64,000 nt of DNA, taken from contig CP182352.1 in NCBI GenBank assembly GCA_048571215.1, forward strand, positions 3,136,001 through 3,200,000. Reading direction: 5' to 3'. This DNA comes from Halarcobacter sp. (GTDB lineage Bacteria > Campylobacterota > Campylobacteria > Campylobacterales > Arcobacteraceae). A program made the position numbers and the translations under genes. This document shows, in pieces, positions 1 through 64,000 of the stretch (the first letter of the stretch is position 1; each line of letters begins with the position of its first letter). The notes below the pieces were generated by a model. That model saw only the letters and a program-made list of their open reading frames with translations, searched no databases and was not told the DNA's origin.

Positions 1-131
1 AAATTAATCGATATCATTGCAACGGGAATGATATTTTTTGGTGTTTTCTTAATAAATAATAGAAAAAAAATATAATAGGGCATTTTAAAAAAAAGTTGTT
101 ATAATTCCGCAGAAAAACTATAGGATACTTA

Positions 132-710
132 ATGAAACGAATTGGAATTTTATCATCCCACAATGGTAGTGGATTTGATACTATACAAAAAGCCTGTTTA
201 GAGAGGATTTTAGATGCACAAATAGTATTAGTAATCTCAAATAATTTTGATGCAAAGGTTTTGCAAAAAGCTTCAAATGACAATATCCCAAACTTTGTAA
301 TAAACTCAAAAAAATTTCCACAAGAGAATTTAGATAAAAAAATAACTAAATTGATGTTGGAGTATAAAGTTGATTATATCTTTTTGTCTGGTTTTATGAA
401 AAAACTAGAATCTAATTTAATCTCCACATATAAAAATAAAATCATAAATTCACACCCAGCACTTTTGCCAAAATTTGGTGGAAAAGGGATGTTTGGAGAC
501 AATGTTCACAAAGCAGTATTAGAAGCAAAAGAAAAAAATACAGGTTGTACTATTCATTTTGTAAATGAAAATTATGATGAGGGTGAATATATTTTGCAAA
601 AATCTTTAGAAATCACTGATGGAGACGATGTATCAAGTCTTTCTAATAGGGTGAAAAATTTAGAAGCAATTACAATTGTTGAAGCATTTAAAAAATTATT
701 AACTAGATAG
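132..710 (+). CDS. purN: Phosphoribosylglycinamide formyltransferase
   Basis: N-terminal ILSSHNGSGF phosphate-binding loop, INSHPALLPKFGGKGMFG and TGCTIHFVNENYDEG formyltransferase motifs; 192 aa. Confidence 0.93.
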   Translation: MKRIGILSSHNGSGFDTIQKACLERILDAQIVLVISNNFDAKVLQKASNDNIPNFVINSKKFPQENLDKKITKLMLEYKVDYIFLSGFMKKLESNLISTYKNKIINSHPALLPKFGGKGMFGDNVHKAVLEAKEKNTGCTIHFVNENYDEGEYILQKSLEITDGDDVSSLSNRVKNLEAITIVEAFKKLLTR

Positions 711-760
711 ATATAATTTATACTCTTTTAGGTATACTTTTTATAATAATTTTGTAGGAT

Positions 761-2110
761 ATGTTTATGGATAGCTTAAAAGAATTAAAAGAGATTGCAA
801 AAAATTTAACTGTTCTATATGTAGAAGATGATGCTGATATTGCAAAAACAATGGTTAGTTATCTTTCTAAATTTTTTAAAGAGGTTGTTTATGCCGTAAA
901 TGGTCAAGATGGATTAGATCTATATAAACAAGCAAAATTCGATTTAGTTATAACAGATATTAAGATGCCAAAAATGAGTGGTCTTGAGATGACTTCTGAA
1001 ATCAAAAATATGAAGATTGAACAAAGTGTAATAATAATCTCAGCTCATTCAGAAATAGAGAATTTTTTAACTTCAATTAAACTTGGTGTGGATGGATATA
1101 TTCTTAAGCCAGTAGATTATGCAGATATGAATAATCTTTTATATAAAATATCAAAAAAAATATCATATGAAAATGATATTGCAAATTATAGATTAAATTT
1201 AAAAGAATTAGTTGCAGAAGTTACTAAAAAAAATAATGAATTAGAACAATATAGCAATGCCTTGGGAAAAGTAGCAATTGTTTCTAAAACAGATTTAAAT
1301 GGAAATATTACTTTTGTAAACGATTTTTTTTGTGAAGTATCGGGATATACAAAAGATGAATTAATTGGAAGAAATCACAATATAGTAAGACATCCGGATG
1401 TGGCAAAAGATATTTTTAAATCCCTTTGGGAAACAATCCAGCAAGGAAAGGTTTGGGAAGGAAATTTTAAAAATAAAGCTAAAAATGGAGATGCTTTTTA
1501 TATTCATGTTACAATGATACCACTTTTTGAAAATGATAATTCCACCATAAAAGAGTATATGGGAATAAGCTTTTTAACTACAAAAGAGGAGATGGAAAAA
1601 AGAGAGTTCAAAAAAAATGTAATTACAAACTATCAAGAGTTTAAAAAAGAGAATTACAATGCTAACAAAAAGATAAAAGCCTTAGAAAAAGAGTTAGAAG
1701 ATTTGAAAAATAGTAGTAGTTATTTAGTTGACTCTTCTCAAGGAAATAAACAAAAACTTCAACAATTACAAGCTCAAGTAAACTATTATGAAAAAGAGAT
1801 TTTAAAATCAAAGGCTAAACACGAAAAAATAGTTGAGGTATATAATTCAAATACAAGATCACTTACTGAAGTAAATAATAAATATCTATCTAAAATACAG
1901 AGTTTGAAAAAAGATGTAGAGTTTTACAAAAAAGAGCATGAAGTAAGTAAAAAAGAGTTACTTAGAGTGCAAGAAGAGCTAAATCATCAAAGAAAAGTGA
2001 TAGCTGATTTAAGGGATACTATTAAAAATATTGCTGAAGAGGAAGAGGAGTTAAAAGGTGAACTTCTTAAAAAAAGTGGCTTAATGGATATACTAAAAAA
2101 AGATAGCTAA
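761..2110 (+). CDS. Response regulator with receiver, PAS domain and long C-terminal coiled coil
   Basis: LYVEDD...ITDIKMP...ILKP receiver; VSKTDLNGNITFVNDFFCEVSGY...HNIVRHPD Aer-like PAS; heptad-rich charged tail. Confidence 0.85.
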   Translation: MFMDSLKELKEIAKNLTVLYVEDDADIAKTMVSYLSKFFKEVVYAVNGQDGLDLYKQAKFDLVITDIKMPKMSGLEMTSEIKNMKIEQSVIIISAHSEIENFLTSIKLGVDGYILKPVDYADMNNLLYKISKKISYENDIANYRLNLKELVAEVTKKNNELEQYSNALGKVAIVSKTDLNGNITFVNDFFCEVSGYTKDELIGRNHNIVRHPDVAKDIFKSLWETIQQGKVWEGNFKNKAKNGDAFYIHVTMIPLFENDNSTIKEYMGISFLTTKEEMEKREFKKNVITNYQEFKKENYNANKKIKALEKELEDLKNSSSYLVDSSQGNKQKLQQLQAQVNYYEKEILKSKAKHEKIVEVYNSNTRSLTEVNNKYLSKIQSLKKDVEFYKKEHEVSKKELLRVQEELNHQRKVIADLRDTIKNIAEEEEELKGELLKKSGLMDILKKDS

Positions 2111-4674
2111 TCAATATTTTTTGGAAGCTTTATTTCGAATACTGCTCCATTGTTTTTATTAAATACACGAATAGTACCTTTTAGATGTTTTTCAACTATC
2201 ATTTTAGACATATAAAGCCCTAATCCTGTCCCATTATGTTCATTTTTTGTTGTAAAATAAGCTTCAAATACTTTTTCTATTATCTCATCCTTTATACCAC
2301 CTGCATTATCAATAATTTGTATTTGTACTTGTGTTTCAAACTCTTTTAATTCAACTTTTATCTCTTTTGGTTCATTTGTACTTTCTACTAAAGCCTCTTT
2401 TGCATTTTTAATAATATTGATTAAAACTTGTACTAATTCCCTTCTATAGGTATTTATTACAAGATCTTCATGGAAATGCAATTTTAGCGTAATATCATTA
2501 TTTTTAAGGGATGCTAAAATAATTGATGAGGTGTCATCAAATAGAGTTTTTATACTAACCTTTTCTAAATCTTTTTCTTGTTTAAAGAAGTTTCTAAAAT
2601 CTTCAATTGTATTGGATAGATATTGGGTTTGGGTTGCAACTTCATTAGCAAACTTTCGTGCTTCTTGTGTATCTAGCATATCAAGTTCCACATCAGCTAA
2701 TATATTATTTGCAGCCATTGAGATGGTAGTAATTGGTTGTCTCCATTGATGAGCAATCATACTTATCATCTCTCCCATTGCTGCATTTTTGGATTGATTT
2801 AATATTAACTCTTCTTTTTCTTCTAATGCTTTTTTAAGAAATATCTCTTTAGTAATTTCTGTTTTTATTGCTAAGAAGTTAATTATTTCATCTTTATCTA
2901 TAATTGGTATTATAAGAGCTGTTTCCCAGTACTCTTCATTTTTTTTATTTAAATTTCTAAATACTCCTGCCCAAGTTTTTCTATTTGTAATGGTTTGCCA
3001 TAAATCTTTATAAACACTCTCTTGTGTTAGTGGAGATTTTAAAACTCTTGGATTTTTTCCAATAATTTCTGTTTTTTCATATCCAGATACTTTAGTAAAA
3101 TAAGGATTTACATATATTATTTCCCCTTTGGTATTTGTTATCATAATAGAAAGGGGAGAATTATTTATAATGGTACTAAATAAAGTTAAATCTTTTTCTA
3201 AATTTTTTAAATGGGTAATATTTTGTATAGAGCCTAAGTAGACTTTACTTTCATTATTATTCAAAGGAGATAAACAAGATATATACTCATTTATATCTAT
3301 ATACTCTTGGCTATTAAATTTTTTTAGTCTATATTGTAAGTTAGTTTTTTTACAGGAATATAAGGCTTTTTTATGAATTTGTATATAATGTTCTAAATCT
3401 TCTTCATGAATAAGTTTTTTTAAATCATCATAGCTAAAGTTATTGATACTATTATCTATACCTATAAGTTTTTTTAGAGTATCAGAGATTACAAACTTAT
3501 CATCTTTTAAATAGTATTTCCAATGTCCCATATGGGCAATCTCTTGGGCATAAGTTAGATTTTGTTCTTTTTCTTGGATTTTTAGTTCTAGCTCTTTTAT
3601 TTGAGTTATATTTGTATGGGAACCTACCATTCTTATTGGCTTGTTATTTTTATCAAAGTAGGTTTTCCCTTTATCCAAAATCCAAACCCAATCTCCATTT
3701 TTATGTTTTAGTCTATGGATATTTATATAAGAGTTTGTTTTACCACTTTGATTATTTTTGATATCTTCTATAGCTTTTTCTTTATCATCTGGATGAACTC
3801 TAATATCCCATTCATCTAAAGAGTTTTTTATCTCTTCTTGACTAAATCCAAGCATCTCTTTCCAGTTTTTATCAAAAAAGATTTCATCTTTTTCTAAATC
3901 CCAATCCCAGATGCCAATATCACTAGATTCTAATGCAAAGTCATATCTTTTTGCTAGAATCTCATTTTCATTTTTCAACTTTTTTAACTCTTTAAGATTT
4001 TTTATTAAAACATCTTTTTTATTAAAGTGGCTAAGAATCATAAACATGATAATTGAAAAAATAACTATGGAAATAATTGAGGTAAAGGTTATAAAATTAT
4101 TATGACGATTTTCTATTGAGAGATATTTCTCTTTATAGTCTTTTATTGGAATATTTATACTTATACCACCAATGTTATCACCAATACTATAATTTTGAGA
4201 GTAGTGACACTTTAAACAACTCTTTTCAACTTTTAAAACACCCATAAATTCAAAATTATCAAAATTTTTAGAGAATTTAGAATAAAACTTTTTATTTGTA
4301 TTATTGTCAAAATAGTGTAAAGCCTCTTTTTCAAAACTATTTGCTTTATTGTTTGGATTTAGTGGTTTTAGGCTAGTCATATTAAAAGAGTGTTTATTTT
4401 TATTATTACTAATTATTGAGATTTGTTTAGTCATTTGTGCTGGGTTTATTTCTACAAAATCCCCTTCTTTTTTTACAAAAATCCCTTTATGTTCTGTATT
4501 CCATTCTCTTATTACAATAATATTTTCAAAAAGTATTTTCGCCTCATTTTTTAACATATTACTTAAGTAACTGATGTGCTCTTTTTTTTCAGAATTTAAG
4601 TGGGTAAATATAATTGTATTAGATATAAAAAAAATTATAATAAAAATGAATATTGTTAATATTTTATTATTCAT
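2107..4674 (-). CDS. Sensor histidine kinase with periplasmic heme-c (Tll0287/DUF3365-like) domain and multiple PAS domains
   Basis: Two TM segments flank TSLKPLNPNN...CLKCH; PAS motifs (IGIWDWD, IIYVNPYF); H-box MIAHQWRQP; NIIKNAKEA, DNAGGI, GTGLGL. Confidence 0.9.
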   Translation of the reverse strand: MNNKILTIFIFIIIFFISNTIIFTHLNSEKKEHISYLSNMLKNEAKILFENIIVIREWNTEHKGIFVKKEGDFVEINPAQMTKQISIISNNKNKHSFNMTSLKPLNPNNKANSFEKEALHYFDNNTNKKFYSKFSKNFDNFEFMGVLKVEKSCLKCHYSQNYSIGDNIGGISINIPIKDYKEKYLSIENRHNNFITFTSIISIVIFSIIMFMILSHFNKKDVLIKNLKELKKLKNENEILAKRYDFALESSDIGIWDWDLEKDEIFFDKNWKEMLGFSQEEIKNSLDEWDIRVHPDDKEKAIEDIKNNQSGKTNSYINIHRLKHKNGDWVWILDKGKTYFDKNNKPIRMVGSHTNITQIKELELKIQEKEQNLTYAQEIAHMGHWKYYLKDDKFVISDTLKKLIGIDNSINNFSYDDLKKLIHEEDLEHYIQIHKKALYSCKKTNLQYRLKKFNSQEYIDINEYISCLSPLNNNESKVYLGSIQNITHLKNLEKDLTLFSTIINNSPLSIMITNTKGEIIYVNPYFTKVSGYEKTEIIGKNPRVLKSPLTQESVYKDLWQTITNRKTWAGVFRNLNKKNEEYWETALIIPIIDKDEIINFLAIKTEITKEIFLKKALEEKEELILNQSKNAAMGEMISMIAHQWRQPITTISMAANNILADVELDMLDTQEARKFANEVATQTQYLSNTIEDFRNFFKQEKDLEKVSIKTLFDDTSSIILASLKNNDITLKLHFHEDLVINTYRRELVQVLINIIKNAKEALVESTNEPKEIKVELKEFETQVQIQIIDNAGGIKDEIIEKVFEAYFTTKNEHNGTGLGLYMSKMIVEKHLKGTIRVFNKNNGAVFEIKLPKNID

Positions 4675-4821
4675 TATAATCCCTTTATTTATTTAGTTAA
4701 AGTATTATATTATAACAAAACTAAATTATTAGAGATATGAGCTTTAGAATAATAAAAAAGATTATCTATTGATTATTTATTATAATAAGGATATAATTTA
4801 TTAAAATCAAAAATAGGTGCG

Positions 4822-5190
4822 TTGATGAAGTATTTGGTAGTAGATGATTCAAAAATGGCAAGAAGAATGTTACTAAAAGCTCTGAAAGAGCTTATTTCAG
4901 AAGATGCTCAACTTGTTGAGTGTACAAATGGGCAAGAAGCTATAAATGCCTATAAATCAGATAAATTTAATATGTGCTTTATGGATTTGACTATGCCTGT
5001 AATGGATGGCTTTGAAGCAATAAAACAAATATGTGAATATGACAAAAATGCAAAGGTAATTGTAATAAGTGCAGATATACAAGAAGGCTCTATGAAAAAA
5101 GCAAAAGAGAGTGGGGCCTTAGGTTTTATTAAAAAACCTGTAAATACAAAAAATCTATCATCTATGCTAAATACTTTAGGATTGAAATAA
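4822..5190 (+). CDS. Single-domain CheY-like response regulator
   Basis: VVDDS, FMDLTMP, ISAD, FIKKP; 122 aa; start may be the ATG at 4825. Confidence 0.9.
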   Translation: MMKYLVVDDSKMARRMLLKALKELISEDAQLVECTNGQEAINAYKSDKFNMCFMDLTMPVMDGFEAIKQICEYDKNAKVIVISADIQEGSMKKAKESGALGFIKKPVNTKNLSSMLNTLGLK

Positions 5191-5798
5191 TGTCTTTATC
5201 ATTAAATGAAGATCAAGTAGATTGCCTACAAGAATTAATGAATATTGCATATGGTTCAGCAACTGCATCTTTAGCAGAAATTATTGGTAAAAATGCAAAA
5301 TTAGGTATTCCTAATATTAAAACTTTTAATTCACAAGAGTTTCAAAATTATTGTGATAAGAAGTTTGATGATCATGGCTGTTATTTAGTAAATCAAAAAA
5401 TAGATGGAACTTTAAGTGGTGAAAATCTATTTATAATGGATAAAAAATCAACTACAAATTTAGCAAAAGAGTTTGGTTTGAGTGATGAAGAGATAACTGA
5501 CAGTGAGTTAAGGGATATTGTACTTGAAATTACTAATATAATATCTTCAACTACTTTAAGTAAGTTAGCTTCACTAATGGATGCCTCTATTATATTCTCC
5601 CCACCTTCAATAAAAAAAATAGAGTCTATTCTAAATTTTAGTGATAAATATAAGACACAATATAAGTTTATAATTGTTATTTCAACTGAGATAATTTTTG
5701 AACAACAAAACATTTATGGTGAATTGATTATTATGTCAAAAGATGAATCTGTTTTTTACATGAAGAATGCTTTAGATAGATTATTGAAAGAGTTTTAA
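5190..5798 (+). CDS. CheC-family phosphatase
   Basis: Two ExxN motifs (LQELMNIAYG, VLEITNII); stop/start overlaps with both neighbours. Confidence 0.85.
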   Translation: MSLSLNEDQVDCLQELMNIAYGSATASLAEIIGKNAKLGIPNIKTFNSQEFQNYCDKKFDDHGCYLVNQKIDGTLSGENLFIMDKKSTTNLAKEFGLSDEEITDSELRDIVLEITNIISSTTLSKLASLMDASIIFSPPSIKKIESILNFSDKYKTQYKFIIVISTEIIFEQQNIYGELIIMSKDESVFYMKNALDRLLKEF

Positions 5799-6724
5799 TG
5801 TTATCTATAAATAATGATATTATATTTAATACAATTGACAATGGGATAATAATTTTAGATGAAGAGCTAAATATTTTAGCTTGGAATAGATGGATGGAGT
5901 TAAAAACTAACTTTAAAAAAGAGAGTATGATAGGTGAAAAAATATCTAAAAAATTTCCATATATAAACGAAGAAAAATTAAAAAGAAAAATCAAATCTGT
6001 TTTAATTACTAAAAATCCCTCTTTTTATTCTGTTGATCCCCATAAATATCTAATAAAAATTGAATCAAATAGTATTGTTGATAAATTTTATGATCACATG
6101 AGACAAGATATAACATTGGTTGCATATGATTTGGAAAAAAGATATGTATGTTTATATATATATGATAATACAAAATTTTATGAAACAAGTACAAAACTAG
6201 AAGAGTTAAATGTGGAGTTAGTTGAGCTTTCAAATAGAGATCCCATGACCCACTCTTATAATAGAAGATATTTTACTGATGTTTCTGAAAAAATGTTAAA
6301 TTTAGCAAGTAGGGCTAATCATAATATATCAGTTATTATTTTGGATATTGATAATTTTAAAGAGATAAATGATAATTATGGGCATTCTATAGGGGATAAA
6401 GTTATAATCTCTTTGGCAAGAAAACTTGAAGAATATGTAAGAAATAGTGATGTTATAGCAAGATTTGGTGGTGAAGAGTTTGTAATATTACTTTATAATG
6501 TTTCAGCTGAAGATTGTGGAAAAATAGCTCAAAAAATTAGAACTAATATCGAAAAATTAAAAATAGATACTAAATATGGTGAGATTAGTTATACTTTAAG
6601 TTTAGGTGTAGCCCAATATAATAAAGAGTTAGATAATAATATTGAGAATACTATTACAAGAGCGGATAAGGCTCTTTATGAAGCAAAAAGAGAGGGAAAA
6701 AATAGAGTTGTTCTTAGCTCTTAA
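5798..6724 (+). CDS. PAS-GGDEF diguanylate cyclase
   Basis: DIDNFKEINDNYGH, I-site RNSD five residues before GGEEF, ADKALYEAK. Confidence 0.92.
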   Translation: MLSINNDIIFNTIDNGIIILDEELNILAWNRWMELKTNFKKESMIGEKISKKFPYINEEKLKRKIKSVLITKNPSFYSVDPHKYLIKIESNSIVDKFYDHMRQDITLVAYDLEKRYVCLYIYDNTKFYETSTKLEELNVELVELSNRDPMTHSYNRRYFTDVSEKMLNLASRANHNISVIILDIDNFKEINDNYGHSIGDKVIISLARKLEEYVRNSDVIARFGGEEFVILLYNVSAEDCGKIAQKIRTNIEKLKIDTKYGEISYTLSLGVAQYNKELDNNIENTITRADKALYEAKREGKNRVVLSS

Positions 6725-6766
6725 CTTGCCTTCTTCTATTTTGTTTATCTTGTAAAATAAGATTTT

Positions 6767-7372
6767 TTAGAGTTTGGGAAGACTCCATTTTTTATAAAAG
6801 GCTAATAATCTAAGTGTTACTCCTAAGGCAAAAAGAATGGTTAAGTTTATAATATTTGCTTCATGAAAGATATTTAAAAAATATGTAAAGGTACCAACTA
6901 TAATTGCAACAGTTCCATAAAATTCTGAAACTAAAATTGAGGGAACTTTATTTATAAGAATATCTCTAATTGTACCACCTCCAACGGCTGTTAAAAAGGC
7001 CAACATTAAAACCCCCAAAAAGTTAAAATTTACTTCAATACCAACTAATGCTCCAGTTATGGCAAAAGAGGTCAAACCAACAGCATCAGATACTATAAAC
7101 CAAGTTTTACCTTCTAAATCAGTTTTTTTATGAATATTAAATATAAAGGCTAAAAAAAGTGTAGCAAATACTAAGATTATGGGAAGATTGTTATTAAACA
7201 CAAAAGGTGGTTTATTTGCTATAACATCTCTAATAATTCCCCCTCCAAGAGCAGTTAAAAAAGATGAAATAAATATACCTAAAATATCAAATTTATAATG
7301 TACTGCAATTAAGAAGCCACTTAGAGCAAAGGAGATAACTCCTATAATATCAGCAATTTGTAAGGCAGTCAT
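6767..7372 (-). CDS. TRIC/UPF0126 family membrane protein
   Basis: Duplicated TALGGGIIRD / TAVGGGTIRD motifs; about 7 TM segments. Confidence 0.88.
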   Translation of the reverse strand: MTALQIADIIGVISFALSGFLIAVHYKFDILGIFISSFLTALGGGIIRDVIANKPPFVFNNNLPIILVFATLFLAFIFNIHKKTDLEGKTWFIVSDAVGLTSFAITGALVGIEVNFNFLGVLMLAFLTAVGGGTIRDILINKVPSILVSEFYGTVAIIVGTFTYFLNIFHEANIINLTILFALGVTLRLLAFYKKWSLPKL

Positions 7373-7515
7373 TTATTTGTATTTATCAGGTGAATATTGA
7401 TTGGTTTTTTATCTTTTTTTTCACCATAATCACTTTTATTATGTGATTGCCAAGAAGTTTTATTATCGTGGACACAAACTTCTAAGAAGCTATTATGTAT
7501 AAGAGTTACGGTCAT
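7369..7515 (-). CDS. Small hypothetical ORF (48 aa) overlapping the TRIC start
   Basis: Read by hand: ATG at 7515, MTVTLIHNSFLEVCVHDNKTSWQSHNKSDYGEKKDKKPINIHLINTNK*, AAGG upstream, ATGA overlap with the next gene. Confidence 0.4.
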   Translation of the reverse strand: MTVTLIHNSFLEVCVHDNKTSWQSHNKSDYGEKKDKKPINIHLINTNK

Positions 7516-7662
7516 AGACAAGCCTTAATTTTTGATAATTATACTATATCAATACTATGTGAAAGCTTTTAATTAAGATATAAAATTTAATTAATTTTTT
7601 ATTCATTTTTTATTCAAAAATAAAATTATTATTATATAATAGAAAAAAATGATAAAGAGAAA

Positions 7663-9240
7663 ATGATGAATATAAAGAGATTAGTTAAGTTAAGCTTTTT
7701 TGTTATTATTGGATTAGTCTTATTTATTACATTGGTTAGCAATACATCTTTATATAAAATAAAAGAGAATAATACTTCTAAAAATAAAATATTTAAAGTG
7801 GTTGGTATTCAAGAACAAATGAATAAGTTAACTTTAGATGCAATACTAATTAATAGTTTAGATGAGTTGGAAACTATTAAAGGTAAATTTAAAATAGAAG
7901 AGAATAAATTTGAAAAAATAAAAGAAGATTTTTTTGTAAATGATACGGATGATATCTTAGATAAGTTGATTACTGATTTACACCTATATCCAATAATAAA
8001 AAATGATTTGAAAATACTTTTTGAGAATGAAAAAACCATAGAAAACTCTTTTGATAAGATTAGTGATCTTCAAGAAGAAAAAATTCAATTAAATCAAAAA
8101 TTTCAAGAACATTATCCTTTAGAAAATGAAATTAGAAAAGATATACAAACTTATATTTGGAATACTGAAGATGTTTCTACTATAAAGAATTTTGCTGATT
8201 TAAAATATTATAGTAAAGAGGCTTTATATCAACATCGGGACGAAGTACGTTTTAAAAAATGGTTAGATAAAGCACAATATTTACAATATCACACGAAAAT
8301 AAAAGAGTTTGATGAATATATAGATGTAGTTACAAATTTAAAAGAGCAGGTTTTAAAGATAAATGAGATTGAAATAACAGAAAAAAAATTGATTAAGTCT
8401 ATTCAAGAGGTTCTAAAAGTCAATAATCAATTAAATCATAATATTGAAAAAAATAGTGAAAATATTTTAGATAGTTTTATAAATACAATTAATTCAATAA
8501 TGATAATCTTGTCAATTTGTATAATTTTATTTATTCTTTTTGTTTCTTATAACGTTAACAAAAATGTAGGATTATCAATTGATGAGATTGAAAAAAGAGT
8601 TGATGATGGTTTAACAGAAATTAAAAACTTAAATGATGAGATAGAAGCTACCCAAAAAGAAGTAGTGTTTACAATGGGAGCTATAGGAGAGAGTAGGAGT
8701 AAAGAGACAGGGAACCATGTAAAAAGAGTGGCAGAATACTCAAAACTTTTAGCCTTGTATTATGGTTTAGATGAAAAAGAAGCAGAGATGCTAAAACAAG
8801 CAAGCCCAATGCATGATATAGGAAAAGTTGCTATTCCAGATGCGGTTTTAAATAAACCAGGAAGATTTGATGAAAAAGAAAGAGAGATAATGAATACCCA
8901 TGCCAAATTGGGATTTGATATGTTAAAACATTCAAATAGAGAACTTCTAAAATGTGCAGCAACAGTAGCATATGAACATCATGAGAAATGGGATGGGACA
9001 GGTTACCCAAATAGAATAAAAGGTGAAGATATACATATCTATGGAAGGATAACAGCCTTGGCAGATGTATTTGATGCCTTAGGAAGTGATAGATGTTATA
9101 AAAAAGCTTGGGATGATGAGAGAATATTTAAGCTTTTTAAAGAGGAAAGAGCTAAACACTTTGACCCTAAGTTAGTAGATATCTTTTTTGAACACTTAGA
9201 TGAATTCTTAGCCATAAGAGATAAGTTTAAAGATATCTAA
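7663..9240 (+). CDS. Membrane-anchored HD-GYP c-di-GMP phosphodiesterase
   Basis: ETGNHVKRV, MHDIGK, HHEKWDGTGYP, ALADVFDAL; two TM segments around a periplasmic domain. Confidence 0.9.
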   Translation: MMNIKRLVKLSFFVIIGLVLFITLVSNTSLYKIKENNTSKNKIFKVVGIQEQMNKLTLDAILINSLDELETIKGKFKIEENKFEKIKEDFFVNDTDDILDKLITDLHLYPIIKNDLKILFENEKTIENSFDKISDLQEEKIQLNQKFQEHYPLENEIRKDIQTYIWNTEDVSTIKNFADLKYYSKEALYQHRDEVRFKKWLDKAQYLQYHTKIKEFDEYIDVVTNLKEQVLKINEIEITEKKLIKSIQEVLKVNNQLNHNIEKNSENILDSFINTINSIMIILSICIILFILFVSYNVNKNVGLSIDEIEKRVDDGLTEIKNLNDEIEATQKEVVFTMGAIGESRSKETGNHVKRVAEYSKLLALYYGLDEKEAEMLKQASPMHDIGKVAIPDAVLNKPGRFDEKEREIMNTHAKLGFDMLKHSNRELLKCAATVAYEHHEKWDGTGYPNRIKGEDIHIYGRITALADVFDALGSDRCYKKAWDDERIFKLFKEERAKHFDPKLVDIFFEHLDEFLAIRDKFKDI

Positions 9241-9251
9241 TACACCTACTT

Positions 9252-10445
9252 TTAAAGAGCCTGTAAAATAAATATATTGCAGTTATCTTTATAGGTATAA
9301 AGTAGCTTAAAATTATGTTTATGTATTATTTTATTTACTATGCTAAGACCTAAACCAAAACCGTCTCTTTGTATTAACTCTTGTGTAAAAGGTTTTAAGT
9401 AGTATTCTAACTCTTTTGAGAGTTTGTTACCTTTATTTATCACTTTTATTTCATTGTTAGAAGCTACAATTTTTATGGGTAAAACTGTACTATATTTTAT
9501 AGCATTGTCTATTAGATTCTTAAGGGCAATACTTAGGTATTCTAAGTCTGCATTTATTTTAAAATTGTCTATTATTTCTAAATCAATTTTAGATTCATCT
9601 TCAATATAAAGTTTTCCCAACGATTGTACAATTAAGGTCTCTGCACTAAAATTGCTATAGTTTAGTTTTGAAGCATTTAATTTTTCAAGTTGTATTAACT
9701 CATTTGTTAATCTTTCCAAATCAAGAAAAACTTTATTTAATAGCTCTTTTTTTGAAAAATCTTCTATTTTTTCAATAGCAAATTTACCTTTAGCAATGGG
9801 AGTTCTAAGTTCATGTCCAATATCCCTTAATAACTCTTCTCTTGTTTTTATCAACTCTTCTAAATTATCAGCCATACTATTAAAGGTTTTAGCAAGTAAA
9901 CCTATCTCATCTTTTGATTTAATATCTATTCTACTAGTTAAGTTTCCTTTTGAAAAGTTGTCAATTTGAGTTGTGATATTTTTCAAGGGGGCCAAAAGTT
10001 TTAATATATATAAAAAAATAAGAATAAGAAGAGATATATCTAAAAAAACCAAAGCATTTAATTTGATTTTATCATTGATATTTTCCACATCGGCAGTTTC
10101 AAATATATATTTATCGTCAAGGTATTCTATTTGGATTATAAATTCATCCTCAAAAGAGTTTTTGAGTATTTTTATATAACCAAAAGTTAGTTGTTTGAAA
10201 TATAAGGTTTCACTGTTTTTTATTTTTATGGAATTTGTTTTTTTTAGCTTATATTTTGAGATTAGTGCGTTAAGATTCTCTTTGTTATCAATATTTTGAA
10301 AAATCTCATTTGATATTTTTTGGTACTTGTCTTTTATTAAATCATCAAGTCTTTTTGAATTTATTCTATCAGTCCATATACCTATTATTAGCATAGTTAT
10401 TAGACTTAAAATAAAAAGAACTGATAGTTTTTTAAAAATAGACAT
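9252..10445 (-). CDS. HAMP sensor histidine kinase (ArsS/CpxA-like)
   Basis: HAMP (DEIGLLAKTFNSM), DIGHELRTP, NLIDNAIKYS, DGFGLGL. Confidence 0.9.
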   Translation of the reverse strand: MSIFKKLSVLFILSLITMLIIGIWTDRINSKRLDDLIKDKYQKISNEIFQNIDNKENLNALISKYKLKKTNSIKIKNSETLYFKQLTFGYIKILKNSFEDEFIIQIEYLDDKYIFETADVENINDKIKLNALVFLDISLLILIFLYILKLLAPLKNITTQIDNFSKGNLTSRIDIKSKDEIGLLAKTFNSMADNLEELIKTREELLRDIGHELRTPIAKGKFAIEKIEDFSKKELLNKVFLDLERLTNELIQLEKLNASKLNYSNFSAETLIVQSLGKLYIEDESKIDLEIIDNFKINADLEYLSIALKNLIDNAIKYSTVLPIKIVASNNEIKVINKGNKLSKELEYYLKPFTQELIQRDGFGLGLSIVNKIIHKHNFKLLYTYKDNCNIFILQAL

Positions 10446-10447
10446 AT

Positions 10448-11110
10448 TTATCCAATGAACTTATACCCAATACCCCAAACTGATTTGATATATTTAGGCT
10501 CCTTACTATCATCTCCTATTTTATATCTTATATTTGAGATATGCATATCTATAGTTCTATTTTTAGTATTTTCATCTAAAGATGTTGCGTGGAGTATTTG
10601 CTCCCTTGATGAAACTTTATTTAGATTTTGACTTAAAAAAATAAATATCTCAAACTCAATTTTTGTAAAGTCAATACTATATCCATCAAGGCTTACACTT
10701 TTATTATCATAATCAATAATAAAATCACTCACTACTGTTTGGTTAGAGTTATGTTTTTTTAAAATATGTTCAAGTCTCAAAACCAATTCTCTAGGCTCAT
10801 AAGGCTTTGCCAAATAATCATCAGCTCCTAAATCAAAACCTGCGATTTTATTACCTATATCTCCCCTTGCTGAAGAGATAATAACAGGTATCTCTTTTAT
10901 GGTTTTTATTTTTTTAAGTACATCAAATCCATCCATAAAAGGTAACATCAAATCTAAGATTACTATGGAATAATCTATATCTTTCAAAGATTTAAGTGCC
11001 TCTTTTGGATTTGAAAAAGCTTTGCAATCTAGATTATAATCCCTTAGGTACTCTACAATCAAATCTTGCATTTGAATATCATCTTCTATTAGTAAAACCT
11101 TTTTATTCAA
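10448..11110 (-). CDS. OmpR-family response regulator
   Basis: LIEDD, LDLMLP, DYLAKPY, RTIDMHISNIRYKI, SVWGIGY. Confidence 0.93.
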   Translation of the reverse strand: MNKKVLLIEDDIQMQDLIVEYLRDYNLDCKAFSNPKEALKSLKDIDYSIVILDLMLPFMDGFDVLKKIKTIKEIPVIISSARGDIGNKIAGFDLGADDYLAKPYEPRELVLRLEHILKKHNSNQTVVSDFIIDYDNKSVSLDGYSIDFTKIEFEIFIFLSQNLNKVSSREQILHATSLDENTKNRTIDMHISNIRYKIGDDSKEPKYIKSVWGIGYKFIG

Positions 11111-11492
11111 CTTGCCACTCCTTTAGGTAGTGTGAAAACATCTCCCTTTGTTTTGGGTTTAATATTTTATGTAGTTTTTTAAGGGTGCGTGCTTCTAATT
11201 CAATGGCATCTTCAAAAATATCTTCTGAAATATCTTCATATTTTTCAGTATCAAATTTTTCTTGTTTTATTAGTTCTTCTAGTTTTTTCTCTTTCTTTTT
11301 TCTTTTTTTATAGTATTTATGATATCTTTTTTTATACTCAATTAAAACAGATCTTACCTTTTCATACTGTACTTTATTTAGGTTTAAAAAATCTAGGTTT
11401 TTGTATATATGAGTATCTTCATAATGCTTATCTGCATAACAAAGAGTAAAAATCAAACTACTTAAAACTACTAATACTTTTAATCTTATCAT
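11103..11492 (-). CDS. Spy/CpxP-like periplasmic protein
   Basis: Signal peptide; LTxxQ-like motifs (LNLNKVQ, ILNPKQR); sits before a two-component pair. Confidence 0.7.
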   Translation of the reverse strand: MIRLKVLVVLSSLIFTLCYADKHYEDTHIYKNLDFLNLNKVQYEKVRSVLIEYKKRYHKYYKKRKKKEKKLEELIKQEKFDTEKYEDISEDIFEDAIELEARTLKKLHKILNPKQREMFSHYLKEWQVE

Positions 11493-12574
11493 CCTCTATT
11501 AAACCTTTTTCAATATCTAAATGACATGCTTTACAGTTAGCCTTACTTCTTATATCTTTATGCTTAAATAAAGTTTTTGGTATCTGTTCATGTTCATGTT
11601 TCCAGAAGCTAGTTTGTGTCATGGCTATTATATCTTTATTTTTTATTGAGTTCAAAATTTTAAAACTAGCTTCCATTGTTGAATTCTGCGCACTATTAGC
11701 AATTAAAAATCTTAAAATATTTTTTCTATCTTTTTCATCCAAAGAGGCATCATCTCCAAAATGATTCTCTAAATCTGACATCAACTTTATCCAAGAGTGT
11801 TTAGGTAAAAGATTTGGAGGGATACAGAGTGTGGCACGATGCACACTCATCTACAAACAACTCATTTTGGCTTGTATAATCAATAGGCTTATACTTTGAA
11901 GCTACAAAAACATTTTTAGGTTCGGTGAGGTTGAAAACTAAAAATCCAATCAAAAGTAGAAAGAAAAATAAGGCAATTAATTTTTGAAAAAAAGTGAGTG
12001 AAATACTTACTTGATCGCTAGTTTTTTTATACCCAGTAACAATAGAGTTTAGTGTCTCATGTTTACTATGAAGTAGTTTATCTGTTAATACTCCTCCAAT
12101 ATGTGCAACAATAAGTACAATAACTAAATTAGCTAAAATTTCATGTAACTCTTCAAAAAGTTCCATTTTCTTAAAAAAGGAATCATTTAAAAATGAAAAA
12201 ATACCTTTCCCTTCTTGTATTCCAAATGTTAATGCTCCTGTTATAATAACAAAGAAAATGACAACAAACATTCCAATCATTACATATGAAGCAGGAGGAT
12301 TATGTCCAATATATTTTTGTTTTGGATTGAAAATATCGAACATAAAATCTTTTACTCTTGCAATACCTAAAGGGAAGTCTTTAAATTTTGAGTATTTAGG
12401 GCCTAAAAAACCCCAAAAAAAACGAAAAGCTAAAAGTATTAGAATAAGATAACCTACAACAGCATGGTATTGTAATAAGTTATCCTCATCGGTTAAAAAT
12501 GCAACTAAAATCAAAAGTGCAAATAACCAGTGAAATACTCGTGTAGGTAAACTCCAAATATAAGATTTATGCAT
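11458..12574 (-). pseudogene. Cytochrome b / diheme cytochrome c fusion, split by a +1 frameshift
   Basis: ORF 11801-12574 gives cytochrome b (TRVFHW, GHNP) plus CASCH; ORF 11458-11850 continues with PPNLLPKHSW...HFGDDASL...CKACH. Removing one G from GGG at 11819-11821 restores a 371-aa frame. Confidence 0.85.
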
Positions 12575-12583
12575 TATATTTCC

Positions 12584-13117
12584 TTAATCATCCCATCGAC
12601 CATAGTTAGGTATACGAATATCTCTTTCACTATAAATCCCTCGATTGGCTGTTGTATGACATGCCATACAGTTGAAAAGTCCTTTAACCTCTTTTTGTTT
12701 GATTAAACTAGGACGTATCTCATTGTGTTTATCAATCATATATGGTGTTAGTGAAATTGAGTCAGGAATTGGTCTACCTCTTAAACTATTCACAATACGA
12801 CTACTTCTTTTATACTGCATATTTTTTTCAGCACTATTTTCTGCTAAATAGTTTAATATAGTATTAAAATCTTCATCAAATAATGAGGCATCGGTATTAA
12901 AATGGTTTTCTAGATTGTTCATCATTTTTCTCCAAGCATTCTCTGGTAGAAGTCCTGGTTGGTAAGCAAAGTGACACGAACCACACTCTTTGAGATAGAG
13001 TGTATTATTTACTGGTGCTACTCCTTTTTTGCTTGAGTTACCATAGTTGATATATCTGTTGTCATCATCTGCAAAAGAAGCAGTCAATAAAAGTGCAATT
13101 AACAATAATAGTTTCAT
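12584..13117 (-). CDS. Diheme cytochrome c (DHC family)
   Basis: Signal peptide, ECGSCHFAYQPGLLP...LENHF..DASL, second CMACH. Confidence 0.9.
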   Translation of the reverse strand: MKLLLLIALLLTASFADDDNRYINYGNSSKKGVAPVNNTLYLKECGSCHFAYQPGLLPENAWRKMMNNLENHFNTDASLFDEDFNTILNYLAENSAEKNMQYKRSSRIVNSLRGRPIPDSISLTPYMIDKHNEIRPSLIKQKEVKGLFNCMACHTTANRGIYSERDIRIPNYGRWDD

Positions 13118-13524
13118 TATTTATCCTTTGATAAGATGTAGCTTATTACATCCCCTTTTTCTTGGGCAGTTCCTTCTCTTTTATAAACATCATTGAAGTT
13201 TCTTCTTAACCATTTTTTGATGGTTTTAACTTCGCTTAATCGCTCAGGATTTGCTTTTGGTGATAAAGGTTTGATGATTTTCCCTGTAAAAAAGTTTTGA
13301 TGTGATTTTGTGAAGTCTGTACCATGACAAGAGGTACAAGATATCTCTTTACCTTTTTTACCCATATGTTTTGATGTAAAGATAACTTCTCCCCTTTTTG
13401 CATCAAAACCAACAAAACTCGAGTCATTTTTTTTAGCTTCAACTTTTAGATTATCCAAATAGTTTTCTACAACAGAAGCAAATGTGATATTTAAAAGTGC
13501 TAAAAATGTTAGTAGTAGTTTCAT
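13117..13524 (-). CDS. Sphaeroides heme protein (SHP/DUF1924)-like cytochrome c
   Basis: Signal peptide, CTSCH, PLSPKANPERL, KWLRRN...TAQEKGDV. Confidence 0.88.
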   Translation of the reverse strand: MKLLLTFLALLNITFASVVENYLDNLKVEAKKNDSSFVGFDAKRGEVIFTSKHMGKKGKEISCTSCHGTDFTKSHQNFFTGKIIKPLSPKANPERLSEVKTIKKWLRRNFNDVYKREGTAQEKGDVISYILSKDK

Positions 13525-13585
13525 AATTCTCCTTTATATTTTCATAAGTATAAAGGAATAGTTTCAATTTTGTTTGTAAAACAAA

Positions 13586-13606
13586 TTGACAATTTCTTGA
13601 CAATTT
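13586..13606 (-). promoter_or_regulatory. Direct-repeat operator candidate upstream of the SHP operon
   Basis: TTGACAATTT at 13586 and 13597 (11-bp period). Confidence 0.5.
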
Positions 13607-14966
13607 AGAAGATAAATTTTATAGTTGCCCCCTGGTTTTCATCACTAGTGATTTCAATTTTTCCCTTATGCATATCAACTATTTTTTTACTAATGGATAA
13701 ACCAAGTCCTGTACCACCTGATTCTTTGCTTCTACTTTTATCAGTTCTATAAAACTTTTCAAATATTTTTGATTGCTCTTGTTTTGAAATACCTATTCCA
13801 AAATCTTGTACACTTATTATTTTGTACTCTTTTTCTAGATAGTTTTTTATTATGATTTTTGAATCTTTATGACTAAAAGAGATTGCATTTTTGATTATGT
13901 TTTTTATTGCTATTTTAAGAAGTTTTGAGTAACCATGTAACTCTATAGCTTCATCTATACCCACTTGGATAGTTACATCTTTAGTTTTAGCAAAATTGTT
14001 TAACTCTTTTACTGACTCTAAAGTTATCTCATCAAGATAGATTAACTCTTCACTTAGTTTTTGTTGATTATCCATTTTTGATAAAAATAGTAAATCATCT
14101 ACAGTTTGTTGTATAACTAGGATCTCATCAAGGCAGCTAGTTAAACTCTCTTTATACTCTTGGGCTGTTCTATCTTTTCTAAGGGCAATCTCTATTTCAC
14201 CTCTAATAATTGTTAGGGGTGTTTTTAGTTCGTGGGAAGCATCACTTGTAAATTGTGAAACTTTTTCAAAGGATATTTCAAGTCTTTCAAGAAGGTTATT
14301 TATCTCTTTGCATAAAAATGCTATTTCATCTTTTGAACTATTTTGGGTAACTCTTTTTGATAACTCTTTGGCATTTATATTTTTAAGTTCATATAAAATC
14401 TTTTCAACTGGTAAAAAAGATTTATAGATAAGAAAGTGTCCTCCGATTGTTGAAAAGATTAGGATAATTGGAACTATAAAAAATAAAATATAAAGTAGGT
14501 TTTCTAGGGCTATATTTAGTCTTTGTTTATTTGTAGCCAATTCTAATACATAAGCTGAGCCATCCATATTAAACTTTAATCTACTTATTATATGGTTCTC
14601 TTGCAAATCAAAAACAATGGTATCAAGTTTTAAAGCTTTTAGTGTAGAGAATCTATCTTTTATATCTTTTGGAAAGTTTTGAGAAGCGATAACTCTTATA
14701 TTTTTTTCTACACTTAGCAATCTTATAAATAAAGGTTCAAATTTATACTCTTTTTCCTCATCAAACATATTATCTTTCAAAGCTTGTTTATGGTCTAAAA
14801 TATCATCAGCAACATCCAATATAATAACTTTTAGTGTACTTTGAAGTTTATCTAAGGTGGATATCTCTAAAGCTTTATATAAAGAAAAGCTAAATGCAAA
14901 AAGAACTAAACATTGGATTATAAAGTTATATAATAAAAGTTTCTTTTTTATTGAAAATCTAGTCAT
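13605..14966 (-). CDS. Sensor histidine kinase (CusS/CzcS-like architecture)
   Basis: Two TM, HAMP, FTSDASHELKTP, NIIKNAISFS, DFGIGI, FYRTDKSRS, GGTGLGL. Confidence 0.92.
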   Translation of the reverse strand: MTRFSIKKKLLLYNFIIQCLVLFAFSFSLYKALEISTLDKLQSTLKVIILDVADDILDHKQALKDNMFDEEKEYKFEPLFIRLLSVEKNIRVIASQNFPKDIKDRFSTLKALKLDTIVFDLQENHIISRLKFNMDGSAYVLELATNKQRLNIALENLLYILFFIVPIILIFSTIGGHFLIYKSFLPVEKILYELKNINAKELSKRVTQNSSKDEIAFLCKEINNLLERLEISFEKVSQFTSDASHELKTPLTIIRGEIEIALRKDRTAQEYKESLTSCLDEILVIQQTVDDLLFLSKMDNQQKLSEELIYLDEITLESVKELNNFAKTKDVTIQVGIDEAIELHGYSKLLKIAIKNIIKNAISFSHKDSKIIIKNYLEKEYKIISVQDFGIGISKQEQSKIFEKFYRTDKSRSKESGGTGLGLSISKKIVDMHKGKIEITSDENQGATIKFIF

Positions 14967-15627
14967 CGCTTATTTTAAATCCCATCCCTCTTACTGTTTT
15001 TATAAGTTTTTTTTCATAGGGTTTATCAATTTTATTTCTTAATCTATAGATATAAACATTTACCACATTACTTATATTATCATCTTCAAAATTATTTAAA
15101 GAGGAGCTTATCATCGTCTCTGATAATACTTTATTTTGGTTTTTGATTAAAAACTCCAAAAGATTAAACTCTTTGGCTGTTAAATCTATAGTACTTCCTG
15201 CTCTTTTTGCACTTTTACTTAATAAATCTAACTCTAAATCTGCTATTTTTAAAGTGGTTTCCACCTGGTTTGTAGAGCGTAGTTGTACTCTGATTCTAGC
15301 AAGTAATTCTGCAAATGAAAAGGGTTTTGCTAGGTAATCATTTGCCCCAACATCTAAACCTTTTATAGTATCATCAATACTATCTTTTGCGGTTAACATT
15401 ATTATAGGAGTGCTTACTTTTGAAGCTCTTAAACTTTTGCATACCTCTATGCCATCTTTTATTGGTAGCATAATATCAAGTAAAATTAAATCATAGGTGT
15501 GTACACTAGCTAAATAAAGACCCTCATCTCCATTTAAAGAGTAATCAACACTATAAGCCTCTTCTTCAAGACCTTTTTTTAAAAAATTTATGATTTTCTC
15601 ATCATCTTCTATAATTAATATCTTCAT
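14959..15627 (-). CDS. OmpR-family response regulator (CusR/CzcR-like)
   Basis: IIEDD, LDIMLP, DYLAKPFSFAELLARI, NVVNVYIYRLRNKID, TVRGMGF. Confidence 0.93.
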   Translation of the reverse strand: MKILIIEDDEKIINFLKKGLEEEAYSVDYSLNGDEGLYLASVHTYDLILLDIMLPIKDGIEVCKSLRASKVSTPIIMLTAKDSIDDTIKGLDVGANDYLAKPFSFAELLARIRVQLRSTNQVETTLKIADLELDLLSKSAKRAGSTIDLTAKEFNLLEFLIKNQNKVLSETMISSSLNNFEDDNISNVVNVYIYRLRNKIDKPYEKKLIKTVRGMGFKISDD

Positions 15628-15641
15628 TTTATACCTTAAAT

Positions 15642-16376
15642 TTATTCTACACTTTTTGATATTAATTTTAGTAAAGTTATTTCAGCATTTGCTTTATATC
15701 TAAAATCTATACCCCAAGTTCCTAAACCTTTATTTATATAAATTGCTGTTTTATTTACATAGTGGATTCCAGCTAAAAATGGTTGAAAAAGTTTCACAAA
15801 ATAGTGGAAAGGAAAAATTTGTCCACCATGGGTATGTCCACATAAAAAAAGTTCGCAAGAGTCTAAAGCAAGTTTATAATCTTTTGGTTGATGAGCAATA
15901 AAAATAGTAGCATCTGAACTATTTAGATACTCTAAAACTTTTTTTTCATCTCTTTTTATATTGAAAAATTTGGAAAACCTATCTGAAATACCCACTAAAT
16001 TGATTTGTTTATTATTAAACTTTATAAGGTTTTGTTTATTATCTAATAAGATAAAATCAGGCAAGCTTTTTTCTAAATCTTTTAACCCATATACTAAGTC
16101 ATGGTTACCACTAATATAAAAAACTTTTTTATTTTTTGCTAATTTATTTAATAGATATAATTTATCTTTAATAAGATTGGTTTTACAATCAATTATATCT
16201 CCTGTTATAACAATAAAATCATATTTAAAACCCTTACAATAATCAACAAGAATTTTAATAGATAAAATATCAGTTTTTTTATTTATATGTAAATCACTTA
16301 GGTGCAAGATTTTTAAACCTTGCAAATCTTCGTGATTTACATAAACTTTTATTTTAGATAATTTTGGTATTTTCAT
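15642..16376 (-). CDS. Metallophosphoesterase (YkuE/YaeI-like)
   Basis: SDLH, TGDIID, GNHD, HQP, CGHTHGGQ motifs. Confidence 0.9.
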   Translation of the reverse strand: MKIPKLSKIKVYVNHEDLQGLKILHLSDLHINKKTDILSIKILVDYCKGFKYDFIVITGDIIDCKTNLIKDKLYLLNKLAKNKKVFYISGNHDLVYGLKDLEKSLPDFILLDNKQNLIKFNNKQINLVGISDRFSKFFNIKRDEKKVLEYLNSSDATIFIAHQPKDYKLALDSCELFLCGHTHGGQIFPFHYFVKLFQPFLAGIHYVNKTAIYINKGLGTWGIDFRYKANAEITLLKLISKSVE

Positions 16377-16856
16377 CTAAAAAAGCTTCTCTAAATCCTC
16401 TTTATTTTTTATAAAATTAATACTTTTTATAATCCCATCTTTTAAGGTATAAACAGTAGATACTTCATCTTTTTTTAAAAATCTTTTATCATTTTCATCA
16501 TAAATTAGAAGTATAGTATGTTTATAATCTCGCATTTTAGGTAAAGCGAATAATTTTGTAATAATAGAGGGCATTCCTGAGATATTAGCAATAAAAACAG
16601 CATTGTGTTTTTGTAAAAAATCTGCTTGTTTTGATTCTAGAAACTCATTTACCATTTTACCTGTATCTTTTTCAAAAGAGACAATAATCATTTGTACATT
16701 ATCAGGAATAGTATGCATTTTATTAAACTGATCAGGTAAACTAAAATGTTCTATCTTTTCATTTAGATTAAAACCTTGTGAATACAAGGTGGTAAAAAAA
16801 AGTAAAAAAGAGAAGATCACTTTTCTACTTAAAAACCTAAGTTTAGTTTGTTTCAT
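16377..16856 (-). CDS. Exported hypothetical protein (possible thioredoxin-like fold)
   Basis: Signal-like N-terminus, FSLPDQFNKMH, FIANISGMP..ITKLFALPKMRDY; no CxxC. Confidence 0.55.
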   Translation of the reverse strand: MKQTKLRFLSRKVIFSFLLFFTTLYSQGFNLNEKIEHFSLPDQFNKMHTIPDNVQMIIVSFEKDTGKMVNEFLESKQADFLQKHNAVFIANISGMPSIITKLFALPKMRDYKHTILLIYDENDKRFLKKDEVSTVYTLKDGIIKSINFIKNKEDLEKLF

Positions 16857-16860
16857 AATC

Positions 16861-17385
16861 TTAACCTTTGTTATAAATTAATGAGTATTTAATATCAATT
16901 AGGTCTCTAACTGTTAAAAAGAACATTGTTGGTGGTTCCATATTAAAATCTGTTAGCAAAATAGAAAAGTTACCTGAGAATGATATGGTATTGTTAGTAT
17001 CATATATGCTTGCTAAGGTATCAATCTTTTTACTCACTCCATTTAAAGTTAATAAACCACTAAGTTTATATCCATCTTTTTGTTTTACGATAGAGGTTAA
17101 CTTAAATGTGATTGTTGGATTAAGTTCACTATTTAAAACCTTATACATGTGTTCATCTCTATCTTTATTATCACTTACAAATGATAAAGCTTTTATAGAG
17201 ATATTTCCTTTGATACTCTCTAAAGTATCTTCCATAGTCAAATCTGACTCTATATTTGTAGATGCAGGATTGATTGTGCTATCTCCAAAAACTTCTGTGT
17301 GTGCTTGGATTTTACCATCTTGTAAAACCAGACTATTTGCTAAAGCAAAACTTCCTAAAAGTAGTAAAAAAACTAAATTACGCAT
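16861..17385 (-). CDS. YceI-family lipid/polyisoprenoid-binding protein
   Basis: Signal peptide, SDNKDRDEHM, GLLTLNGVSK, TDFNMEPP. Confidence 0.85.
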   Translation of the reverse strand: MRNLVFLLLLGSFALANSLVLQDGKIQAHTEVFGDSTINPASTNIESDLTMEDTLESIKGNISIKALSFVSDNKDRDEHMYKVLNSELNPTITFKLTSIVKQKDGYKLSGLLTLNGVSKKIDTLASIYDTNNTISFSGNFSILLTDFNMEPPTMFFLTVRDLIDIKYSLIYNKG

Positions 17386-18361
17386 AGTGTAACTCCTTAT
17401 TAAATTGTTGTTGTGTATTAATCACCTTAAACAGGCAAATTAAAAATATACCAGGTACGAAAAGAGTTAGACTCTCTAAGGCTGTAAAAAGACCAGCTCC
17501 AGAGGCTAACCAACCGATAAATATCATATAAATTGAAATTGTTTTTAAATCCTTTTTTATTAGAGTTTGTAGAATCACTACATTGTAATAGGAGATTACA
17601 AATGGATAAACTAGAGATAAAATAAAAGCCTCTTGTAAAAAGTAGAAAAGATAACTAAGGGCAAATAGCATTATGATAAAAAGCTCTTTTTGGTTTTTTT
17701 GCATTTGCCATCTTAAAGCGGAAAATACACCTATTATATGAAATAGGGCAATATTAAAACTATAACCATCTCTCCAAATAGAAAGGTTTGTATCCCTTGA
17801 TAGGGTTTCAAAAAGTGCAGAGTCTAAAAATATCCATAAGACCATACTAAAAAGACCATATTCAAAAAGATTGTTTTTTAGAATAACTTTTTTGTTTGGA
17901 AGGAAAAATAGAGTTATTAGGGTTATTGTAGTTAAAATCAAAGCTAAATATAGCCTTCCTGAGGGGTCTGTATTAAATAAAGTAGTTCCAACTGTATATG
18001 AGATAGCTAAAGCAAAACCCATATGAATAGCACTAGCTTTTTTTAGTTCATTTATAAGAAGTGGGGCTAAACCACCAACACTAAGTCCTAAAATAAAGAG
18101 CATTAAACTATTGAAGTTAGGATAAAAAAGACTCATTAAAAATTGAAAAACTAAAAATATAAAAATCTTATTTCTACTTTTGATTTTTAAAAAGTAAGTT
18201 AAAAGTGAACCAATAACACCACCTATTGGTAGGGGTGCAATCACATAAATATTTGATGAAAAGTGTTCTATAATTCCAGTTTGTGCAATTAGTAAGTAAT
18301 AACACAACTCTGAAGCTATAAACAGGATTAATGCAAGATTGTTTATTTTACTGTTTTGCAT
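17378..18361 (-). CDS. Multi-pass membrane protein (MFS-like, divergent)
   Basis: About 11-12 hydrophobic segments in 327 aa; overlaps both neighbours. Confidence 0.6.
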   Translation of the reverse strand: MQNSKINNLALILFIASELCYYLLIAQTGIIEHFSSNIYVIAPLPIGGVIGSLLTYFLKIKSRNKIFIFLVFQFLMSLFYPNFNSLMLFILGLSVGGLAPLLINELKKASAIHMGFALAISYTVGTTLFNTDPSGRLYLALILTTITLITLFFLPNKKVILKNNLFEYGLFSMVLWIFLDSALFETLSRDTNLSIWRDGYSFNIALFHIIGVFSALRWQMQKNQKELFIIMLFALSYLFYFLQEAFILSLVYPFVISYYNVVILQTLIKKDLKTISIYMIFIGWLASGAGLFTALESLTLFVPGIFLICLFKVINTQQQFNKELHYA

Positions 18362-19911
18362 GGTAACTCCTTTTGATAGATAAATAGTAAAAAAAATAGC
18401 ACAAATGACATATCTGACATAGCTATTAGTAAGGCTACAATCCCTAAACTTTTAGAGAAAAACAAAGCCAAAAAAACAGAGCTTATAAAAACTCTTGTTA
18501 TAACGGTAATTGTGGTTATGATTTGTCTATGCTCTTTATATAAAAGAGCCAAAAAGTGGAAAACTCCAGTTAGACAAACAAAAGAAAATACCACATATTC
18601 ATATTTCCCTTCAAATGAAAATCCTAATAAGGGGTATAAAAAACTTGCAAAGAAGAGTAAAAAAACTCCCCCAAAACCATCAGTTAATACTCCAAAAATA
18701 TTATACTTTTCAATTAAACTAAACTCTTTTTTTATTTTTATAAAATATATTAAACTTGAAAGAGCTACAAAACCAAATATAGTTCTAAGAACCCACGTAG
18801 TTGATGTTTGGATATTAGTAAGTCCAGCTTGGGTTAAACCAGAGATTGAAAGAACAGTAAATATACCTAATAAACCAATTAAATAAAGTTTTGAAAATCT
18901 AAAATTATTTAAGGGTTTAATATATTTTGCAAACATGGCAATAACCATAAAAAATACTCCAATACCCATAGCAACATGAGCATGAGCTACTATTAAATCA
19001 TTTCTATGAAAAAGCCATCTAAGAGTAGGGATAAATAATATATTTCCCTCAACATCCACAAATAAAAAAGCAGCAATAGAGATAAGAAGATATTTTTTTG
19101 AAAATCTATCTATATTTGCATCTTTATACCATCTGTATAAAATAGGGATATATAAAAATGTAAGCCATTGTAAAAACCACTCTTGGTTGTAACTTAAAGG
19201 ACCTATTGCAATTCTATGAAATACAGAAGCAAAATAGAAAAAAGTAGGAATAATCCAAAGGATATTCCATCTTGCAACAAAAGATTCTTTTGCTAGTAGT
19301 TTTATAATTAGATAATATATAGGAATCAAAGCTAAACTCATCCCTAAGGTATTATCTCCGTGGGGACCACTTATTGTGCTTTCAACTTGTCCTATTATTG
19401 GATTCATCAAAATTAAAAGTGCAATTGGTGCAATAATAACTATCTTTAGACACACCTTTACCCACATTGGATACACTTTATACTCTTTTATAAAATGATA
19501 AATTGCAAGTATATAAAATACCCCAGCAAAGGCTAAGATAAAGTTTAGTTCATAGGGAAAATCATAAAAGGCTAAACCTCTAGTGTTTCCAAATACCAAA
19601 GCACTAATCATAAAGATTAGAAAGATATACCAAAAAATAGTATATAGATTTAGATAGTGTAAACCTTTTTTATTATATCCCACCTCTTTATTTATCAATA
19701 AAAATGGCAAATAAGAAAGCATCAAAGGAACAAAGCCATAAAGCATTACAGAGATATGTAAGCTTCTTATATTTGATGGAAGTAGGGTTTGTGAATCTAC
19801 TGAAAACCCTAAAAGGTTGATTGAATATATTATTCCAAAAAATAATCCCAAGCCTAAAAATACTAAAGATATATAAAAATGTTTTTGTATAAAACTATTG
19901 AATTCTTCCAT
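18343..19911 (-). CDS. Atypical heme-copper oxidase subunit I-like membrane protein
   Basis: RSLH (helix II His), HRNDLIVAHAHVAMG (HxH heme ligands), more than 12 TM; no HH pair found. Confidence 0.65.
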   Translation of the reverse strand: MEEFNSFIQKHFYISLVFLGLGLFFGIIYSINLLGFSVDSQTLLPSNIRSLHISVMLYGFVPLMLSYLPFLLINKEVGYNKKGLHYLNLYTIFWYIFLIFMISALVFGNTRGLAFYDFPYELNFILAFAGVFYILAIYHFIKEYKVYPMWVKVCLKIVIIAPIALLILMNPIIGQVESTISGPHGDNTLGMSLALIPIYYLIIKLLAKESFVARWNILWIIPTFFYFASVFHRIAIGPLSYNQEWFLQWLTFLYIPILYRWYKDANIDRFSKKYLLISIAAFLFVDVEGNILFIPTLRWLFHRNDLIVAHAHVAMGIGVFFMVIAMFAKYIKPLNNFRFSKLYLIGLLGIFTVLSISGLTQAGLTNIQTSTTWVLRTIFGFVALSSLIYFIKIKKEFSLIEKYNIFGVLTDGFGGVFLLFFASFLYPLLGFSFEGKYEYVVFSFVCLTGVFHFLALLYKEHRQIITTITVITRVFISSVFLALFFSKSLGIVALLIAMSDMSFVLFFLLFIYQKELPCKTVK

Positions 19912-20518
19912 CTTTTACCTCATAAGTTTTGTTTGTTTTGTTTGCAAGGTTTAAATCATGCGTTGCAACAATAATTGTTGTTCCCTTTTGTGAAAAAGAT
20001 TCTAAAATCTCAAATACATTTAAAGAGTTTTTTGAGTCTAAATTTCCTGTTGGTTCATCAGCAAAGATAACTTTAGGGGTGTTTATTAAAGCTCTTGCTA
20101 TTGCTACTCTTTGTCTCTGACCTCCTGATATCTCATTTGGATATTTATCCATGAGGTTTTCAACCTTTAAAGATTCAAGAAGATCAAATATATCTTTATC
20201 CTTTGCCTTCTCATTTGCAATTTGAATATTTTCTTTTATTGTTAGATAGTTTATTAGATAATGAAACTGAAAAATAAAACCAATATTTTCTTGTCTAAAT
20301 TTATCTATATTTTTTATATCTTTATAGTTTAAACCATCAAAATAAATATCCCCATTACTTGGAGTTAAAAGGGTAGACAATATAGATAGTAAAGTTGATT
20401 TTCCACTACCACTTTCCCCAATTATAGATACAAATTCACCTTTTTTTATCTCTAAATTGATATTCTCTAAGGCTAAATCTTTTTCATATTTATGTGAGAT
20501 ATTTGTTACTTTTATCAT
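19895..20518 (-). CDS. ABC transporter ATP-binding protein (LolD/MacB-like)
   Basis: GESGSGKST, ISGGQRQRV, FADEPTGNLD, ATHD. Confidence 0.93.
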   Translation of the reverse strand: MIKVTNISHKYEKDLALENINLEIKKGEFVSIIGESGSGKSTLLSILSTLLTPSNGDIYFDGLNYKDIKNIDKFRQENIGFIFQFHYLINYLTIKENIQIANEKAKDKDIFDLLESLKVENLMDKYPNEISGGQRQRVAIARALINTPKVIFADEPTGNLDSKNSLNVFEILESFSQKGTTIIVATHDLNLANKTNKTYEVKDGRIQ

Positions 20519-21597
20519 ATTCTATTACCTTGGATTAGGATAACTGGGTCAGTTTTTGCGGCATTTAGTGCTGGAATTATTGAACCTAAAATTGACATGG
20601 CAATAGAGGTTACAAAGATATAAAGAGCTAAAATAGTTGATATTTCTCCATTTACATAGCCTTGCAGGTGAGTAGAGTTTTTTATAAAGTATAAAATAAT
20701 ATGTGAAAGAAAAAATGAGCTAATAAAACTAAAAAATCCCAAAATAAAACTTTCAGTAATTATTTGAAAAATAATCTTTCTCATAGGAATACCAAGTGCT
20801 CTTTTTATACCAAACTCATCTTTCCTTTGGTTTATAGTGATACTCATAATACTTACAATTGAGAGTAAACCCATGCAAAATGCGATAAATGAAATAGTAT
20901 TTGATGAGGTTTTGATTATCTTAAATTGATTGTAGTTATCCACAAAGTTTTCAGTACTTTTTACCTCAATTTTAGAACTAAGCTTACTAATACTTTTTTT
21001 GATATCTTCCATATTTGTATTTAAATCTGTATTTACCATAAGCATCGAGGCACTTTTATTAAAAATCTCTCCCGCATCTTGGATATTTAAAACAACTCCT
21101 CCATTTTCAAAACCAATAGAGCTTTCAAAAACTCCTGAAATCTGAAAAGTTTTATTTGCTATATCTATTTGTTTTTTGTTTTTTAGTTGATTATATATAG
21201 TCTTACCAACCAAAGCTTGGTTTTTATTCGGATAAGAGTTTGAGATAAGTTTGTAGTTTTTAAACCTATTTTTACTAACCCCATAAATTGCAACTATAGG
21301 TAAAGACTCAACAGGTGAAGCACCTACAATAATAGCAGATGACTCTTTTACTCCATCTATTTGATTTATTTTTTTAAGTAAGTTTATATCTACATTTGAA
21401 AAGAATGTATCAGAGATTTTTGCTTGGGTTATTATCAAATCCCCATCACTTTTTAACATATTTGAATACATCCCAATAATTCCATTTGAGATAGAACTTA
21501 TTAAAAATATTGAGCTTATAGAAAATATGATACTAAGATAGATAAGTGTTGTTTTTAATCTATTTGCATTTAATGCTTTTAAGGCGATTGAAACCAA
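20515..21597 (-). CDS. ABC transporter permease (MacB/FtsX-like)
   Basis: 1+3 TM topology, QRKDEFGIKRALG, IPALNAAKTDP; TTG start. Confidence 0.9.
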   Translation of the reverse strand: MVSIALKALNANRLKTTLIYLSIIFSISSIFLISSISNGIIGMYSNMLKSDGDLIITQAKISDTFFSNVDINLLKKINQIDGVKESSAIIVGASPVESLPIVAIYGVSKNRFKNYKLISNSYPNKNQALVGKTIYNQLKNKKQIDIANKTFQISGVFESSIGFENGGVVLNIQDAGEIFNKSASMLMVNTDLNTNMEDIKKSISKLSSKIEVKSTENFVDNYNQFKIIKTSSNTISFIAFCMGLLSIVSIMSITINQRKDEFGIKRALGIPMRKIIFQIITESFILGFFSFISSFFLSHIILYFIKNSTHLQGYVNGEISTILALYIFVTSIAMSILGSIIPALNAAKTDPVILIQGNRI

Positions 21598-21638
21598 AAA
21601 AATTCCTTATTATAATTTAAAGAATTTTATTTGGTTTT

Positions 21639-21666
21639 TATGAAACCTTTATGAATAAAATATGAA
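21639..21666 (-). promoter_or_regulatory. Triple TTCATA direct repeat (11-bp period)
   Basis: TATGAA on + strand at 21639, 21650 and 21661, upstream of the ABC permease operon. Confidence 0.5.
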
Positions 21667-21686
21667 TAAAAATTCATATTCAAAAA

Positions 21687-23645
21687 TTATTCATCTTTTT
21701 TTAAATACCAAGCATTTAAATCTTCTGCTAAATGTTGAGTATTAGCACTTCTTATATAGAAGTTTTCATTTTTATAAGTTTTTATCAGAACAGCTTTTTT
21801 GAAAGATAGAAATGGATAACCATAGGCTTTAAAAAAGCTATTTAGTTTTAAGTCAATCTCTTTTATCTCACTAATATCTTTTTTATCAATACTAATAAAG
21901 TTTGAGCCCAATAGATTTATTTTGTCTTTTAAGACCTCAATCTTTGAAATAAATTTTCTAAAAAGTTTTGAAAAAACAATTAAAAAGATGGCTAGATATA
22001 TTATAAAACTTACAAAATCAAATAAATAAACCCATATACCTTCAAGACTTAGAAAATAATTTTGATTATTTAAAATATATACAGATAAAAAGTATTGAAG
22101 CCATTGGGTAATAATTTCTGCAATAAAAAAACAGCATATAAAAATGATAAAAGAGATAAATCTATTTGATATACGTCTTGAGAATATAATCTCTCTTGGG
22201 GTATAAGAGATACCTTTACTTTTCTTAAGAAATTGTGCATATTTAAAATAAATTATAATAAATAAGATAGTATAAATTATATCAAATATGATTCTATCAT
22301 ATGGGAAAAAGTAGTAATCTTTATAAACATATAGATACATATTATTGTCAATAAAAGTACTATTAATAGTTTTTTTATAATCATCTATAGATATAGATTT
22401 AAAAATCTTATATGGGCTTTGTGTAAAATTTTTATTAAAATAATGGATATATTCTATATCATTTATCAAACCTAATAAGTTCTTGGTATCATGTTCTTGA
22501 TTGAGAAAAAATAGTTCAAAATCACTTAATGCCTTTTCTATTTGAACTGTAGATATATTTTGTGTCTTTTTAAAAAACATATCTTTTACAAAAAGTATAT
22601 TTTTTTCAAACTCTTTATGCAAAGAATCAAAACTCACACCAGCGATTGCAGCATCTTTTTTGCTAAAATAGAAATTATTTACAGTATAGGTTTCACCTTG
22701 AGTATTTCTAAGGACTCTTTGTATCTGCTTTTCTAGAAAACTTATATAGCTATCTAAAATAACATATTTTTTATAGTCTTTATCAATATACTTTACTCCA
22801 ATATAAGCATAGTTTTTATCAGCTCCTCCTACTAAAATCGTTTTAAATGGTTTATTGTTTAATTTAGCTTCTTTTTGTAAAGCTTTTGTAGTTAATGAAC
22901 CCTCTTTTTTTATTTTGCCAAAACTGTTTGCAATTGTTGATTTCATCTTTTCAAGCTTAAAATTCCCTGCAATCTTTAAAATGATATTTGAAGGGTAGTA
23001 ATAGTTGTTGTAATATTTTAATACATCATCTAAGGTAAAAATTTGATTGTTTATTTGTTCATAATATCTATCTATGTCATCCTTTTCATTTTTTAAATTA
23101 AAGTCTTTTTCATAAAAGTTGTATTTTTTAGGGAATAAATCATCAATCTTTTTTAAGGACATAGTTAAGTGTGAGATAAAATTCACTTCACCAATCTCAA
23201 TTTGTAAAGCATTTTTTTCTATATCTAGATCAGTGTCATCAACTTTTTTATCAAAAATCATTTTATTAAAAGTTTTTACAAGCCAATAACTTTTTTTAGA
23301 ATCTATTGTTGCACTATATTCTGTAATATCTTCCATTGTTCTTCCATTAACAGAAGTGGCTCCTTCATCAATAATATAATCATAATAATCTCTATGGGGA
23401 ACTCTTTTATCTCTAAACACTAAGTGTTCAACTAAGTGGGCAATTCCTGCATTTTTTTTATCTTCAATTTTACTTCCAAGTCCAACTTCAATTTTTATTG
23501 ATACATTTTCACTTTTTTCATCTTCAAGTAAATAAACCTTTAGACCATTTTCTAGCGTATAAAATTTTATATTTTTATATGGGTCTATATCTTGGGTTGA
23601 ATATAAAAATGTCATTAGTGTTAAAAAAAGAAAAAATTGCTTCAA
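21687..23645 (-). CDS. M16 (insulinase) family zinc peptidase with C-terminal membrane domain
   Basis: Signal peptide, TLENGLKV, GIAHLVEHL (HxxEH), YYPSNIIL; three TM segments near the C-terminus. Confidence 0.85.
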   Translation of the reverse strand: MKQFFLFLTLMTFLYSTQDIDPYKNIKFYTLENGLKVYLLEDEKSENVSIKIEVGLGSKIEDKKNAGIAHLVEHLVFRDKRVPHRDYYDYIIDEGATSVNGRTMEDITEYSATIDSKKSYWLVKTFNKMIFDKKVDDTDLDIEKNALQIEIGEVNFISHLTMSLKKIDDLFPKKYNFYEKDFNLKNEKDDIDRYYEQINNQIFTLDDVLKYYNNYYYPSNIILKIAGNFKLEKMKSTIANSFGKIKKEGSLTTKALQKEAKLNNKPFKTILVGGADKNYAYIGVKYIDKDYKKYVILDSYISFLEKQIQRVLRNTQGETYTVNNFYFSKKDAAIAGVSFDSLHKEFEKNILFVKDMFFKKTQNISTVQIEKALSDFELFFLNQEHDTKNLLGLINDIEYIHYFNKNFTQSPYKIFKSISIDDYKKTINSTFIDNNMYLYVYKDYYFFPYDRIIFDIIYTILFIIIYFKYAQFLKKSKGISYTPREIIFSRRISNRFISFIIFICCFFIAEIITQWLQYFLSVYILNNQNYFLSLEGIWVYLFDFVSFIIYLAIFLIVFSKLFRKFISKIEVLKDKINLLGSNFISIDKKDISEIKEIDLKLNSFFKAYGYPFLSFKKAVLIKTYKNENFYIRSANTQHLAEDLNAWYLKKDE

Positions 23646-23721
23646 TTATACTCCTATAATAAAACTAGATTATATAATAAGTTAGATTATATACAAGAAA
23701 AGACAAAAATTTGTAATTATT

Positions 23722-23749
23722 TTCATATTCTGTTCACATATTATTCATA
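23722..23749 (+). promoter_or_regulatory. Triple TTCAYA direct repeat (11-bp period)
   Basis: TTCATA 23722, TTCACA 23733, TTCATA 23744 upstream of the cytochrome c/FccB operon. Confidence 0.5.
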
Positions 23750-23790
23750 TAAGTATTATAAATTTATAACACAATTGTAAGGAGGAGAAG

Positions 23791-24747
23791 ATGTATAAAC
23801 AGGTAAACAATAAAATACATGCTATTAGTAGTGTATTGTTTTTAAGTATCGTGTTTGTTGGTTGTGGGGGTGGTGGAGGCTCATCCTCTTTAGGAACAAC
23901 TACATTATCGGGATTAGTTCCTGGTACACTGATTGAAGCATTTTGTAAAGATGGGAGTTATTACAAAGTCAATTCAAAAAATAATGGTACAAGTAATCAC
24001 CCTTTTGAACTAGAGTTACCAAAAAATTTAGATTGTAAACTAGTTATGACAACGAATGAAAATGATCCAGATATAACAAAAAGAATAGTTACACCAATAC
24101 AATTAAGTGATGGAACTACAACTTCTACTTATTTTAATCTTGAAGATAATGTAGATATTGGTTATGTTGGTTTGGCTACAACTGGGCAAGGGATTCAACC
24201 TTTAGTTACTATTGCTGTTCATGAAAATAAATTAAAAGTAAATAAATATACTTATGACCCAATGGATTCAGATAATGATGGAATACCAAATGTTTATGAA
24301 GATGATGATCATGATGGTAAATATAATAAAGATGACGATGATGATGACAATGATGGGATAAAAGATAAAGATGATAATCAACAAAAAGATGATATCGATG
24401 GTGATGGAATAAAAAATGAGTATGATAAAGATGCTTATAATGGAGATAAAGAATTAGAAGAAGAGTCGTCTCATGGAAATAATCCTAGCTCAAATAATAC
24501 GGGAAGTATAACACTTCCAAGTACTTATAGTGAAAATGCGGGAAGATTATTAAGTTCTCAGTGTTATCAATGTCATGGTACAAATGGGGTTTCAACTAAT
24601 AGTTGGGATAGCATAGCAGGTGAAAATGAGTTAGATGAGATGTTTGGGGAAGATGAAATAATGGATGCACAAGCACATGGATATACTAGCCCTGAGATAA
24701 ATTTAATAGGTAGTTGGCTTAAAACACTTCCTAAAAATAAAAATTAA
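23791..24747 (+). CDS. Lipoprotein with Asp-rich Ca-binding-like repeats and C-terminal monoheme cytochrome c (FccA-like)
   Basis: Lipobox FVGC followed by GGGGGSS; DSDNDG/DDDHDG/DDDNDG/DIDGDG; GRLLSSQCYQCHGTNG...IMDAQAHGY. Confidence 0.8.
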   Translation: MYKQVNNKIHAISSVLFLSIVFVGCGGGGGSSSLGTTTLSGLVPGTLIEAFCKDGSYYKVNSKNNGTSNHPFELELPKNLDCKLVMTTNENDPDITKRIVTPIQLSDGTTTSTYFNLEDNVDIGYVGLATTGQGIQPLVTIAVHENKLKVNKYTYDPMDSDNDGIPNVYEDDDHDGKYNKDDDDDDNDGIKDKDDNQQKDDIDGDGIKNEYDKDAYNGDKELEEESSHGNNPSSNNTGSITLPSTYSENAGRLLSSQCYQCHGTNGVSTNSWDSIAGENELDEMFGEDEIMDAQAHGYTSPEINLIGSWLKTLPKNKN

Positions 24748-24757
24748 AAGGAAAGTT

Positions 24758-26017
24758 ATGAATTCAATATTATCAAGAAGAGATTTTCTTAAATTTCTTG
24801 GAGTTGCAACTTTACTTTCTTTTTCAAGTAAAGAATTAAAAGCAGCTACAGTGCCACATATAGTGGTAGTAGGTGGAGGTTTCTCGGGAGCAACTTGTGC
24901 AAAATATTTAAAAATGTGGGGAGGGTCTAGTGTTGATGTAACTATCATCGAAACAAACTCCACTTATGTATCTCCAATCTTAAGTAATTTGGTGCTAAAT
25001 GGTAAAAAAACCACAGCAGATTTATCTTTTACTTATGTTGATTATTCAAGTAAATATAAAATTAATATGATTCATAAAGAGGTGTCTAGTGTTGATAGTA
25101 CAAATAAAACAGTAACCTTAAATGACAACTCTGTCGTTAATTATGATAAATTAGTTTTAGCTTCAGGAATCGATTTTATTAAAGTAAATGCTTATGATAC
25201 GACTATTATTCCTCATGCTTGGAAAGCAGGGGAGCAAACAAATATCTTAAAAACACAAATTGATTCTATGCTTGATGGAGATACCTTTGTAATGTCAATA
25301 CCAAAATCTCCATATAGATGTCCCCCTGGACCATATGAAAGAGCTTGTGTTGTATCTGATTATTTAAAGAATACAAAAGGGTATTCAAATTGTAAGGTTA
25401 TTGTTTTAGATGAGAATTCAAAGATAATAGTTGAAGAGAATACTTTTAGCACAGTATTTACACAAAATGGGGTAGATTATCGACCAAATAGTGTAGTTAC
25501 AAATGTAGATGATAGTGCAAAAAGTATAGCCTTTAGTGAAAATGGAACAGCAAAAACTCTAAATGCTGAGGTTATTAATGTGATACCAAATCAAAAAGCA
25601 GCTTCTATTGTTTTCACAGCAGGTGTGAACAGTGGTAATTGGGCTCCTGTAAATCCTCTAAGTTATGAATCAACTATTAAGAGTGATATTCATATTATAG
25701 GAGATTCACAAGGTACAGGACAGCCAAAAGCTGGACATATTGGTAATTCTGAAGCAAAAATTTGTGCAGATGCAATTTTAAGAGTTTTAAATGGTATTGC
25801 ACCATATGACCAACCAAAAACAAATTCAGCTTGTTATAGTCCAACTTCTTCAAATCAAGCTTCGTGGTTAACAGCTGTTTATAAATATGATTCTGCAAGT
25901 AAATCTATGGTTTCAGCAAATAGAAAAGTGTATCCTGCAGCTGGAAGTCCAAGTTCATCAAACTATAATAAGATGTTTTTATGGGCTGGAAATCTTTTCT
26001 CTGATACCTTCTCTTAA
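24758..26017 (+). CDS. fccB: Flavocytochrome c sulfide dehydrogenase, flavoprotein subunit
   Basis: Tat signal SRRDFLK, VVVGGGFSGA, HAWKAG, YRCPPGPYERA, IIGD, NSACYS. Confidence 0.88.
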   Translation: MNSILSRRDFLKFLGVATLLSFSSKELKAATVPHIVVVGGGFSGATCAKYLKMWGGSSVDVTIIETNSTYVSPILSNLVLNGKKTTADLSFTYVDYSSKYKINMIHKEVSSVDSTNKTVTLNDNSVVNYDKLVLASGIDFIKVNAYDTTIIPHAWKAGEQTNILKTQIDSMLDGDTFVMSIPKSPYRCPPGPYERACVVSDYLKNTKGYSNCKVIVLDENSKIIVEENTFSTVFTQNGVDYRPNSVVTNVDDSAKSIAFSENGTAKTLNAEVINVIPNQKAASIVFTAGVNSGNWAPVNPLSYESTIKSDIHIIGDSQGTGQPKAGHIGNSEAKICADAILRVLNGIAPYDQPKTNSACYSPTSSNQASWLTAVYKYDSASKSMVSANRKVYPAAGSPSSSNYNKMFLWAGNLFSDTFS

Positions 26018-26029
26018 GAAGGCTCAGAG

Positions 26030-26947
26030 TTAAAAAATAGAAAAACCTGTTTTTGTAGTAAATAGTTCTAGAGCTTTTGTTCCAACCAAAGAGTTGCCTT
26101 GTTTATTCAATTTTGGGGAATAAACACAAAGGGCCATTTTTTTTGGAACAACAGCTACTATCCCACCTCCAACTCCACTTTTACCAGGAAGTCCAACCTT
26201 AAAAGCAAAATCTCCAGAGGCATCATAGTGTCCACAAGTTAGCATAAGGGAATTTATCCTTTTTGCTTGGGGTGCACTTACTATCTCTTCATTAGTAAGG
26301 GGATTTACTCCATGGTTTGCAAGATATAACATAGAGTTTGCCAACTGTTTAGTATTCATCATAATTGAACATTGTTTAAAATAGCTTTGGATAACTAAGT
26401 CTATATCATTTTCAATATTGTTAAAGCTTTTCATCATATTTATAAGTGCAAAATTTCTATATCCATGGCTAAGTTCTGATTCAAAAATCTCTTCATCAAA
26501 GCTTAGATTAGGAGTATTTGAGATTTTTTTAATAAATTTAAATATTTCATTAAAGGTATCTTCTTTATATCTTGATACTAAAGAATCAGTTGTTACAATA
26601 GCACCTGCGTTGATAAAAGGGTTTCTTGGTATCCCTTTTTCATACTCCAATTGAACCAAAGAGTTAAAAGGATTTCCAGAAGGTTCATGACCAACTCTTT
26701 TATAAAGTTTTTTACTATAACTTAAAAGGGCAAGGGTAAAGGTAAATACTTTTGATATACTTTGTATAGAAAAAAGCTTATCGCTACAACCTATATGATA
26801 CTCTTGTTTATCAAGTGTAATAATACTCATAGCAAAATCAGAACCATCAGCTAAAGCTAATTTAGGGATATAATTAGCCAATTGCCCTTTTTTGAAATAT
26901 ACTTGAATCTCTTCTTCAATCTCTTTTAAAATATTGTTAAAATCCAT
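26030..26947 (-). CDS. glsA: Glutaminase
   Basis: FSIQSISK, EPSGNPFNS, NPFINAGA, PGKSGVGGG. Confidence 0.95.
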   Translation of the reverse strand: MDFNNILKEIEEEIQVYFKKGQLANYIPKLALADGSDFAMSIITLDKQEYHIGCSDKLFSIQSISKVFTFTLALLSYSKKLYKRVGHEPSGNPFNSLVQLEYEKGIPRNPFINAGAIVTTDSLVSRYKEDTFNEIFKFIKKISNTPNLSFDEEIFESELSHGYRNFALINMMKSFNNIENDIDLVIQSYFKQCSIMMNTKQLANSMLYLANHGVNPLTNEEIVSAPQAKRINSLMLTCGHYDASGDFAFKVGLPGKSGVGGGIVAVVPKKMALCVYSPKLNKQGNSLVGTKALELFTTKTGFSIF

Positions 26948-27193
26948 ATTTATTCTTTTTTATTTTTTGTAGTATTCTAACGAAATTATAAGAAAAATAA
27001 AAAATTTGAAAGTGCTTTTTGTGAGATGGCTAATATTGCTAGTCAAAGATACTTAATATTATTGATGCCAAATTGAAACTTTCTATTATTTGTACCTTAA
27101 ATTAAGCAAAGTTTTAGTATAATCCGCGAAATATAATGAAGCTTCTATTTTTAATAGAGTGTTTCAATCAAAATTAATACTTAAAGAGAATAA

Positions 27194-29008
27194 ATGAGAG
27201 ATATACGAAACATCGCCGTAATCGCACACGTTGACCACGGTAAAACAACACTTGTAGATGAGTTGTTAAAGCAATCAGGAACTTTTTCTGCTCACCAAGA
27301 AGTAGATGAAAGAGTAATGGATAGTAATGACATTGAAAAAGAAAGAGGTATTACAATCCTTTCTAAAAATACTGCTATTGATTACAATGATGTAAGAATT
27401 AATATTATCGACACTCCAGGCCATGCAGATTTTGGTGGAGAGGTTGAGAGGGTTTTAAAAATGGTTGATTCCGTTTTACTTCTTGTTGATGCACAAGAGG
27501 GTGTTATGCCTCAAACTAAATTTGTTGTGAAAAAAGCTTTACAATTAGGTCATAGACCAATTGTTGTTATCAACAAAATTGATAAACCAGGTGGAGACCC
27601 AGATAGAGTTGTTGATGAAGTATTTGACCTATTTGACCAAATGGGTGCAACTGAAGAACAACTTGAGTTCCCTGTTGTTTATGCAGCAGCAAGAGATGGA
27701 TATGCGAAACTTGCTTTAGAAGATGAAAACAAAGATTTAATTCCATTATTTGAAACAATTTTAACAGAGGTTCCAAAGCCAGTTGGTGATGATGAAAATG
27801 GTCTTCAACTTCAAGTATTTACACTTGACTATGATAACTTTATTGGAAAGATTGGAATCGCAAGAATCTTTAACGGAACAATCTCTATGGGTGAAACTGT
27901 ATTATTAGTTAAAGCAGATGGTGAAAAAATCAGAGGTAGAGTAACTAAACTTATTGGTTTTAAAGGTGTTGATAGATTTGATATTAAAATTGCAGGAACT
28001 GGTGATATTGTTGCTGTTGCTGGTTTTGAAACTATTGATGTAGGGGATTCACTTTGTGACCCAACAAACCCAATGCCACTTGATCCAATGCATATTGAAG
28101 AACCAACATTATCTGTAACATTTGCAGTAAATGATTCTCCATTAGCGGGAACTGAAGGTAAATTTGTAACTTCAAATAAGATTGACGAAAGACTAAGAGC
28201 TGAGATGAATACTAATATTGCTATGAATTATGAGCAAATTGGTGAGGGTAAATTTAAAGTAAACGGTAGGGGTGAACTTCAAATTTGTATTTTAGCAGAA
28301 AATATGAGAAGAGAAGGTTTTGAGTTTTCTATTGGTAGACCTGAGGTTATTACAAAAGAGGAAGATGGTATTAAGTTAGAGCCATTTGAGCATTTAGTAA
28401 TAGATACACCAGATGATTATACCGGTGCTATTATTGAAAAACTTGGAAAAAGAAAAGCCAATATGACAAATATGGTACCAATGGGTTCAGGTTATACAAG
28501 ACTTGAGTTTGAAATCCCAGCAAGGGGACTTATTGGTATTAGAACTGAGTTCTTAACTGAAACAAAAGGTGAGGGTGTTATGAACCACTCATTCTTAGAG
28601 TTTAGACCACATTCTGGGACAGTTGAGTCAAGAAAATATGGAGCTTTAGTTTCTATGGAAAATGGTGAAGCTGTAGGTTATTCTATTTTTAACTTACAAG
28701 ATAGAGGTGTAATGTTTGTTAAACCTCAAGATAAGGTTTATAACGGAATGGTGATTGGACAACACTCTAAATCTAACGACTTAGATGTTAACCCAATTAA
28801 GGCTAAGCAACAATCTAACGTTAGATCTTCTGGGGCAGATGAGGCTATTAAGCTTGTTCCACCAAGAGTGATGTCCTTAGAGAATGCTTTAGAGTGGATT
28901 GAAGATGATGAGTTAGTTGAAGTTACACCTGTCTCGATTAGGGTAAGAAAAAGAGAACTTGATCCAACAGCAAGAAAAAGAACAGCAAAAAAGGCTAAAT
29001 ACGAATAA
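27194..29008 (+). CDS. typA: Translational GTPase TypA/BipA
   Basis: [44 protein letters not shown]-terminal [11 protein letters not shown]; 604 aa. Confidence 0.98.
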
Positions 29009-29034
29009 AATTTAATAAAATTAGATTTTATTTG

Positions 29035-29068
29035 AGGGGAAGAGCTTTTTTGCTCTTCCCCTTTTTTT
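29035..29068 (+). terminator. Rho-independent terminator of typA
   Basis: AGGGGAAGAGC-tttttt-GCTCTTCCCCT followed by a T run. Confidence 0.88.
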
Positions 29069-29194
29069 ATGCCAAAAATTTAGATTAAGGAAAATATTTG
29101 AAGTCCGATGTTTCTAAGAGGATAAACAAAAAAAGATTTAAAACAAAAAAATTAAAATAGGAGAATTTTTTCTCCTATTACAAGGGAGAAAAAA

Positions 29195-29290
29195 ATGAAT
29201 AATATAAATACAAATATAAATGATTATTTGATTGTAATTGCAATATATTTTATTACTATTGCAACTAGTTTCATAGTAATAACTAATTAA
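29195..29290 (+). CDS. Small single-TM peptide (31 aa)
   Basis: AGGGAG SD then ATG; MNNINTNINDYLIVIAIYFITIATSFIVITN*; not in the ORF track. Confidence 0.45.
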   Translation: MNNINTNINDYLIVIAIYFITIATSFIVITN

Positions 29291-29299
29291 TCTAATCTA

Positions 29300-29327
29300 T
29301 TGCAATTTGACAAGTTTGTGTTATAAT
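29300..29327 (+). promoter_or_regulatory. Sigma70-type promoter candidate
   Basis: TTGCAA (29300), 16 bp spacer, TATAAT (29322) with extended TG at 29319. Confidence 0.45.
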
Positions 29328-29345
29328 AAATAAAAAGCGTTTATT

Positions 29346-30314
29346 ATGAAAAAAATATCTTTTCTTTTCTTTTTATTGTTTTTATTTTTTAGCTTTATAA
29401 AAGCAGAAAATATTATTGTAAAGAAAAAGATATTTTATATCAACTCCTATCATTCTGGGCTTTATTGGAGTGATGGGGTTGAAAAAAGTATAAAAAGTAC
29501 ACTTTTTAAATCTAACTTACCCATTGAGTTCAAAAGAGCCGAAATGGACTCTAAAAGAAATAATAATGATGCCTATAAAATAAAAATAGCTAAAAAAATC
29601 AAAAATCAAATTGAAAACTTTAAACCTGACGTGATTATTGCTTCTGATGATAATGCTATTAAATATGTTATTTTACCCTATTTTAGAGATTCAACTATTC
29701 CAATTATTTTTTGCGGTATAAATGGCACTATAAAGAAGTATGAACAACTACCTAGTAATATAACTGGTATGGAAGAGGTCCAGCTTGTCCCTCAACTAGT
29801 TGATACTTTAAAGAAATATACGAAGGGGACGAGAATAGGTAGTTTAGATGATGATTCATTTAGTGTCAAATCACAGAATCAATTTTTTGAAAAACAATTA
29901 AATCAAAAAATTACTAAAATGTATGCAAAAACAATAAAAGAATGGAAAAAGAATTTTATATATTTACAAAATAATGTAGATATTTTATTACTTGGGAATA
30001 GTGGAGCTTTAGTAAATTGGGATAAAAATAAAGAGGAGTTAAAAGATTTTGTCAAAAAGGAGACTAAAATACCATCTGCTGCTTGGGATATTACTTTAAA
30101 TAATTTTGCTTTGCTAATTTTTGCTAATAAGCCTGAAGAGCAAGGTGAGTGGGTGGCAAATACAGCTCTTAGAGTTCTAAAGGGTGAAAATATAAAAAAT
30201 ATACCAATAGTTGTAAATAAAAAAGCAAATATTTATATAAATACAACTTTAGCAAAAAAGCTTAATATAGTTTTCCCTTTTGAATTAATAGATAATGGGG
30301 TATTAATAAAATGA
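29346..30314 (+). CDS. Periplasmic ABC-type substrate-binding (sensor) protein
   Basis: Signal peptide, INSYHSG..WS, MDSKRN, PDVIIASDDNA, PIIFCGIN, EQGE; no permease or ATPase beside it. Confidence 0.8.
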   Translation: MKKISFLFFLLFLFFSFIKAENIIVKKKIFYINSYHSGLYWSDGVEKSIKSTLFKSNLPIEFKRAEMDSKRNNNDAYKIKIAKKIKNQIENFKPDVIIASDDNAIKYVILPYFRDSTIPIIFCGINGTIKKYEQLPSNITGMEEVQLVPQLVDTLKKYTKGTRIGSLDDDSFSVKSQNQFFEKQLNQKITKMYAKTIKEWKKNFIYLQNNVDILLLGNSGALVNWDKNKEELKDFVKKETKIPSAAWDITLNNFALLIFANKPEEQGEWVANTALRVLKGENIKNIPIVVNKKANIYINTTLAKKLNIVFPFELIDNGVLIK

Positions 30315-32356
30315 TAAAAAATAGCTCCTTAAAAACGGAACTTCTAATTTCAAGTCTTCTGGTTATAACCATTGGTATCGGTACAATTTTTTATTTTACA
30401 TATCATTATTTAAAAAAAGAGATAGATATATCACAAGAGAAAATATATAATGAAAAGATTGATAATATAATCTATCTTATAAATCAAAAATATGAAACAC
30501 TTTTAAAAACACAAATGGAAAAATCCTATGAGGAGTCATTTAAAAAAGGAACTTTAAATATTGTAGAAAAAGTTTTTGATAAAAATAAGAAAGATATTTT
30601 CCCTTTTATCATAGATGAAAATGGTTTTATAGTGTTACATAGAATATATAATAAACAAAATGCTCATTTATATAAAAATAAAGAAGAGTATAAAAAGGTA
30701 TTAAAAAATAGAAATGGTAATTTTGATATTATAAGGGAAAATGATGGTAGATGGGTTATTTTTAAATATTATGAACCATGGGATTGGATTATAGGTTATA
30801 GGGTTAGTAAGGATGTTAAATATGAACAATTATATATATTTAGAGAGATATTTTTAACTGTATCCCTAATAATTGTTCTTCTGATTTCACTAATTATTAT
30901 ATTGATAGTTAGAAATGTGTTAAAACCTATTGATATGTTAACTACAGTTTCAAAAAGAATTGCATCTGGAAATTTAGATGCAGAGATTAAAGTGACAGGA
31001 GTAAAAGAGTTAAAAATTTTGTCATCAAATTTTGCAAAAATGAGGGACAAGATTGTTGAAGATATTTATCAATTAAAACAGCAAGAGGAAAAAATATTAT
31101 CATTTAATAGTAAACTTCAAGAAGATGTAAAGTTAAGAACAAAAGAGTTAGAAGAAGAAAAAAAAGTTTTTGAAACACTCTTTAATGACTCCTCAGATGG
31201 AATAAGTTTAGCAATTAATGATAAATTTATTGATTGTAATCGAGCACTTTTAAAAATGTTAAAAATTGATGATAAAAAAGAGTTTTTGAGATTAACAATA
31301 GGTGATATATCAGCAAAATTTCAAGCAAATGGAGTAGATTCTAATACATTAGCAAATGAGTATATTAGAAATTGTATAGAAAAAGGTAGTCTAAGGTTTG
31401 AATGGCTTCATAAAAAGAAAAACAAAGAAGAGTTTTGGTGTGAAATTGTATTAACAAGAATTATTATAAATGGTGAGGTTTTAATACATGCAGTGTGGAG
31501 AGATATTCAAGATAAAAAGATGTTAGAAATAGAGCTAGAGAATAAAAATCTTGATTTGCAAGAATCGAACGATGAACTTGAAGTTTCTATTGAAAATCTA
31601 AAAGTAACTCAAAACAAACTTATAGAATCTGAAAAATTAGCTGGGCTTGGTAGTTTGGTCTCAGGAGTTGCTAATGAGATTAGTACCCCAATTACAGTAG
31701 GAGTTACAGGTTCCTCACATTTAGAATATATTTGTGAAGAGCTAAGTTTTAAATATAAAGAGAATTTAATCTCTTCTGAGGAGTTAGAAAACTACCTTAG
31801 AAGTTTAGATGAGCTTGTAAAAGTTATTGTGTCAAATCTGAAAAAAACAGAAAAGATTATAGAAAATTTTAAACAAGTTGCAGTGGATCAAACTAGTGAA
31901 TTAAAAAGAGTTTTTAAAGTTAGTGATTATATACGAGGTATCCTAATTAGTATGGATAGTCAAATAAAAAAACGAAATATAGAGTTTAAAACAGAATGTG
32001 ATGATATGTTAGAGATCAACTCTTATCCTGGCTTTTTTGCCCAAATACTTACCCAATTAATTTCAAACTCTTTAGAGCATGCCTATAATGAATCAGATAA
32101 AGCTATTATCACTTTTAGTGCAAGAATTGAAGGAAATATCTTTGTTTTAGAATATAGTGATGGTGGAAAGGGTATTTTACAAGAAAACTTATCCAAAATA
32201 TTTGAACCTTTTTTTACAACAAATAGAAAAAATGGTTCAATAGGATTAGGTTTAAATATAGTTTATAATTTAGTTACAATAAATCTAAGTGGTAAGATTG
32301 ATTGTAAAAGTGAAGAAAATAAAGGAACTACTTTTATAATAAAAATCCCACTTTAA
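30311..32356 (+). CDS. Cache-HAMP-PAS histidine kinase-like protein with degenerate H-box
   Basis: Two TM, Cache-like YYEPWDWIIG, HAMP, PAS, SEKLAGLGSLVSGVANEISTP (His to Asn), DGGKGI, FEPFFTT, GLGL. Confidence 0.85.
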   Translation: MIKNSSLKTELLISSLLVITIGIGTIFYFTYHYLKKEIDISQEKIYNEKIDNIIYLINQKYETLLKTQMEKSYEESFKKGTLNIVEKVFDKNKKDIFPFIIDENGFIVLHRIYNKQNAHLYKNKEEYKKVLKNRNGNFDIIRENDGRWVIFKYYEPWDWIIGYRVSKDVKYEQLYIFREIFLTVSLIIVLLISLIIILIVRNVLKPIDMLTTVSKRIASGNLDAEIKVTGVKELKILSSNFAKMRDKIVEDIYQLKQQEEKILSFNSKLQEDVKLRTKELEEEKKVFETLFNDSSDGISLAINDKFIDCNRALLKMLKIDDKKEFLRLTIGDISAKFQANGVDSNTLANEYIRNCIEKGSLRFEWLHKKKNKEEFWCEIVLTRIIINGEVLIHAVWRDIQDKKMLEIELENKNLDLQESNDELEVSIENLKVTQNKLIESEKLAGLGSLVSGVANEISTPITVGVTGSSHLEYICEELSFKYKENLISSEELENYLRSLDELVKVIVSNLKKTEKIIENFKQVAVDQTSELKRVFKVSDYIRGILISMDSQIKKRNIEFKTECDDMLEINSYPGFFAQILTQLISNSLEHAYNESDKAIITFSARIEGNIFVLEYSDGGKGILQENLSKIFEPFFTTNRKNGSIGLGLNIVYNLVTINLSGKIDCKSEENKGTTFIIKIPL

Positions 32357-32517
32357 ATCTATAAATACTAATTATAATAATAAATTAATAATTTTTTTTT
32401 AGTTTATAAATATTTTTCTAAGTTACAATAAATAACTTTTTTAGTATTTTACACTGATAGCAAGTATTTTCAAAGATAATAATATATTATGAGTTTAATT
32501 GAAATATTATTTATTGA

Positions 32518-32533
32518 TGGAATATAACTTGCA
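32518..32533 (+). promoter_or_regulatory. Sigma54 (-24/-12) promoter candidate
   Basis: TGGAATATAACTTGCA with GG-N10-GC spacing, about 50 bp upstream of the response regulator. Confidence 0.45.
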
Positions 32534-32582
32534 TAAGCGTAAGCTGAGTTTGGTACTAATTTTTTGATATGGATGAAATTAA

Positions 32583-33266
32583 ATGAATGATTATGTAAAG
32601 ATGTCAAATAATTTACGAATACTCTATGCTGATAATAATTTATATATTCGCAATGATATAACTAAAATTTTAAATATGTTTTTTAAAGAAGTAATAATTG
32701 CAAGAGATGGAATAGAAGCATTAGAATATTTTAAAAAAGTTAAGATTGATATTGTATTAGCAGATTGCATTATTCCAATGGTAAGTGGAGAATGTTTTAT
32801 AAGTGAGATTAGAAAAATAGATAAAGAGATACCTATTATAATTACAAGTTCAAATTTTGATAAGGAAAAACTTATCAAAGCGATAGACTTACAAGTTATA
32901 AAATATATTGAAAAACCAGTAAACTTAGATTTATTGAAAGAAGCAATTAGTAAATCAATTGATAAATTACAATTATTAAATAGGTTACAAGTAGATTTGG
33001 GTGATAAAGTTCAATATGACTATATTAGAAAAGTGATAATTAATCCTAATAATTTAGAGATAAAATTAACTAAACAAGAGATTAGTTTATTGGAGCTTTT
33101 TATAAAAAATAAGACTAATATTGTATATAAACATATGATTATCGAAGATATATTTAATAGTCATGTAGAAGAGAATACAATTAGAAATCTTATATATAGA
33201 ATTAGAAAGAAATTATCTCCAAAAACAATTGAAACAGTTAAAGACTTGGGCTATAAGATGTCTTGA
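32583..33266 (+). CDS. OmpR-family response regulator (atypical receiver)
   Basis: ILYADNN, VLADCIIP, YIEKP; winged helix TIRNLIYRIRKKL...TVKDLGY. Confidence 0.85.
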   Translation: MNDYVKMSNNLRILYADNNLYIRNDITKILNMFFKEVIIARDGIEALEYFKKVKIDIVLADCIIPMVSGECFISEIRKIDKEIPIIITSSNFDKEKLIKAIDLQVIKYIEKPVNLDLLKEAISKSIDKLQLLNRLQVDLGDKVQYDYIRKVIINPNNLEIKLTKQEISLLELFIKNKTNIVYKHMIIEDIFNSHVEENTIRNLIYRIRKKLSPKTIETVKDLGYKMS

Positions 33267-33330
33267 TATTCCTATACTATGTAAAGGAATTCTTAGATAA
33301 GATAGATGTAAAAAATAAAAGAAGAATTGT

Positions 33331-34326
33331 ATGAAAATTTTTTCACTGCCTTTTAGTCCTTATTTATCATATTCTGAATATAAGCTAAACTATTTACCTT
33401 TTGTTTTAAAAAACAAAGAGTTTATTTATGATATATATTCAACAATTAGAATTACTCCCTTTGATACAGATGCAATGGGAGGACTTTTTGATAATGATGA
33501 ATTAATATATAAATCATTAGAGGTTCAGAAAGATACAGGAATACCAGTTAGTGCTACCTTTAATAACACAAAGGTAGTACCTACTTTGGATAACTTAAAA
33601 AAATTCATTTATCACTTCACTCCTTTATATGAGGTGGGGATAAGAAGTATAACTATGCCTATTTTTCATTGGATGATGACTAAAGAGATTCAAGATGCTT
33701 TTCCTAAACTTAATATTAAAAATACAATTATTAGTGAAGTTAGTAGTAGTAAAAACTTTTGGGATATGGCTAAAGTTGGTTATGATGTAGTTAACATTGA
33801 TAGAAATTTAATTAGAGACTTTCATACATTAAAAGAGATTAAAAAAGCACAAAAGAGTTTCTTTGATCGTTATAATAAATATGTAAAGATTCAAATACTT
33901 GTAAATGAACAATGTACAGGATTTTGTCCAATTCGTAATGAACATTATGCTATAAATTTTTCAGGTGAACATTATTTTGGAAATGAGATTTCAAAATATT
34001 CATGTACTAGTTGGGAAAAAGAAGATTTACATTATGATTTTAGAAGGGCAGTATCTTCACCATTTAGAGAAGATATCGATGATTTATTAAAGTATGTTGA
34101 TCTTTTTAAAATGTTTGGTAGAGATGGAAAAACAATGCTAAAAGGTTCTATGTTGTATATTGATGATTTTGTAGCAAATAAATCAATTGTTCCTGCTTTT
34201 GGGAAAGCTATACAAATAAAAGAAGAAGATTTTCCTAAATATGATAAGTGGAGAAAAGTTATTAAAACATGTAAATTTCAATGTTGGGATTGTAAAGTAT
34301 GTGATGAATTGGAGCCTTTAGTTTGA
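33331..34326 (+). CDS. U32-peptidase-like protein with Cys clusters (possible Fe-S protein)
   Basis: NIDRNLIRD, ILVNEQCTGFCPIRNEH, FKMFGR, C-terminal CKFQCWDCKVC. Confidence 0.55.
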   Translation: MKIFSLPFSPYLSYSEYKLNYLPFVLKNKEFIYDIYSTIRITPFDTDAMGGLFDNDELIYKSLEVQKDTGIPVSATFNNTKVVPTLDNLKKFIYHFTPLYEVGIRSITMPIFHWMMTKEIQDAFPKLNIKNTIISEVSSSKNFWDMAKVGYDVVNIDRNLIRDFHTLKEIKKAQKSFFDRYNKYVKIQILVNEQCTGFCPIRNEHYAINFSGEHYFGNEISKYSCTSWEKEDLHYDFRRAVSSPFREDIDDLLKYVDLFKMFGRDGKTMLKGSMLYIDDFVANKSIVPAFGKAIQIKEEDFPKYDKWRKVIKTCKFQCWDCKVCDELEPLV

Positions 34327-35411
34327 GAGAAGAGATATTTAATATTGATATGCATATAAAAAATTGTGAGTATTTAAAAACTATATTTAATGATAATGAG
34401 GTTTCTATAGAGAAAATTGATGATGGGATGTTAAATAATATTTATAAAATTTTTTCATCTAGTAAATGTGTAATTATCAAGCAATATCCCGATTATATAA
34501 TTAGAGATGACAAAAAGATTAAATTACCTTTAAATAGAGTAAATTTAGAATATTCTGCAATTAAAAAATTTAAAGAAAATACACCAAGAAATATCCTAAA
34601 AGTTCTATTTTTTGATGAAAAAAACTCTTTAATAATTTTACAGTATTTAGAAAACTATCTAACCTTAGAGTATCTAATACATAATTTTATTGCTTTTGAT
34701 AATATAAGCTTTAGACTAAGTGATTCAATAGCTCGTAATCTTGTTTTTAATTCCTTTAAGTTTTCACAAGATAAAAAAGAGTTTTATAATAAGTTTATTA
34801 ATTTGGATATGAAAAATTATTTACTGAATACCCTATTTTTTATTAATCCTTCAATAGTTGAGAAAAATAAAAAAATAAAAAAAAATCTAGATGAATTAGA
34901 ATATAAATTTATTAATAAAAATGAGACTTTATTACATGGAAATTTAAAAACTAGTTCAATTATGATTAGAAAAGAAAACTTCTTTCTAATTGATTTTGAT
35001 GCTTGCTTTTTAGGACCTTATGGTTTTGAATTATCTTATCTAATAGCATCATTTATAAAAGAGTATATATATTGTAAAAATATAATAAATAACTATGAAT
35101 ACGCAAAGTATTTATTAATTGAGTTCTCTAATATTATTGTAAAATTTGAAAAGAATTTTTCTAAGTATTATTTTGAAAAGAGTAAAAATAATTTAGATAT
35201 AAAAGAGATAATGAGTGATAGTTTTGCATATGGTTCTTTACAATTACTACAAACTGTAACAAAATTACATGTTTTAAATAAAGAAGTTCTTAAAGAAAAT
35301 GAACAAAATGAGTTATTAGAATTCACTAAACATATAAATAAAGTATCATTATTTATTTTAGAAAATTATAAAGATATAAAAAGAATAGAGGATCTATTAG
35401 TAATATTGTAA
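34323..35411 (+). CDS. MtnK/APH-fold phosphotransferase-like protein, catalytic Asp replaced
   Basis: GMLNNIYKI, VIIKQYPDY, LNRVNLE, LLHGNLKTSSI, LIDFD...GPYGFEL. Confidence 0.7.
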   Translation: MREEIFNIDMHIKNCEYLKTIFNDNEVSIEKIDDGMLNNIYKIFSSSKCVIIKQYPDYIIRDDKKIKLPLNRVNLEYSAIKKFKENTPRNILKVLFFDEKNSLIILQYLENYLTLEYLIHNFIAFDNISFRLSDSIARNLVFNSFKFSQDKKEFYNKFINLDMKNYLLNTLFFINPSIVEKNKKIKKNLDELEYKFINKNETLLHGNLKTSSIMIRKENFFLIDFDACFLGPYGFELSYLIASFIKEYIYCKNIINNYEYAKYLLIEFSNIIVKFEKNFSKYYFEKSKNNLDIKEIMSDSFAYGSLQLLQTVTKLHVLNKEVLKENEQNELLEFTKHINKVSLFILENYKDIKRIEDLLVIL

Positions 35412-36542
35412 GTGAGTTTTTAATACTTTTACAGCTTGTTCTATAGAATTGAAACTTTTGTGATTGTTTACAAAAGTTTTAGCGATTAAACCCATTTTTG
35501 TATAGTAGATATCTTCGTTTTCTTTTTTTATATTATTACTATTAAAAGGGACTACATGTGGTATCATCATAGATAGCATTTGTACACCCATAAATCCAAT
35601 CATATCTTTTAATAACATATCATAATATTTAGTGTCTATCTTTTTATTTAGGGAAATTTTTTCTTTAAATTTATACCAAATATCTTCAATAACAAATAAT
35701 AACCAAGAGATATACTCTTTGTCACATCTTGCTAAATCATAATTAATAGTTAAAGCCACAAATACATAAATAATTGAGCTTAAATCGTATGATATAGGTC
35801 CAAAGTTTGAAAATTCATAATCAATTATAGAGATATCATCTTCATTTAAAAGTATAGAAGCTCCTTTTAAATCACCATGTAGTAAACAATCATTTTGTGA
35901 AATAAATTTATTTTTTAAACCTTCTATATTTTTAAATAATAAACTATTTTGTGAATCTAAATCTAAAAAAAGTGCATTTGTTTTTTTGTTTGAATTTGTT
36001 AGTTTTGTGTATCTATCTATTAAATCTGTAAAGATAAATTGTACACTTAAGTCTTCCATATGTTTATTGGCTTGAAAGGTATTTAGTAGTTTTTCCCTTT
36101 CTTCTGCATTTGTTCCAAAAGTAGAAGTTTTTAAAAAATTCGCACTTAAAAAATCACTTATTTGTTCTGAAAAGTTTTTATTGATTATTCCTCTTTGTAA
36201 AAATTGATTTAGAGATATTTTATTTTTAATATATTCAATTACTATTAAATTCTCTTTTTCATCAAAAAAATACAAGTTTGGTACAAAGTTTTGATTGCAA
36301 CTTTTAAAGAACTTTAATGCTTTTGCTTCATATAGAATTCTATTCACATTTAAAGGGTGTTTAGGTCCATATTGTTTAAAATATGGCAAAGCTCTTTTTA
36401 GAATAATTTGAATATCTTTTTTTTTATTTTCAAGTAGAAAAACCTCATTTATACCATTTGTCAAATCTTTGATGTAAATCTCTTCAAATTTAAAAAATCG
36501 CTTTAAATAGTCACTACTTTCTATATATTCCTCTATATCCAA
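35397..36542 (-). CDS. MtnK/APH-fold kinase
   Basis: GINEVF, ILKRALPY, LNVNRILYEA, LLHGDLKGASI, IIDYEF...GPISYDL; TTG start 10 bp after the secA-like stop. Confidence 0.75.
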   Translation of the reverse strand: MDIEEYIESSDYLKRFFKFEEIYIKDLTNGINEVFLLENKKKDIQIILKRALPYFKQYGPKHPLNVNRILYEAKALKFFKSCNQNFVPNLYFFDEKENLIVIEYIKNKISLNQFLQRGIINKNFSEQISDFLSANFLKTSTFGTNAEEREKLLNTFQANKHMEDLSVQFIFTDLIDRYTKLTNSNKKTNALFLDLDSQNSLLFKNIEGLKNKFISQNDCLLHGDLKGASILLNEDDISIIDYEFSNFGPISYDLSSIIYVFVALTINYDLARCDKEYISWLLFVIEDIWYKFKEKISLNKKIDTKYYDMLLKDMIGFMGVQMLSMMIPHVVPFNSNNIKKENEDIYYTKMGLIAKTFVNNHKSFNSIEQAVKVLKTHLQYY

Positions 36543-36552
36543 ATTATTCCTT

Positions 36553-38475
36553 TTATTTATTTTTTGTAAAAGTTAGATTATTTAAAAAATCTTGTTCATT
36601 TATTAGGTTTAATATCCTTTTTTTTGAACTAATCTTTTCAACATATTGTTGCATAAAAATATATATATTAATAATCAATTTTTTTCCAAAAGGTAAAGAT
36701 AAAATTTTTCCTAGGTGTGGATGGATAAAAGAAGGCATATATTTTTGTAAAAGTTCATCTTCGACACTTAAAAAAGTTTTTACACTCCCTTTTTGACCTT
36801 GTCTTCCTGCTCGTCCAAATAGTTGTAAATCAACTCTTCTTGACTCATTTCTTTCAGTTACAATTACATGGAGCCCACCTAAGGAGTTACTATTATTTAA
36901 TAAGATTATATCTGTACCTCTACCTGCCATATTTGTAGCAATAGTTATGCTACCTTCTTCGCCTGCTTTTTCTATGATTTGAGCTTCTATTTCATGATTT
37001 AATGCATGTAAAACTGTACAGCTTAAACCTAAATTTTTAATTTTTCTTTCTAAAAGGTTTGCTTCTAAAATTGTTCTTGCTCCCACTAAAATTGGTCTTT
37101 TAAATGAGTGAATATATTCTATTTCTTTTGCAACTAAATCCCATTTTTCTTTTTTTGTAAAGGTGATTTCATCTTTATATATTTGAATTTGCTTTGAAAC
37201 TCTTAATGGGATTTTTACTATTGTTAAGTAATAAATCTGCCATAACTCTTTTTCAATATTTTGTAATGTACCACTCATTCCACAAATTCTTTTGTACAAT
37301 CTAAAAAACCTTTGAAAACTCATTTTGATATTTGTTTTTGTAGGTTTTGTAAGTGGAATTCCCTCTTTTGCTTCTACAGCTTGATGTAAACCACCACTCC
37401 AAGAACGACTATTCATAAGTCTTCCTGTTTTTTCATCAACTATTACAATTTTATCATCAACTATTACATACTGCTTGTTTAAATGGTAAAACTCTTTTGC
37501 TAAGATGGCTTGTTTCATAATATATTTTAATCTATAATCAACTCTCCAGGCTAAAGGGAAACTCTCTTTATATTTTTTTATTAAGTCAAATCCTGATTCA
37601 TTTATCTCCACACTATTGTATATTTTATTTATTTCATAATGTTCATTTATCTCTAATCTATCTAAAACTTTTTTTGCTTCTATAGAAGCATCTAAAAGCT
37701 CTTTATCTTCTGTTTGTATTGATATAATAAGAGGAGTTATAGCTTCATCAGCTAATACACTATCAGCTTCGTCAATGATAACTGTGTGTAAGGGTCTTAA
37801 TGTTCTTTGTACAGCTTTATCTTGTAGTTCGTACAATAATTCTTTAGAAGAGCCAAATTCATAATCTACTTTCATCTTATCTCTTAGGTAATCAGCTAAT
37901 ATATCATTGCTTGTTGCATATACTACATCTTTTTGGTAATGTAAAACTCTTTGTTCGTTTTCCATATCATTAGTGATATATCCAACCTCTACAAAGCACC
38001 TATTGTATAAAGGAGCTAGTAGTTGAGCATCTCTTGATGCTAAGTAATCATTTGAGGTTATTATATGGCAAGGTTCTCCCCTCCATGATAAAGCAATTGT
38101 AGCTATACATGCAGTGATTGTTTTACCTTCTCCTGTTGCCATCTCTATTATGTATCCATTATACATAGCAAGAGCACCCATTATTTGTACAGGGTAGGGT
38201 CTTTTTTGTATTTCTCTAAAGGAGGTCTCACTTATTAGGGCAAATGTTAATTTTAACTCCTCAAAGTTATCTTTTCTTAATAAAAATTTATCTTTTTGGT
38301 TTCTTAATTTTGATTCTAACTCTTCATCACTAACATCTTTAAATGTTAAAGATAGTGAATATATCTCTTGGGCCTGCTTTTTTATTTTTTTATAATTAAA
38401 AAATTTTCTTCTAAAAAAGCCTTTTATATTGTGAATGAATGAATCAGCATCTTTATATAATTTATTATTTTCCAT
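36553..38475 (-). CDS. Accessory SecA-like ATPase, C-terminally truncated (motor domains only)
   Basis: EMATGEGKT, TSNDYLASRD, IDEADS, GLHQAVEAKEG, ATNMAGRGTDI, ESRRVDLQLFGRAGRQG, FLSVEDEL; ends about 70 aa later, 640 aa. Confidence 0.9.
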   Translation of the reverse strand: MENNKLYKDADSFIHNIKGFFRRKFFNYKKIKKQAQEIYSLSLTFKDVSDEELESKLRNQKDKFLLRKDNFEELKLTFALISETSFREIQKRPYPVQIMGALAMYNGYIIEMATGEGKTITACIATIALSWRGEPCHIITSNDYLASRDAQLLAPLYNRCFVEVGYITNDMENEQRVLHYQKDVVYATSNDILADYLRDKMKVDYEFGSSKELLYELQDKAVQRTLRPLHTVIIDEADSVLADEAITPLIISIQTEDKELLDASIEAKKVLDRLEINEHYEINKIYNSVEINESGFDLIKKYKESFPLAWRVDYRLKYIMKQAILAKEFYHLNKQYVIVDDKIVIVDEKTGRLMNSRSWSGGLHQAVEAKEGIPLTKPTKTNIKMSFQRFFRLYKRICGMSGTLQNIEKELWQIYYLTIVKIPLRVSKQIQIYKDEITFTKKEKWDLVAKEIEYIHSFKRPILVGARTILEANLLERKIKNLGLSCTVLHALNHEIEAQIIEKAGEEGSITIATNMAGRGTDIILLNNSNSLGGLHVIVTERNESRRVDLQLFGRAGRQGQKGSVKTFLSVEDELLQKYMPSFIHPHLGKILSLPFGKKLIINIYIFMQQYVEKISSKKRILNLINEQDFLNNLTFTKNK

Positions 38476-40628
38476 TACAATTGATATCTTTTTTGTAATA
38501 ATTGTCTAACAAATTTAACAGTTTGCGCAAATATGGTTTTTGGAGTTGTTTCTATTCTTAAGACTCCTGACCTATCTTCATATAATAGAGGATTCTTTTT
38601 ATCTCTTTTTATTTTTGCAATAACTTTAAAAAATGATTCTTTTGACTTTGTTCCTTTTTCATCATTTTCTAATATAGGAATATCTCCTCCTCCTCTAAAT
38701 CCTAGAACAGCAGAAGGAAGAGTATTTTGCTCATGGGGAATAACAGTTAAGTTTTCAACACTTATAGTTTTTGCTGCAATTCCTGTAAGTTTTATTTCAG
38801 ATGTAAAAAGCTCTGAGTTAAAAAGTTCAGATGCTTTTTCTTGAGGTACTGCTGCAATAAATTGTGCATTGTCATTATCAATAATTTTCCCGATATATTC
38901 TCTTCTTTTAATAATCCTATTTTTTAGTTTTTCAATATTATTACTAACAAATAAACCATCTTTTGGGGCTTTTATTATTAGGTTTTCTTTTTTCTCTTTT
39001 AAAAATTTTAATTTTTCGTCAAGCAATACTAATCTTTTTTCTATTGGTTTTAGATTGGCTATATTTTCTTGAGATGCTTTTAGTCTTAAAGCTTTTGTTT
39101 CAATTATCATAGCCCTTGTTCGCTCTAAGTCAAAATTTAGTGATTCGTTTTCTAGTTTTAGAATCAAGTCCCCTTTTTTAACTTTTTTAACATTATCTAT
39201 GTATATTTCAGTAACTAAACCATCACTAAAAGAGTATATATTAAGTAAACTAATTGGTTGTACTATTCCACTTGCTCTTATAGAATCTTTTATTGGTATA
39301 AACCCAATTAAAATTATTAAACTCAATGTAAAAAGTAAAGAGATTGTTACTGCATTAAATCTTTTTCCTCTCAATTCATTATCATGCAGTAGATACTTTA
39401 TAAAAGAATAAAGGGGCTTTATTATCCATATAAAAATTGATATTGATATAACAATTAGACCAAATAAAAACCATTGATCTGCAACAAATATAGCAATTAA
39501 AATCGCAACCATAAATTTATATATTAAACTTAAAATAGCATATAATGCTAGCCAAAAACTCTCTTTTTTGGAGTTAGTTGGGGGATATATATCTTTTAAT
39601 TTAAACAAATATTTTTTAACCCAAAAGAAACATTGTTCTCTTGCTCTTTGATAAAGATTTGGTATTTCTAATAAATCAGATAATATATAATAAGAATCGA
39701 ATTTCAATAGGGGATTACCATTAAAAACTAAACTTGAGACGGAACCTATAATCATTATATTAAATGCTATTGAATTTAAAGCACCTTCTCCTGTATTTAC
39801 CCAGATGATTACACAAATAAAAGCTATAAAAAGCTCAACCATCATCCCAGCAGCACCAACTAATGCTCTTTTATATTTATTTGTAAAAGCCCAGCTACTA
39901 CTTGCATCCATAAAGGGTAGGGGAGTAAATACTATAAACATAAGACCCACTGTTGTTACATTGCCTCCAAACTTTTTGACCATCATTACATGGCCTAATT
40001 CATGAAATACTTTTAATATCACTAAAGAAATATATAAAAATACGATATTATCAGCTGCAAGTACCCCTTGGGTTTGGTCAAAAAAACTATCAAAATTTTC
40101 TGCAATCAATTTTAAAGCATATATGAAAAAAACAAGCCAAATAAGTAAAAGAGTTTTACTGAAAAAAACATCAATAAATGGTTTAATTCTTATTAGCCAA
40201 TCATTAGGATTCCATAAAGGGATTTTAATAAATAAAAAACTAGCTAGTTTACCTCTAATCTCTTTATTTTTATTTTTAACAATTCTGTCAAACATATTTT
40301 CACTATCTGCTCTATGTTTAAAATATAAAAGGTTATTGCCATGTAGTTGAGATAATAAGTTTACTATTTCATCTTGTGTAGGAGCGATGTCAGGATTTGT
40401 TTTAATATATTCCTCCCATATATCTTCAACTGTTTTTTTTGTAGTTAATTTTGATAAAAACTTATAAGCTTCGGGAGTAACTTTAAAGAATTTATTACTG
40501 TACTTATCATTTAAAACATACCATGTCGTTCCTCTATAATATTGCTTATGTATGTTTATACTATAAAGTAAAGATACTTTTAATTCAGAGACAACATGCC
40601 ATGATTCACTATAAAGAGTTTCCTTCAT
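38475..40628 (-). CDS. PqqD-like domain + M50 (site-2) metalloprotease + membrane fusion (HlyD-like) domain
   Basis: HELGH, GAAGMMVEL, FNGNPLLKFDSYYIL; C-terminal lipoyl halves (VKKGDLILKL, IKAPKDG) around a coiled coil. Confidence 0.85.
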   Translation of the reverse strand: MKETLYSESWHVVSELKVSLLYSINIHKQYYRGTTWYVLNDKYSNKFFKVTPEAYKFLSKLTTKKTVEDIWEEYIKTNPDIAPTQDEIVNLLSQLHGNNLLYFKHRADSENMFDRIVKNKNKEIRGKLASFLFIKIPLWNPNDWLIRIKPFIDVFFSKTLLLIWLVFFIYALKLIAENFDSFFDQTQGVLAADNIVFLYISLVILKVFHELGHVMMVKKFGGNVTTVGLMFIVFTPLPFMDASSSWAFTNKYKRALVGAAGMMVELFIAFICVIIWVNTGEGALNSIAFNIMIIGSVSSLVFNGNPLLKFDSYYILSDLLEIPNLYQRAREQCFFWVKKYLFKLKDIYPPTNSKKESFWLALYAILSLIYKFMVAILIAIFVADQWFLFGLIVISISIFIWIIKPLYSFIKYLLHDNELRGKRFNAVTISLLFTLSLIILIGFIPIKDSIRASGIVQPISLLNIYSFSDGLVTEIYIDNVKKVKKGDLILKLENESLNFDLERTRAMIIETKALRLKASQENIANLKPIEKRLVLLDEKLKFLKEKKENLIIKAPKDGLFVSNNIEKLKNRIIKRREYIGKIIDNDNAQFIAAVPQEKASELFNSELFTSEIKLTGIAAKTISVENLTVIPHEQNTLPSAVLGFRGGGDIPILENDEKGTKSKESFFKVIAKIKRDKKNPLLYEDRSGVLRIETTPKTIFAQTVKFVRQLLQKRYQL

Positions 40629-40631
40629 ATA

Positions 40632-42515
40632 CTACAACCAAAAATACATTCTAAGAAAATCAATTGTTTTATGGGTAGCTATCCAAATAACCCTTCTTTG
40701 TCCTATATTTATTTTAGCTACACCACTCATCCCTGGTCTCCACCAAGACTCAATAGGAGATAATGTTTTTGCTTTTAACATAAATACATTTCCATTTTTA
40801 CCATCTACTTGTGCAGTTGGAACAATATTTGTAACTTTTATAGGGAAATATAACTCTGGTCTACTTAATAGTTTTAGTTCACCCTCATCATTTATCTTAA
40901 TTTCATCAATATATTTTTCACTGATTTTAAATCTAATAAAGATATCTTTTGCATTTGCAATTTTAAGTAAAATATCTCCTTTTGAAACAGGTGCAGAAAT
41001 TAACTCTTTTTTATCACCTTCAATAATAACTCCATCAAATGGTGATTTTATTTTTGATTGATTTAAATAGTATTCAACTTTTTTTAAAGATGCTTTAGCT
41101 TGAATAACCTTTGCTATTGCTATATTCATATCTGCTAACTCATCTCTTGCTCTTGCTTTTTCTGCCTCTCTTGTATATCTAATTACATCTGCTTCCATTT
41201 CAAGTTGTTTTAATAATAACTCTTCTTCATCTAATTCAATTAAAGTTTCATCTTTTTTTATATAATCACCAGGATAATAATTAACATTTTTTATATAACT
41301 ATCATATGGAGCTTGTACATAGGCTATGTTATCAGTATCTAAAGTAGCAGTTACTTCTATCTTATATTCCCATTTGAAAAATATAGAATAAAGTAATACT
41401 AAAGAGATAAGAATACTAAAAAACTTCAATAATGTGTTATCGCTTCCTAAGAAATTTGCTAATTGTTTTTTTGTCCCATCTAATAGTTTTTTCCCAATCC
41501 ATCTATCTTCTTGTTGTAAATCATATAACCAAATATTTAATTGTTCTAAAGACAATTCTAGTAGAATAATATCTTTTTTATCAAAACTATCATCTAATTT
41601 TTCAAGGGTAACTACACCTATAACTTTATCTTCAATTTTTATAGGTATAGATAAAATAGTATTTAAAAGATTTATACGAGAGTAGTCCTCATGGGCTTTT
41701 GTTACTAAATTCGTATTATCAGTAGGTAAGTAGACAGTTTTTTCTTGATCTGCACACTCTTCATATACATTTTGTAATTTTTTAACTATTTCACTTTTCT
41801 CGTCAAATTTTTCTAAGTGGGATATAGCAATTAAGTTTATGTATTCATTTGTTTTCCAACCAATACTCACCCTAGAACTGTCAAATTTTAATGAAAGTTC
41901 ATTTACTAGCTTCATACATGCTAAGAGAAATTTCTTTTCATCTTTTATTAAGTTTAGTAATTCTAGTATCTCATAAATTCTATTATTTAATAAAGGGGTT
42001 TTCTCTTGAGTTTCTATGGGTAAATTTGTAGTTGATGACTTTCTATTAAAATATGCATAGTTTAAATAAACATCATTTATAAGTTGAGTTCTAACTACAG
42101 TTTCATTAAACTGCTGTGTATTTGCTCTGTCAATTATTATTGATGCGATAATAATTGTATTATCTAAATTTTCGATTTTAAAAGACAAGATGTATGCTTG
42201 TGAAAATTTATTTATTTTCAAATTAATAGGGGCATAAGAATATGAGTTTTTTAATGTTTTATCTCTATTCAATAAGATGGTTTTTGCAATCTCTTCAGAA
42301 CTATCATCTACTCCAATATTATCAATCAAATACTTTTGTTTATAATTCTCTTCAAATAGTTCTAAAACTAAGATATAAGAAGATTTAGTAACTTGTAATG
42401 TATTTTCTAAATAGAAATTCCAAAACTCTTCTTTTGTGCCCTCAAATTCTCTTAATGCTTTTATATTATTTAATACAACTAATACATCTGTACTATTAGA
42501 TACAATATTACTCAT
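40632..42515 (-). CDS. GAF domain + HlyD-family membrane fusion protein
   Basis: GAF-like SRVSIGW...ILSIPI...IGVVTLE; one TM; VQAPYDSYI, IKSPFDGVI, WRPGMSGVAKI. Confidence 0.85.
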   Translation of the reverse strand: MSNIVSNSTDVLVVLNNIKALREFEGTKEEFWNFYLENTLQVTKSSYILVLELFEENYKQKYLIDNIGVDDSSEEIAKTILLNRDKTLKNSYSYAPINLKINKFSQAYILSFKIENLDNTIIIASIIIDRANTQQFNETVVRTQLINDVYLNYAYFNRKSSTTNLPIETQEKTPLLNNRIYEILELLNLIKDEKKFLLACMKLVNELSLKFDSSRVSIGWKTNEYINLIAISHLEKFDEKSEIVKKLQNVYEECADQEKTVYLPTDNTNLVTKAHEDYSRINLLNTILSIPIKIEDKVIGVVTLEKLDDSFDKKDIILLELSLEQLNIWLYDLQQEDRWIGKKLLDGTKKQLANFLGSDNTLLKFFSILISLVLLYSIFFKWEYKIEVTATLDTDNIAYVQAPYDSYIKNVNYYPGDYIKKDETLIELDEEELLLKQLEMEADVIRYTREAEKARARDELADMNIAIAKVIQAKASLKKVEYYLNQSKIKSPFDGVIIEGDKKELISAPVSKGDILLKIANAKDIFIRFKISEKYIDEIKINDEGELKLLSRPELYFPIKVTNIVPTAQVDGKNGNVFMLKAKTLSPIESWWRPGMSGVAKINIGQRRVIWIATHKTIDFLRMYFWL

Positions 42516-42521
42516 ATATAA

Positions 42522-43412
42522 TTACTTTTTTTCTATAGAATTAGTATCATCTAAAGGTTCCAATGATTCTAAAGTATAAGATATCTCAGAATTATTAATC
42601 TCTTTTCCTTTTTTATCAAAATATATAAAAGCTGATAAACCTGGAACAATTGATAAATCTTTATTTTCTAATTTTGCTTTTATTCTTACAAGTGAACTTG
42701 ACTTATCTGCAATTGGAGAGATAAATACAATTTTACTATTTTTATCAATTAATTTTTCACCATTTTTTATCTTAATTGCTAAGGATTTCCCAAGGGTGAG
42801 TTCTTGTGCATATTTTTGTTCGATATTAAATTCTACAAAACATTCTTTGTAATTAACTACTTCAACTATTGATTCACCACTTTTAACCCATTCCCCTATA
42901 TCAAAACGAATTTTTGTAATTACACCATCTATTGGGGAAGTTAGTTTATGACTTTCCAGAATATTTTTTGACATTTCATAGTCTATTCTTTCTATAAGCT
43001 TTTTTTGTTTTGTAGCAAGCATTTGACCTAATAGGTCATGGTATCTAATCTCTAAAGACATCAACTCATCTTTACTTACTGATTTACTTCTTTTATAAAT
43101 CTCTTTTGTTGAATCTAACATCTCTTTTAATAATCGTTCATTCTTTTTTAATGAATTATATTGAGATGAATCTCTATAAATCATTTTCTTTCTTTTTGTG
43201 TCTAGCATTTGTAAAGAATCATCTAATGTTAAAATCTCTTGGTTTTTTTTAACACTATTGCCCTCTTTTAAAAATATATTTAATATCTTTCCATCTATTG
43301 GAAGAGTGAGTTCTAAATGATGTTTTGGTAAAACTATACCTGTTACTTCCAATGCTAGAAGACTTGATGAGTATAAACATAAAGCTATTATAAAATTAAA
43401 AACTATTTTCAT
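42522..43412 (-). CDS. RND-type periplasmic adaptor (MFP)
   Basis: Signal peptide, PIDGKI..EGNSVKK, LTSPIDGVI..GEWV, FISPIAD, IVPGLS. Confidence 0.88.
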   Translation of the reverse strand: MKIVFNFIIALCLYSSSLLALEVTGIVLPKHHLELTLPIDGKILNIFLKEGNSVKKNQEILTLDDSLQMLDTKRKKMIYRDSSQYNSLKKNERLLKEMLDSTKEIYKRSKSVSKDELMSLEIRYHDLLGQMLATKQKKLIERIDYEMSKNILESHKLTSPIDGVITKIRFDIGEWVKSGESIVEVVNYKECFVEFNIEQKYAQELTLGKSLAIKIKNGEKLIDKNSKIVFISPIADKSSSLVRIKAKLENKDLSIVPGLSAFIYFDKKGKEINNSEISYTLESLEPLDDTNSIEKK

Positions 43413-45032
43413 CTAGTAGCCTTTTTTAAAATCAGTTACATTTGACATTGAGTCTATATAAACTTTATTTTCTAAGTTACTAAGATCAATATTAATATTA
43501 TATGTTTTTAGTAAAGTTCCCATTGCTTTTTGTAGAGTGGCTTCTGCTGTTTTCCATTCAATTACTCTTTCATACATTTTTCTTTCATAGTCAATATACT
43601 GCTCTTCCTCTTCTAATAATTTTTTAACATTTGTTTTACCAAAAAGTAATTTTTCATTTTCAATATCTAAAAGTTCTTTTTTTATCCTTAAACCTTTTTT
43701 AAATAAATCCATTTGTTTTCTTGTACTTTTTAGTTTTTCAATTCTAGCATGTAAACTATTGTCTAAATTCTTTTCTAAAGCATTTAATTCAAGGGTTCCT
43801 TTTAGTACATTTAATTTAGAATTTTCTATATAACTTTTCATCTTTTCATTTCCAAAAATTGGTGTTGAAAACTCTAATCCAACATTCCAACTTTGATATT
43901 CACTTGAATCTAATTCTTGAAGTGCTTTGCTTTGGGTTGTTCCTAAAGATTGATTTGTAATATCTGCTTTTATTTTCAAGTCAGGTAGTATTTGATTATC
44001 AAGATATTTTCTAGTTACTATCTCTAATTGTAATTTCTTTTTTGCAATATTATATTCAGACCAATTTTTCAATGCTTGTTGTAGACTATCTTCTAAGGTT
44101 GGTATTTCACTTTGATTATAAATATCTTCTGTTAGTTTAAATTTAAGATTAGGGTTTTTTGATGCAGAAATATTTAATAGAGTAAATATTTGACTTCTTT
44201 TTTCTAATAGTTTATCTTCCTCTTCAATCTTTTGAAGTTGAAGTAAATATAATCTATTTTCAATATCTAAAACTTCTGTTTCAGGTACCTTTCCATTTGA
44301 TGCCAAGTCTTTTATATTTTTTAAATTTTTCTTAGTAATTTTTATAAGATTATCCCAACTTTCTAAAGTTTTTTTCATACCATAAAATTGCCAGTAACTT
44401 TGAATAGTAACACCTACTAACTCAGTTAATATTTTGTTGTATTCATCTTCACTTATATTTTTATTTATTTGTGCTAGCTTATGTTTTATTGTTGTGATTT
44501 CATAACCTGCGTTTTTTAGTAGGGGTTGCTCAATAGATAGTTTCAGATAATCTCTATATTCTGTATCTAAAGGGGAATATTGTTTTCTTATTACATTACT
44601 TTCTAAATTATTTCTTATAAATTTAAATTCCCATGTTCCACCAGTTGGCATAAGTCCGCTAAAACCTGCTTCATAATTTTCAGTTCTAGATTCATAAACT
44701 CCACCTGAAGTCAATAAAGTACTATAATAAGAGTCTTCAGGACCTGTTCTAGTTTTTTGTTTTGAAAAAGTTATCCCTACAGAATATGTGGGTTCAAAGA
44801 TTTTTTCCTCTGATATTAATTCATTCTCTTTTGTCTTAACGTTTATCAGCTCAACAAGACCTTTTGAATTTTTTCTTACTACTTCTTGCACTAAACTATT
44901 TAAGCTCAGTTCAATAACATCATTCTTTAAAACTAGAGTTTCCTCTTTTTTTGAAAGAGTATTTTCTAGTTTTTGTGCATTTAAGATACTTACACTAATT
45001 ATAATCCCAAGTAAAAGTTTATTTAATACCAT
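43413..45032 (-). CDS. TolC-family outer membrane channel
   Basis: Signal peptide, IEQPLLKNAG, SYWQ, LPDLKI, WNVGLEFSTPIFG, LQKAMGTLL; helical repeats. Confidence 0.85.
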   Translation of the reverse strand: MVLNKLLLGIIISVSILNAQKLENTLSKKEETLVLKNDVIELSLNSLVQEVVRKNSKGLVELINVKTKENELISEEKIFEPTYSVGITFSKQKTRTGPEDSYYSTLLTSGGVYESRTENYEAGFSGLMPTGGTWEFKFIRNNLESNVIRKQYSPLDTEYRDYLKLSIEQPLLKNAGYEITTIKHKLAQINKNISEDEYNKILTELVGVTIQSYWQFYGMKKTLESWDNLIKITKKNLKNIKDLASNGKVPETEVLDIENRLYLLQLQKIEEEDKLLEKRSQIFTLLNISASKNPNLKFKLTEDIYNQSEIPTLEDSLQQALKNWSEYNIAKKKLQLEIVTRKYLDNQILPDLKIKADITNQSLGTTQSKALQELDSSEYQSWNVGLEFSTPIFGNEKMKSYIENSKLNVLKGTLELNALEKNLDNSLHARIEKLKSTRKQMDLFKKGLRIKKELLDIENEKLLFGKTNVKKLLEEEEQYIDYERKMYERVIEWKTAEATLQKAMGTLLKTYNINIDLSNLENKVYIDSMSNVTDFKKGY

Positions 45033-45036
45033 TATT

Positions 45037-46596
45037 TTATTTTACACCTTGTTTATTTAAAGTATAAGTTCCTGTACATTTATTTAATGTATCTTTCCAA
45101 TCACCAGTAATTTGATTGTTTGATATTGTCCCCACAGACCATGTTGTATTATTTGTTGTGATATTATCTTTAAATGTAATTTTACTATCTACTACACTTA
45201 AGTTTGTACCATATGTTTGATTATTTGATTGAGCTTGCCATGAAGCAGTGTATTCATCTGATGTACTTAATGTCATTGTCGTTACTGCTTGAGTACAAGT
45301 ACTAGTTAAGTTTCCACTCCATACACCCACTAAACTTGCAGGATATAAGGCATTAGTTTTTATAGGTTCTGTTTTTGTTTTTATTGTATATGTTGTTGTA
45401 TTTTCTATTGTGTTATCATTTACATCAGAATTAAATGGAACAGCTGTAGTTGCTCCTTTTATAGTTACTTCACCATCTATATCTCCATAAAGAGGAGTAT
45501 TCATAGCAAAAGTTCCATTAAGTAGATTCAAATTATAACCGTTATTTGCTTTTGATAATTCAATTACTCCACTAACACTATTCTTTTTAGCTAAATTGCT
45601 AGTTTGGGTATGTTCTTGAAGATAATTGGCACTTAAAAGAGTAGATACATTATTTGCTATTTTAAAGATAACTGTACCAATATATTTTGCATTTAGTGTT
45701 GAAGAACTAACTGTTTCTTCAAAAACTGCAGTTACAATATCTCCTTTTTTTATGTAGCTAATGGTTTTTTTAATTCCATTGGCATCTACAATTACTTCAC
45801 TAGTGTTATTATAACTATCCATTATTTGAAAAGCAATTTTTGTATCAATTATTGGGCTTATACCTAAGATACTATCTAGTAGATTACCACTAATTAAAGA
45901 TGTTTTCAATTTACTTAATTCTGCAACATTATCTGGAAGAGTATATATATATTTACTATTGTCTGCTGAATTTATATTATTTGTATTTTTTGTTGAAATA
46001 GTTCCAGAAACAGTATTTGATAAGCCATCACTTTGATTATCTAATATCCAACTTTGAAATATAAGAGTTTCATCTTTTGATGTTGTTCCTAAAATATTTT
46101 GAACATTAGCATCGTTAAAAATTGCTAATGTATTATCTTCAACTTCTAGTTTCTCTAAATAGTTTTTAAAACTAGTAGGTGAAATATTCTTTTTATATGT
46201 TTTACCAACAATAGCTGTATCATCTGTATTTCCACTAACTTCTATATTTAAAAACATTGAAAAGTTTAACAGACCTGTATTATCAGTTGTAGTATCTTCT
46301 GTTTGTAAAGCAGTACTTCCTTCAGCTATTAATATATACTCAATTCCAGGTTTAAGAATATATGATATTTCATATTTACCATTTGCATCAGTGATATCAT
46401 AAGGTTCACCTTCATCATATACGCCATCATTATCTATATCCAAAAAGACTCTAACATTTTTAATTGGTCCATCAGAAACGATACCAGAAACTGTACTTAA
46501 GCTAGTTGTGACTCCACCGCCGCCACCGCCGCCACATCCAGTAAATAAAACTGTTGCACCTAATAAAACTTTTGCTAATAATAAACTTTTTCTCAT
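45037..46596 (-). CDS. Lipoprotein (likely surface/outer membrane) of the secretion cluster
   Basis: Start re-assigned to ATG at 46596 (AAGGAA SD); MRKSLLL...LFTGC lipobox + poly-Gly; GIVSDGPIKNVRVFLDIDNDGVYDEGEP. Confidence 0.8.
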   Translation of the reverse strand: MRKSLLLAKVLLGATVLFTGCGGGGGGGVTTSLSTVSGIVSDGPIKNVRVFLDIDNDGVYDEGEPYDITDANGKYEISYILKPGIEYILIAEGSTALQTEDTTTDNTGLLNFSMFLNIEVSGNTDDTAIVGKTYKKNISPTSFKNYLEKLEVEDNTLAIFNDANVQNILGTTSKDETLIFQSWILDNQSDGLSNTVSGTISTKNTNNINSADNSKYIYTLPDNVAELSKLKTSLISGNLLDSILGISPIIDTKIAFQIMDSYNNTSEVIVDANGIKKTISYIKKGDIVTAVFEETVSSSTLNAKYIGTVIFKIANNVSTLLSANYLQEHTQTSNLAKKNSVSGVIELSKANNGYNLNLLNGTFAMNTPLYGDIDGEVTIKGATTAVPFNSDVNDNTIENTTTYTIKTKTEPIKTNALYPASLVGVWSGNLTSTCTQAVTTMTLSTSDEYTASWQAQSNNQTYGTNLSVVDSKITFKDNITTNNTTWSVGTISNNQITGDWKDTLNKCTGTYTLNKQGVK

Positions 46597-46606
46597 AATC
46601 TTTTCC

Positions 46607-49600
46607 TTATAACGCGATATCTTCAATCCAATATTCAAATAACTCACTGTCAATTCTGTCTATAATTAAATTCTCATTAAAATTACTTGTATAGTTTGAA
46701 TAATTCAATGATATTGGATTTAATACATCAGTAATTGATGTTTGTACTGTTTGAGTATTTACAACATTACTTGTATGATTTACATATGTTGGATTATTTA
46801 TTGATTCAAACAATGAGGTTACTCTTGTTTGGATATTCTCTTGTGCTTGCACATGATGTGTTTTCATTACATATGACGAGTTTAATAACTCATAATCTAT
46901 CTCTTTTGCGAAACTCCATTGCTCTACAGCACTATAACTATTAGTTAGATCCATAGTTGTTTCTATTTGACTTAACTTAGGAGTTACTATTGTTTTATTT
47001 ACAACTTGTAAAGAATAGTTGTCTTTTTCTACTAAAAATACAGATGTTGAAGAACCTATTTTTGAGTCTATTTTAGCTTCTTGTTTATTTGCAATAAATA
47101 AATTTCTTACATCTGTATTTATTGCATTATTTGACAAGTTATTTAAGCTTGTACTATTTAATAGATACTCACCTTTTGTGAAGGCACCTTTACCTACCAT
47201 ATTTAAATTTTGAGCTGTTATATTCGTATTTTGATTATTATAATAATCAGTGATTCTACCATCTTGTGTTTTTAAAGTTACTGTATTCGCACTAATAGTA
47301 CCTATTTTCATACTATCTTGAGTTTGTATAGTTACATTACTTGATGTTTGTACATCTTCTACTACTAAGTAATCCAATTCATTAATACTTACATCACCAC
47401 TAGCAATTGCTTTTAATACTGCTATATCTGTATCTAACGAAGCTGTAGTTACATCTAAGCTTAGTTTATCAGCAACTAATGTGGTATTATTAGTAATATT
47501 ATTTGCACTAATTGTTACATTCCCATCAGTTGTCATACTATCTAGAATTAAATCATCACTTTCATTAATAGTTACATCACCACTTGCAGTTGCTGTTAAA
47601 GTAGATACTTTTGTATTAATATCTGCACTTGTTACATCTAAACTTAATAAACTACTTGACAATAAAGAAGTAGCTGTATTTGTTAGATTAGAAGCTGTTA
47701 TATCTACATTTCCTGATGTTGTAATACTATCTAGAATTAAATCATCACTTTCATTAATAGTTACATCACCACTTGCAGTTGCTGTTAAAGTAGATACTTT
47801 TGTATTAATATCTGCACTTGTTACATCTAAACTTAATAAACTACTTGACAATAAAGAAGTAGCTGTATTTGTTAGATTAGAAGCTGTTATATCTACATTT
47901 CCTGATGTTGTAATACTATCTAGAATTAAATCATCACTTTCATTAATAGTTACATCACCACTTGCAGTTGCTGTTAAAGTAGATACTTTTGTATTAATAT
48001 CTGCACTTGTTACATCTAAACTTAATAAACTACTTGACAATAAAGAAGTAGCTGTATTTGTTAGATTAGAAGCTGTTATATCTACATTTCCTGATGTTGT
48101 AATACTATCTAGAATTAAATCATCACTTTCATTAATAGTTACATCACCACTTGCAGTTGCTGTTAAAGTAGATACTTTTGTATTAATATCTGCACTTGTT
48201 ACATCTAAACTTAATAAACTACTTGACAATAAAGAAGTAGCTGTATTTGTTAGATTAGAAGCTGTTATATCTACATTTCCTGATGTTGTAATACTATCTA
48301 GAATTAAATCATCACTTTCATTAATAGTTACATCACCACTTGCAGTTGCTGTTAAAGTAGATACTTTTGTATTAATATCTGCACTTGTTACATCTAAACT
48401 TAATAAACTACTTGACAATAAAGAAGTAGCTGTATTTGTTAGATTAGAAGCTGTTATATCTACATTTCCTGATGTTGTAATACTATCTAGAATTAAATCA
48501 TCACTTTCATTAATAGTTACATCACCACTTGCAGTTGCTGTTAAAGTAGATACTTTTGTATTAATATCTGCACTTGTTACATCTAAACTTAATAAACTAC
48601 TTGACAATAAAGAAGTAGCTGTATTTGTTAGATTAGAAGCTGTTATATCTACATTTCCTGATGTTGTAATACTATCTAGAATTAAATCATCACTTTCATT
48701 AATAGTTACATCACCACTTGCAGTTGCTGTTAAAGTAGATACTTTTGTATTAATATCTGCACTTGTTACATCTAAACTTAATAAACTACTTGACAATAAA
48801 GAAGTAGCTGTATTTGTTAGATTAGAAGCTGTTATATCTACATTTCCTGATGTTGTAATACTATCTAGAATTAAATCATCACTTTCATTAATAGTTACAT
48901 CACCACTTGCAGTTGCTGTTAAAGTAGATACTTTTGTATTAATATCTGCACTTGTTACATCTAAACTTAATAAACTACTTGACAATAAAGAAGTAGCTGT
49001 ATTTGTTAGATTAGAAGCTGTTATATCTACATTTCCTGATGTTGTAATACTATCTAGAATTAAATCATCACTTTCATTAATAGTTACATCACCACTTGCA
49101 GTTGCTGTTAAAGTAGATACTTTTGTATTAATATCTGCACTTGTTACATCTAAACTTAATAAACTACTTGACAATAAAGAAGTAGCTGTATTTGTTAGAT
49201 TAGAAGCTGTTATATCTACATTTCCTGATGTTGTAATACTATCTAGAATTAAATCATCACTTTCATTAATAGTTACATCACCACTTGCAGTTGCTGTTAA
49301 AGTAGATACTTTTGTATTAATATCTGCACTTGTTACATCTAAACTTAATAAACTACTTGACAATAAAGAAGTAGCTGTATTTGTTAGATTAGAAGCTGTT
49401 ATATCTACATTTCCTGATGTTGTAATACTATCTAGAATTAAATCATCACTTTCTTGAATAAATATATCACCACTTGTTGTATTTGAAGCAGTAAGTGATG
49501 CTATTGTTGTATCTATATCTGCATCCCCATTTGCTCCTATACCTGTTGCTGCAACTAAACTAACTACTGTTGTAGTTCCTTTTATATTTGCATCTTCTGT

Positions 49601-52600
49601 ATCTAGGTTATCACTAATATTTCCATTTGTTGCTGTTATATTTACATTTGAGCTTGTATCTATTACTGATAGTGCTACATTTGTATTTGCTGTATATGTT
49701 ACAACTCCACTTGTACTTGTTGTATTTTTACCACTATTCATGATAATTGAACCAGCACTTGATACTACATCTATATTTCCAGCTACAGAACTAATAGCTC
49801 CATCTTGTGTGATATCTCCTAGGCTTGATACAATATTTACTACACCTAAGTTTGAACTTTGTGTTATTGCATCTATTGTTAAAGTATCTGTTTCTTTAAC
49901 ATATATATCTCCACTTGTTGCATTTGTGATATCTATATTTGATACTGTTGTATTAATATCATCTACACTTGTTCCAACCCCTGTATTAGAGTTTATTGTT
50001 AATACATCTGCTATTACATTTGCTGTTTCTGCACTTAGGTTATCACTAATATTTCCATTTGTTGCTGTTATATTTACATTTGAGCTTGTATCTATTACTG
50101 ATAGTGCTACATTTGTATTTGCTGTATATGTTACAACTCCATTTGTACTTGTTGTATTTTTACCACTATTCATGATAATTGAACCAGCACTTGATACTAC
50201 ATCTATATTTCCAGCTACAGAACTAATAGCTCCATCTTGTGTGATATCTCCTAGAGTTGATACAATATTTACTACACCTAAGTTTGAACTTTGTGTTATT
50301 GCATCTATTGTTAAAGTATCTGTTTCTTTAACATATATATCTCCACTTGTTGCATTTGTGATATCTATATTTGATACTGTTGTATTAATATCATCTACAC
50401 TTGTTCCAACCCCTGTATTAGAGTTTATTGTTAATACATCTGCTATTACATTTGCTGTTTCTGCACTTAGGTTATCACTAATATTTCCATTTGTTGCTGT
50501 TATATTTACATTTGAGCTTGTATCTATTACTGATAGTGCTACATTTGTATTTGCTGTATATGTTACAACTCCATTTGTACTTGTTGTATTTTTACCACTA
50601 TTCATGATAATTGAACCAGCACTTGATACTACATCTATATTTCCAGCTACAGAACTAATAGCTCCATCTTGTGTGATATCTCCTAGAGTTGATACAATAT
50701 TTACTACACCTAAGTTTGAACTTTGTGTTATTGCATCTATTGTTAAAGTATCTGTTTCTTTAACATATATATCTCCACTTGTTGCATTTGTGATATCTAT
50801 ATTTGATACTGTTGTATTAATATCATCTACACTTGTTCCAACCCCTGTATTAGAGTTTATTGTTAATACATCTGCTATTACATTTGCTGTTTCTGCACTT
50901 AGGTTATCACTAATATTTCCATTTGTTGCTGTTATATTTACATTTGAGCTTGTATCTATTACTGATAGTGCTACATTTGTATTTGCTGTATATGTTACAA
51001 CTCCATTTGTACTTGTTGTATTTTTACCACTATTCATGATAATTGAACCAGCACTTGATACTACATCTATATTTCCAGCTACAGAACTAATAGCTCCATC
51101 TTGTGTGATATCTCCTAGAGTTGATACAATATTTACTACACCTAAGTTTGAACTTTGTGTTATTGCATCTATTGTTAAAGTATCTGTTTCTTTAACATAT
51201 ATATCTCCACTTGTTGCATTTGTGATATCTATATTTGATACTGTTGTATTAATATCATCTACACTTGTTCCAACCCCTGTATTAGAGTTTATTGTTAATA
51301 CATCTGCTATTACATTTGCTGTTTCTGCACTTAGGTTATCACTAATATTTCCATTTGTTGCTGTTATATTTACATTTGAGCTTGTATCTATTACTGATAG
51401 TGCTACATTTGTATTTGCTGTATATGTTACAACTCCATTTGTACTTGTTGTATTTTTACCACTATTCATGATAATTGAACCAGCACTTGATACTACATCT
51501 ATATTTCCAGCTACAGAACTAATAGCTCCATCTTGTGTGATATCTCCTAGAGTTGATACAATATTTACTACACCTAAGTTTGAACTTTGTGTTATTGCAT
51601 CTATTGTTAAAGTATCTGTTTCTTTAACATATATATCTCCACTTGTTGCATTTGTGATATCTATATTTGATACTGTTGTATTAAGGTTATTTGCTTGTGT
51701 TCCTATACCGTTTGTTGCATCTAATATTAGCTTATCAGAAATAATACTTACACTATTATCTGCTCTATCTAAAATAGAACCATTTGCAATTAATGAAACT
51801 GTTCCTGTTGAGTTTATACTATCTTGTGCATCATCTGTTCTTGCTGTTGTTAATCCATTTGTTCCAACTTTATTAACACTTATTGCTTCAACATTATCTA
51901 TTAAGATATCTTTACTATTATCTAAATATAAACCATTTTTATTTACAACAGCACTTAATACATTTATAGAAGTTTCAATATTTTGTGTATTTGCTCCTAC
52001 TACTCCTGCTCCACTTAAATAAACTCTTAATTTATTTGCTGTTATATCTGTATTTGTATCACCTGAGTCACTAAATACTCCTGTTAGGAATAATGAAACA
52101 TTTGCAGTTCCTGCGTTTAATGATGAGATAGAGAAATCTTTTGCTTTTACTCTAATATTTGAATCACTTGTACTTACTTGTGAAGCATCACTCATAATCA
52201 CATTTCCTGCTGTACTAAAAATATCTATAGTTTTATTTGCAGTTTGAGTAGTTACATTGTCATTTATATTTATATTAGCACTTGCATCTAAAGTGATATT
52301 CCCACCGGTACTTAGTATTTGTGCATTTGAAGTGATATTAGTAGCAGATTTTACAAGAATATTTCCACTAGCTTCTATATTTCCTGTTATATCTAAGGTT
52401 GTTATTACACCACTTGCTTGTAATACTAAATTACCTAATGATGAAAGTTTTGTTTGTAGGGCATCTATTGTATTACTTGTAGATGCATCTGTACCTATTG
52501 TAGTAACAGTTATAGCTGATGTTTGACCTATATTTACAGCATTTGCTTCTTTAACAAATACATCTCCAGAAACATTCGCACTTAAAGTTGCAAGATCTGT

Positions 52601-55600
52601 TTTTAAATTACTTGCATTTGTACCTAAGGTGCTTGCAGTTATTTTTAATTCATCTGCTTTTACATTATTAAATGGTGCAGTTGATATTAAATTATTTGTA
52701 ATAGTTGTTGCAAGTAAACTAACATCACTAGTAGTTACAATTTGTCCTAAGCTTAATGTTGTTGTTGAAGCATATCTTACATTTGCAGCTGTTGCATCTG
52801 TTTTTGAAGTACTTGCCATTGATATAGCATTTGCTTGTACATCCACTGTTCCTACGGTTGTGATATTCGCATTTTGCGCAAATGTCCCACCTGTGATTAT
52901 TGATAAAGCACCTGATGTTGAACTTAAGGCACTACTTAATGTTATATTATCTGCTTTTAATAGTGTATCGCCATTTGAAGAAACTGTAGCATTAGAAGTT
53001 ACATCTATATCTCCACTTGCACTTACTAAAATTAATTTATCTGTTGATACTAAATTCTCTTGGGCACTATTTGCTGTAGCTGTTATACTTCCATCACTAT
53101 TCACCCCATTTACATCTACACTTACAGAGTCTATTGATAAACCATCACTTTCACTTACAAACAATCCAGCACCTTTAGCACTTAAAGTTGTAACTGTTGT
53201 CTCTATGTGATTTGTTGCTGTTCCTATAAAACCTGTTATATCTAACAATAAGCTTGATGCTTGAATATCCACATCACTATTTGTTGTATCTATTGCATCT
53301 GTATCTACTAAATTACCAAGTGCTGTAATTGATACACTTCCTGTTCCTGCATTGATACTCTCAATATTTACATCATTTCCTGCATCTAATAAAATATTTC
53401 CACTATTTGTTGTAGCTATTTGTGTACCATCTGCCATTGTAATATCATTTAATGCTATTACTTGAATTGTTTTTGTTGCAGTTGATGCTATGATATTTGC
53501 ATTTACTAATACATCATTATCTGAAACTATTGAAATGTTTCCATTATTTGAAGTTACTATTCCATTTAATGTTATATCAAAGGCTTCATCATTAGCTACA
53601 TCTTCTGTTGTTAATAGAATATTATTATTTGCTGTTATTGTTCCTGCTGTTATTGCTCCATTTATTGTTGAAACTACTGCATTACCTGTTGTTCCTAAAG
53701 CACTAAGTGAAGTTATACTTAAATCATCACTTTCTTGAATAAATATATCACCACTTGTTGTATTTGAAGCAGTAAGTGATGCTATTGTTGTATCTATATC
53801 TGCATCCCCACTTGCTCCTATACCTGTTGCTGCAACTAAACTAACTACTGTTGTAGTTCCTTTTATATTTGCATCTTCTGTATCTAGGTTATCACTAATA
53901 TTTCCATTTGTTGCTGTTATATTTACATTTGAGCTTGTATCTATTACTGATAGTGCTACATTTGTATTTGCTGTATATGTTACAACTCCACTTGTACTTG
54001 TTGTATTTTTACCACTATTCATGATAATTGAACCAGCACTTGATACTACATCTATATTTCCAGCTACAGAACTAATAGCTCCATCTTGTGTGATATCTCC
54101 TAGGCTTGATACAATATTTACTACACCTAAGTTTGAACTTTGTGTTATTGCATCTATTGTTAAAGTATCTGTTTCTTTAACATATATATCTCCACTTGTT
54201 GCATTTGTGATATCTATATTTGATACTGTTGTATTAATATCATCTACACTTGTTCCAACCCCTGTATTAGAGTTTATTGTTAATACATCTGCTATTACAT
54301 TTGCTGTTTCTGCACTTAGGTTATCACTTATATATCCATTTGTTGCACTTAAGTTTACATTTGCTGTTGTTGAAACCAACGATAGTTTTATATTATTAGC
54401 TGCATTTAGGGTTATATCATCTTGAGCTATTATGTTTTTACCATCAGTTATAGTAATAGAACCTGTTGTTGAAGTTATTGCTACTTCCCCACTTGAAGAT
54501 ATATTACTTTGAAGTGCATCTTCTGTATTTGTAGTACTTGCATCTGTATTTATTGTTGTAACACTTATTGCTGATGTTTCATTTATAGTAAGATTACCTG
54601 CTTGTGTTATAAATAAACTTCCACCATTTGAGCTTAATGTTGAAATATCTGTTTCAATGTAATCTAAAGTAGTTGCTGTTGAACCACTAACAGTTAATTT
54701 TAATTCATCTGCTGTGATATTATTTGTATTAGCATTTGCATCACTAATTGAACTTGCAAGTAAACTAACATCACTAGTAGTTACAATTTGTCCTAAGCTT
54801 AATGTTGTTGTTGAAGCATATCTTACATTTGCAGCTGTTGCATCTGTTTTTGAAGTACTTGCCATTGATATAGCATTTGCTTGTACATCCACTGTTCCTA
54901 CGGTTGTGATATTCGCATTTTGCGCAAATGTCCCACCTGTGATTATTGATAAAGCACCTGATGTTGAACTTAAGGCACTACTTAATGTTATATTATCTGC
55001 TTTTAATAGTGTATCGCCATTTGAAGAAACTGTAGCATTAGAAGTTACATCTATATCTCCACTTGCACTTACTAAAATTAATTTATCTGTTGATACTAAA
55101 TTCTCTTGGGCACTATTTGCTGTAGCTGTTATACTTCCATCACTATTCACCCCATTTACATCTACACTTACAGAGTCTATTGATAAACCATCACTTTCAC
55201 TTACAAACAATCCAGCACCTTTAGCACTTAAAGTTGTAACTGTTGTCTCTATGTGATTTGTTGCTGTTCCTATAAAACCTGTTATATCTAACAATAAGCT
55301 TGATGCTTGAATATCCACATCACTATTTGTTGTATCTATTGCATCTGTATCTACTAAATTACCAAGTGCTGTAATTGATACACTTCCTGTTCCTGCATTG
55401 ATACTCTCAATATTTACATCATTTCCTGCATCTAATAAAATATTTCCACTATTTGTTGTAGCTATTTGTGTACCATCTGCCATTGTAATATCATTTAATG
55501 CTATTACTTGAATTGTTTTTGTTGCAGTTGATGCTATGATATTTGCATTTACTAATACATCATTATCTGAAACTATTGAAATGTTTCCATTATTTGAAGT

Positions 55601-58600
55601 TACTATTCCATTTAATGTTATATCAAAGGCTTCATCATTAGCTACATCTTCTGTTGTTAATAGAATATTATTATTTGCTGTTATTGTTCCTGCTGTTATT
55701 GCTCCATTTATTGTTGAAACTACTGCATTACCTGTTGTTCCTAAAGCACTAAGTGAAGTTATACTTAAATCATCACTTTCTTGAATAAATATATCACCAC
55801 TTGTTGTATTTGAAGCAGTAAGTGATGCTATTGTTGTATCTATATCTGCATCCCCACTTGCTCCTATACCTGTTGCTGCAACTAAACTAACTACTGTTGT
55901 AGTTCCTTTTATATTTGCATCTTCTGTATCTAGGTTATCACTAATATTTCCATTTGTTGCTGTTATATTTACATTTGAGCTTGTATCTATTACTGATAGT
56001 GCTACATTTGTATTTGCTGTATATGTTACAACTCCACTTGTACTTGTTGTATTTTTACCACTATTCATGATAATTGAACCAGCACTTGATACTACATCTA
56101 TATTTCCAGCTACAGAACTAATAGCTCCATCTTGTGTGATATCTCCTAGGCTTGATACAATATTTACTACACCTAAGTTTGAACTTTGTGTTATTGCATC
56201 TATTGTTAAAGTATCTGTTTCTTTAACATATATATCTCCACTTGTTGCATTTGTGATATCTATATTTGATACTGTTGTATTAATATCATCTACACTTGTT
56301 CCAACCCCTGTATTAGAGTTTATTGTTAATACATCTGCTATTACATTTGCTGTTTCTGCACTTAGGTTATCACTTATATATCCATTTGTTGCACTTAAGT
56401 TTACATTTGCTGTTGTTGAAACCAACGATAGTTTTATATTATTAGCTGCATTTAGGGTTATATCTGCACTATTAGAACTTTTTGTTAGGGTGTCATTATT
56501 CATAATGATTGAACCAGCAATTGAACTTAAAGTTATAGTTCCACTTGTTGAGTTAATATCTCCATCTTGTGTTATATCTCCTAGAGTTGCTACAACACTT
56601 ATATTACCTGCTAAGGTTTGTGTTATTGCATCTATTGTTAAAGTATCTGTTTCTTTAACATATATATCTCCACTTGTTGCATTTGTGATATCTATATTTG
56701 ATACTGTTGTATTAATATCATCTACACTTGTTCCAACCCCTGTATTAGAGTTTATTGTTAATACATCTGCTATTACATTTGCTGTTTCTGCACTTAGGTT
56801 ATCACTAATATTTCCACTTGTTGCACTTAGGTTTACATTTGCTGCTGTTGAAACTAATGATAATTTTATATTATCATTTGCAGTGTAATTTATAATACCA
56901 TTTGTAGATGAAGCACTTGTTGCATCAGCCATAACAATAGAATCATTATATGAAGTGATATTTATTGCCCCTGCTGCATATGTATGTGTTATATTTGCAT
57001 TTATATTTATATTTCCATCAGCTTTTAAATTAACATTCTCTCCCGCACTAGTAATCGTTTCATTTACATTAACTACTGTATCTATCCCTGTATCTTTTGC
57101 TTGGATAGTTAAGCTTCCACTTCCTGCATTACTAACCCCATTTTGTCCTGATGCTATTGTGATATTACCATTTTGAGTAGTTAAGCTTGTTGTTCCACCT
57201 GTTGCACTTTGAGATAATCTATTTACTACTATATCTCCTCCACTTGCTAGCTCATTTATTTTTATATTCCCTGTCCCTAAGTTTTGGGCATCTAATGTTG
57301 TAACTTTTGTAAACATTAAATCTATCCCTGTTTGTGAACTTACTGTAAGGGTATTTGAAACTAACTCTTCACTTGTTAATCCATCTGTAGAATCATTAAT
57401 TTGTGAAATCTTACCTGATTGTGAATATAAAGTTATATCACTTGACTGGGCTTCTATATAGTTTGAAATAGTTATATTATTTATTGCATCTAAAGTGATA
57501 TCTCCTGATGCTATTAATTTATTATATTCATTTGAATAATCTTCTATTTTTATACTTCCACCATATATCTCTACATTATCTTTAAACGTTAATTGATTTG
57601 ATGCTATTACACCTACTCTTACTTCTCCAACTGCTGTTGATTTTGTATGGTTATCTATATCTTTATGTCCAAATATTATTTTAGAGAAACCATCTGTTAG
57701 TGTCCCCATTTCTGTTGCTGTTATATTTAGAGTATTTGCTGTTGTTTCTAGTGGTGGTGATGAAATTGACATATCATAACTTGTATTTGTTGGTCTTAAT
57801 GTTAAGGTTCCTGCACCTGTACTTGTTATTGATTCTTCTCCACCTTTGAAGTTTATCTCATTACCTTCAATTAAAATATCTCCACCTGCAGAAACGCCAT
57901 CTTCAAACACTACTAAGTCTGCACCTATTATTGTTAGGTTTCCACTTAGTGTAAGTTGTTGATTAAAGGTTACTGTTCCTGTAGCATAAATATAAATATC
58001 TCCATCTACATTTACTTCCCCTTTAAAGGTAACATTTTCGGCACCTTCACTATTATCACTTGTATCTAAAATACTTAGACCTTCTAATTGGTCTGTGTAT
58101 CCCACTGTACTATTTACAACTATACTTCCACCATTTGCATTTAAGTTTAATGTATCTGTTGTTCCAGCATTACCATCTAATCTGTGAGTTGTTGATGCTC
58201 CTAGGGTAATATTACCTGTACCATCTGTTCCTGCTGTTATTGAGTCATTACTTGTAACTACAATTGAATCACTTATTAATACATCATCTGCCAATGATAT
58301 TGCTGTATCTGATCCACCTGATCCAAAGTTTAAGGTATGTCCTGATCCATATATACTTAATGATGTACCTTCCCCTCCTATGAGATTATCATAGATGTAC
58401 ATCTCTCCTCCTAGGTTTGGATTGTTGATTGTTAAAGATACATCAATATTTATATCTCCTTGTTCAGAAGATTTATCTCCTATCTCAATAATGCTTCCAC
58501 TATTTTCATCACCAATTACTAAACTATTAGCACTATCTTTTAGATTTTTTATTTGAGAAGAAGTAAGGTGTAGAGCATCTGATGATACACTTGTACTATC

Positions 58601-58885
58601 ACCAATTACTAATGTTTGATTTTGATTTGTTTTGATGTTTGCAGATGGTTTGTCTTGATTGTTTTCTTGAACATAAACTATATTGTTGTTTTCTTCACTT
58701 AAATAATCTACAGTAGCACCAACAATTGGATTTGCAGATAGTAGCAATCTAGATTCTAAAGGATTAATAGTAAACCTATTTTTATTAAAACTAATACTTT
58801 TTTTTAATTCTTTTGCTTTTAATTTTTTTTGTGTTAACTCTTTAATTCTTTTAAAAAATCTAAAATCGCTAAATGATTTTGACAT
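46607..58885 (-). CDS. Giant repetitive beta-rich surface protein/adhesin with LEPR-XLL-type leader (4092 aa)
   Basis: Lys-rich N-terminus then PLESRLLLSA (motif at aa 43-51); Thr/Ser/Asn/Ile-rich repeats; no Sec h-region; ends FEYWIEDIAL. Confidence 0.9.
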   Translation of the reverse strand: MSKSFSDFRFFKRIKELTQKKLKAKELKKSISFNKNRFTINPLESRLLLSANPIVGATVDYLSEENNNIVYVQENNQDKPSANIKTNQNQTLVIGDSTSVSSDALHLTSSQIKNLKDSANSLVIGDENSGSIIEIGDKSSEQGDINIDVSLTINNPNLGGEMYIYDNLIGGEGTSLSIYGSGHTLNFGSGGSDTAISLADDVLISDSIVVTSNDSITAGTDGTGNITLGASTTHRLDGNAGTTDTLNLNANGGSIVVNSTVGYTDQLEGLSILDTSDNSEGAENVTFKGEVNVDGDIYIYATGTVTFNQQLTLSGNLTIIGADLVVFEDGVSAGGDILIEGNEINFKGGEESITSTGAGTLTLRPTNTSYDMSISSPPLETTANTLNITATEMGTLTDGFSKIIFGHKDIDNHTKSTAVGEVRVGVIASNQLTFKDNVEIYGGSIKIEDYSNEYNKLIASGDITLDAINNITISNYIEAQSSDITLYSQSGKISQINDSTDGLTSEELVSNTLTVSSQTGIDLMFTKVTTLDAQNLGTGNIKINELASGGDIVVNRLSQSATGGTTSLTTQNGNITIASGQNGVSNAGSGSLTIQAKDTGIDTVVNVNETITSAGENVNLKADGNININANITHTYAAGAINITSYNDSIVMADATSASSTNGIINYTANDNIKLSLVSTAANVNLSATSGNISDNLSAETANVIADVLTINSNTGVGTSVDDINTTVSNIDITNATSGDIYVKETDTLTIDAITQTLAGNISVVATLGDITQDGDINSTSGTITLSSIAGSIIMNNDTLTKSSNSADITLNAANNIKLSLVSTTANVNLSATNGYISDNLSAETANVIADVLTINSNTGVGTSVDDINTTVSNIDITNATSGDIYVKETDTLTIDAITQSSNLGVVNIVSSLGDITQDGAISSVAGNIDVVSSAGSIIMNSGKNTTSTSGVVTYTANTNVALSVIDTSSNVNITATNGNISDNLDTEDANIKGTTTVVSLVAATGIGASGDADIDTTIASLTASNTTSGDIFIQESDDLSITSLSALGTTGNAVVSTINGAITAGTITANNNILLTTEDVANDEAFDITLNGIVTSNNGNISIVSDNDVLVNANIIASTATKTIQVIALNDITMADGTQIATTNSGNILLDAGNDVNIESINAGTGSVSITALGNLVDTDAIDTTNSDVDIQASSLLLDITGFIGTATNHIETTVTTLSAKGAGLFVSESDGLSIDSVSVDVNGVNSDGSITATANSAQENLVSTDKLILVSASGDIDVTSNATVSSNGDTLLKADNITLSSALSSTSGALSIITGGTFAQNANITTVGTVDVQANAISMASTSKTDATAANVRYASTTTLSLGQIVTTSDVSLLASSISDANANTNNITADELKLTVSGSTATTLDYIETDISTLSSNGGSLFITQAGNLTINETSAISVTTINTDASTTNTEDALQSNISSSGEVAITSTTGSITITDGKNIIAQDDITLNAANNIKLSLVSTTANVNLSATNGYISDNLSAETANVIADVLTINSNTGVGTSVDDINTTVSNIDITNATSGDIYVKETDTLTIDAITQSSNLGVVNIVSSLGDITQDGAISSVAGNIDVVSSAGSIIMNSGKNTTSTSGVVTYTANTNVALSVIDTSSNVNITATNGNISDNLDTEDANIKGTTTVVSLVAATGIGASGDADIDTTIASLTASNTTSGDIFIQESDDLSITSLSALGTTGNAVVSTINGAITAGTITANNNILLTTEDVANDEAFDITLNGIVTSNNGNISIVSDNDVLVNANIIASTATKTIQVIALNDITMADGTQIATTNSGNILLDAGNDVNIESINAGTGSVSITALGNLVDTDAIDTTNSDVDIQASSLLLDITGFIGTATNHIETTVTTLSAKGAGLFVSESDGLSIDSVSVDVNGVNSDGSITATANSAQENLVSTDKLILVSASGDIDVTSNATVSSNGDTLLKADNITLSSALSSTSGALSIITGGTFAQNANITTVGTVDVQANAISMASTSKTDATAANVRYASTTTLSLGQIVTTSDVSLLATTITNNLISTAPFNNVKADELKITASTLGTNASNLKTDLATLSANVSGDVFVKEANAVNIGQTSAITVTTIGTDASTSNTIDALQTKLSSLGNLVLQASGVITTLDITGNIEASGNILVKSATNITSNAQILSTGGNITLDASANININDNVTTQTANKTIDIFSTAGNVIMSDASQVSTSDSNIRVKAKDFSISSLNAGTANVSLFLTGVFSDSGDTNTDITANKLRVYLSGAGVVGANTQNIETSINVLSAVVNKNGLYLDNSKDILIDNVEAISVNKVGTNGLTTARTDDAQDSINSTGTVSLIANGSILDRADNSVSIISDKLILDATNGIGTQANNLNTTVSNIDITNATSGDIYVKETDTLTIDAITQSSNLGVVNIVSTLGDITQDGAISSVAGNIDVVSSAGSIIMNSGKNTTSTNGVVTYTANTNVALSVIDTSSNVNITATNGNISDNLSAETANVIADVLTINSNTGVGTSVDDINTTVSNIDITNATSGDIYVKETDTLTIDAITQSSNLGVVNIVSTLGDITQDGAISSVAGNIDVVSSAGSIIMNSGKNTTSTNGVVTYTANTNVALSVIDTSSNVNITATNGNISDNLSAETANVIADVLTINSNTGVGTSVDDINTTVSNIDITNATSGDIYVKETDTLTIDAITQSSNLGVVNIVSTLGDITQDGAISSVAGNIDVVSSAGSIIMNSGKNTTSTNGVVTYTANTNVALSVIDTSSNVNITATNGNISDNLSAETANVIADVLTINSNTGVGTSVDDINTTVSNIDITNATSGDIYVKETDTLTIDAITQSSNLGVVNIVSTLGDITQDGAISSVAGNIDVVSSAGSIIMNSGKNTTSTNGVVTYTANTNVALSVIDTSSNVNITATNGNISDNLSAETANVIADVLTINSNTGVGTSVDDINTTVSNIDITNATSGDIYVKETDTLTIDAITQSSNLGVVNIVSSLGDITQDGAISSVAGNIDVVSSAGSIIMNSGKNTTSTSGVVTYTANTNVALSVIDTSSNVNITATNGNISDNLDTEDANIKGTTTVVSLVAATGIGANGDADIDTTIASLTASNTTSGDIFIQESDDLILDSITTSGNVDITASNLTNTATSLLSSSLLSLDVTSADINTKVSTLTATASGDVTINESDDLILDSITTSGNVDITASNLTNTATSLLSSSLLSLDVTSADINTKVSTLTATASGDVTINESDDLILDSITTSGNVDITASNLTNTATSLLSSSLLSLDVTSADINTKVSTLTATASGDVTINESDDLILDSITTSGNVDITASNLTNTATSLLSSSLLSLDVTSADINTKVSTLTATASGDVTINESDDLILDSITTSGNVDITASNLTNTATSLLSSSLLSLDVTSADINTKVSTLTATASGDVTINESDDLILDSITTSGNVDITASNLTNTATSLLSSSLLSLDVTSADINTKVSTLTATASGDVTINESDDLILDSITTSGNVDITASNLTNTATSLLSSSLLSLDVTSADINTKVSTLTATASGDVTINESDDLILDSITTSGNVDITASNLTNTATSLLSSSLLSLDVTSADINTKVSTLTATASGDVTINESDDLILDSITTSGNVDITASNLTNTATSLLSSSLLSLDVTSADINTKVSTLTATASGDVTINESDDLILDSITTSGNVDITASNLTNTATSLLSSSLLSLDVTSADINTKVSTLTATASGDVTINESDDLILDSMTTDGNVTISANNITNNTTLVADKLSLDVTTASLDTDIAVLKAIASGDVSINELDYLVVEDVQTSSNVTIQTQDSMKIGTISANTVTLKTQDGRITDYYNNQNTNITAQNLNMVGKGAFTKGEYLLNSTSLNNLSNNAINTDVRNLFIANKQEAKIDSKIGSSTSVFLVEKDNYSLQVVNKTIVTPKLSQIETTMDLTNSYSAVEQWSFAKEIDYELLNSSYVMKTHHVQAQENIQTRVTSLFESINNPTYVNHTSNVVNTQTVQTSITDVLNPISLNYSNYTSNFNENLIIDRIDSELFEYWIEDIAL
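47535..49453. repeat. Tandem array of 10 x 189 bp (63 aa) in giant gene 1
   Basis: Marker TCTAGAATTAAATCATCACTTTC recurs every 189 bp from 47541 to 49431. Confidence 0.95.
49604..51684. repeat. Tandem array of about 4.8 x 432 bp (144 aa)
   Basis: Marker CCACTATTCATGATAATTGA at 49731, 50163, 50595, 51027, 51459. Confidence 0.92.
52708..56464. repeat. About 1.7-kb block duplicated at 2046-bp spacing
   Basis: 52708-54418 matches 54754-56464; antisense ORFs recur at +2046 (53490/55536, 54021/56067). Confidence 0.9.
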
Positions 58886-58962
58886 TATTATAGTTCCTTA
58901 TGTGCCTTTAGCAAAAAAAAGTAAGATTTTCTTAACTAAAGGTAAATTTTATATATATAAAT

Positions 58963-58999
58963 AAAAAAAGGTAGTGATATCATATCACTACCTTTTTTT
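58963..58999 (-). terminator. Rho-independent terminator downstream of sapC
   Basis: Perfect 18-bp inverted repeat AAAAAAAGGTAGTGATAT-C-ATATCACTACCTTTTTTT. Confidence 0.85.
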
Positions 59000-59003
59000 T
59001 AAA

Positions 59004-59759
59004 TTATTCTTTAATCTCTTCAAATCTATCTTCAATACTATCTGTTTGAGTTAAACTTTTATCTTTAAAACCTAAAAGTCTTTCTATTTGAGAAAGAGAA
59101 CTTAAGTGTGAATATATAACTGATAAATATCTTTTATTTTTCATTTCTATAAATTTTTCATCAGAAAAATTATTTAGTCTTTCTTCATTAATAACAAAAG
59201 CACCTGCGATATTTTTCATTTCATTTTTAATATTTACTCTCATATTTAAAGGAGTAAATAGGTTATTTTCTTTTAGAAATTTTGAAAATTCAGTTGTAAA
59301 CATATCCATCTGATGCAGTTCTGACAGATATTGTTTAACTTTATCCATTGTTTCAGATGGAGTATTATCTTCGTTGAAAAGGTTTTCTCCTTCTTCATCA
59401 TTTAAAAATTCACTTGATTCATCTATACAAACAGTAAATTTATTTTCCTCATTACTTTTTGCTAAAGCGAAAGGATATCTTCTAATTATTGCTGGTATAT
59501 ACGAGGCATTCCATTTTTCATTATCATTACTTAAAAATAAGTTTTCTCCTGGTTCTAGTCCAAGCATTGCAACTGGTTTAAATTCATCATTTTCCTTATC
59601 CTCTATAAATACTATAGGATATATTGAAGAGGCTTTTGGGAATTCATGAGCCATAACAGTAGCTATATGTACATCTTTTGAAAAACTAAAATTATTAATA
59701 GGTTTAATTTTTTTATTTTTATGTCTTTCTAGCGTAATTGGTACAATTGTTTTAAACAT
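59004..59759 (-). CDS. sapC: SapC family protein
   Basis: EFPKASSIYPIVF, PVAMLGL..GENLF, WNASYIPAIIRRYPF, INEERL, IYSHLSSL. Confidence 0.88.
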   Translation of the reverse strand: MFKTIVPITLERHKNKKIKPINNFSFSKDVHIATVMAHEFPKASSIYPIVFIEDKENDEFKPVAMLGLEPGENLFLSNDNEKWNASYIPAIIRRYPFALAKSNEENKFTVCIDESSEFLNDEEGENLFNEDNTPSETMDKVKQYLSELHQMDMFTTEFSKFLKENNLFTPLNMRVNIKNEMKNIAGAFVINEERLNNFSDEKFIEMKNKRYLSVIYSHLSSLSQIERLLGFKDKSLTQTDSIEDRFEEIKE

Positions 59760-59833
59760 TTATTTCTCCTTAAATATTAATGATTTTAATCTTGCTAATA
59801 ATTAAGAGCTTGATATAAAATCAAAATCTAATT

Positions 59834-59842
59834 ATTATAGCA
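59834..59842 (-). promoter_or_regulatory. Extended -10 promoter candidate for sapC
   Basis: TGCTATAAT on the minus strand about 75 bp upstream of the sapC start (AAGGAG SD). Confidence 0.5.
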
Positions 59843-59872
59843 AAACTATATCATATTTATATCACAAAATTA

Positions 59873-62800
59873 TTACAAGGCAATATCTTCAATCCAATAT
59901 TCAAATAACTCACTGTCAATTCTGTCTATAATTAAATTCTCATTAAAATTACTTGTATAGTTTGAATAATTCAATGATATTGGATTTAATACATCAGTAA
60001 TTGATGTTTGTACTGTTTGAGTATTTACAACATTACTTGTATGATTTACATATGTTGGATTATTTATTGATTCAAACAATGAGGTTACTCTTGTTTGGAT
60101 ATTCTCTTGTGCTTGCACATGATGTGTTTTCATTACATATGACGAGTTTAATAACTCATAATCTATCTCTTTTGCGAAACTCCATTGCTCTACAGCACTA
60201 TAACTATTAGTTAGATCCATAGTTGTTTCTATTTGACTTAACTTAGGAGTTACTATTGTTTTATTTACAACTTGTAAAGAATAGTTGTCTTTTTCTACTA
60301 AAAATACAGATGTTGAAGAACCTATTTTTGAGTCTATTTTAGCTTCTTGTTTATTTGCAATAAATAAATTTCTTACATCTGTATTTATTGCATTATTTGA
60401 CAAGTTATTTAAGCTTGTACTATTTAATAGATACTCACCTTTTGTGAAGGCACCTTTACCTACCATATTTAAATTTTGAGCTGTTATATTCGTATTTTGA
60501 TTATTATAATAATCAGTGATTCTACCATCTTGTGTTTTTAAAGTTACTGTATTCGCACTAATAGTACCTATTTTCATACTATCTTGAGTTTGTATAGTTA
60601 CATTACTTGATGTTTGTACATCTTCTACTACTAAGTAATCCAATTCATTAATACTTACATCACCACTAGCAATTGCTTTTAATACTGCTATATCTGTATC
60701 TAACGAAGCTGTAGTTACATCTAAGCTTAGTTTATCAGCAACTAATGTGGTATTATTAGTAATATTATTTGCACTAATTGTTACATTCCCATCAGTTGTC
60801 ATACTATCTAGAATTAAATCATCACTTTCATTAATAGTTACATCACCACTTGCAGTTGCTGTTAAAGTAGATACTTTTGTATTAATATCTGCACTTGTTA
60901 CATCTAAACTTAATAAACTACTTGACAATAAAGAAGTAGCTGTATTTGTTAGATTAGAAGCTGTTATATCTACATTTCCTGATGTTGTAATACTATCTAG
61001 AATTAAATCATCACTTTCATTAATAGTTACATCACCACTTGCAGTTGCTGTTAAAGTAGATACTTTTGTATTAATATCTGCACTTGTTACATCTAAACTT
61101 AATAAACTACTTGACAATAAAGAAGTAGCTGTATTTGTTAGATTAGAAGCTGTTATATCTACATTTCCTGATGTTGTAATACTATCTAGAATTAAATCAT
61201 CACTTTCATTAATAGTTACATCACCACTTGCAGTTGCTGTTAAAGTAGATACTTTTGTATTAATATCTGCACTTGTTACATCTAAACTTAATAAACTACT
61301 TGACAATAAAGAAGTAGCTGTATTTGTTAGATTAGAAGCTGTTATATCTACATTTCCTGATGTTGTAATACTATCTAGAATTAAATCATCACTTTCATTA
61401 ATAGTTACATCACCACTTGCAGTTGCTGTTAAAGTAGATACTTTTGTATTAATATCTGCACTTGTTACATCTAAACTTAATAAACTACTTGACAATAAAG
61501 AAGTAGCTGTATTTGTTAGATTAGAAGCTGTTATATCTACATTTCCTGATGTTGTAATACTATCTAGAATTAAATCATCACTTTCATTAATAGTTACATC
61601 ACCACTTGCAGTTGCTGTTAAAGTAGATACTTTTGTATTAATATCTGCACTTGTTACATCTAAACTTAATAAACTACTTGACAATAAAGAAGTAGCTGTA
61701 TTTGTTAGATTAGAAGCTGTTATATCTACATTTCCTGATGTTGTAATACTATCTAGAATTAAATCATCACTTTCATTAATAGTTACATCACCACTTGCAG
61801 TTGCTGTTAAAGTAGATACTTTTGTATTAATATCTGCACTTGTTACATCTAAACTTAATAAACTACTTGACAATAAAGAAGTAGCTGTATTTGTTAGATT
61901 AGAAGCTGTTATATCTACATTTCCTGATGTTGTAATACTATCTAGAATTAAATCATCACTTTCATTAATAGTTACATCACCACTTGCAGTTGCTGTTAAA
62001 GTAGATACTTTTGTATTAATATCTGCACTTGTTACATCTAAACTTAATAAACTACTTGACAATAAAGAAGTAGCTGTATTTGTTAGATTAGAAGCTGTTA
62101 TATCTACATTTCCTGATGTTGTAATACTATCTAGAATTAAATCATCACTTTCATTAATAGTTACATCACCACTTGCAGTTGCTGTTAAAGTAGATACTTT
62201 TGTATTAATATCTGCACTTGTTACATCTAAACTTAATAAACTACTTGACAATAAAGAAGTAGCTGTATTTGTTAGATTAGAAGCTGTTATATCTACATTT
62301 CCTGATGTTGTAATACTATCTAGAATTAAATCATCACTTTCATTAATAGTTACATCACCACTTGCAGTTGCTGTTAAAGTAGATACTTTTGTATTAATAT
62401 CTGCACTTGTTACATCTAAACTTAATAAACTACTTGACAATAAAGAAGTAGCTGTATTTGTTAGATTAGAAGCTGTTATATCTACATTTCCTGATGTTGT
62501 AATACTATCTAGAATTAAATCATCACTTTCATTAATAGTTACATCACCACTTGCAGTTGCTGTTAAAGTAGATACTTTTGTATTAATATCTGCACTTGTT
62601 ACATCTAAACTTAATAAACTACTTGACAATAAAGAAGTAGCTGTATTTGTTAGATTAGAAGCTGTTATATCTACATTTCCTGATGTTGTAATACTATCTA
62701 GAATTAAATCATCACTTTCATTAATAGTTACATCACCACTTGCAGTTGCTGTTAAAGTAGATACTTTTGTATTAATATCTGCACTTGTTACATCTAAACT

Positions 62801-64000
62801 TAATAAACTACTTGACAATAAAGAAGTAGCTGTATTTGTTAGATTAGAAGCTGTTATATCTACATTTCCTGATGTTGTAATACTATCTAGAATTAAATCA
62901 TCACTTTCATTAATAGTTACATCACCACTTGCAGTTGCTGTTAAAGTAGATACTTTTGTATTAATATCTGCACTTGTTACATCTAAACTTAATAAACTAC
63001 TTGACAATAAAGAAGTAGCTGTATTTGTTAGATTAGAAGCTGTTATATCTACATTTCCTGATGTTGTAATACTATCTAGAATTAAATCATCACTTTCTTG
63101 AATAAATATATCACCACTTGTTGTATTTGAAGCAGTAAGTGATGCTATTGTTGTATCTATATCTGCATCCCCATTTGCTCCTATACCTGTTGCTGCAACT
63201 AAACTAACTACTGTTGTAGTTCCTTTTATATTTGCATCTTCTGTATCTAGGTTATCACTAATATTTCCATTTGTTGCTGTTATATTTACATTTGAGCTTG
63301 TATCTATTACTGATAGTGCTACATTTGTATTTGCTGTATATGTTACAACTCCACTTGTACTTGTTGTATTTTTACCACTATTCATGATAATTGAACCAGC
63401 ACTTGATACTACATCTATATTTCCAGCTACAGAACTAATAGCTCCATCTTGTGTGATATCTCCTAGGCTTGATACAATATTTACTACACCTAAGTTTGAA
63501 CTTTGTGTTATTGCATCTATTGTTAAAGTATCTGTTTCTTTAACATATATATCTCCACTTGTTGCATTTGTGATATCTATATTTGATACTGTTGTATTAA
63601 TATCATCTACACTTGTTCCAACCCCTGTATTAGAGTTTATTGTTAATACATCTGCTATTACATTTGCTGTTTCTGCACTTAGGTTATCACTAATATTTCC
63701 ATTTGTTGCTGTTATATTTACATTTGAGCTTGTATCTATTACTGATAGTGCTACATTTGTATTTGCTGTATATGTTACAACTCCATTTGTACTTGTTGTA
63801 TTTTTACCACTATTCATGATAATTGAACCAGCACTTGATACTACATCTATATTTCCAGCTACAGAACTAATAGCTCCATCTTGTGTGATATCTCCTAGAG
63901 TTGATACAATATTTACTACACCTAAGTTTGAACTTTGTGTTATTGCATCTATTGTTAAAGTATCTGTTTCTTTAACATATATATCTCCACTTGTTGCATT
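59873..64000 (-). CDS. Second giant repetitive surface protein, 3' part only (5' end outside the window)
   Basis: Frame stays open to the window edge; the Met at 63817 is internal to a repeat; matches the C-terminal part of 46607-58885. Confidence 0.9.
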   Translation of the reverse strand, partial: NATSGDIYVKETDTLTIDAITQSSNLGVVNIVSTLGDITQDGAISSVAGNIDVVSSAGSIIMNSGKNTTSTNGVVTYTANTNVALSVIDTSSNVNITATNGNISDNLSAETANVIADVLTINSNTGVGTSVDDINTTVSNIDITNATSGDIYVKETDTLTIDAITQSSNLGVVNIVSSLGDITQDGAISSVAGNIDVVSSAGSIIMNSGKNTTSTSGVVTYTANTNVALSVIDTSSNVNITATNGNISDNLDTEDANIKGTTTVVSLVAATGIGANGDADIDTTIASLTASNTTSGDIFIQESDDLILDSITTSGNVDITASNLTNTATSLLSSSLLSLDVTSADINTKVSTLTATASGDVTINESDDLILDSITTSGNVDITASNLTNTATSLLSSSLLSLDVTSADINTKVSTLTATASGDVTINESDDLILDSITTSGNVDITASNLTNTATSLLSSSLLSLDVTSADINTKVSTLTATASGDVTINESDDLILDSITTSGNVDITASNLTNTATSLLSSSLLSLDVTSADINTKVSTLTATASGDVTINESDDLILDSITTSGNVDITASNLTNTATSLLSSSLLSLDVTSADINTKVSTLTATASGDVTINESDDLILDSITTSGNVDITASNLTNTATSLLSSSLLSLDVTSADINTKVSTLTATASGDVTINESDDLILDSITTSGNVDITASNLTNTATSLLSSSLLSLDVTSADINTKVSTLTATASGDVTINESDDLILDSITTSGNVDITASNLTNTATSLLSSSLLSLDVTSADINTKVSTLTATASGDVTINESDDLILDSITTSGNVDITASNLTNTATSLLSSSLLSLDVTSADINTKVSTLTATASGDVTINESDDLILDSITTSGNVDITASNLTNTATSLLSSSLLSLDVTSADINTKVSTLTATASGDVTINESDDLILDSITTSGNVDITASNLTNTATSLLSSSLLSLDVTSADINTKVSTLTATASGDVTINESDDLILDSITTSGNVDITASNLTNTATSLLSSSLLSLDVTSADINTKVSTLTATASGDVTINESDDLILDSMTTDGNVTISANNITNNTTLVADKLSLDVTTASLDTDIAVLKAIASGDVSINELDYLVVEDVQTSSNVTIQTQDSMKIGTISANTVTLKTQDGRITDYYNNQNTNITAQNLNMVGKGAFTKGEYLLNSTSLNNLSNNAINTDVRNLFIANKQEAKIDSKIGSSTSVFLVEKDNYSLQVVNKTIVTPKLSQIETTMDLTNSYSAVEQWSFAKEIDYELLNSSYVMKTHHVQAQENIQTRVTSLFESINNPTYVNHTSNVVNTQTVQTSITDVLNPISLNYSNYTSNFNENLIIDRIDSELFEYWIEDIAL
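60801..63097. repeat. Tandem array of 12 x 189 bp in giant gene 2
   Basis: Same marker from 60807 to 63075 (2268 bp = 12 units). Confidence 0.95.

Follow-up and report, generated by a model that had tools for sequence, protein, structure and literature searches.

The closest described counterpart of the locus considered here is the secondary SecA_DEAD/type I secretion-related locus predicted in silico by Kamneva, Poudel and Ward in 2015 (PMC4452313), for which those authors, in the part of the text available, proposed the secondary SecA as the ATPase and the M50 protein as the pore, without any ABC transporter, and called the biological role unknown. The LEPR-XLL motif, for its part, is cited as an export signal proposed in 2004 (PMC8567305), and Chlorobium LEPRxLL giants encoded beside sapC and tolC are, in the accessible portion of a preprint, expressed and exported (bioRxiv 10.64898/2026.03.19.712371); for Cag_662-665 of Chlorobium chlorochromatii, where two LEPR giants lie with sapC and tolC as they do here, export is taken in that portion to be of the ordinary type I kind. 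Searches of the open-access literature found no paper that ties the 2015 module to LEPR giants or that tests the module experimentally, and the available parts of PMC10868602, PMC11438254 and PMC13723633 bring nothing further on the route.

The present locus lies in the window, by which is meant the whole 64,000-nucleotide stretch of Halarcobacter DNA that was analysed, and has the following features.

35397..64000, minus strand: ten-gene cluster, all ten genes on the same strand
35397..36542, minus strand: methylthioribose-kinase-like APH kinase, 381 aa (profile match)
36553..38475, minus strand: short SecA paralogue, 640 aa (SecA_DEAD, PP_bind, P-loop)
38475..40628, minus strand: fusion of an RRE (PqqD-like) domain, an M50 zinc protease and an MFP, 717 aa, 7 predicted TM segments
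40632..42515, minus strand: GAF-MFP, 627 aa (GAF and HlyD domains)
42522..43412, minus strand: periplasmic adaptor (MFP, HlyD-type), 296 aa, signal-like segment at the N-terminus
43413..45032, minus strand: TolC-family outer-membrane channel, 539 aa (OEP PF02321, E 3e-21)
45037..46596, minus strand: lipoprotein, 519 aa if translation starts at ATG 46596, accessory, matching no known family
46607..58885, minus strand: giant protein 1, 4,092 aa, candidate cargo
46607..46645, minus strand: C-terminal aromatic-acidic motif F-E-Y-W-x-E-D-x-x-L of giant 1, common to both giants
58700..58885, minus strand: basic leader of giant 1 with the LExRxLL-SA (LEPR-XLL) motif (NF012209; alignment)
58963..58999, minus strand: 17-bp terminator-like hairpin between A and T runs, -20.1 kcal/mol
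59004..59759, minus strand: SapC, 251 aa, cytoplasmic (PF07277, E 1e-71)
59873..64000, minus strand: giant protein 2, 3' end, candidate cargo (gene at G000:C1:3195873-3233075)

The original prediction placed a co-oriented cluster here, and its ten genes do all lie on the minus strand, under names that are borne out by domain assignments (Pfam/NCBIfam-type profile matches); moreover, a domain search of the cluster agrees with it in finding neither an ABC nor an RND pump. Between giant 1 and the kinase no gap exceeds 10 bp, as had been stated, provided that the lipoprotein starts at the ATG at 46596, and the gaps either side of sapC are 118 and 113 bp. Since the terminator-like hairpin at 58963..58999 stands between sapC and giant 1, the sequence suggests two transcription units, one of giant 2 and sapC and the other running from giant 1 to the kinase; a promoter scan gave a chance-level result (98 vs 97.7). 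The gene order is shared with homologues from Planctomycetota, Verrucomicrobiota and Pseudomonadota.

In its parts the cluster is like the 2015 locus, which, as far as the available text goes, has a short SecA, M50-HlyD, GAF-HlyD, HlyD/biotin-lipoyl and OEP proteins (the last optional there) and no ABC, its SecA being devoid of most of the wing/scaffold region and a canonical SecA being encoded elsewhere (PMC4452313); Methylobacterium extorquens AM1 is among the carriers it names. Most likely, the cluster is a member of that predicted, uncharacterised export system. In other words, the original contention that no characterised secretion type matches it is right in that the system is uncharacterised, but the system is not new, both core module and inference having been published. 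What goes beyond the 2015 account, at least in the part available, is the cargo, the RRE, the LEPR leader, SapC and a SecA-less clade, none of which is named there.

Giant 2 is a protein of 12,400 aa whose gene extends 33 kb past the window, with no Cys and no hydrophobic signal peptide. Giant 1 has a unique N-terminal part of ~153 aa, while over the remainder its DNA matches the final 11.3 kb of giant 2 at 99.7-99.8% identity. An assembly artefact is an unlikely source of this repeat: the two leaders are distinct, at 45% identity over 75 aa, three synonymous differences fall in the last four codons of the giants, and another genome, G055, has the tandem arrangement too, likewise with shared 3' ends. 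Both proteins score above the NF012209 (LEPR-XLL) cut-off and both have LExRxLL at residue 43, the leader being, from sequence and modelling, a candidate tag for export and processing. Sequence prediction gives neither giant a hydrophobic Sec-type signal, Pfam gives no TPS or autotransporter match on giant 1 or on residues 1-2,000 of giant 2, and the locus encodes no TpsB partner, such that the cluster does not answer to two-partner secretion (type Vb). At the other end of the protein, the aromatic-acidic motif, in a pattern chosen after the data had been viewed, occurs in 11 of 25 large upstream ORFs of related loci and in 15 of 1250 other ORFs. A protein-cluster atlas search returns just unnamed clusters or weak DUF5649 leads both for the giant C-terminus and for the lipoprotein.

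That these giants belong with the envelope genes is indicated by co-inheritance. The original prediction had named a failure of the genes to co-occur in other genomes as a case against itself; in a genome profile of the family the M50-adaptor is found in 32 of 184 genomes and LEPR-XLL matches in 16, all 16 being among the 32 and none among the 152 genomes devoid of the M50-adaptor, although these genomes are kin and not independent, which means that the profile overstates the co-occurrence. Three more of the 32 (G001, G006, G043) show a LEPR leader by eye. Across a phylum sample of 401, the M50-adaptor is present in 4 and LEPR above the cut-off in 3, all within the 4. The proposal that the 4092-aa protein is the cargo thus gains support, as a candidate, from the presence of the M50-adaptor in all 16 of the 184 genomes with a LEPR match. 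Neighbourhoods were compared in a set drawn from several phyla and chosen by clade-A patterns, where, in the best 80 of 594 GTDB loci, a GAF-MFP lies near the M50 fusion in 76, a SecA-like gene in 73, an MFP in 54 and TolC in 49; a giant's leader lies within 10 kb in 15 of these best 80 by a hand-checked list, which was used because automatic LEPR labelling gave antisense false positives. The putative exporter module is found in Campylobacterota, Pseudomonadota, Planctomycetota, Verrucomicrobiota, Desulfobacterota and enterobacterial plasmids. Taken together, the cluster is quite probably a dedicated exporter of giants 1 and 2.

The accessory genes are less evenly distributed. SapC adjoins LEPR giants in G055 and G058 and is present in 24 of 80 related loci (best 80 of 594); it tracks with the giants, for which it is a possible chaperone. 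The lipoprotein occurs in 3 of 80 GTDB loci (best 80 of 594; G060 among the 3) as well as in G055 and G058. The kinase, closest to methylthioribose kinase yet below the cut-off (196.7 vs 275 bits), is probably co-transcribed with the operon, but its inclusion in the originally predicted system does not stand: it is present in 1 of 80 loci (best 80 of 594), that of G060, where it is 2.9 kb away, and 22 of 24 kinase-bearing family genomes lack the M50-adaptor. It is a passenger outside the conserved module. DUF3467, considered as a further partner, turned up neither in this genome (G000) nor in four relatives (0 of 5).

With type I systems (HlyB-HlyD-TolC; LapBCE/LapA; C. fetus SapCDEF) the cluster shares a duct of TolC and adaptor, a SapC neighbour and a cargo that is giant, Cys-free, repetitive and devoid of a Sec signal. 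It differs in having no ABC transporter in the locus and instead a SecA-like ATPase and an intramembrane protease, in its three different adaptors and in the N-terminal LEPR tag. These likenesses raise an alternative, in which the giants are exported C-terminus first by a HlyB-type ABC encoded elsewhere, which borrows these adaptors and TolC, while M50 just trims the leader, much as LapG trims LapA N-terminally. The conserved C-terminal motif and SapC, which stems from a type I locus, suit such export equally well, and the genome has four HlyB-type ABCs by a motif scan that is itself incomplete, having missed a 207-aa ABC at 19895-20518 of the window. Each of the four, however, sits in its own ABC-MFP set near another giant (2,563-7,303 aa). 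Moreover, the 80 clade-A loci (best 80 of 594) contain no HlyB-like ABC, the ABC motifs in 4 of them being of dpp/opp or LolD type judging by neighbours; RTX repeats are absent from giant 1, giant 2 having only 5 GGxGxD in 12,400 aa; and the short SecA would be left without explanation. Export C-terminus first via SapC/TolC/HlyD is what the Chlorobium preprint proposes in its accessible portion (bioRxiv 10.64898/2026.03.19.712371), but for the present giants we regard the borrowing of an ABC as unlikely.

Among the parts of the probable exporter is the RRE/M50/MFP fusion. Its PqqD match is weak (E 0.025, below the Pfam cut-off), and in a fold search residues 16-103 match the lasso-peptide RRE 6jx3_B (Z 8.5, rmsd 3.5, 84 aligned), with the three strands and three helices of an RRE fold. 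The site-2 protease signature is present, with HExxH in a TM helix and NPxxxxD as third ligand; H209, E210, H213, N305, P306 and D311 are invariant in 41 sequences, and all 73 full-length M50 fusions keep HExxH. Because the active site is invariant, the M50 domain looks like a working protease, more than a pore alone, its identity resting on sequence, since whole-model fold searches of the fusion are dominated by the adaptor domain. The original assignment of the fusion and the MFPs to the inner-membrane part is supported as far as the conserved module goes, with the correction that the fusion is probably not only a pore. The GAF-MFP is predicted to have a cytoplasmic GAF region, one TM segment (362-380) and a periplasmic adaptor.

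Among family profiles the fusion resembles NF041824, an RRE-fused intramembrane protease of daptide pathways (E 3e-41, short of the cut-off), and the cluster is in this regard analogous to RRE-fused site-2 proteases (daptide NF041824; lasso RRE 6jx3) and peptidase-containing ABC exporters, in which an RRE would recognise the leader and cleavage would be coupled to export. From the latter it differs in having M50 rather than C39, no ABC domain, an adaptor fusion and a substrate of thousands of residues. Co-folding of RRE/M50 (1-345) and Zn with the 42-residue leader gave 0.56 against 0.01 for the best control, with partner pLDDT of at least 57 and contact agreement of at least 91%. This mark is reached by 116 of the 157 solved pairs and by 2 of the 215 mismatched ones, but at 0.60 or below by only 18 solved pairs plus both mismatches. 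These models lend weak support to binding of the LEPR leader by RRE/M50, and similarity to solved RRE-leader complexes may explain the score.

The invariant M50 active site, the GAF domains and the daptide protease likeness would also suit a complex that is no protein exporter, that is, a trans-envelope assembly for signalling or processing, in which a GAF sensor is combined with regulated intramembrane proteolysis and whose only task is to mature or release giants that leave the cell by another route. Three adaptors and TolC are transport architecture, however, and with no Sec signal and no TPS or autotransporter domain on the giants no other route is evident; such an assembly is very unlikely.

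The remaining conserved part is the short SecA, which comprises NBD1, the PPXD clamp, NBD2 and the scaffold helix and then ends, aligning to B. subtilis SecA (841 aa) over 9-609 only. A full-length SecA of 871 aa is encoded elsewhere in the genome (G000:1382234). The missing C-terminal third is, we take it, the part that engages SecY, and the missing region is presumably the one that holds the two-helix finger. Its Walker A/B and motif VI are intact, and across short SecAs Walker A GxGK(T/S) and Walker B DE(A/V)D are present in 49 of 49. Its model fits closed-clamp SecA best (6ITC, Z 42, rmsd 2.7). Like the accessory SecA2 proteins of Mycobacterium, Listeria and Streptococcus (SecA2/SecY2), whose substrates are often giant adhesins, it is a second paralogue, probably for special substrates; it is unlike them in its Gram-negative host, in the absent C-terminal third and in that its locus contains neither SecY2 nor Asp genes, and it falls below all SecA2 model cut-offs.

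A two-step route would have the short SecA act as such a SecA2-like accessory with the housekeeping SecYEG, the giant passing to the periplasm and there being held and then released by the adaptors and TolC. Against it are the want of a hydrophobic signal on the giants, the loss of what we take to be the SecY-engaging third of SecA and the fact that TolC ducts are not known to take up proteins from the periplasm. It draws on the resemblance, in fold comparison, of the short SecA model to SecY-bound SecA, on the position of the secondary SecA as sister to actinobacterial SecA2 in the available part of PMC4452313, and on Chlorobium symbiosis proteins reported, in the accessible portion of the preprint, to wait in the periplasm (bioRxiv 10.64898/2026.03.19.712371). 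We consider this route decidedly unlikely.

Whether the short SecA powers the exporter is a separate matter, for which a sister clade of the M50-adaptor (17 of 61 rows, SH-aLRT 100 in a quick tree) serves as a natural control. Its loci contain TolC, two adaptors, the M50-adaptor and a LEPR giant (with DUF4347 in the two giants scanned), and no ATPase is found in them; in the complete genomes G001, G006, G043, G104 and G169 there is no short SecA, full-length SecA only. This clade is widespread and otherwise complete-looking, and its loci in E. coli, Azospirillum and Burkholderia plasmids likewise contain no ATPase gene. In G178, a clade-A M50 fusion adjoins a LEPR giant, and no short SecA was found in 50 contigs. 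A Pectobacterium MRP 'T1SS', considered as an experimentally tested SecA-less member, was not confirmed as one, the available parts of PMC6584795 and PMC6963963 mentioning LapG and giving no gene list.

Because the sister clade has no short SecA in its complete genomes and its loci lack an ATPase, the family as a whole cannot be defined as 'SecA-powered': the original suggestion of a SecA-like motor agrees with the intact catalytic motifs but not with this clade. The same duct and cargo could instead be driven in both clades by the proton motive force via the M50 fusion or by extracellular folding, the short SecA being an accessory chaperone or unfoldase, as its missing C-terminal third would also allow. 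It is, however, kept beside M50 in 72 of the 75 clade-A loci that leave 1 kb or more of room (within the best 80 of 594), the three others having a short SecA elsewhere in the genome, its ATPase motifs are intact and its gene is often translationally coupled to that of M50 in related loci, with a 1-bp overlap here. An accessory role is thus possible but doubtful, while the short SecA as main energy source is held tentatively, with a little less than even confidence.

We consider it likely that the SecA-containing form is a dedicated, ABC-independent, envelope-spanning machine for export and processing of LEPR-XLL giants. From the parts, their predicted topology, the intact catalytic motifs and the co-inheritance with LEPR giants, we infer its steps as follows. 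The giant, synthesised in the cytoplasm, would start with a basic leader that is not hydrophobic and has LExRxLL-SA at its end; SapC may hold the giant export-competent. Within the 7-TM fusion the RRE domain, lying in the cytoplasm, would bind the leader, as RREs do RiPP leaders, and the M50 site would cut near it. TM bundles of several fusion copies with the GAF-MFP would form the inner-membrane pore, and the adaptor domains of fusion and GAF-MFP, together with the soluble MFP, the duct to TolC. The short SecA would dock on the cytoplasmic face, its clamp feeding or ratcheting the unfolded chain N-terminus first; because it lacks the two-helix finger, a clamp-ratchet or chaperone is likelier than a SecY-type pusher. 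Repeats folding outside would add pull, and either anchoring or release of the product may fall to the aromatic-acidic motif at the C-terminus and to the lipoprotein.

The chances are about even that this amounts to a distinct secretion type and no variant of type I, in which an RRE reads the LEPR-XLL tag, the M50-adaptor is leader peptidase and channel, and a three-adaptor duct leads to TolC, in two forms, one with a SecY-independent SecA clamp motor and the other with no ATPase of its own. If so, some of the largest bacterial proteins would leave the cell by this route (giant 2 here has 12,400 aa, and G055 has a 16,201-aa open frame). Indeed, the analysis links LEPR-XLL giants, which have two membranes to cross and no Sec signal, with a machine that was predicted in 2015 without a cargo, and, if true, it would mean a new secretion route, a SecA that operates independently of SecY and, for the export of very large proteins, a short tag at the N-terminus.

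Ten co-oriented minus-strand genes in the ORF list run from 35397 to the end of the window, within a 3.6-Mb Halarcobacter genome (G000) on one contig, of which the window covers G000:C1:3136001-3200000. Pfam and NCBIfam matches identify SapC, a TolC-family channel, an adaptor, a GAF-adaptor, the M50-adaptor, SecA and an APH kinase, in agreement with the names first given to these genes; the lipoprotein of the cluster has no family match. Because the lipoprotein begins at the ATG at 46596, the gaps of 10 bp or less described originally are correct. Giant 1 is separated from sapC by a terminator-like hairpin. The lipoprotein (window 45037-46596) represents an unnamed family that lies between the giant and tolC genes of several Campylobacterota and of a few other loci (L021, L024, L025, L070, L072), and its Atlas look-alikes are unnamed clusters. 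At the 35397 edge, two methylthioribose-kinase-like genes converge (34323-35411, plus strand; 35397-36542, minus strand; 25% identical, with 3' ends overlapping by 15 bp), in a region (window 33331-36542) where the two follow an uncharacterised 331-aa ORF and a two-component pair.

The predicted fold of the M50-adaptor (717 aa, pLDDT 82) contains three strands and three helices matching the lasso-peptide RRE (Z 8.5), together with seven predicted TM helices, invariant HExxH and NPxxxxD motifs and an adaptor region of the MacA/MexA type. The GAF-adaptor has a single TM; TolC and the small adaptor each begin with a signal-like segment. The short SecA model (pLDDT 89) retains the two nucleotide folds and the clamp, together with a single long terminal helix, and all 49 aligned homologues have intact Walker A and B motifs. 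The profile of the short SecA spans B. subtilis SecA residues 9-609 only, so it lacks the wing and the two-helix finger. A canonical SecA of 871 aa is encoded elsewhere in the genome.

Both giants, of which giant 2 reaches 12,400 aa, carry LExRxLL at residue 43, exceed the NF012209 cut-off and are without cysteine. Neither contains a hydrophobic signal, and a two-step Sec route is judged quite unlikely. The first ~153 residues of giant 1 are its own; beyond them its DNA matches the end of giant 2 at 99.7-99.8% identity, forming a direct repeat of 11-12 kb (window 46607-58426 and G000:C1:3195873-3207206); the 948 C-terminal residues are identical, with three synonymous differences within the last four codons, and the leaders are divergent. 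The two are probably old paralogues homogenised by gene conversion, or else a recombination substrate for length switching. The same tandem arrangement occurs in another genome, G055 (a 16,201-aa frame and 3,452 aa, with the 1,677 compared 3'-end bases identical), and SapC adjoins LEPR giants there and in G058. The Halarcobacter genome has 13 ORFs of at least 2,000 aa, three of them RTX-rich giants and two that resemble two-partner substrates at their N-termini. It also has six 306-aa ORFs with a common C-terminus, probably an insertion sequence (G000:C1:71113, 800555, 1915986, 2569171, 2956537, 3342531).

Many clade-A giants, those of the short-SecA-bearing form, end across phyla in an aromatic-acidic motif, F-E/D-Y-W-x-E-x-x-x-L:

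46607-46645, minus strand: C-terminal aromatic-acidic motif of giant 1
L041, L042, L044, L045, L047, L055, L062, L072, L084, L117: the same motif in related loci

This pattern, chosen after inspection, is present in 11 of 25 large upstream ORFs vs 15 of 1250 other ORFs, and clade-B giants of family genomes have a different end, Y-G-x-x-h-x-x-L-F. The aromatic-acidic motif is possibly a second signal or an anchor and, since it is common to many clade-A giants, the chain may instead leave C-terminus first.

The giants are linked to the machine by co-inheritance. LEPR-XLL matches occur in 16 of 184 family genomes, all within the 32 that have the M50-adaptor, although these counts include related genomes and kin are not independent. 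The LEPR-XLL model has 24 positions and is insensitive; the leader is directly visible in three additional family genomes that it missed. A 401-genome phylum sample is nested likewise (M50-adaptor in four, LEPR-XLL in three), with one sub-cut-off match, in a 37-aa frame, in an M50-less genome. When RRE/M50 was co-folded with the leader the score was 0.56, whereas the highest-scoring of three controls gave 0.01; partner pLDDT was no lower than 57 and contacts agreed to 91% or better. Of 157 solved pairs 116 pass the mark, as do 2 of 215 mismatched ones, but those passing at 0.60 or below comprise just 18 solved pairs and both mismatches. This hints that RRE/M50 may bind the leader, and the score may reflect remembered solved RRE-leader complexes.

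The cluster does indeed lack an ABC ATPase. The closest in the window (207 aa, partner of a MacB/FtsX permease) lies ~15 kb away, and the 12 kb ahead of giant 2 showed none. That ATPase belongs to a single operon (16377-21597) with the permease, a COX1-like membrane protein and a YceI protein; at 9252-15627, cytochrome b561, two dihaem cytochrome c and DUF1924 genes are flanked by two two-component systems. The genome has four HlyB-type transporters, each with an adjoining adaptor and a different giant nearby, and export by such a borrowed ABC appears unlikely. Among the best 80 of 594 GTDB loci, chosen by clade-A patterns, the cluster genes recur to differing extents (GAF-adaptor 76, SecA-like 73, adaptor 54, TolC 49, SapC 24, lipoprotein 3, kinase 1); ABC motifs appear in four, in genes resembling peptide-import or LolD-type. 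SecA adjoins M50 in 72 of the 75 of these loci with room, and is present elsewhere in the other three.

The export route, originally thought unmatched to any characterised type, is uncharacterised but was already predicted: the portions of PMC4452313 consulted describe a TolC/adaptor/M50/short-SecA module, remark on the missing ABC, propose that SecA serves as the ATPase and M50 as the pore, and name no cargo. The Halarcobacter locus is a further member of that system. LEPR-XLL is cited as a proposed export signal in PMC8567305. Export of Chlorobium LEPR giants encoded next to sapC and tolC is shown in bioRxiv 10.64898/2026.03.19.712371, where type I secretion is assumed. In the open-access literature, no paper was found that links the machine to LEPR giants or tests it.

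From the observed parts and their co-inheritance, we infer each dynamic step: the RRE would capture the leader, M50 would cleave it, and the giant would cross a pore that the membrane-anchored adaptors form before passing through TolC. The short SecA would act as a clamp-ratchet that feeds in the chain from its N-terminus, and folding outside the cell would contribute pull. A role in processing or signalling only is judged very improbable.

As to the energy source, the original 'SecA-powered' reading could apply to part of the family at most. Short SecA occurs in 6 of 154 near-complete family genomes, vs 28 of 152 for the M50-adaptor, and most remaining M50-adaptor genomes have a second form without ATPase, consisting of lipoprotein TolC, adaptor, LEPR giant, 448-aa adaptor and M50-adaptor, with DUF4347 in both giants scanned:

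L028, L030, L032, L034, L037, L038, L141, L142, L143: SecA-less sister system, no ATPase in the locus

Complete genomes G001, G006, G043, G104 and G169 have full-length SecA and no short SecA. The SecA-less set is also found on E. coli, Azospirillum and Burkholderia plasmids, with LEPR-like leaders on the E. coli and Burkholderia giants, and its M50-adaptor matched 18 Escherichia and 8 Citrobacter plasmid records. On a Phyllobacterium plasmid (L145, 11800-20106), a gene annotated as an HrpK-domain protein precedes a clade-B adaptor pair; a canonical type I ABC/HlyD pair, distinct from it, lies 3 kb away on the other strand.

A deep branch divides the two forms (17 vs 44 rows, SH-aLRT 100) in a quick tree that leaves out about half of the clade-A rows. 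Both forms are present in G055, and in G178, which has a clade-A fusion, no short SecA was found. That short SecA is accessory and the energy comes from another source, with duct and cargo in common with the clamp-ratchet reading, is a real if lesser possibility; the likelihoods given to these alternatives overlap. Retention of short SecA in its clade argues for a real job, but makes no case for a sole energy source. With the second form lacking it and none found in G178, the core that is conserved comes down to TolC, adaptors, the RRE-M50-adaptor and a LEPR giant, and short SecA is the mark of one clade.

Follow-up and report, generated by a model that had tools for sequence, protein, structure and literature searches.

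The window analysed here is a 64,000-nucleotide stretch of a Halarcobacter genome that consists of one contig (C1) and is 100% complete. Its minus strand, to which the coordinates of the cluster genes refer, carries in this order a 12,400-aa protein, SapC, a 4,092-aa protein, a lipoprotein-like protein, TolC, a plain adaptor (MFP), a GAF-MFP, an M50-MFP, a short SecA and a methylthioribose (MTR)-kinase-like protein. The short SecA-like ATPase (36553..38475) is a 640-aa protein composed of NBD1, the PPXD clamp, NBD2 and a scaffold-helix stub. Scans for promoters and terminators stayed at the level of chance (promoters 89 against 89.4, terminators 4 against 2.6).

The adjoining M50-MFP (38475..40628; 717 aa) combines an RRE/PqqD-like domain, an M50 metalloprotease and a membrane-fusion domain (Pfam M50 and HlyD_D23) with seven hydrophobic segments, and it is a candidate for both the inner-membrane component and the leader peptidase. 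Its closest NCBIfam model is the daptide metalloprotease, with a score below the cut-off. The zinc ligands and the catalytic glutamate (H209, E210, H213 and D311) were found in all 67 full-length loci, and residues 1-130 are similar to clusters bearing PqqD (25-41% of members), with a score of 0.95. Upstream lie the GAF-MFP adaptor (40632..42515; 627 aa; Pfam GAF, HlyD_D23 and HlyD_3; one hydrophobic segment, at 362-380), the plain periplasmic adaptor (42522..43412; 296 aa) and a TolC-family outer-membrane channel (43413..45032; 539 aa; Pfam OEP). The SapC-family protein (59004..59759; 251 aa; Pfam SapC, E 1e-71) corresponds to cluster 4 of Kamneva et al.

Two other genes were rejected as core members. 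The lipoprotein-like ORF (45037..46653; 538 aa; no Pfam or NCBIfam match) has a homolog in 2 of 80 related loci, and the MTR-kinase-like gene is present in one of the 80. The latter belongs to two convergent MTR-kinase-like genes at window positions 34323-36542, both under the family cut-off; the minus-strand gene lies 10 bases after the short secA, an arrangement seen elsewhere only in locus L035. A 331-aa ORF before the kinase-like gene (window 33331-34326) has cysteine motifs at its C-terminal end and matches no family in Pfam or NCBIfam. It may encode a U32-peptidase-like protein.

The gene set resembles type I secretion in its MFP, its TolC, its giant cysteine-free cargo and a protease tied to the inner-membrane part. 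It differs in that type I systems have an ABC pump, whereas no ORF with an ABC motif was found in the 140 kb of C1:3.13-3.27 Mb (against 35 genome-wide), and also in its three adaptors and the N-terminal leader of its cargo. Peptidase-containing type I exporters use a C39 protease, whereas the protease of this cluster is M50.

Two giant proteins are the candidate cargo. Candidate cargo 1 (46607..58885) is a 4,092-aa repeat protein with the N-terminal leader LESRLLLSA, which scores 17.2 bits against the LEPR-XLL model (NF012209; cut-off 17). Candidate cargo 2, of which the 3' end occupies 59873..64000, is a 12,400-aa protein (C1:3195873-3233075) with the leader LEDRILLSA. The two share an N-terminal LE[SD]R[LI]LLSA and are the sole ORFs in the genome matching the leader pattern used. 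Both giants are free of cysteine, and no hydrophobic signal core was observed by inspection at their N-termini. Matches to the RTX-type GGxGxDxL number zero in the 4,092-aa protein and three anywhere along the 12,400-aa protein. The smaller giant shares ~90% identity with the final third of the larger one and ends identically, but has a leader of its own, and judged by sequence it is a shortened duplicate of the 12,400-aa cargo. At least seven further ORFs in the genome, of 2,500-7,300 aa, have adhesin- or RTX-like starts without the LEPR leader.

The short SecA had been described in an earlier note on this DNA as a SecA paralog reduced to its motor domains, with all DEAD-motor motifs intact, an end about 70 aa past FLSVEDEL and a start overlapping the stop of the M50 gene. 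Each motif was located in the 640-aa ORF (GEGKT at 115, DEAD at 235, NMAGRGTD at 515, QLFGRAGRQG at 551 and FLSVEDEL at 568), 65 residues follow the last of these, and the ATG (38475-38473) overlaps the TAA stop of the M50-MFP gene by one base (TAATG). The Pfam domains found are SecA_DEAD, SecA_PP_bind and P-loop_SecA, with the preprotein cross-linking domain (PPXD, PF01043) retained at residues 266-368 (E 8e-23). There is no Pfam match in the protein to SecA_SW, which covers the wing, the IRA1/two-helix finger and the full scaffold; the SEC-C (zinc) tail is absent, and no transmembrane segment was found in a hydropathy scan. The description as reduced to motor domains is therefore correct for the wing, two-helix finger and tail, which are gone, but not for the PPXD and the scaffold stub, which are kept.

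The separate full-length secA that the earlier note had suggested looking for was found at C1:1382234. This housekeeping SecA of 871 aa has wing/scaffold and SEC-C domains and is 38-40% identical to the short SecA. The two proteins share Walker A, DEAD, motifs V and VI, the PPXD and the first part of the scaffold helix, whereas the short protein (640 against 871 aa) lacks the wing, the IRA1/two-helix finger and SEC-C and reaches 499.9 bits in the housekeeping model NF009538, which has a cut-off of 814. Residues 1-30 of the short SecA form an N-terminal extension with no counterpart in the host SecA, and a 16-residue insertion after RDKMK (residues about 207-222) is also missing from the host protein; both are possible family-specific docking surfaces.

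A family profile built from 76 of the 120 best homologs aligns to residues 13-604 of B. subtilis SecA and stops at RKQLLQYDDVLR. The C-terminus of the short SecA corresponds to a position near residue 660 of E. coli SecA, within the scaffold helix, so that ~40 residues, or most of the long scaffold helix (E. coli 619-668), are retained. This conserved helix stub (36553..36684; residues 598-640, with Q609, R620, L624 and L634-x-F636) is equivalent to about 620-660 of E. coli SecA. Q609, R620 and L624, which are invariant across the 76 homologs, correspond to E. coli Q631, R642 and L646 in a numbering checked against N629 and F639 as named in PMC5456053. In 60 distant loci the stub is likewise conserved (Q 98%, R 97%, F 95%). 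We infer that the stub is a candidate docking element.

The earlier note had seen no secY at the locus, and the single secY of the whole genome lies elsewhere, at C1:2023884. No stand-alone wing/scaffold partner gene was found in the genome either, the sole SecA_SW match being the 871-aa secA; one SecA_SW match was observed in 79 of the 80 other genomes searched, and a second, partial one in G596. SecA2 proteins (SecA2/SecY2 and SecA2-only systems) are similar in being second SecA paralogs tied to special, often very large substrates. SecA2/SecY2 systems, however, have a second secY whereas this genome has one, and the short SecA stays below the cut-off of each NCBIfam SecA2 model (447/1085, 414/930, 365/725 and 357/1100 bits, score/cut-off), matching these models of 762-776 positions only to about 550.

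A common length among homologs, another check that the earlier note had suggested, was also found. Lengths of 630-680 aa occur in 115 of the 120 best homologs, the remaining five having 470, 597, 611, 614 and 830 aa. The tail after motif VI has 324 residues in the host SecA, but it measures only 75-92 aa in the 90 homologs that matched the search pattern (30 of the 120 did not), and its range in 57 complete loci is 69-92 aa. Compared with the closest fetched ortholog, in L035 (67% identical), the gene has a dN of 0.25 and a dS of 1.22, and its tail alone 0.34 and 0.78; the PPXD with its stem shows the same degree of conservation as the motor, at 67% identity and a dN/dS of about 0.2. In a FastTree tree of 44 rows, which did not include the sequences of Kamneva et al. 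2015, a long branch with support 100 separates five canonical SecAs from all other rows, and the short SecA falls together with short SecAs from Verrucomicrobiota, Planctomycetota, Chlorobiota and Pseudomonadota. It follows from this split that the gene did not arise by recent copying of the host secA. The homolog lengths and the tree support the short length as a conserved trait of a lineage separate from the host secA. That the gene is a pseudogene or a recent nonsense truncation of secA, for which nothing speaks except the short length, is ruled out by the homolog lengths. An end point shared across many phyla, the 38-40% identity to the host SecA and purifying selection also count against it, and we regard its probability as negligible.

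The genomic context of the family was studied in 80 related loci, the best 80 of at least 599 from an M50-MFP alignment search, many of which reach contig ends. In these loci, which come from many phyla, the short SecA lies directly downstream of the M50-MFP in 71, and GAF-MFP, MFP, TolC and SapC were found in 75, 59, 53 and 20, respectively. An ABC ORF is present in one of the 80, on the other strand. Six of the nine loci without a downstream short SecA end less than 100 bases from the M50-MFP. In L025 and L066 the short SecA is on another contig (658 and 666 aa), and the genome of L045 has an intact copy together with a dead partial copy elsewhere. The gene order supports the view that the short SecA travels with the M50-MFP/GAF-MFP/MFP/TolC cluster and not with a secY. 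Wherever they are covered, the ATPase motifs are intact in each of the 120 homologs. Of 71 loci of this first set, 68 keep them intact and three have them broken.

A sister cluster was found in three relatives (G002, G018 and G026) and in two genomes of the same order (G178 and G414). Their M50-MFPs are 25-27% identical to the one described here and retain HExxH; in a quick tree of 44 rows, a long branch with support 100 sets the five apart. The GAF-MFP is shorter where called (428-448 aa) and a giant protein is present, with a LEPR leader in four of the five and DUF4347 in the one that was scanned. No short SecA was found in any of the five, which have only canonical SecA genome-wide.

This difference was followed through 401 genomes of a further phylum sample, of which 81 carry an M50-MFP. 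Thirty-three were assigned to subtype A (best M50-MFP score above 420 bits) and 48 to subtype B (below 335 bits), although these score classes are imperfect, as a low-scoring M50-MFP in G443 adjoins an intact short SecA. Eighty of the 81 genomes were searched for SecA-like matches unpaired with SecA_SW, and G443 was examined separately. An extra match was found in 28 of 32 subtype-A genomes and in none of the 48 of subtype B. Two of the four subtype-A misses have a very divergent copy beside the M50-MFP, and in the other two (G673 and G819) none was found. Including G443, a short SecA-like gene is therefore present in 31 of 33 subtype-A genomes against 0 of 48 in subtype B, counts that are not independent as the genomes are kin, and that still more divergent copies could escape, one dead copy having only 16 bits in Pfam. 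A strong family match occurs in 27 of the 401 genomes, 26 of them subtype A and the other an 891-aa frame; an extra 245-aa frame in G561 looks like half of its split canonical secA. No SecA-like ORF was found in the 21 subtype-B loci that were read (16 of them from the survey), and a loose Pfam search of seven subtype-B genomes gave only canonical SecA and short helicase-like matches while recovering the dead copy in the control G493. The GAF-MFP also differs in length, with about 600-640 aa in subtype A against 428-511 in subtype B.

As observations on their own, subtype B is the sole M50-MFP type in 48 of the 401 genomes, and the sister cluster occurs without a short SecA or a linked ABC pump in L020-L023, L018-L019, L113-L116 and L155-L170. 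Dead but open copies were seen beside the M50-MFP in L151, L152, L171, L172 and L118.

Five dead short-SecA copies were characterised (G493, G457, G445, G465 and G443). In all of them xAD replaces DEAD and no motif V or VI can be aligned, and the three that can be aligned at the Walker A position lack this motif. Open frames of 527-675 codons are seen in four copies, whereas one is cut by a contig end (471). The copies are 24-48% identical to each other over aligned parts and sit on long branches of the SecA tree. An intact short SecA was not found in G445, G493 or G457. The predicted model of one dead copy superposes on that of a 654-aa short-SecA cluster with a TM of 0.80 over 579 residues; in this prediction the whole short-SecA fold is kept. 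The tail profile scores -4.3 to 2.9 bits on the dead copies (shuffle maximum 1.4), which is only suggestive of tail retention. The M50-MFP of two dead-copy loci retains 22 of 33 and 23 of 33 conserved positions in residues 1-130, against 34 of 35 and 29 of 35 in the adaptor part. The dead copies may represent slow decay.

Kamneva, Poudel and Ward (2015; PMC4452313) described secondary SecA_DEAD proteins without SecA_SW, encoded beside M50/HlyD, GAF/HlyD, HlyD, OEP and SapC genes. They noted the missing ABC pump and proposed a co-opted ATPase with M50 as the pore; the co-opted-ATPase idea for the short SecA was thus published in 2015. The present locus shares with theirs a SecA_DEAD protein lacking SecA_SW, the four neighbour families including SapC, and the absence of an ABC pump. 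The accessible parts of that account, in contrast, name no LEPR giants as cargo, no RRE-like domain, no SecA-less sister subtype and no dead copies, and its S2 Table, which includes Methylobacterium extorquens AM1 and Ruegeria pomeroyi DSS-3, has no Campylobacterota member, whereas this locus is from Halarcobacter.

In the available text of a preprint (10.64898/2026.03.19.712371), Chlorobium chlorochromatii is reported to make, export and transfer to a partner cell two LEPRxLL giants whose genes lie next to sapC and tolC; a single secA of recent acquisition, Cag_1676, is named in the same text. The accessible Kamneva supplements (PMC4452313) contain, for that strain, a second SecA as well as members of the cluster, and from the gi-number spacing from SapC we infer that Cag_1676 and Cag_1507 fit as these entries. 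Omnitrophota giants (bioRxiv 10.1101/2023.11.21.568195, in its available part) share a SecA DEAD and preprotein-binding domain without wing/scaffold, for which giant-protein export has been proposed, but there the SecA-like part is a domain inside the giant, whereas here it is a separate gene in an adaptor/TolC cluster. No characterised system or experimental study of this machine was found in the literature searched, which covered few subscription journals.

Fragments of E. coli SecA cut at an equivalent place allow a comparison for the truncated architecture. Fragments N649-N668 are rated +++ for ATPase and 0 for pOmpA translocation with liposomes, SecYEG or membranes (PMC5456053, Table 1). 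With SecYEG they nevertheless show channel activity, and C-terminal fragments rescue them in trans (PMC5456053). Loss of IRA1 raises SecA ATPase, the finger enters SecY and the PPXD forms the clamp, according to the accessible text of PMC3101351.

We propose that the short SecA handles the cargo on the cytoplasmic side, as a subunit of a TolC-linked exporter that has no ABC pump and serves giant LEPR-leader proteins, and that it works without SecYEG. The RRE/PqqD-like domain of the M50-MFP would bind the N-terminal LEPR leader, which the M50 zinc site would cut or gate. The membrane helices of the M50-MFP and GAF-MFP would then form the inner-membrane passage, with the three adaptors connecting it to TolC. 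The PPXD/NBD2 clamp of the short SecA may hold the unfolded chain while its scaffold-helix stub docks it on the cytoplasmic face of the exporter complex, and ATP cycles would grip and release the chain, feeding it in and preventing backsliding or premature folding. Lacking the two-helix finger, the protein could not push as SecA does in SecY, and the basic driving force probably comes from elsewhere, be it the proton motive force or the folding of the exported chain on the outside; this would explain both the SecA-less sister subtype and the catalytically dead copies. The comparison of clusters with a dead copy or none suggests that the short SecA feeds the giants and is not their only power source. 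That it is an ATP-cycling cargo clamp on a non-Sec exporter, and probably not the indispensable motor of it, is a proposal that could with equal chance prove right or wrong, while a role in this exporter independent of SecYEG is very probable. The 'dedicated ATPase' of the earlier note stands in so far as a conserved short lineage is linked to the cluster and not to a secY; it is weakened in that subtype B has none and some copies are dead, from which it follows that a dedicated ATPase is not required across the family.

The conservation of the motifs in the great majority of subtype-A copies fits an essential motor equally well as a clamp that feeds cargo. In such a scheme, put forward in the earlier note and by Kamneva et al. 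2015, the short SecA would supply ABC-like energy and push the chain through the M50-MFP channel, while a cytoplasmic domain of the M50-MFP or GAF-MFP would take the part of the finger in trans. The short SecA is the only ATPase in the cluster, its gene overlaps that of the M50-MFP by one base, its motifs are unbroken in 68 of 71 loci and, as far as covered, in all 120 homologs, and the longer GAF-MFP of subtype A could carry an extra docking domain; in the available text of PMC5456053, C-terminal SecA fragments restore E. coli translocation in trans. Subtype B, however, has the same set of adaptors, protease, TolC and LEPR cargo without the short SecA, though it may use another motor, and within subtype A two of the 33 genomes have no copy and in three the sole copy found is dead. 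We consider an obligatory motor rather unlikely.

The E. coli fragments also bear on a SecA2-like accessory role, in which the short SecA would deliver the giant or machine subunits to SecYEG, alone or as a heterodimer with SecA, leaving only the outer step to the adaptors and TolC. The short SecA ends in the region (E. coli 643-668) in which fragments retain an interaction with SecYEG, as seen in channel assays, and can be rescued by C-terminal fragments in trans, a point that also weighs against the cargo-feeding role, but equivalent fragments give 0% translocation in the data available from that study (PMC5456053). The tree of Kamneva et al., as accessible, places the clade beside actinobacterial SecA2 (PMC4452313), whereas the short SecA falls below every SecA2 cut-off, has no two-helix finger to enter SecY and has cargo whose N-termini, by inspection, lack a hydrophobic signal core. 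In favour of delivery to SecYEG, the Chlorobium giants are reported in the periplasm of axenic cells in the available text of 10.64898/2026.03.19.712371, and this periplasmic pool, together with the C-terminus-first export proposed there, likewise speaks against cargo feeding as we describe it. Delivery to SecYEG nevertheless appears improbable. The dead copies, which keep fold and frame, point in another direction, towards a regulatory or assembly subunit acting as a nucleotide-gated plug or as a checkpoint that licenses leader cleavage or channel assembly without contacting the chain. The lower conservation of M50-MFP residues 1-130 relative to the adaptor part in two dead-copy loci is in line with this, but such co-variation rests on only these two loci, and a PPXD and stem conserved like the motor point to polypeptide binding. 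There is little likelihood of a purely regulatory role.

Returning to the clamp on a non-Sec exporter, the finger-less SecA may have been moved off SecY to become a modular add-on of a separate, widespread, envelope-spanning secretion class, an active motor in most of subtype A, a dead scaffold in some and absent from B, a generalisation to which we give slightly less than even odds. With the same reserve, the M50-adaptor fusion may be the inner-membrane translocase of this class, its cargo being N-terminally tagged and reaching 12,000 residues and more.

This cluster is the best candidate for the route by which the largest bacterial proteins exit the cell; the available text of the Chlorobium preprint on giant transfer names no inner-membrane motor (10.64898/2026.03.19.712371). 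The locus type has been in print since 2015, and new in relation to the accessible parts of that account are the subtype A/B distribution of the short SecA and the dead open copies. The present member adds a complete genome and two clear cargo genes, and its value lies in a testable series of active, dead and absent states and not in a first discovery. A SecA that lacks the finger by nature is relevant to the long-standing argument over power stroke versus ratchet, for which the family provides all three states. If the modular add-on is real, the clamp of SecA is able to act on a channel outside the Sec system, and the family would be a natural series for separating pushing from ratcheting.
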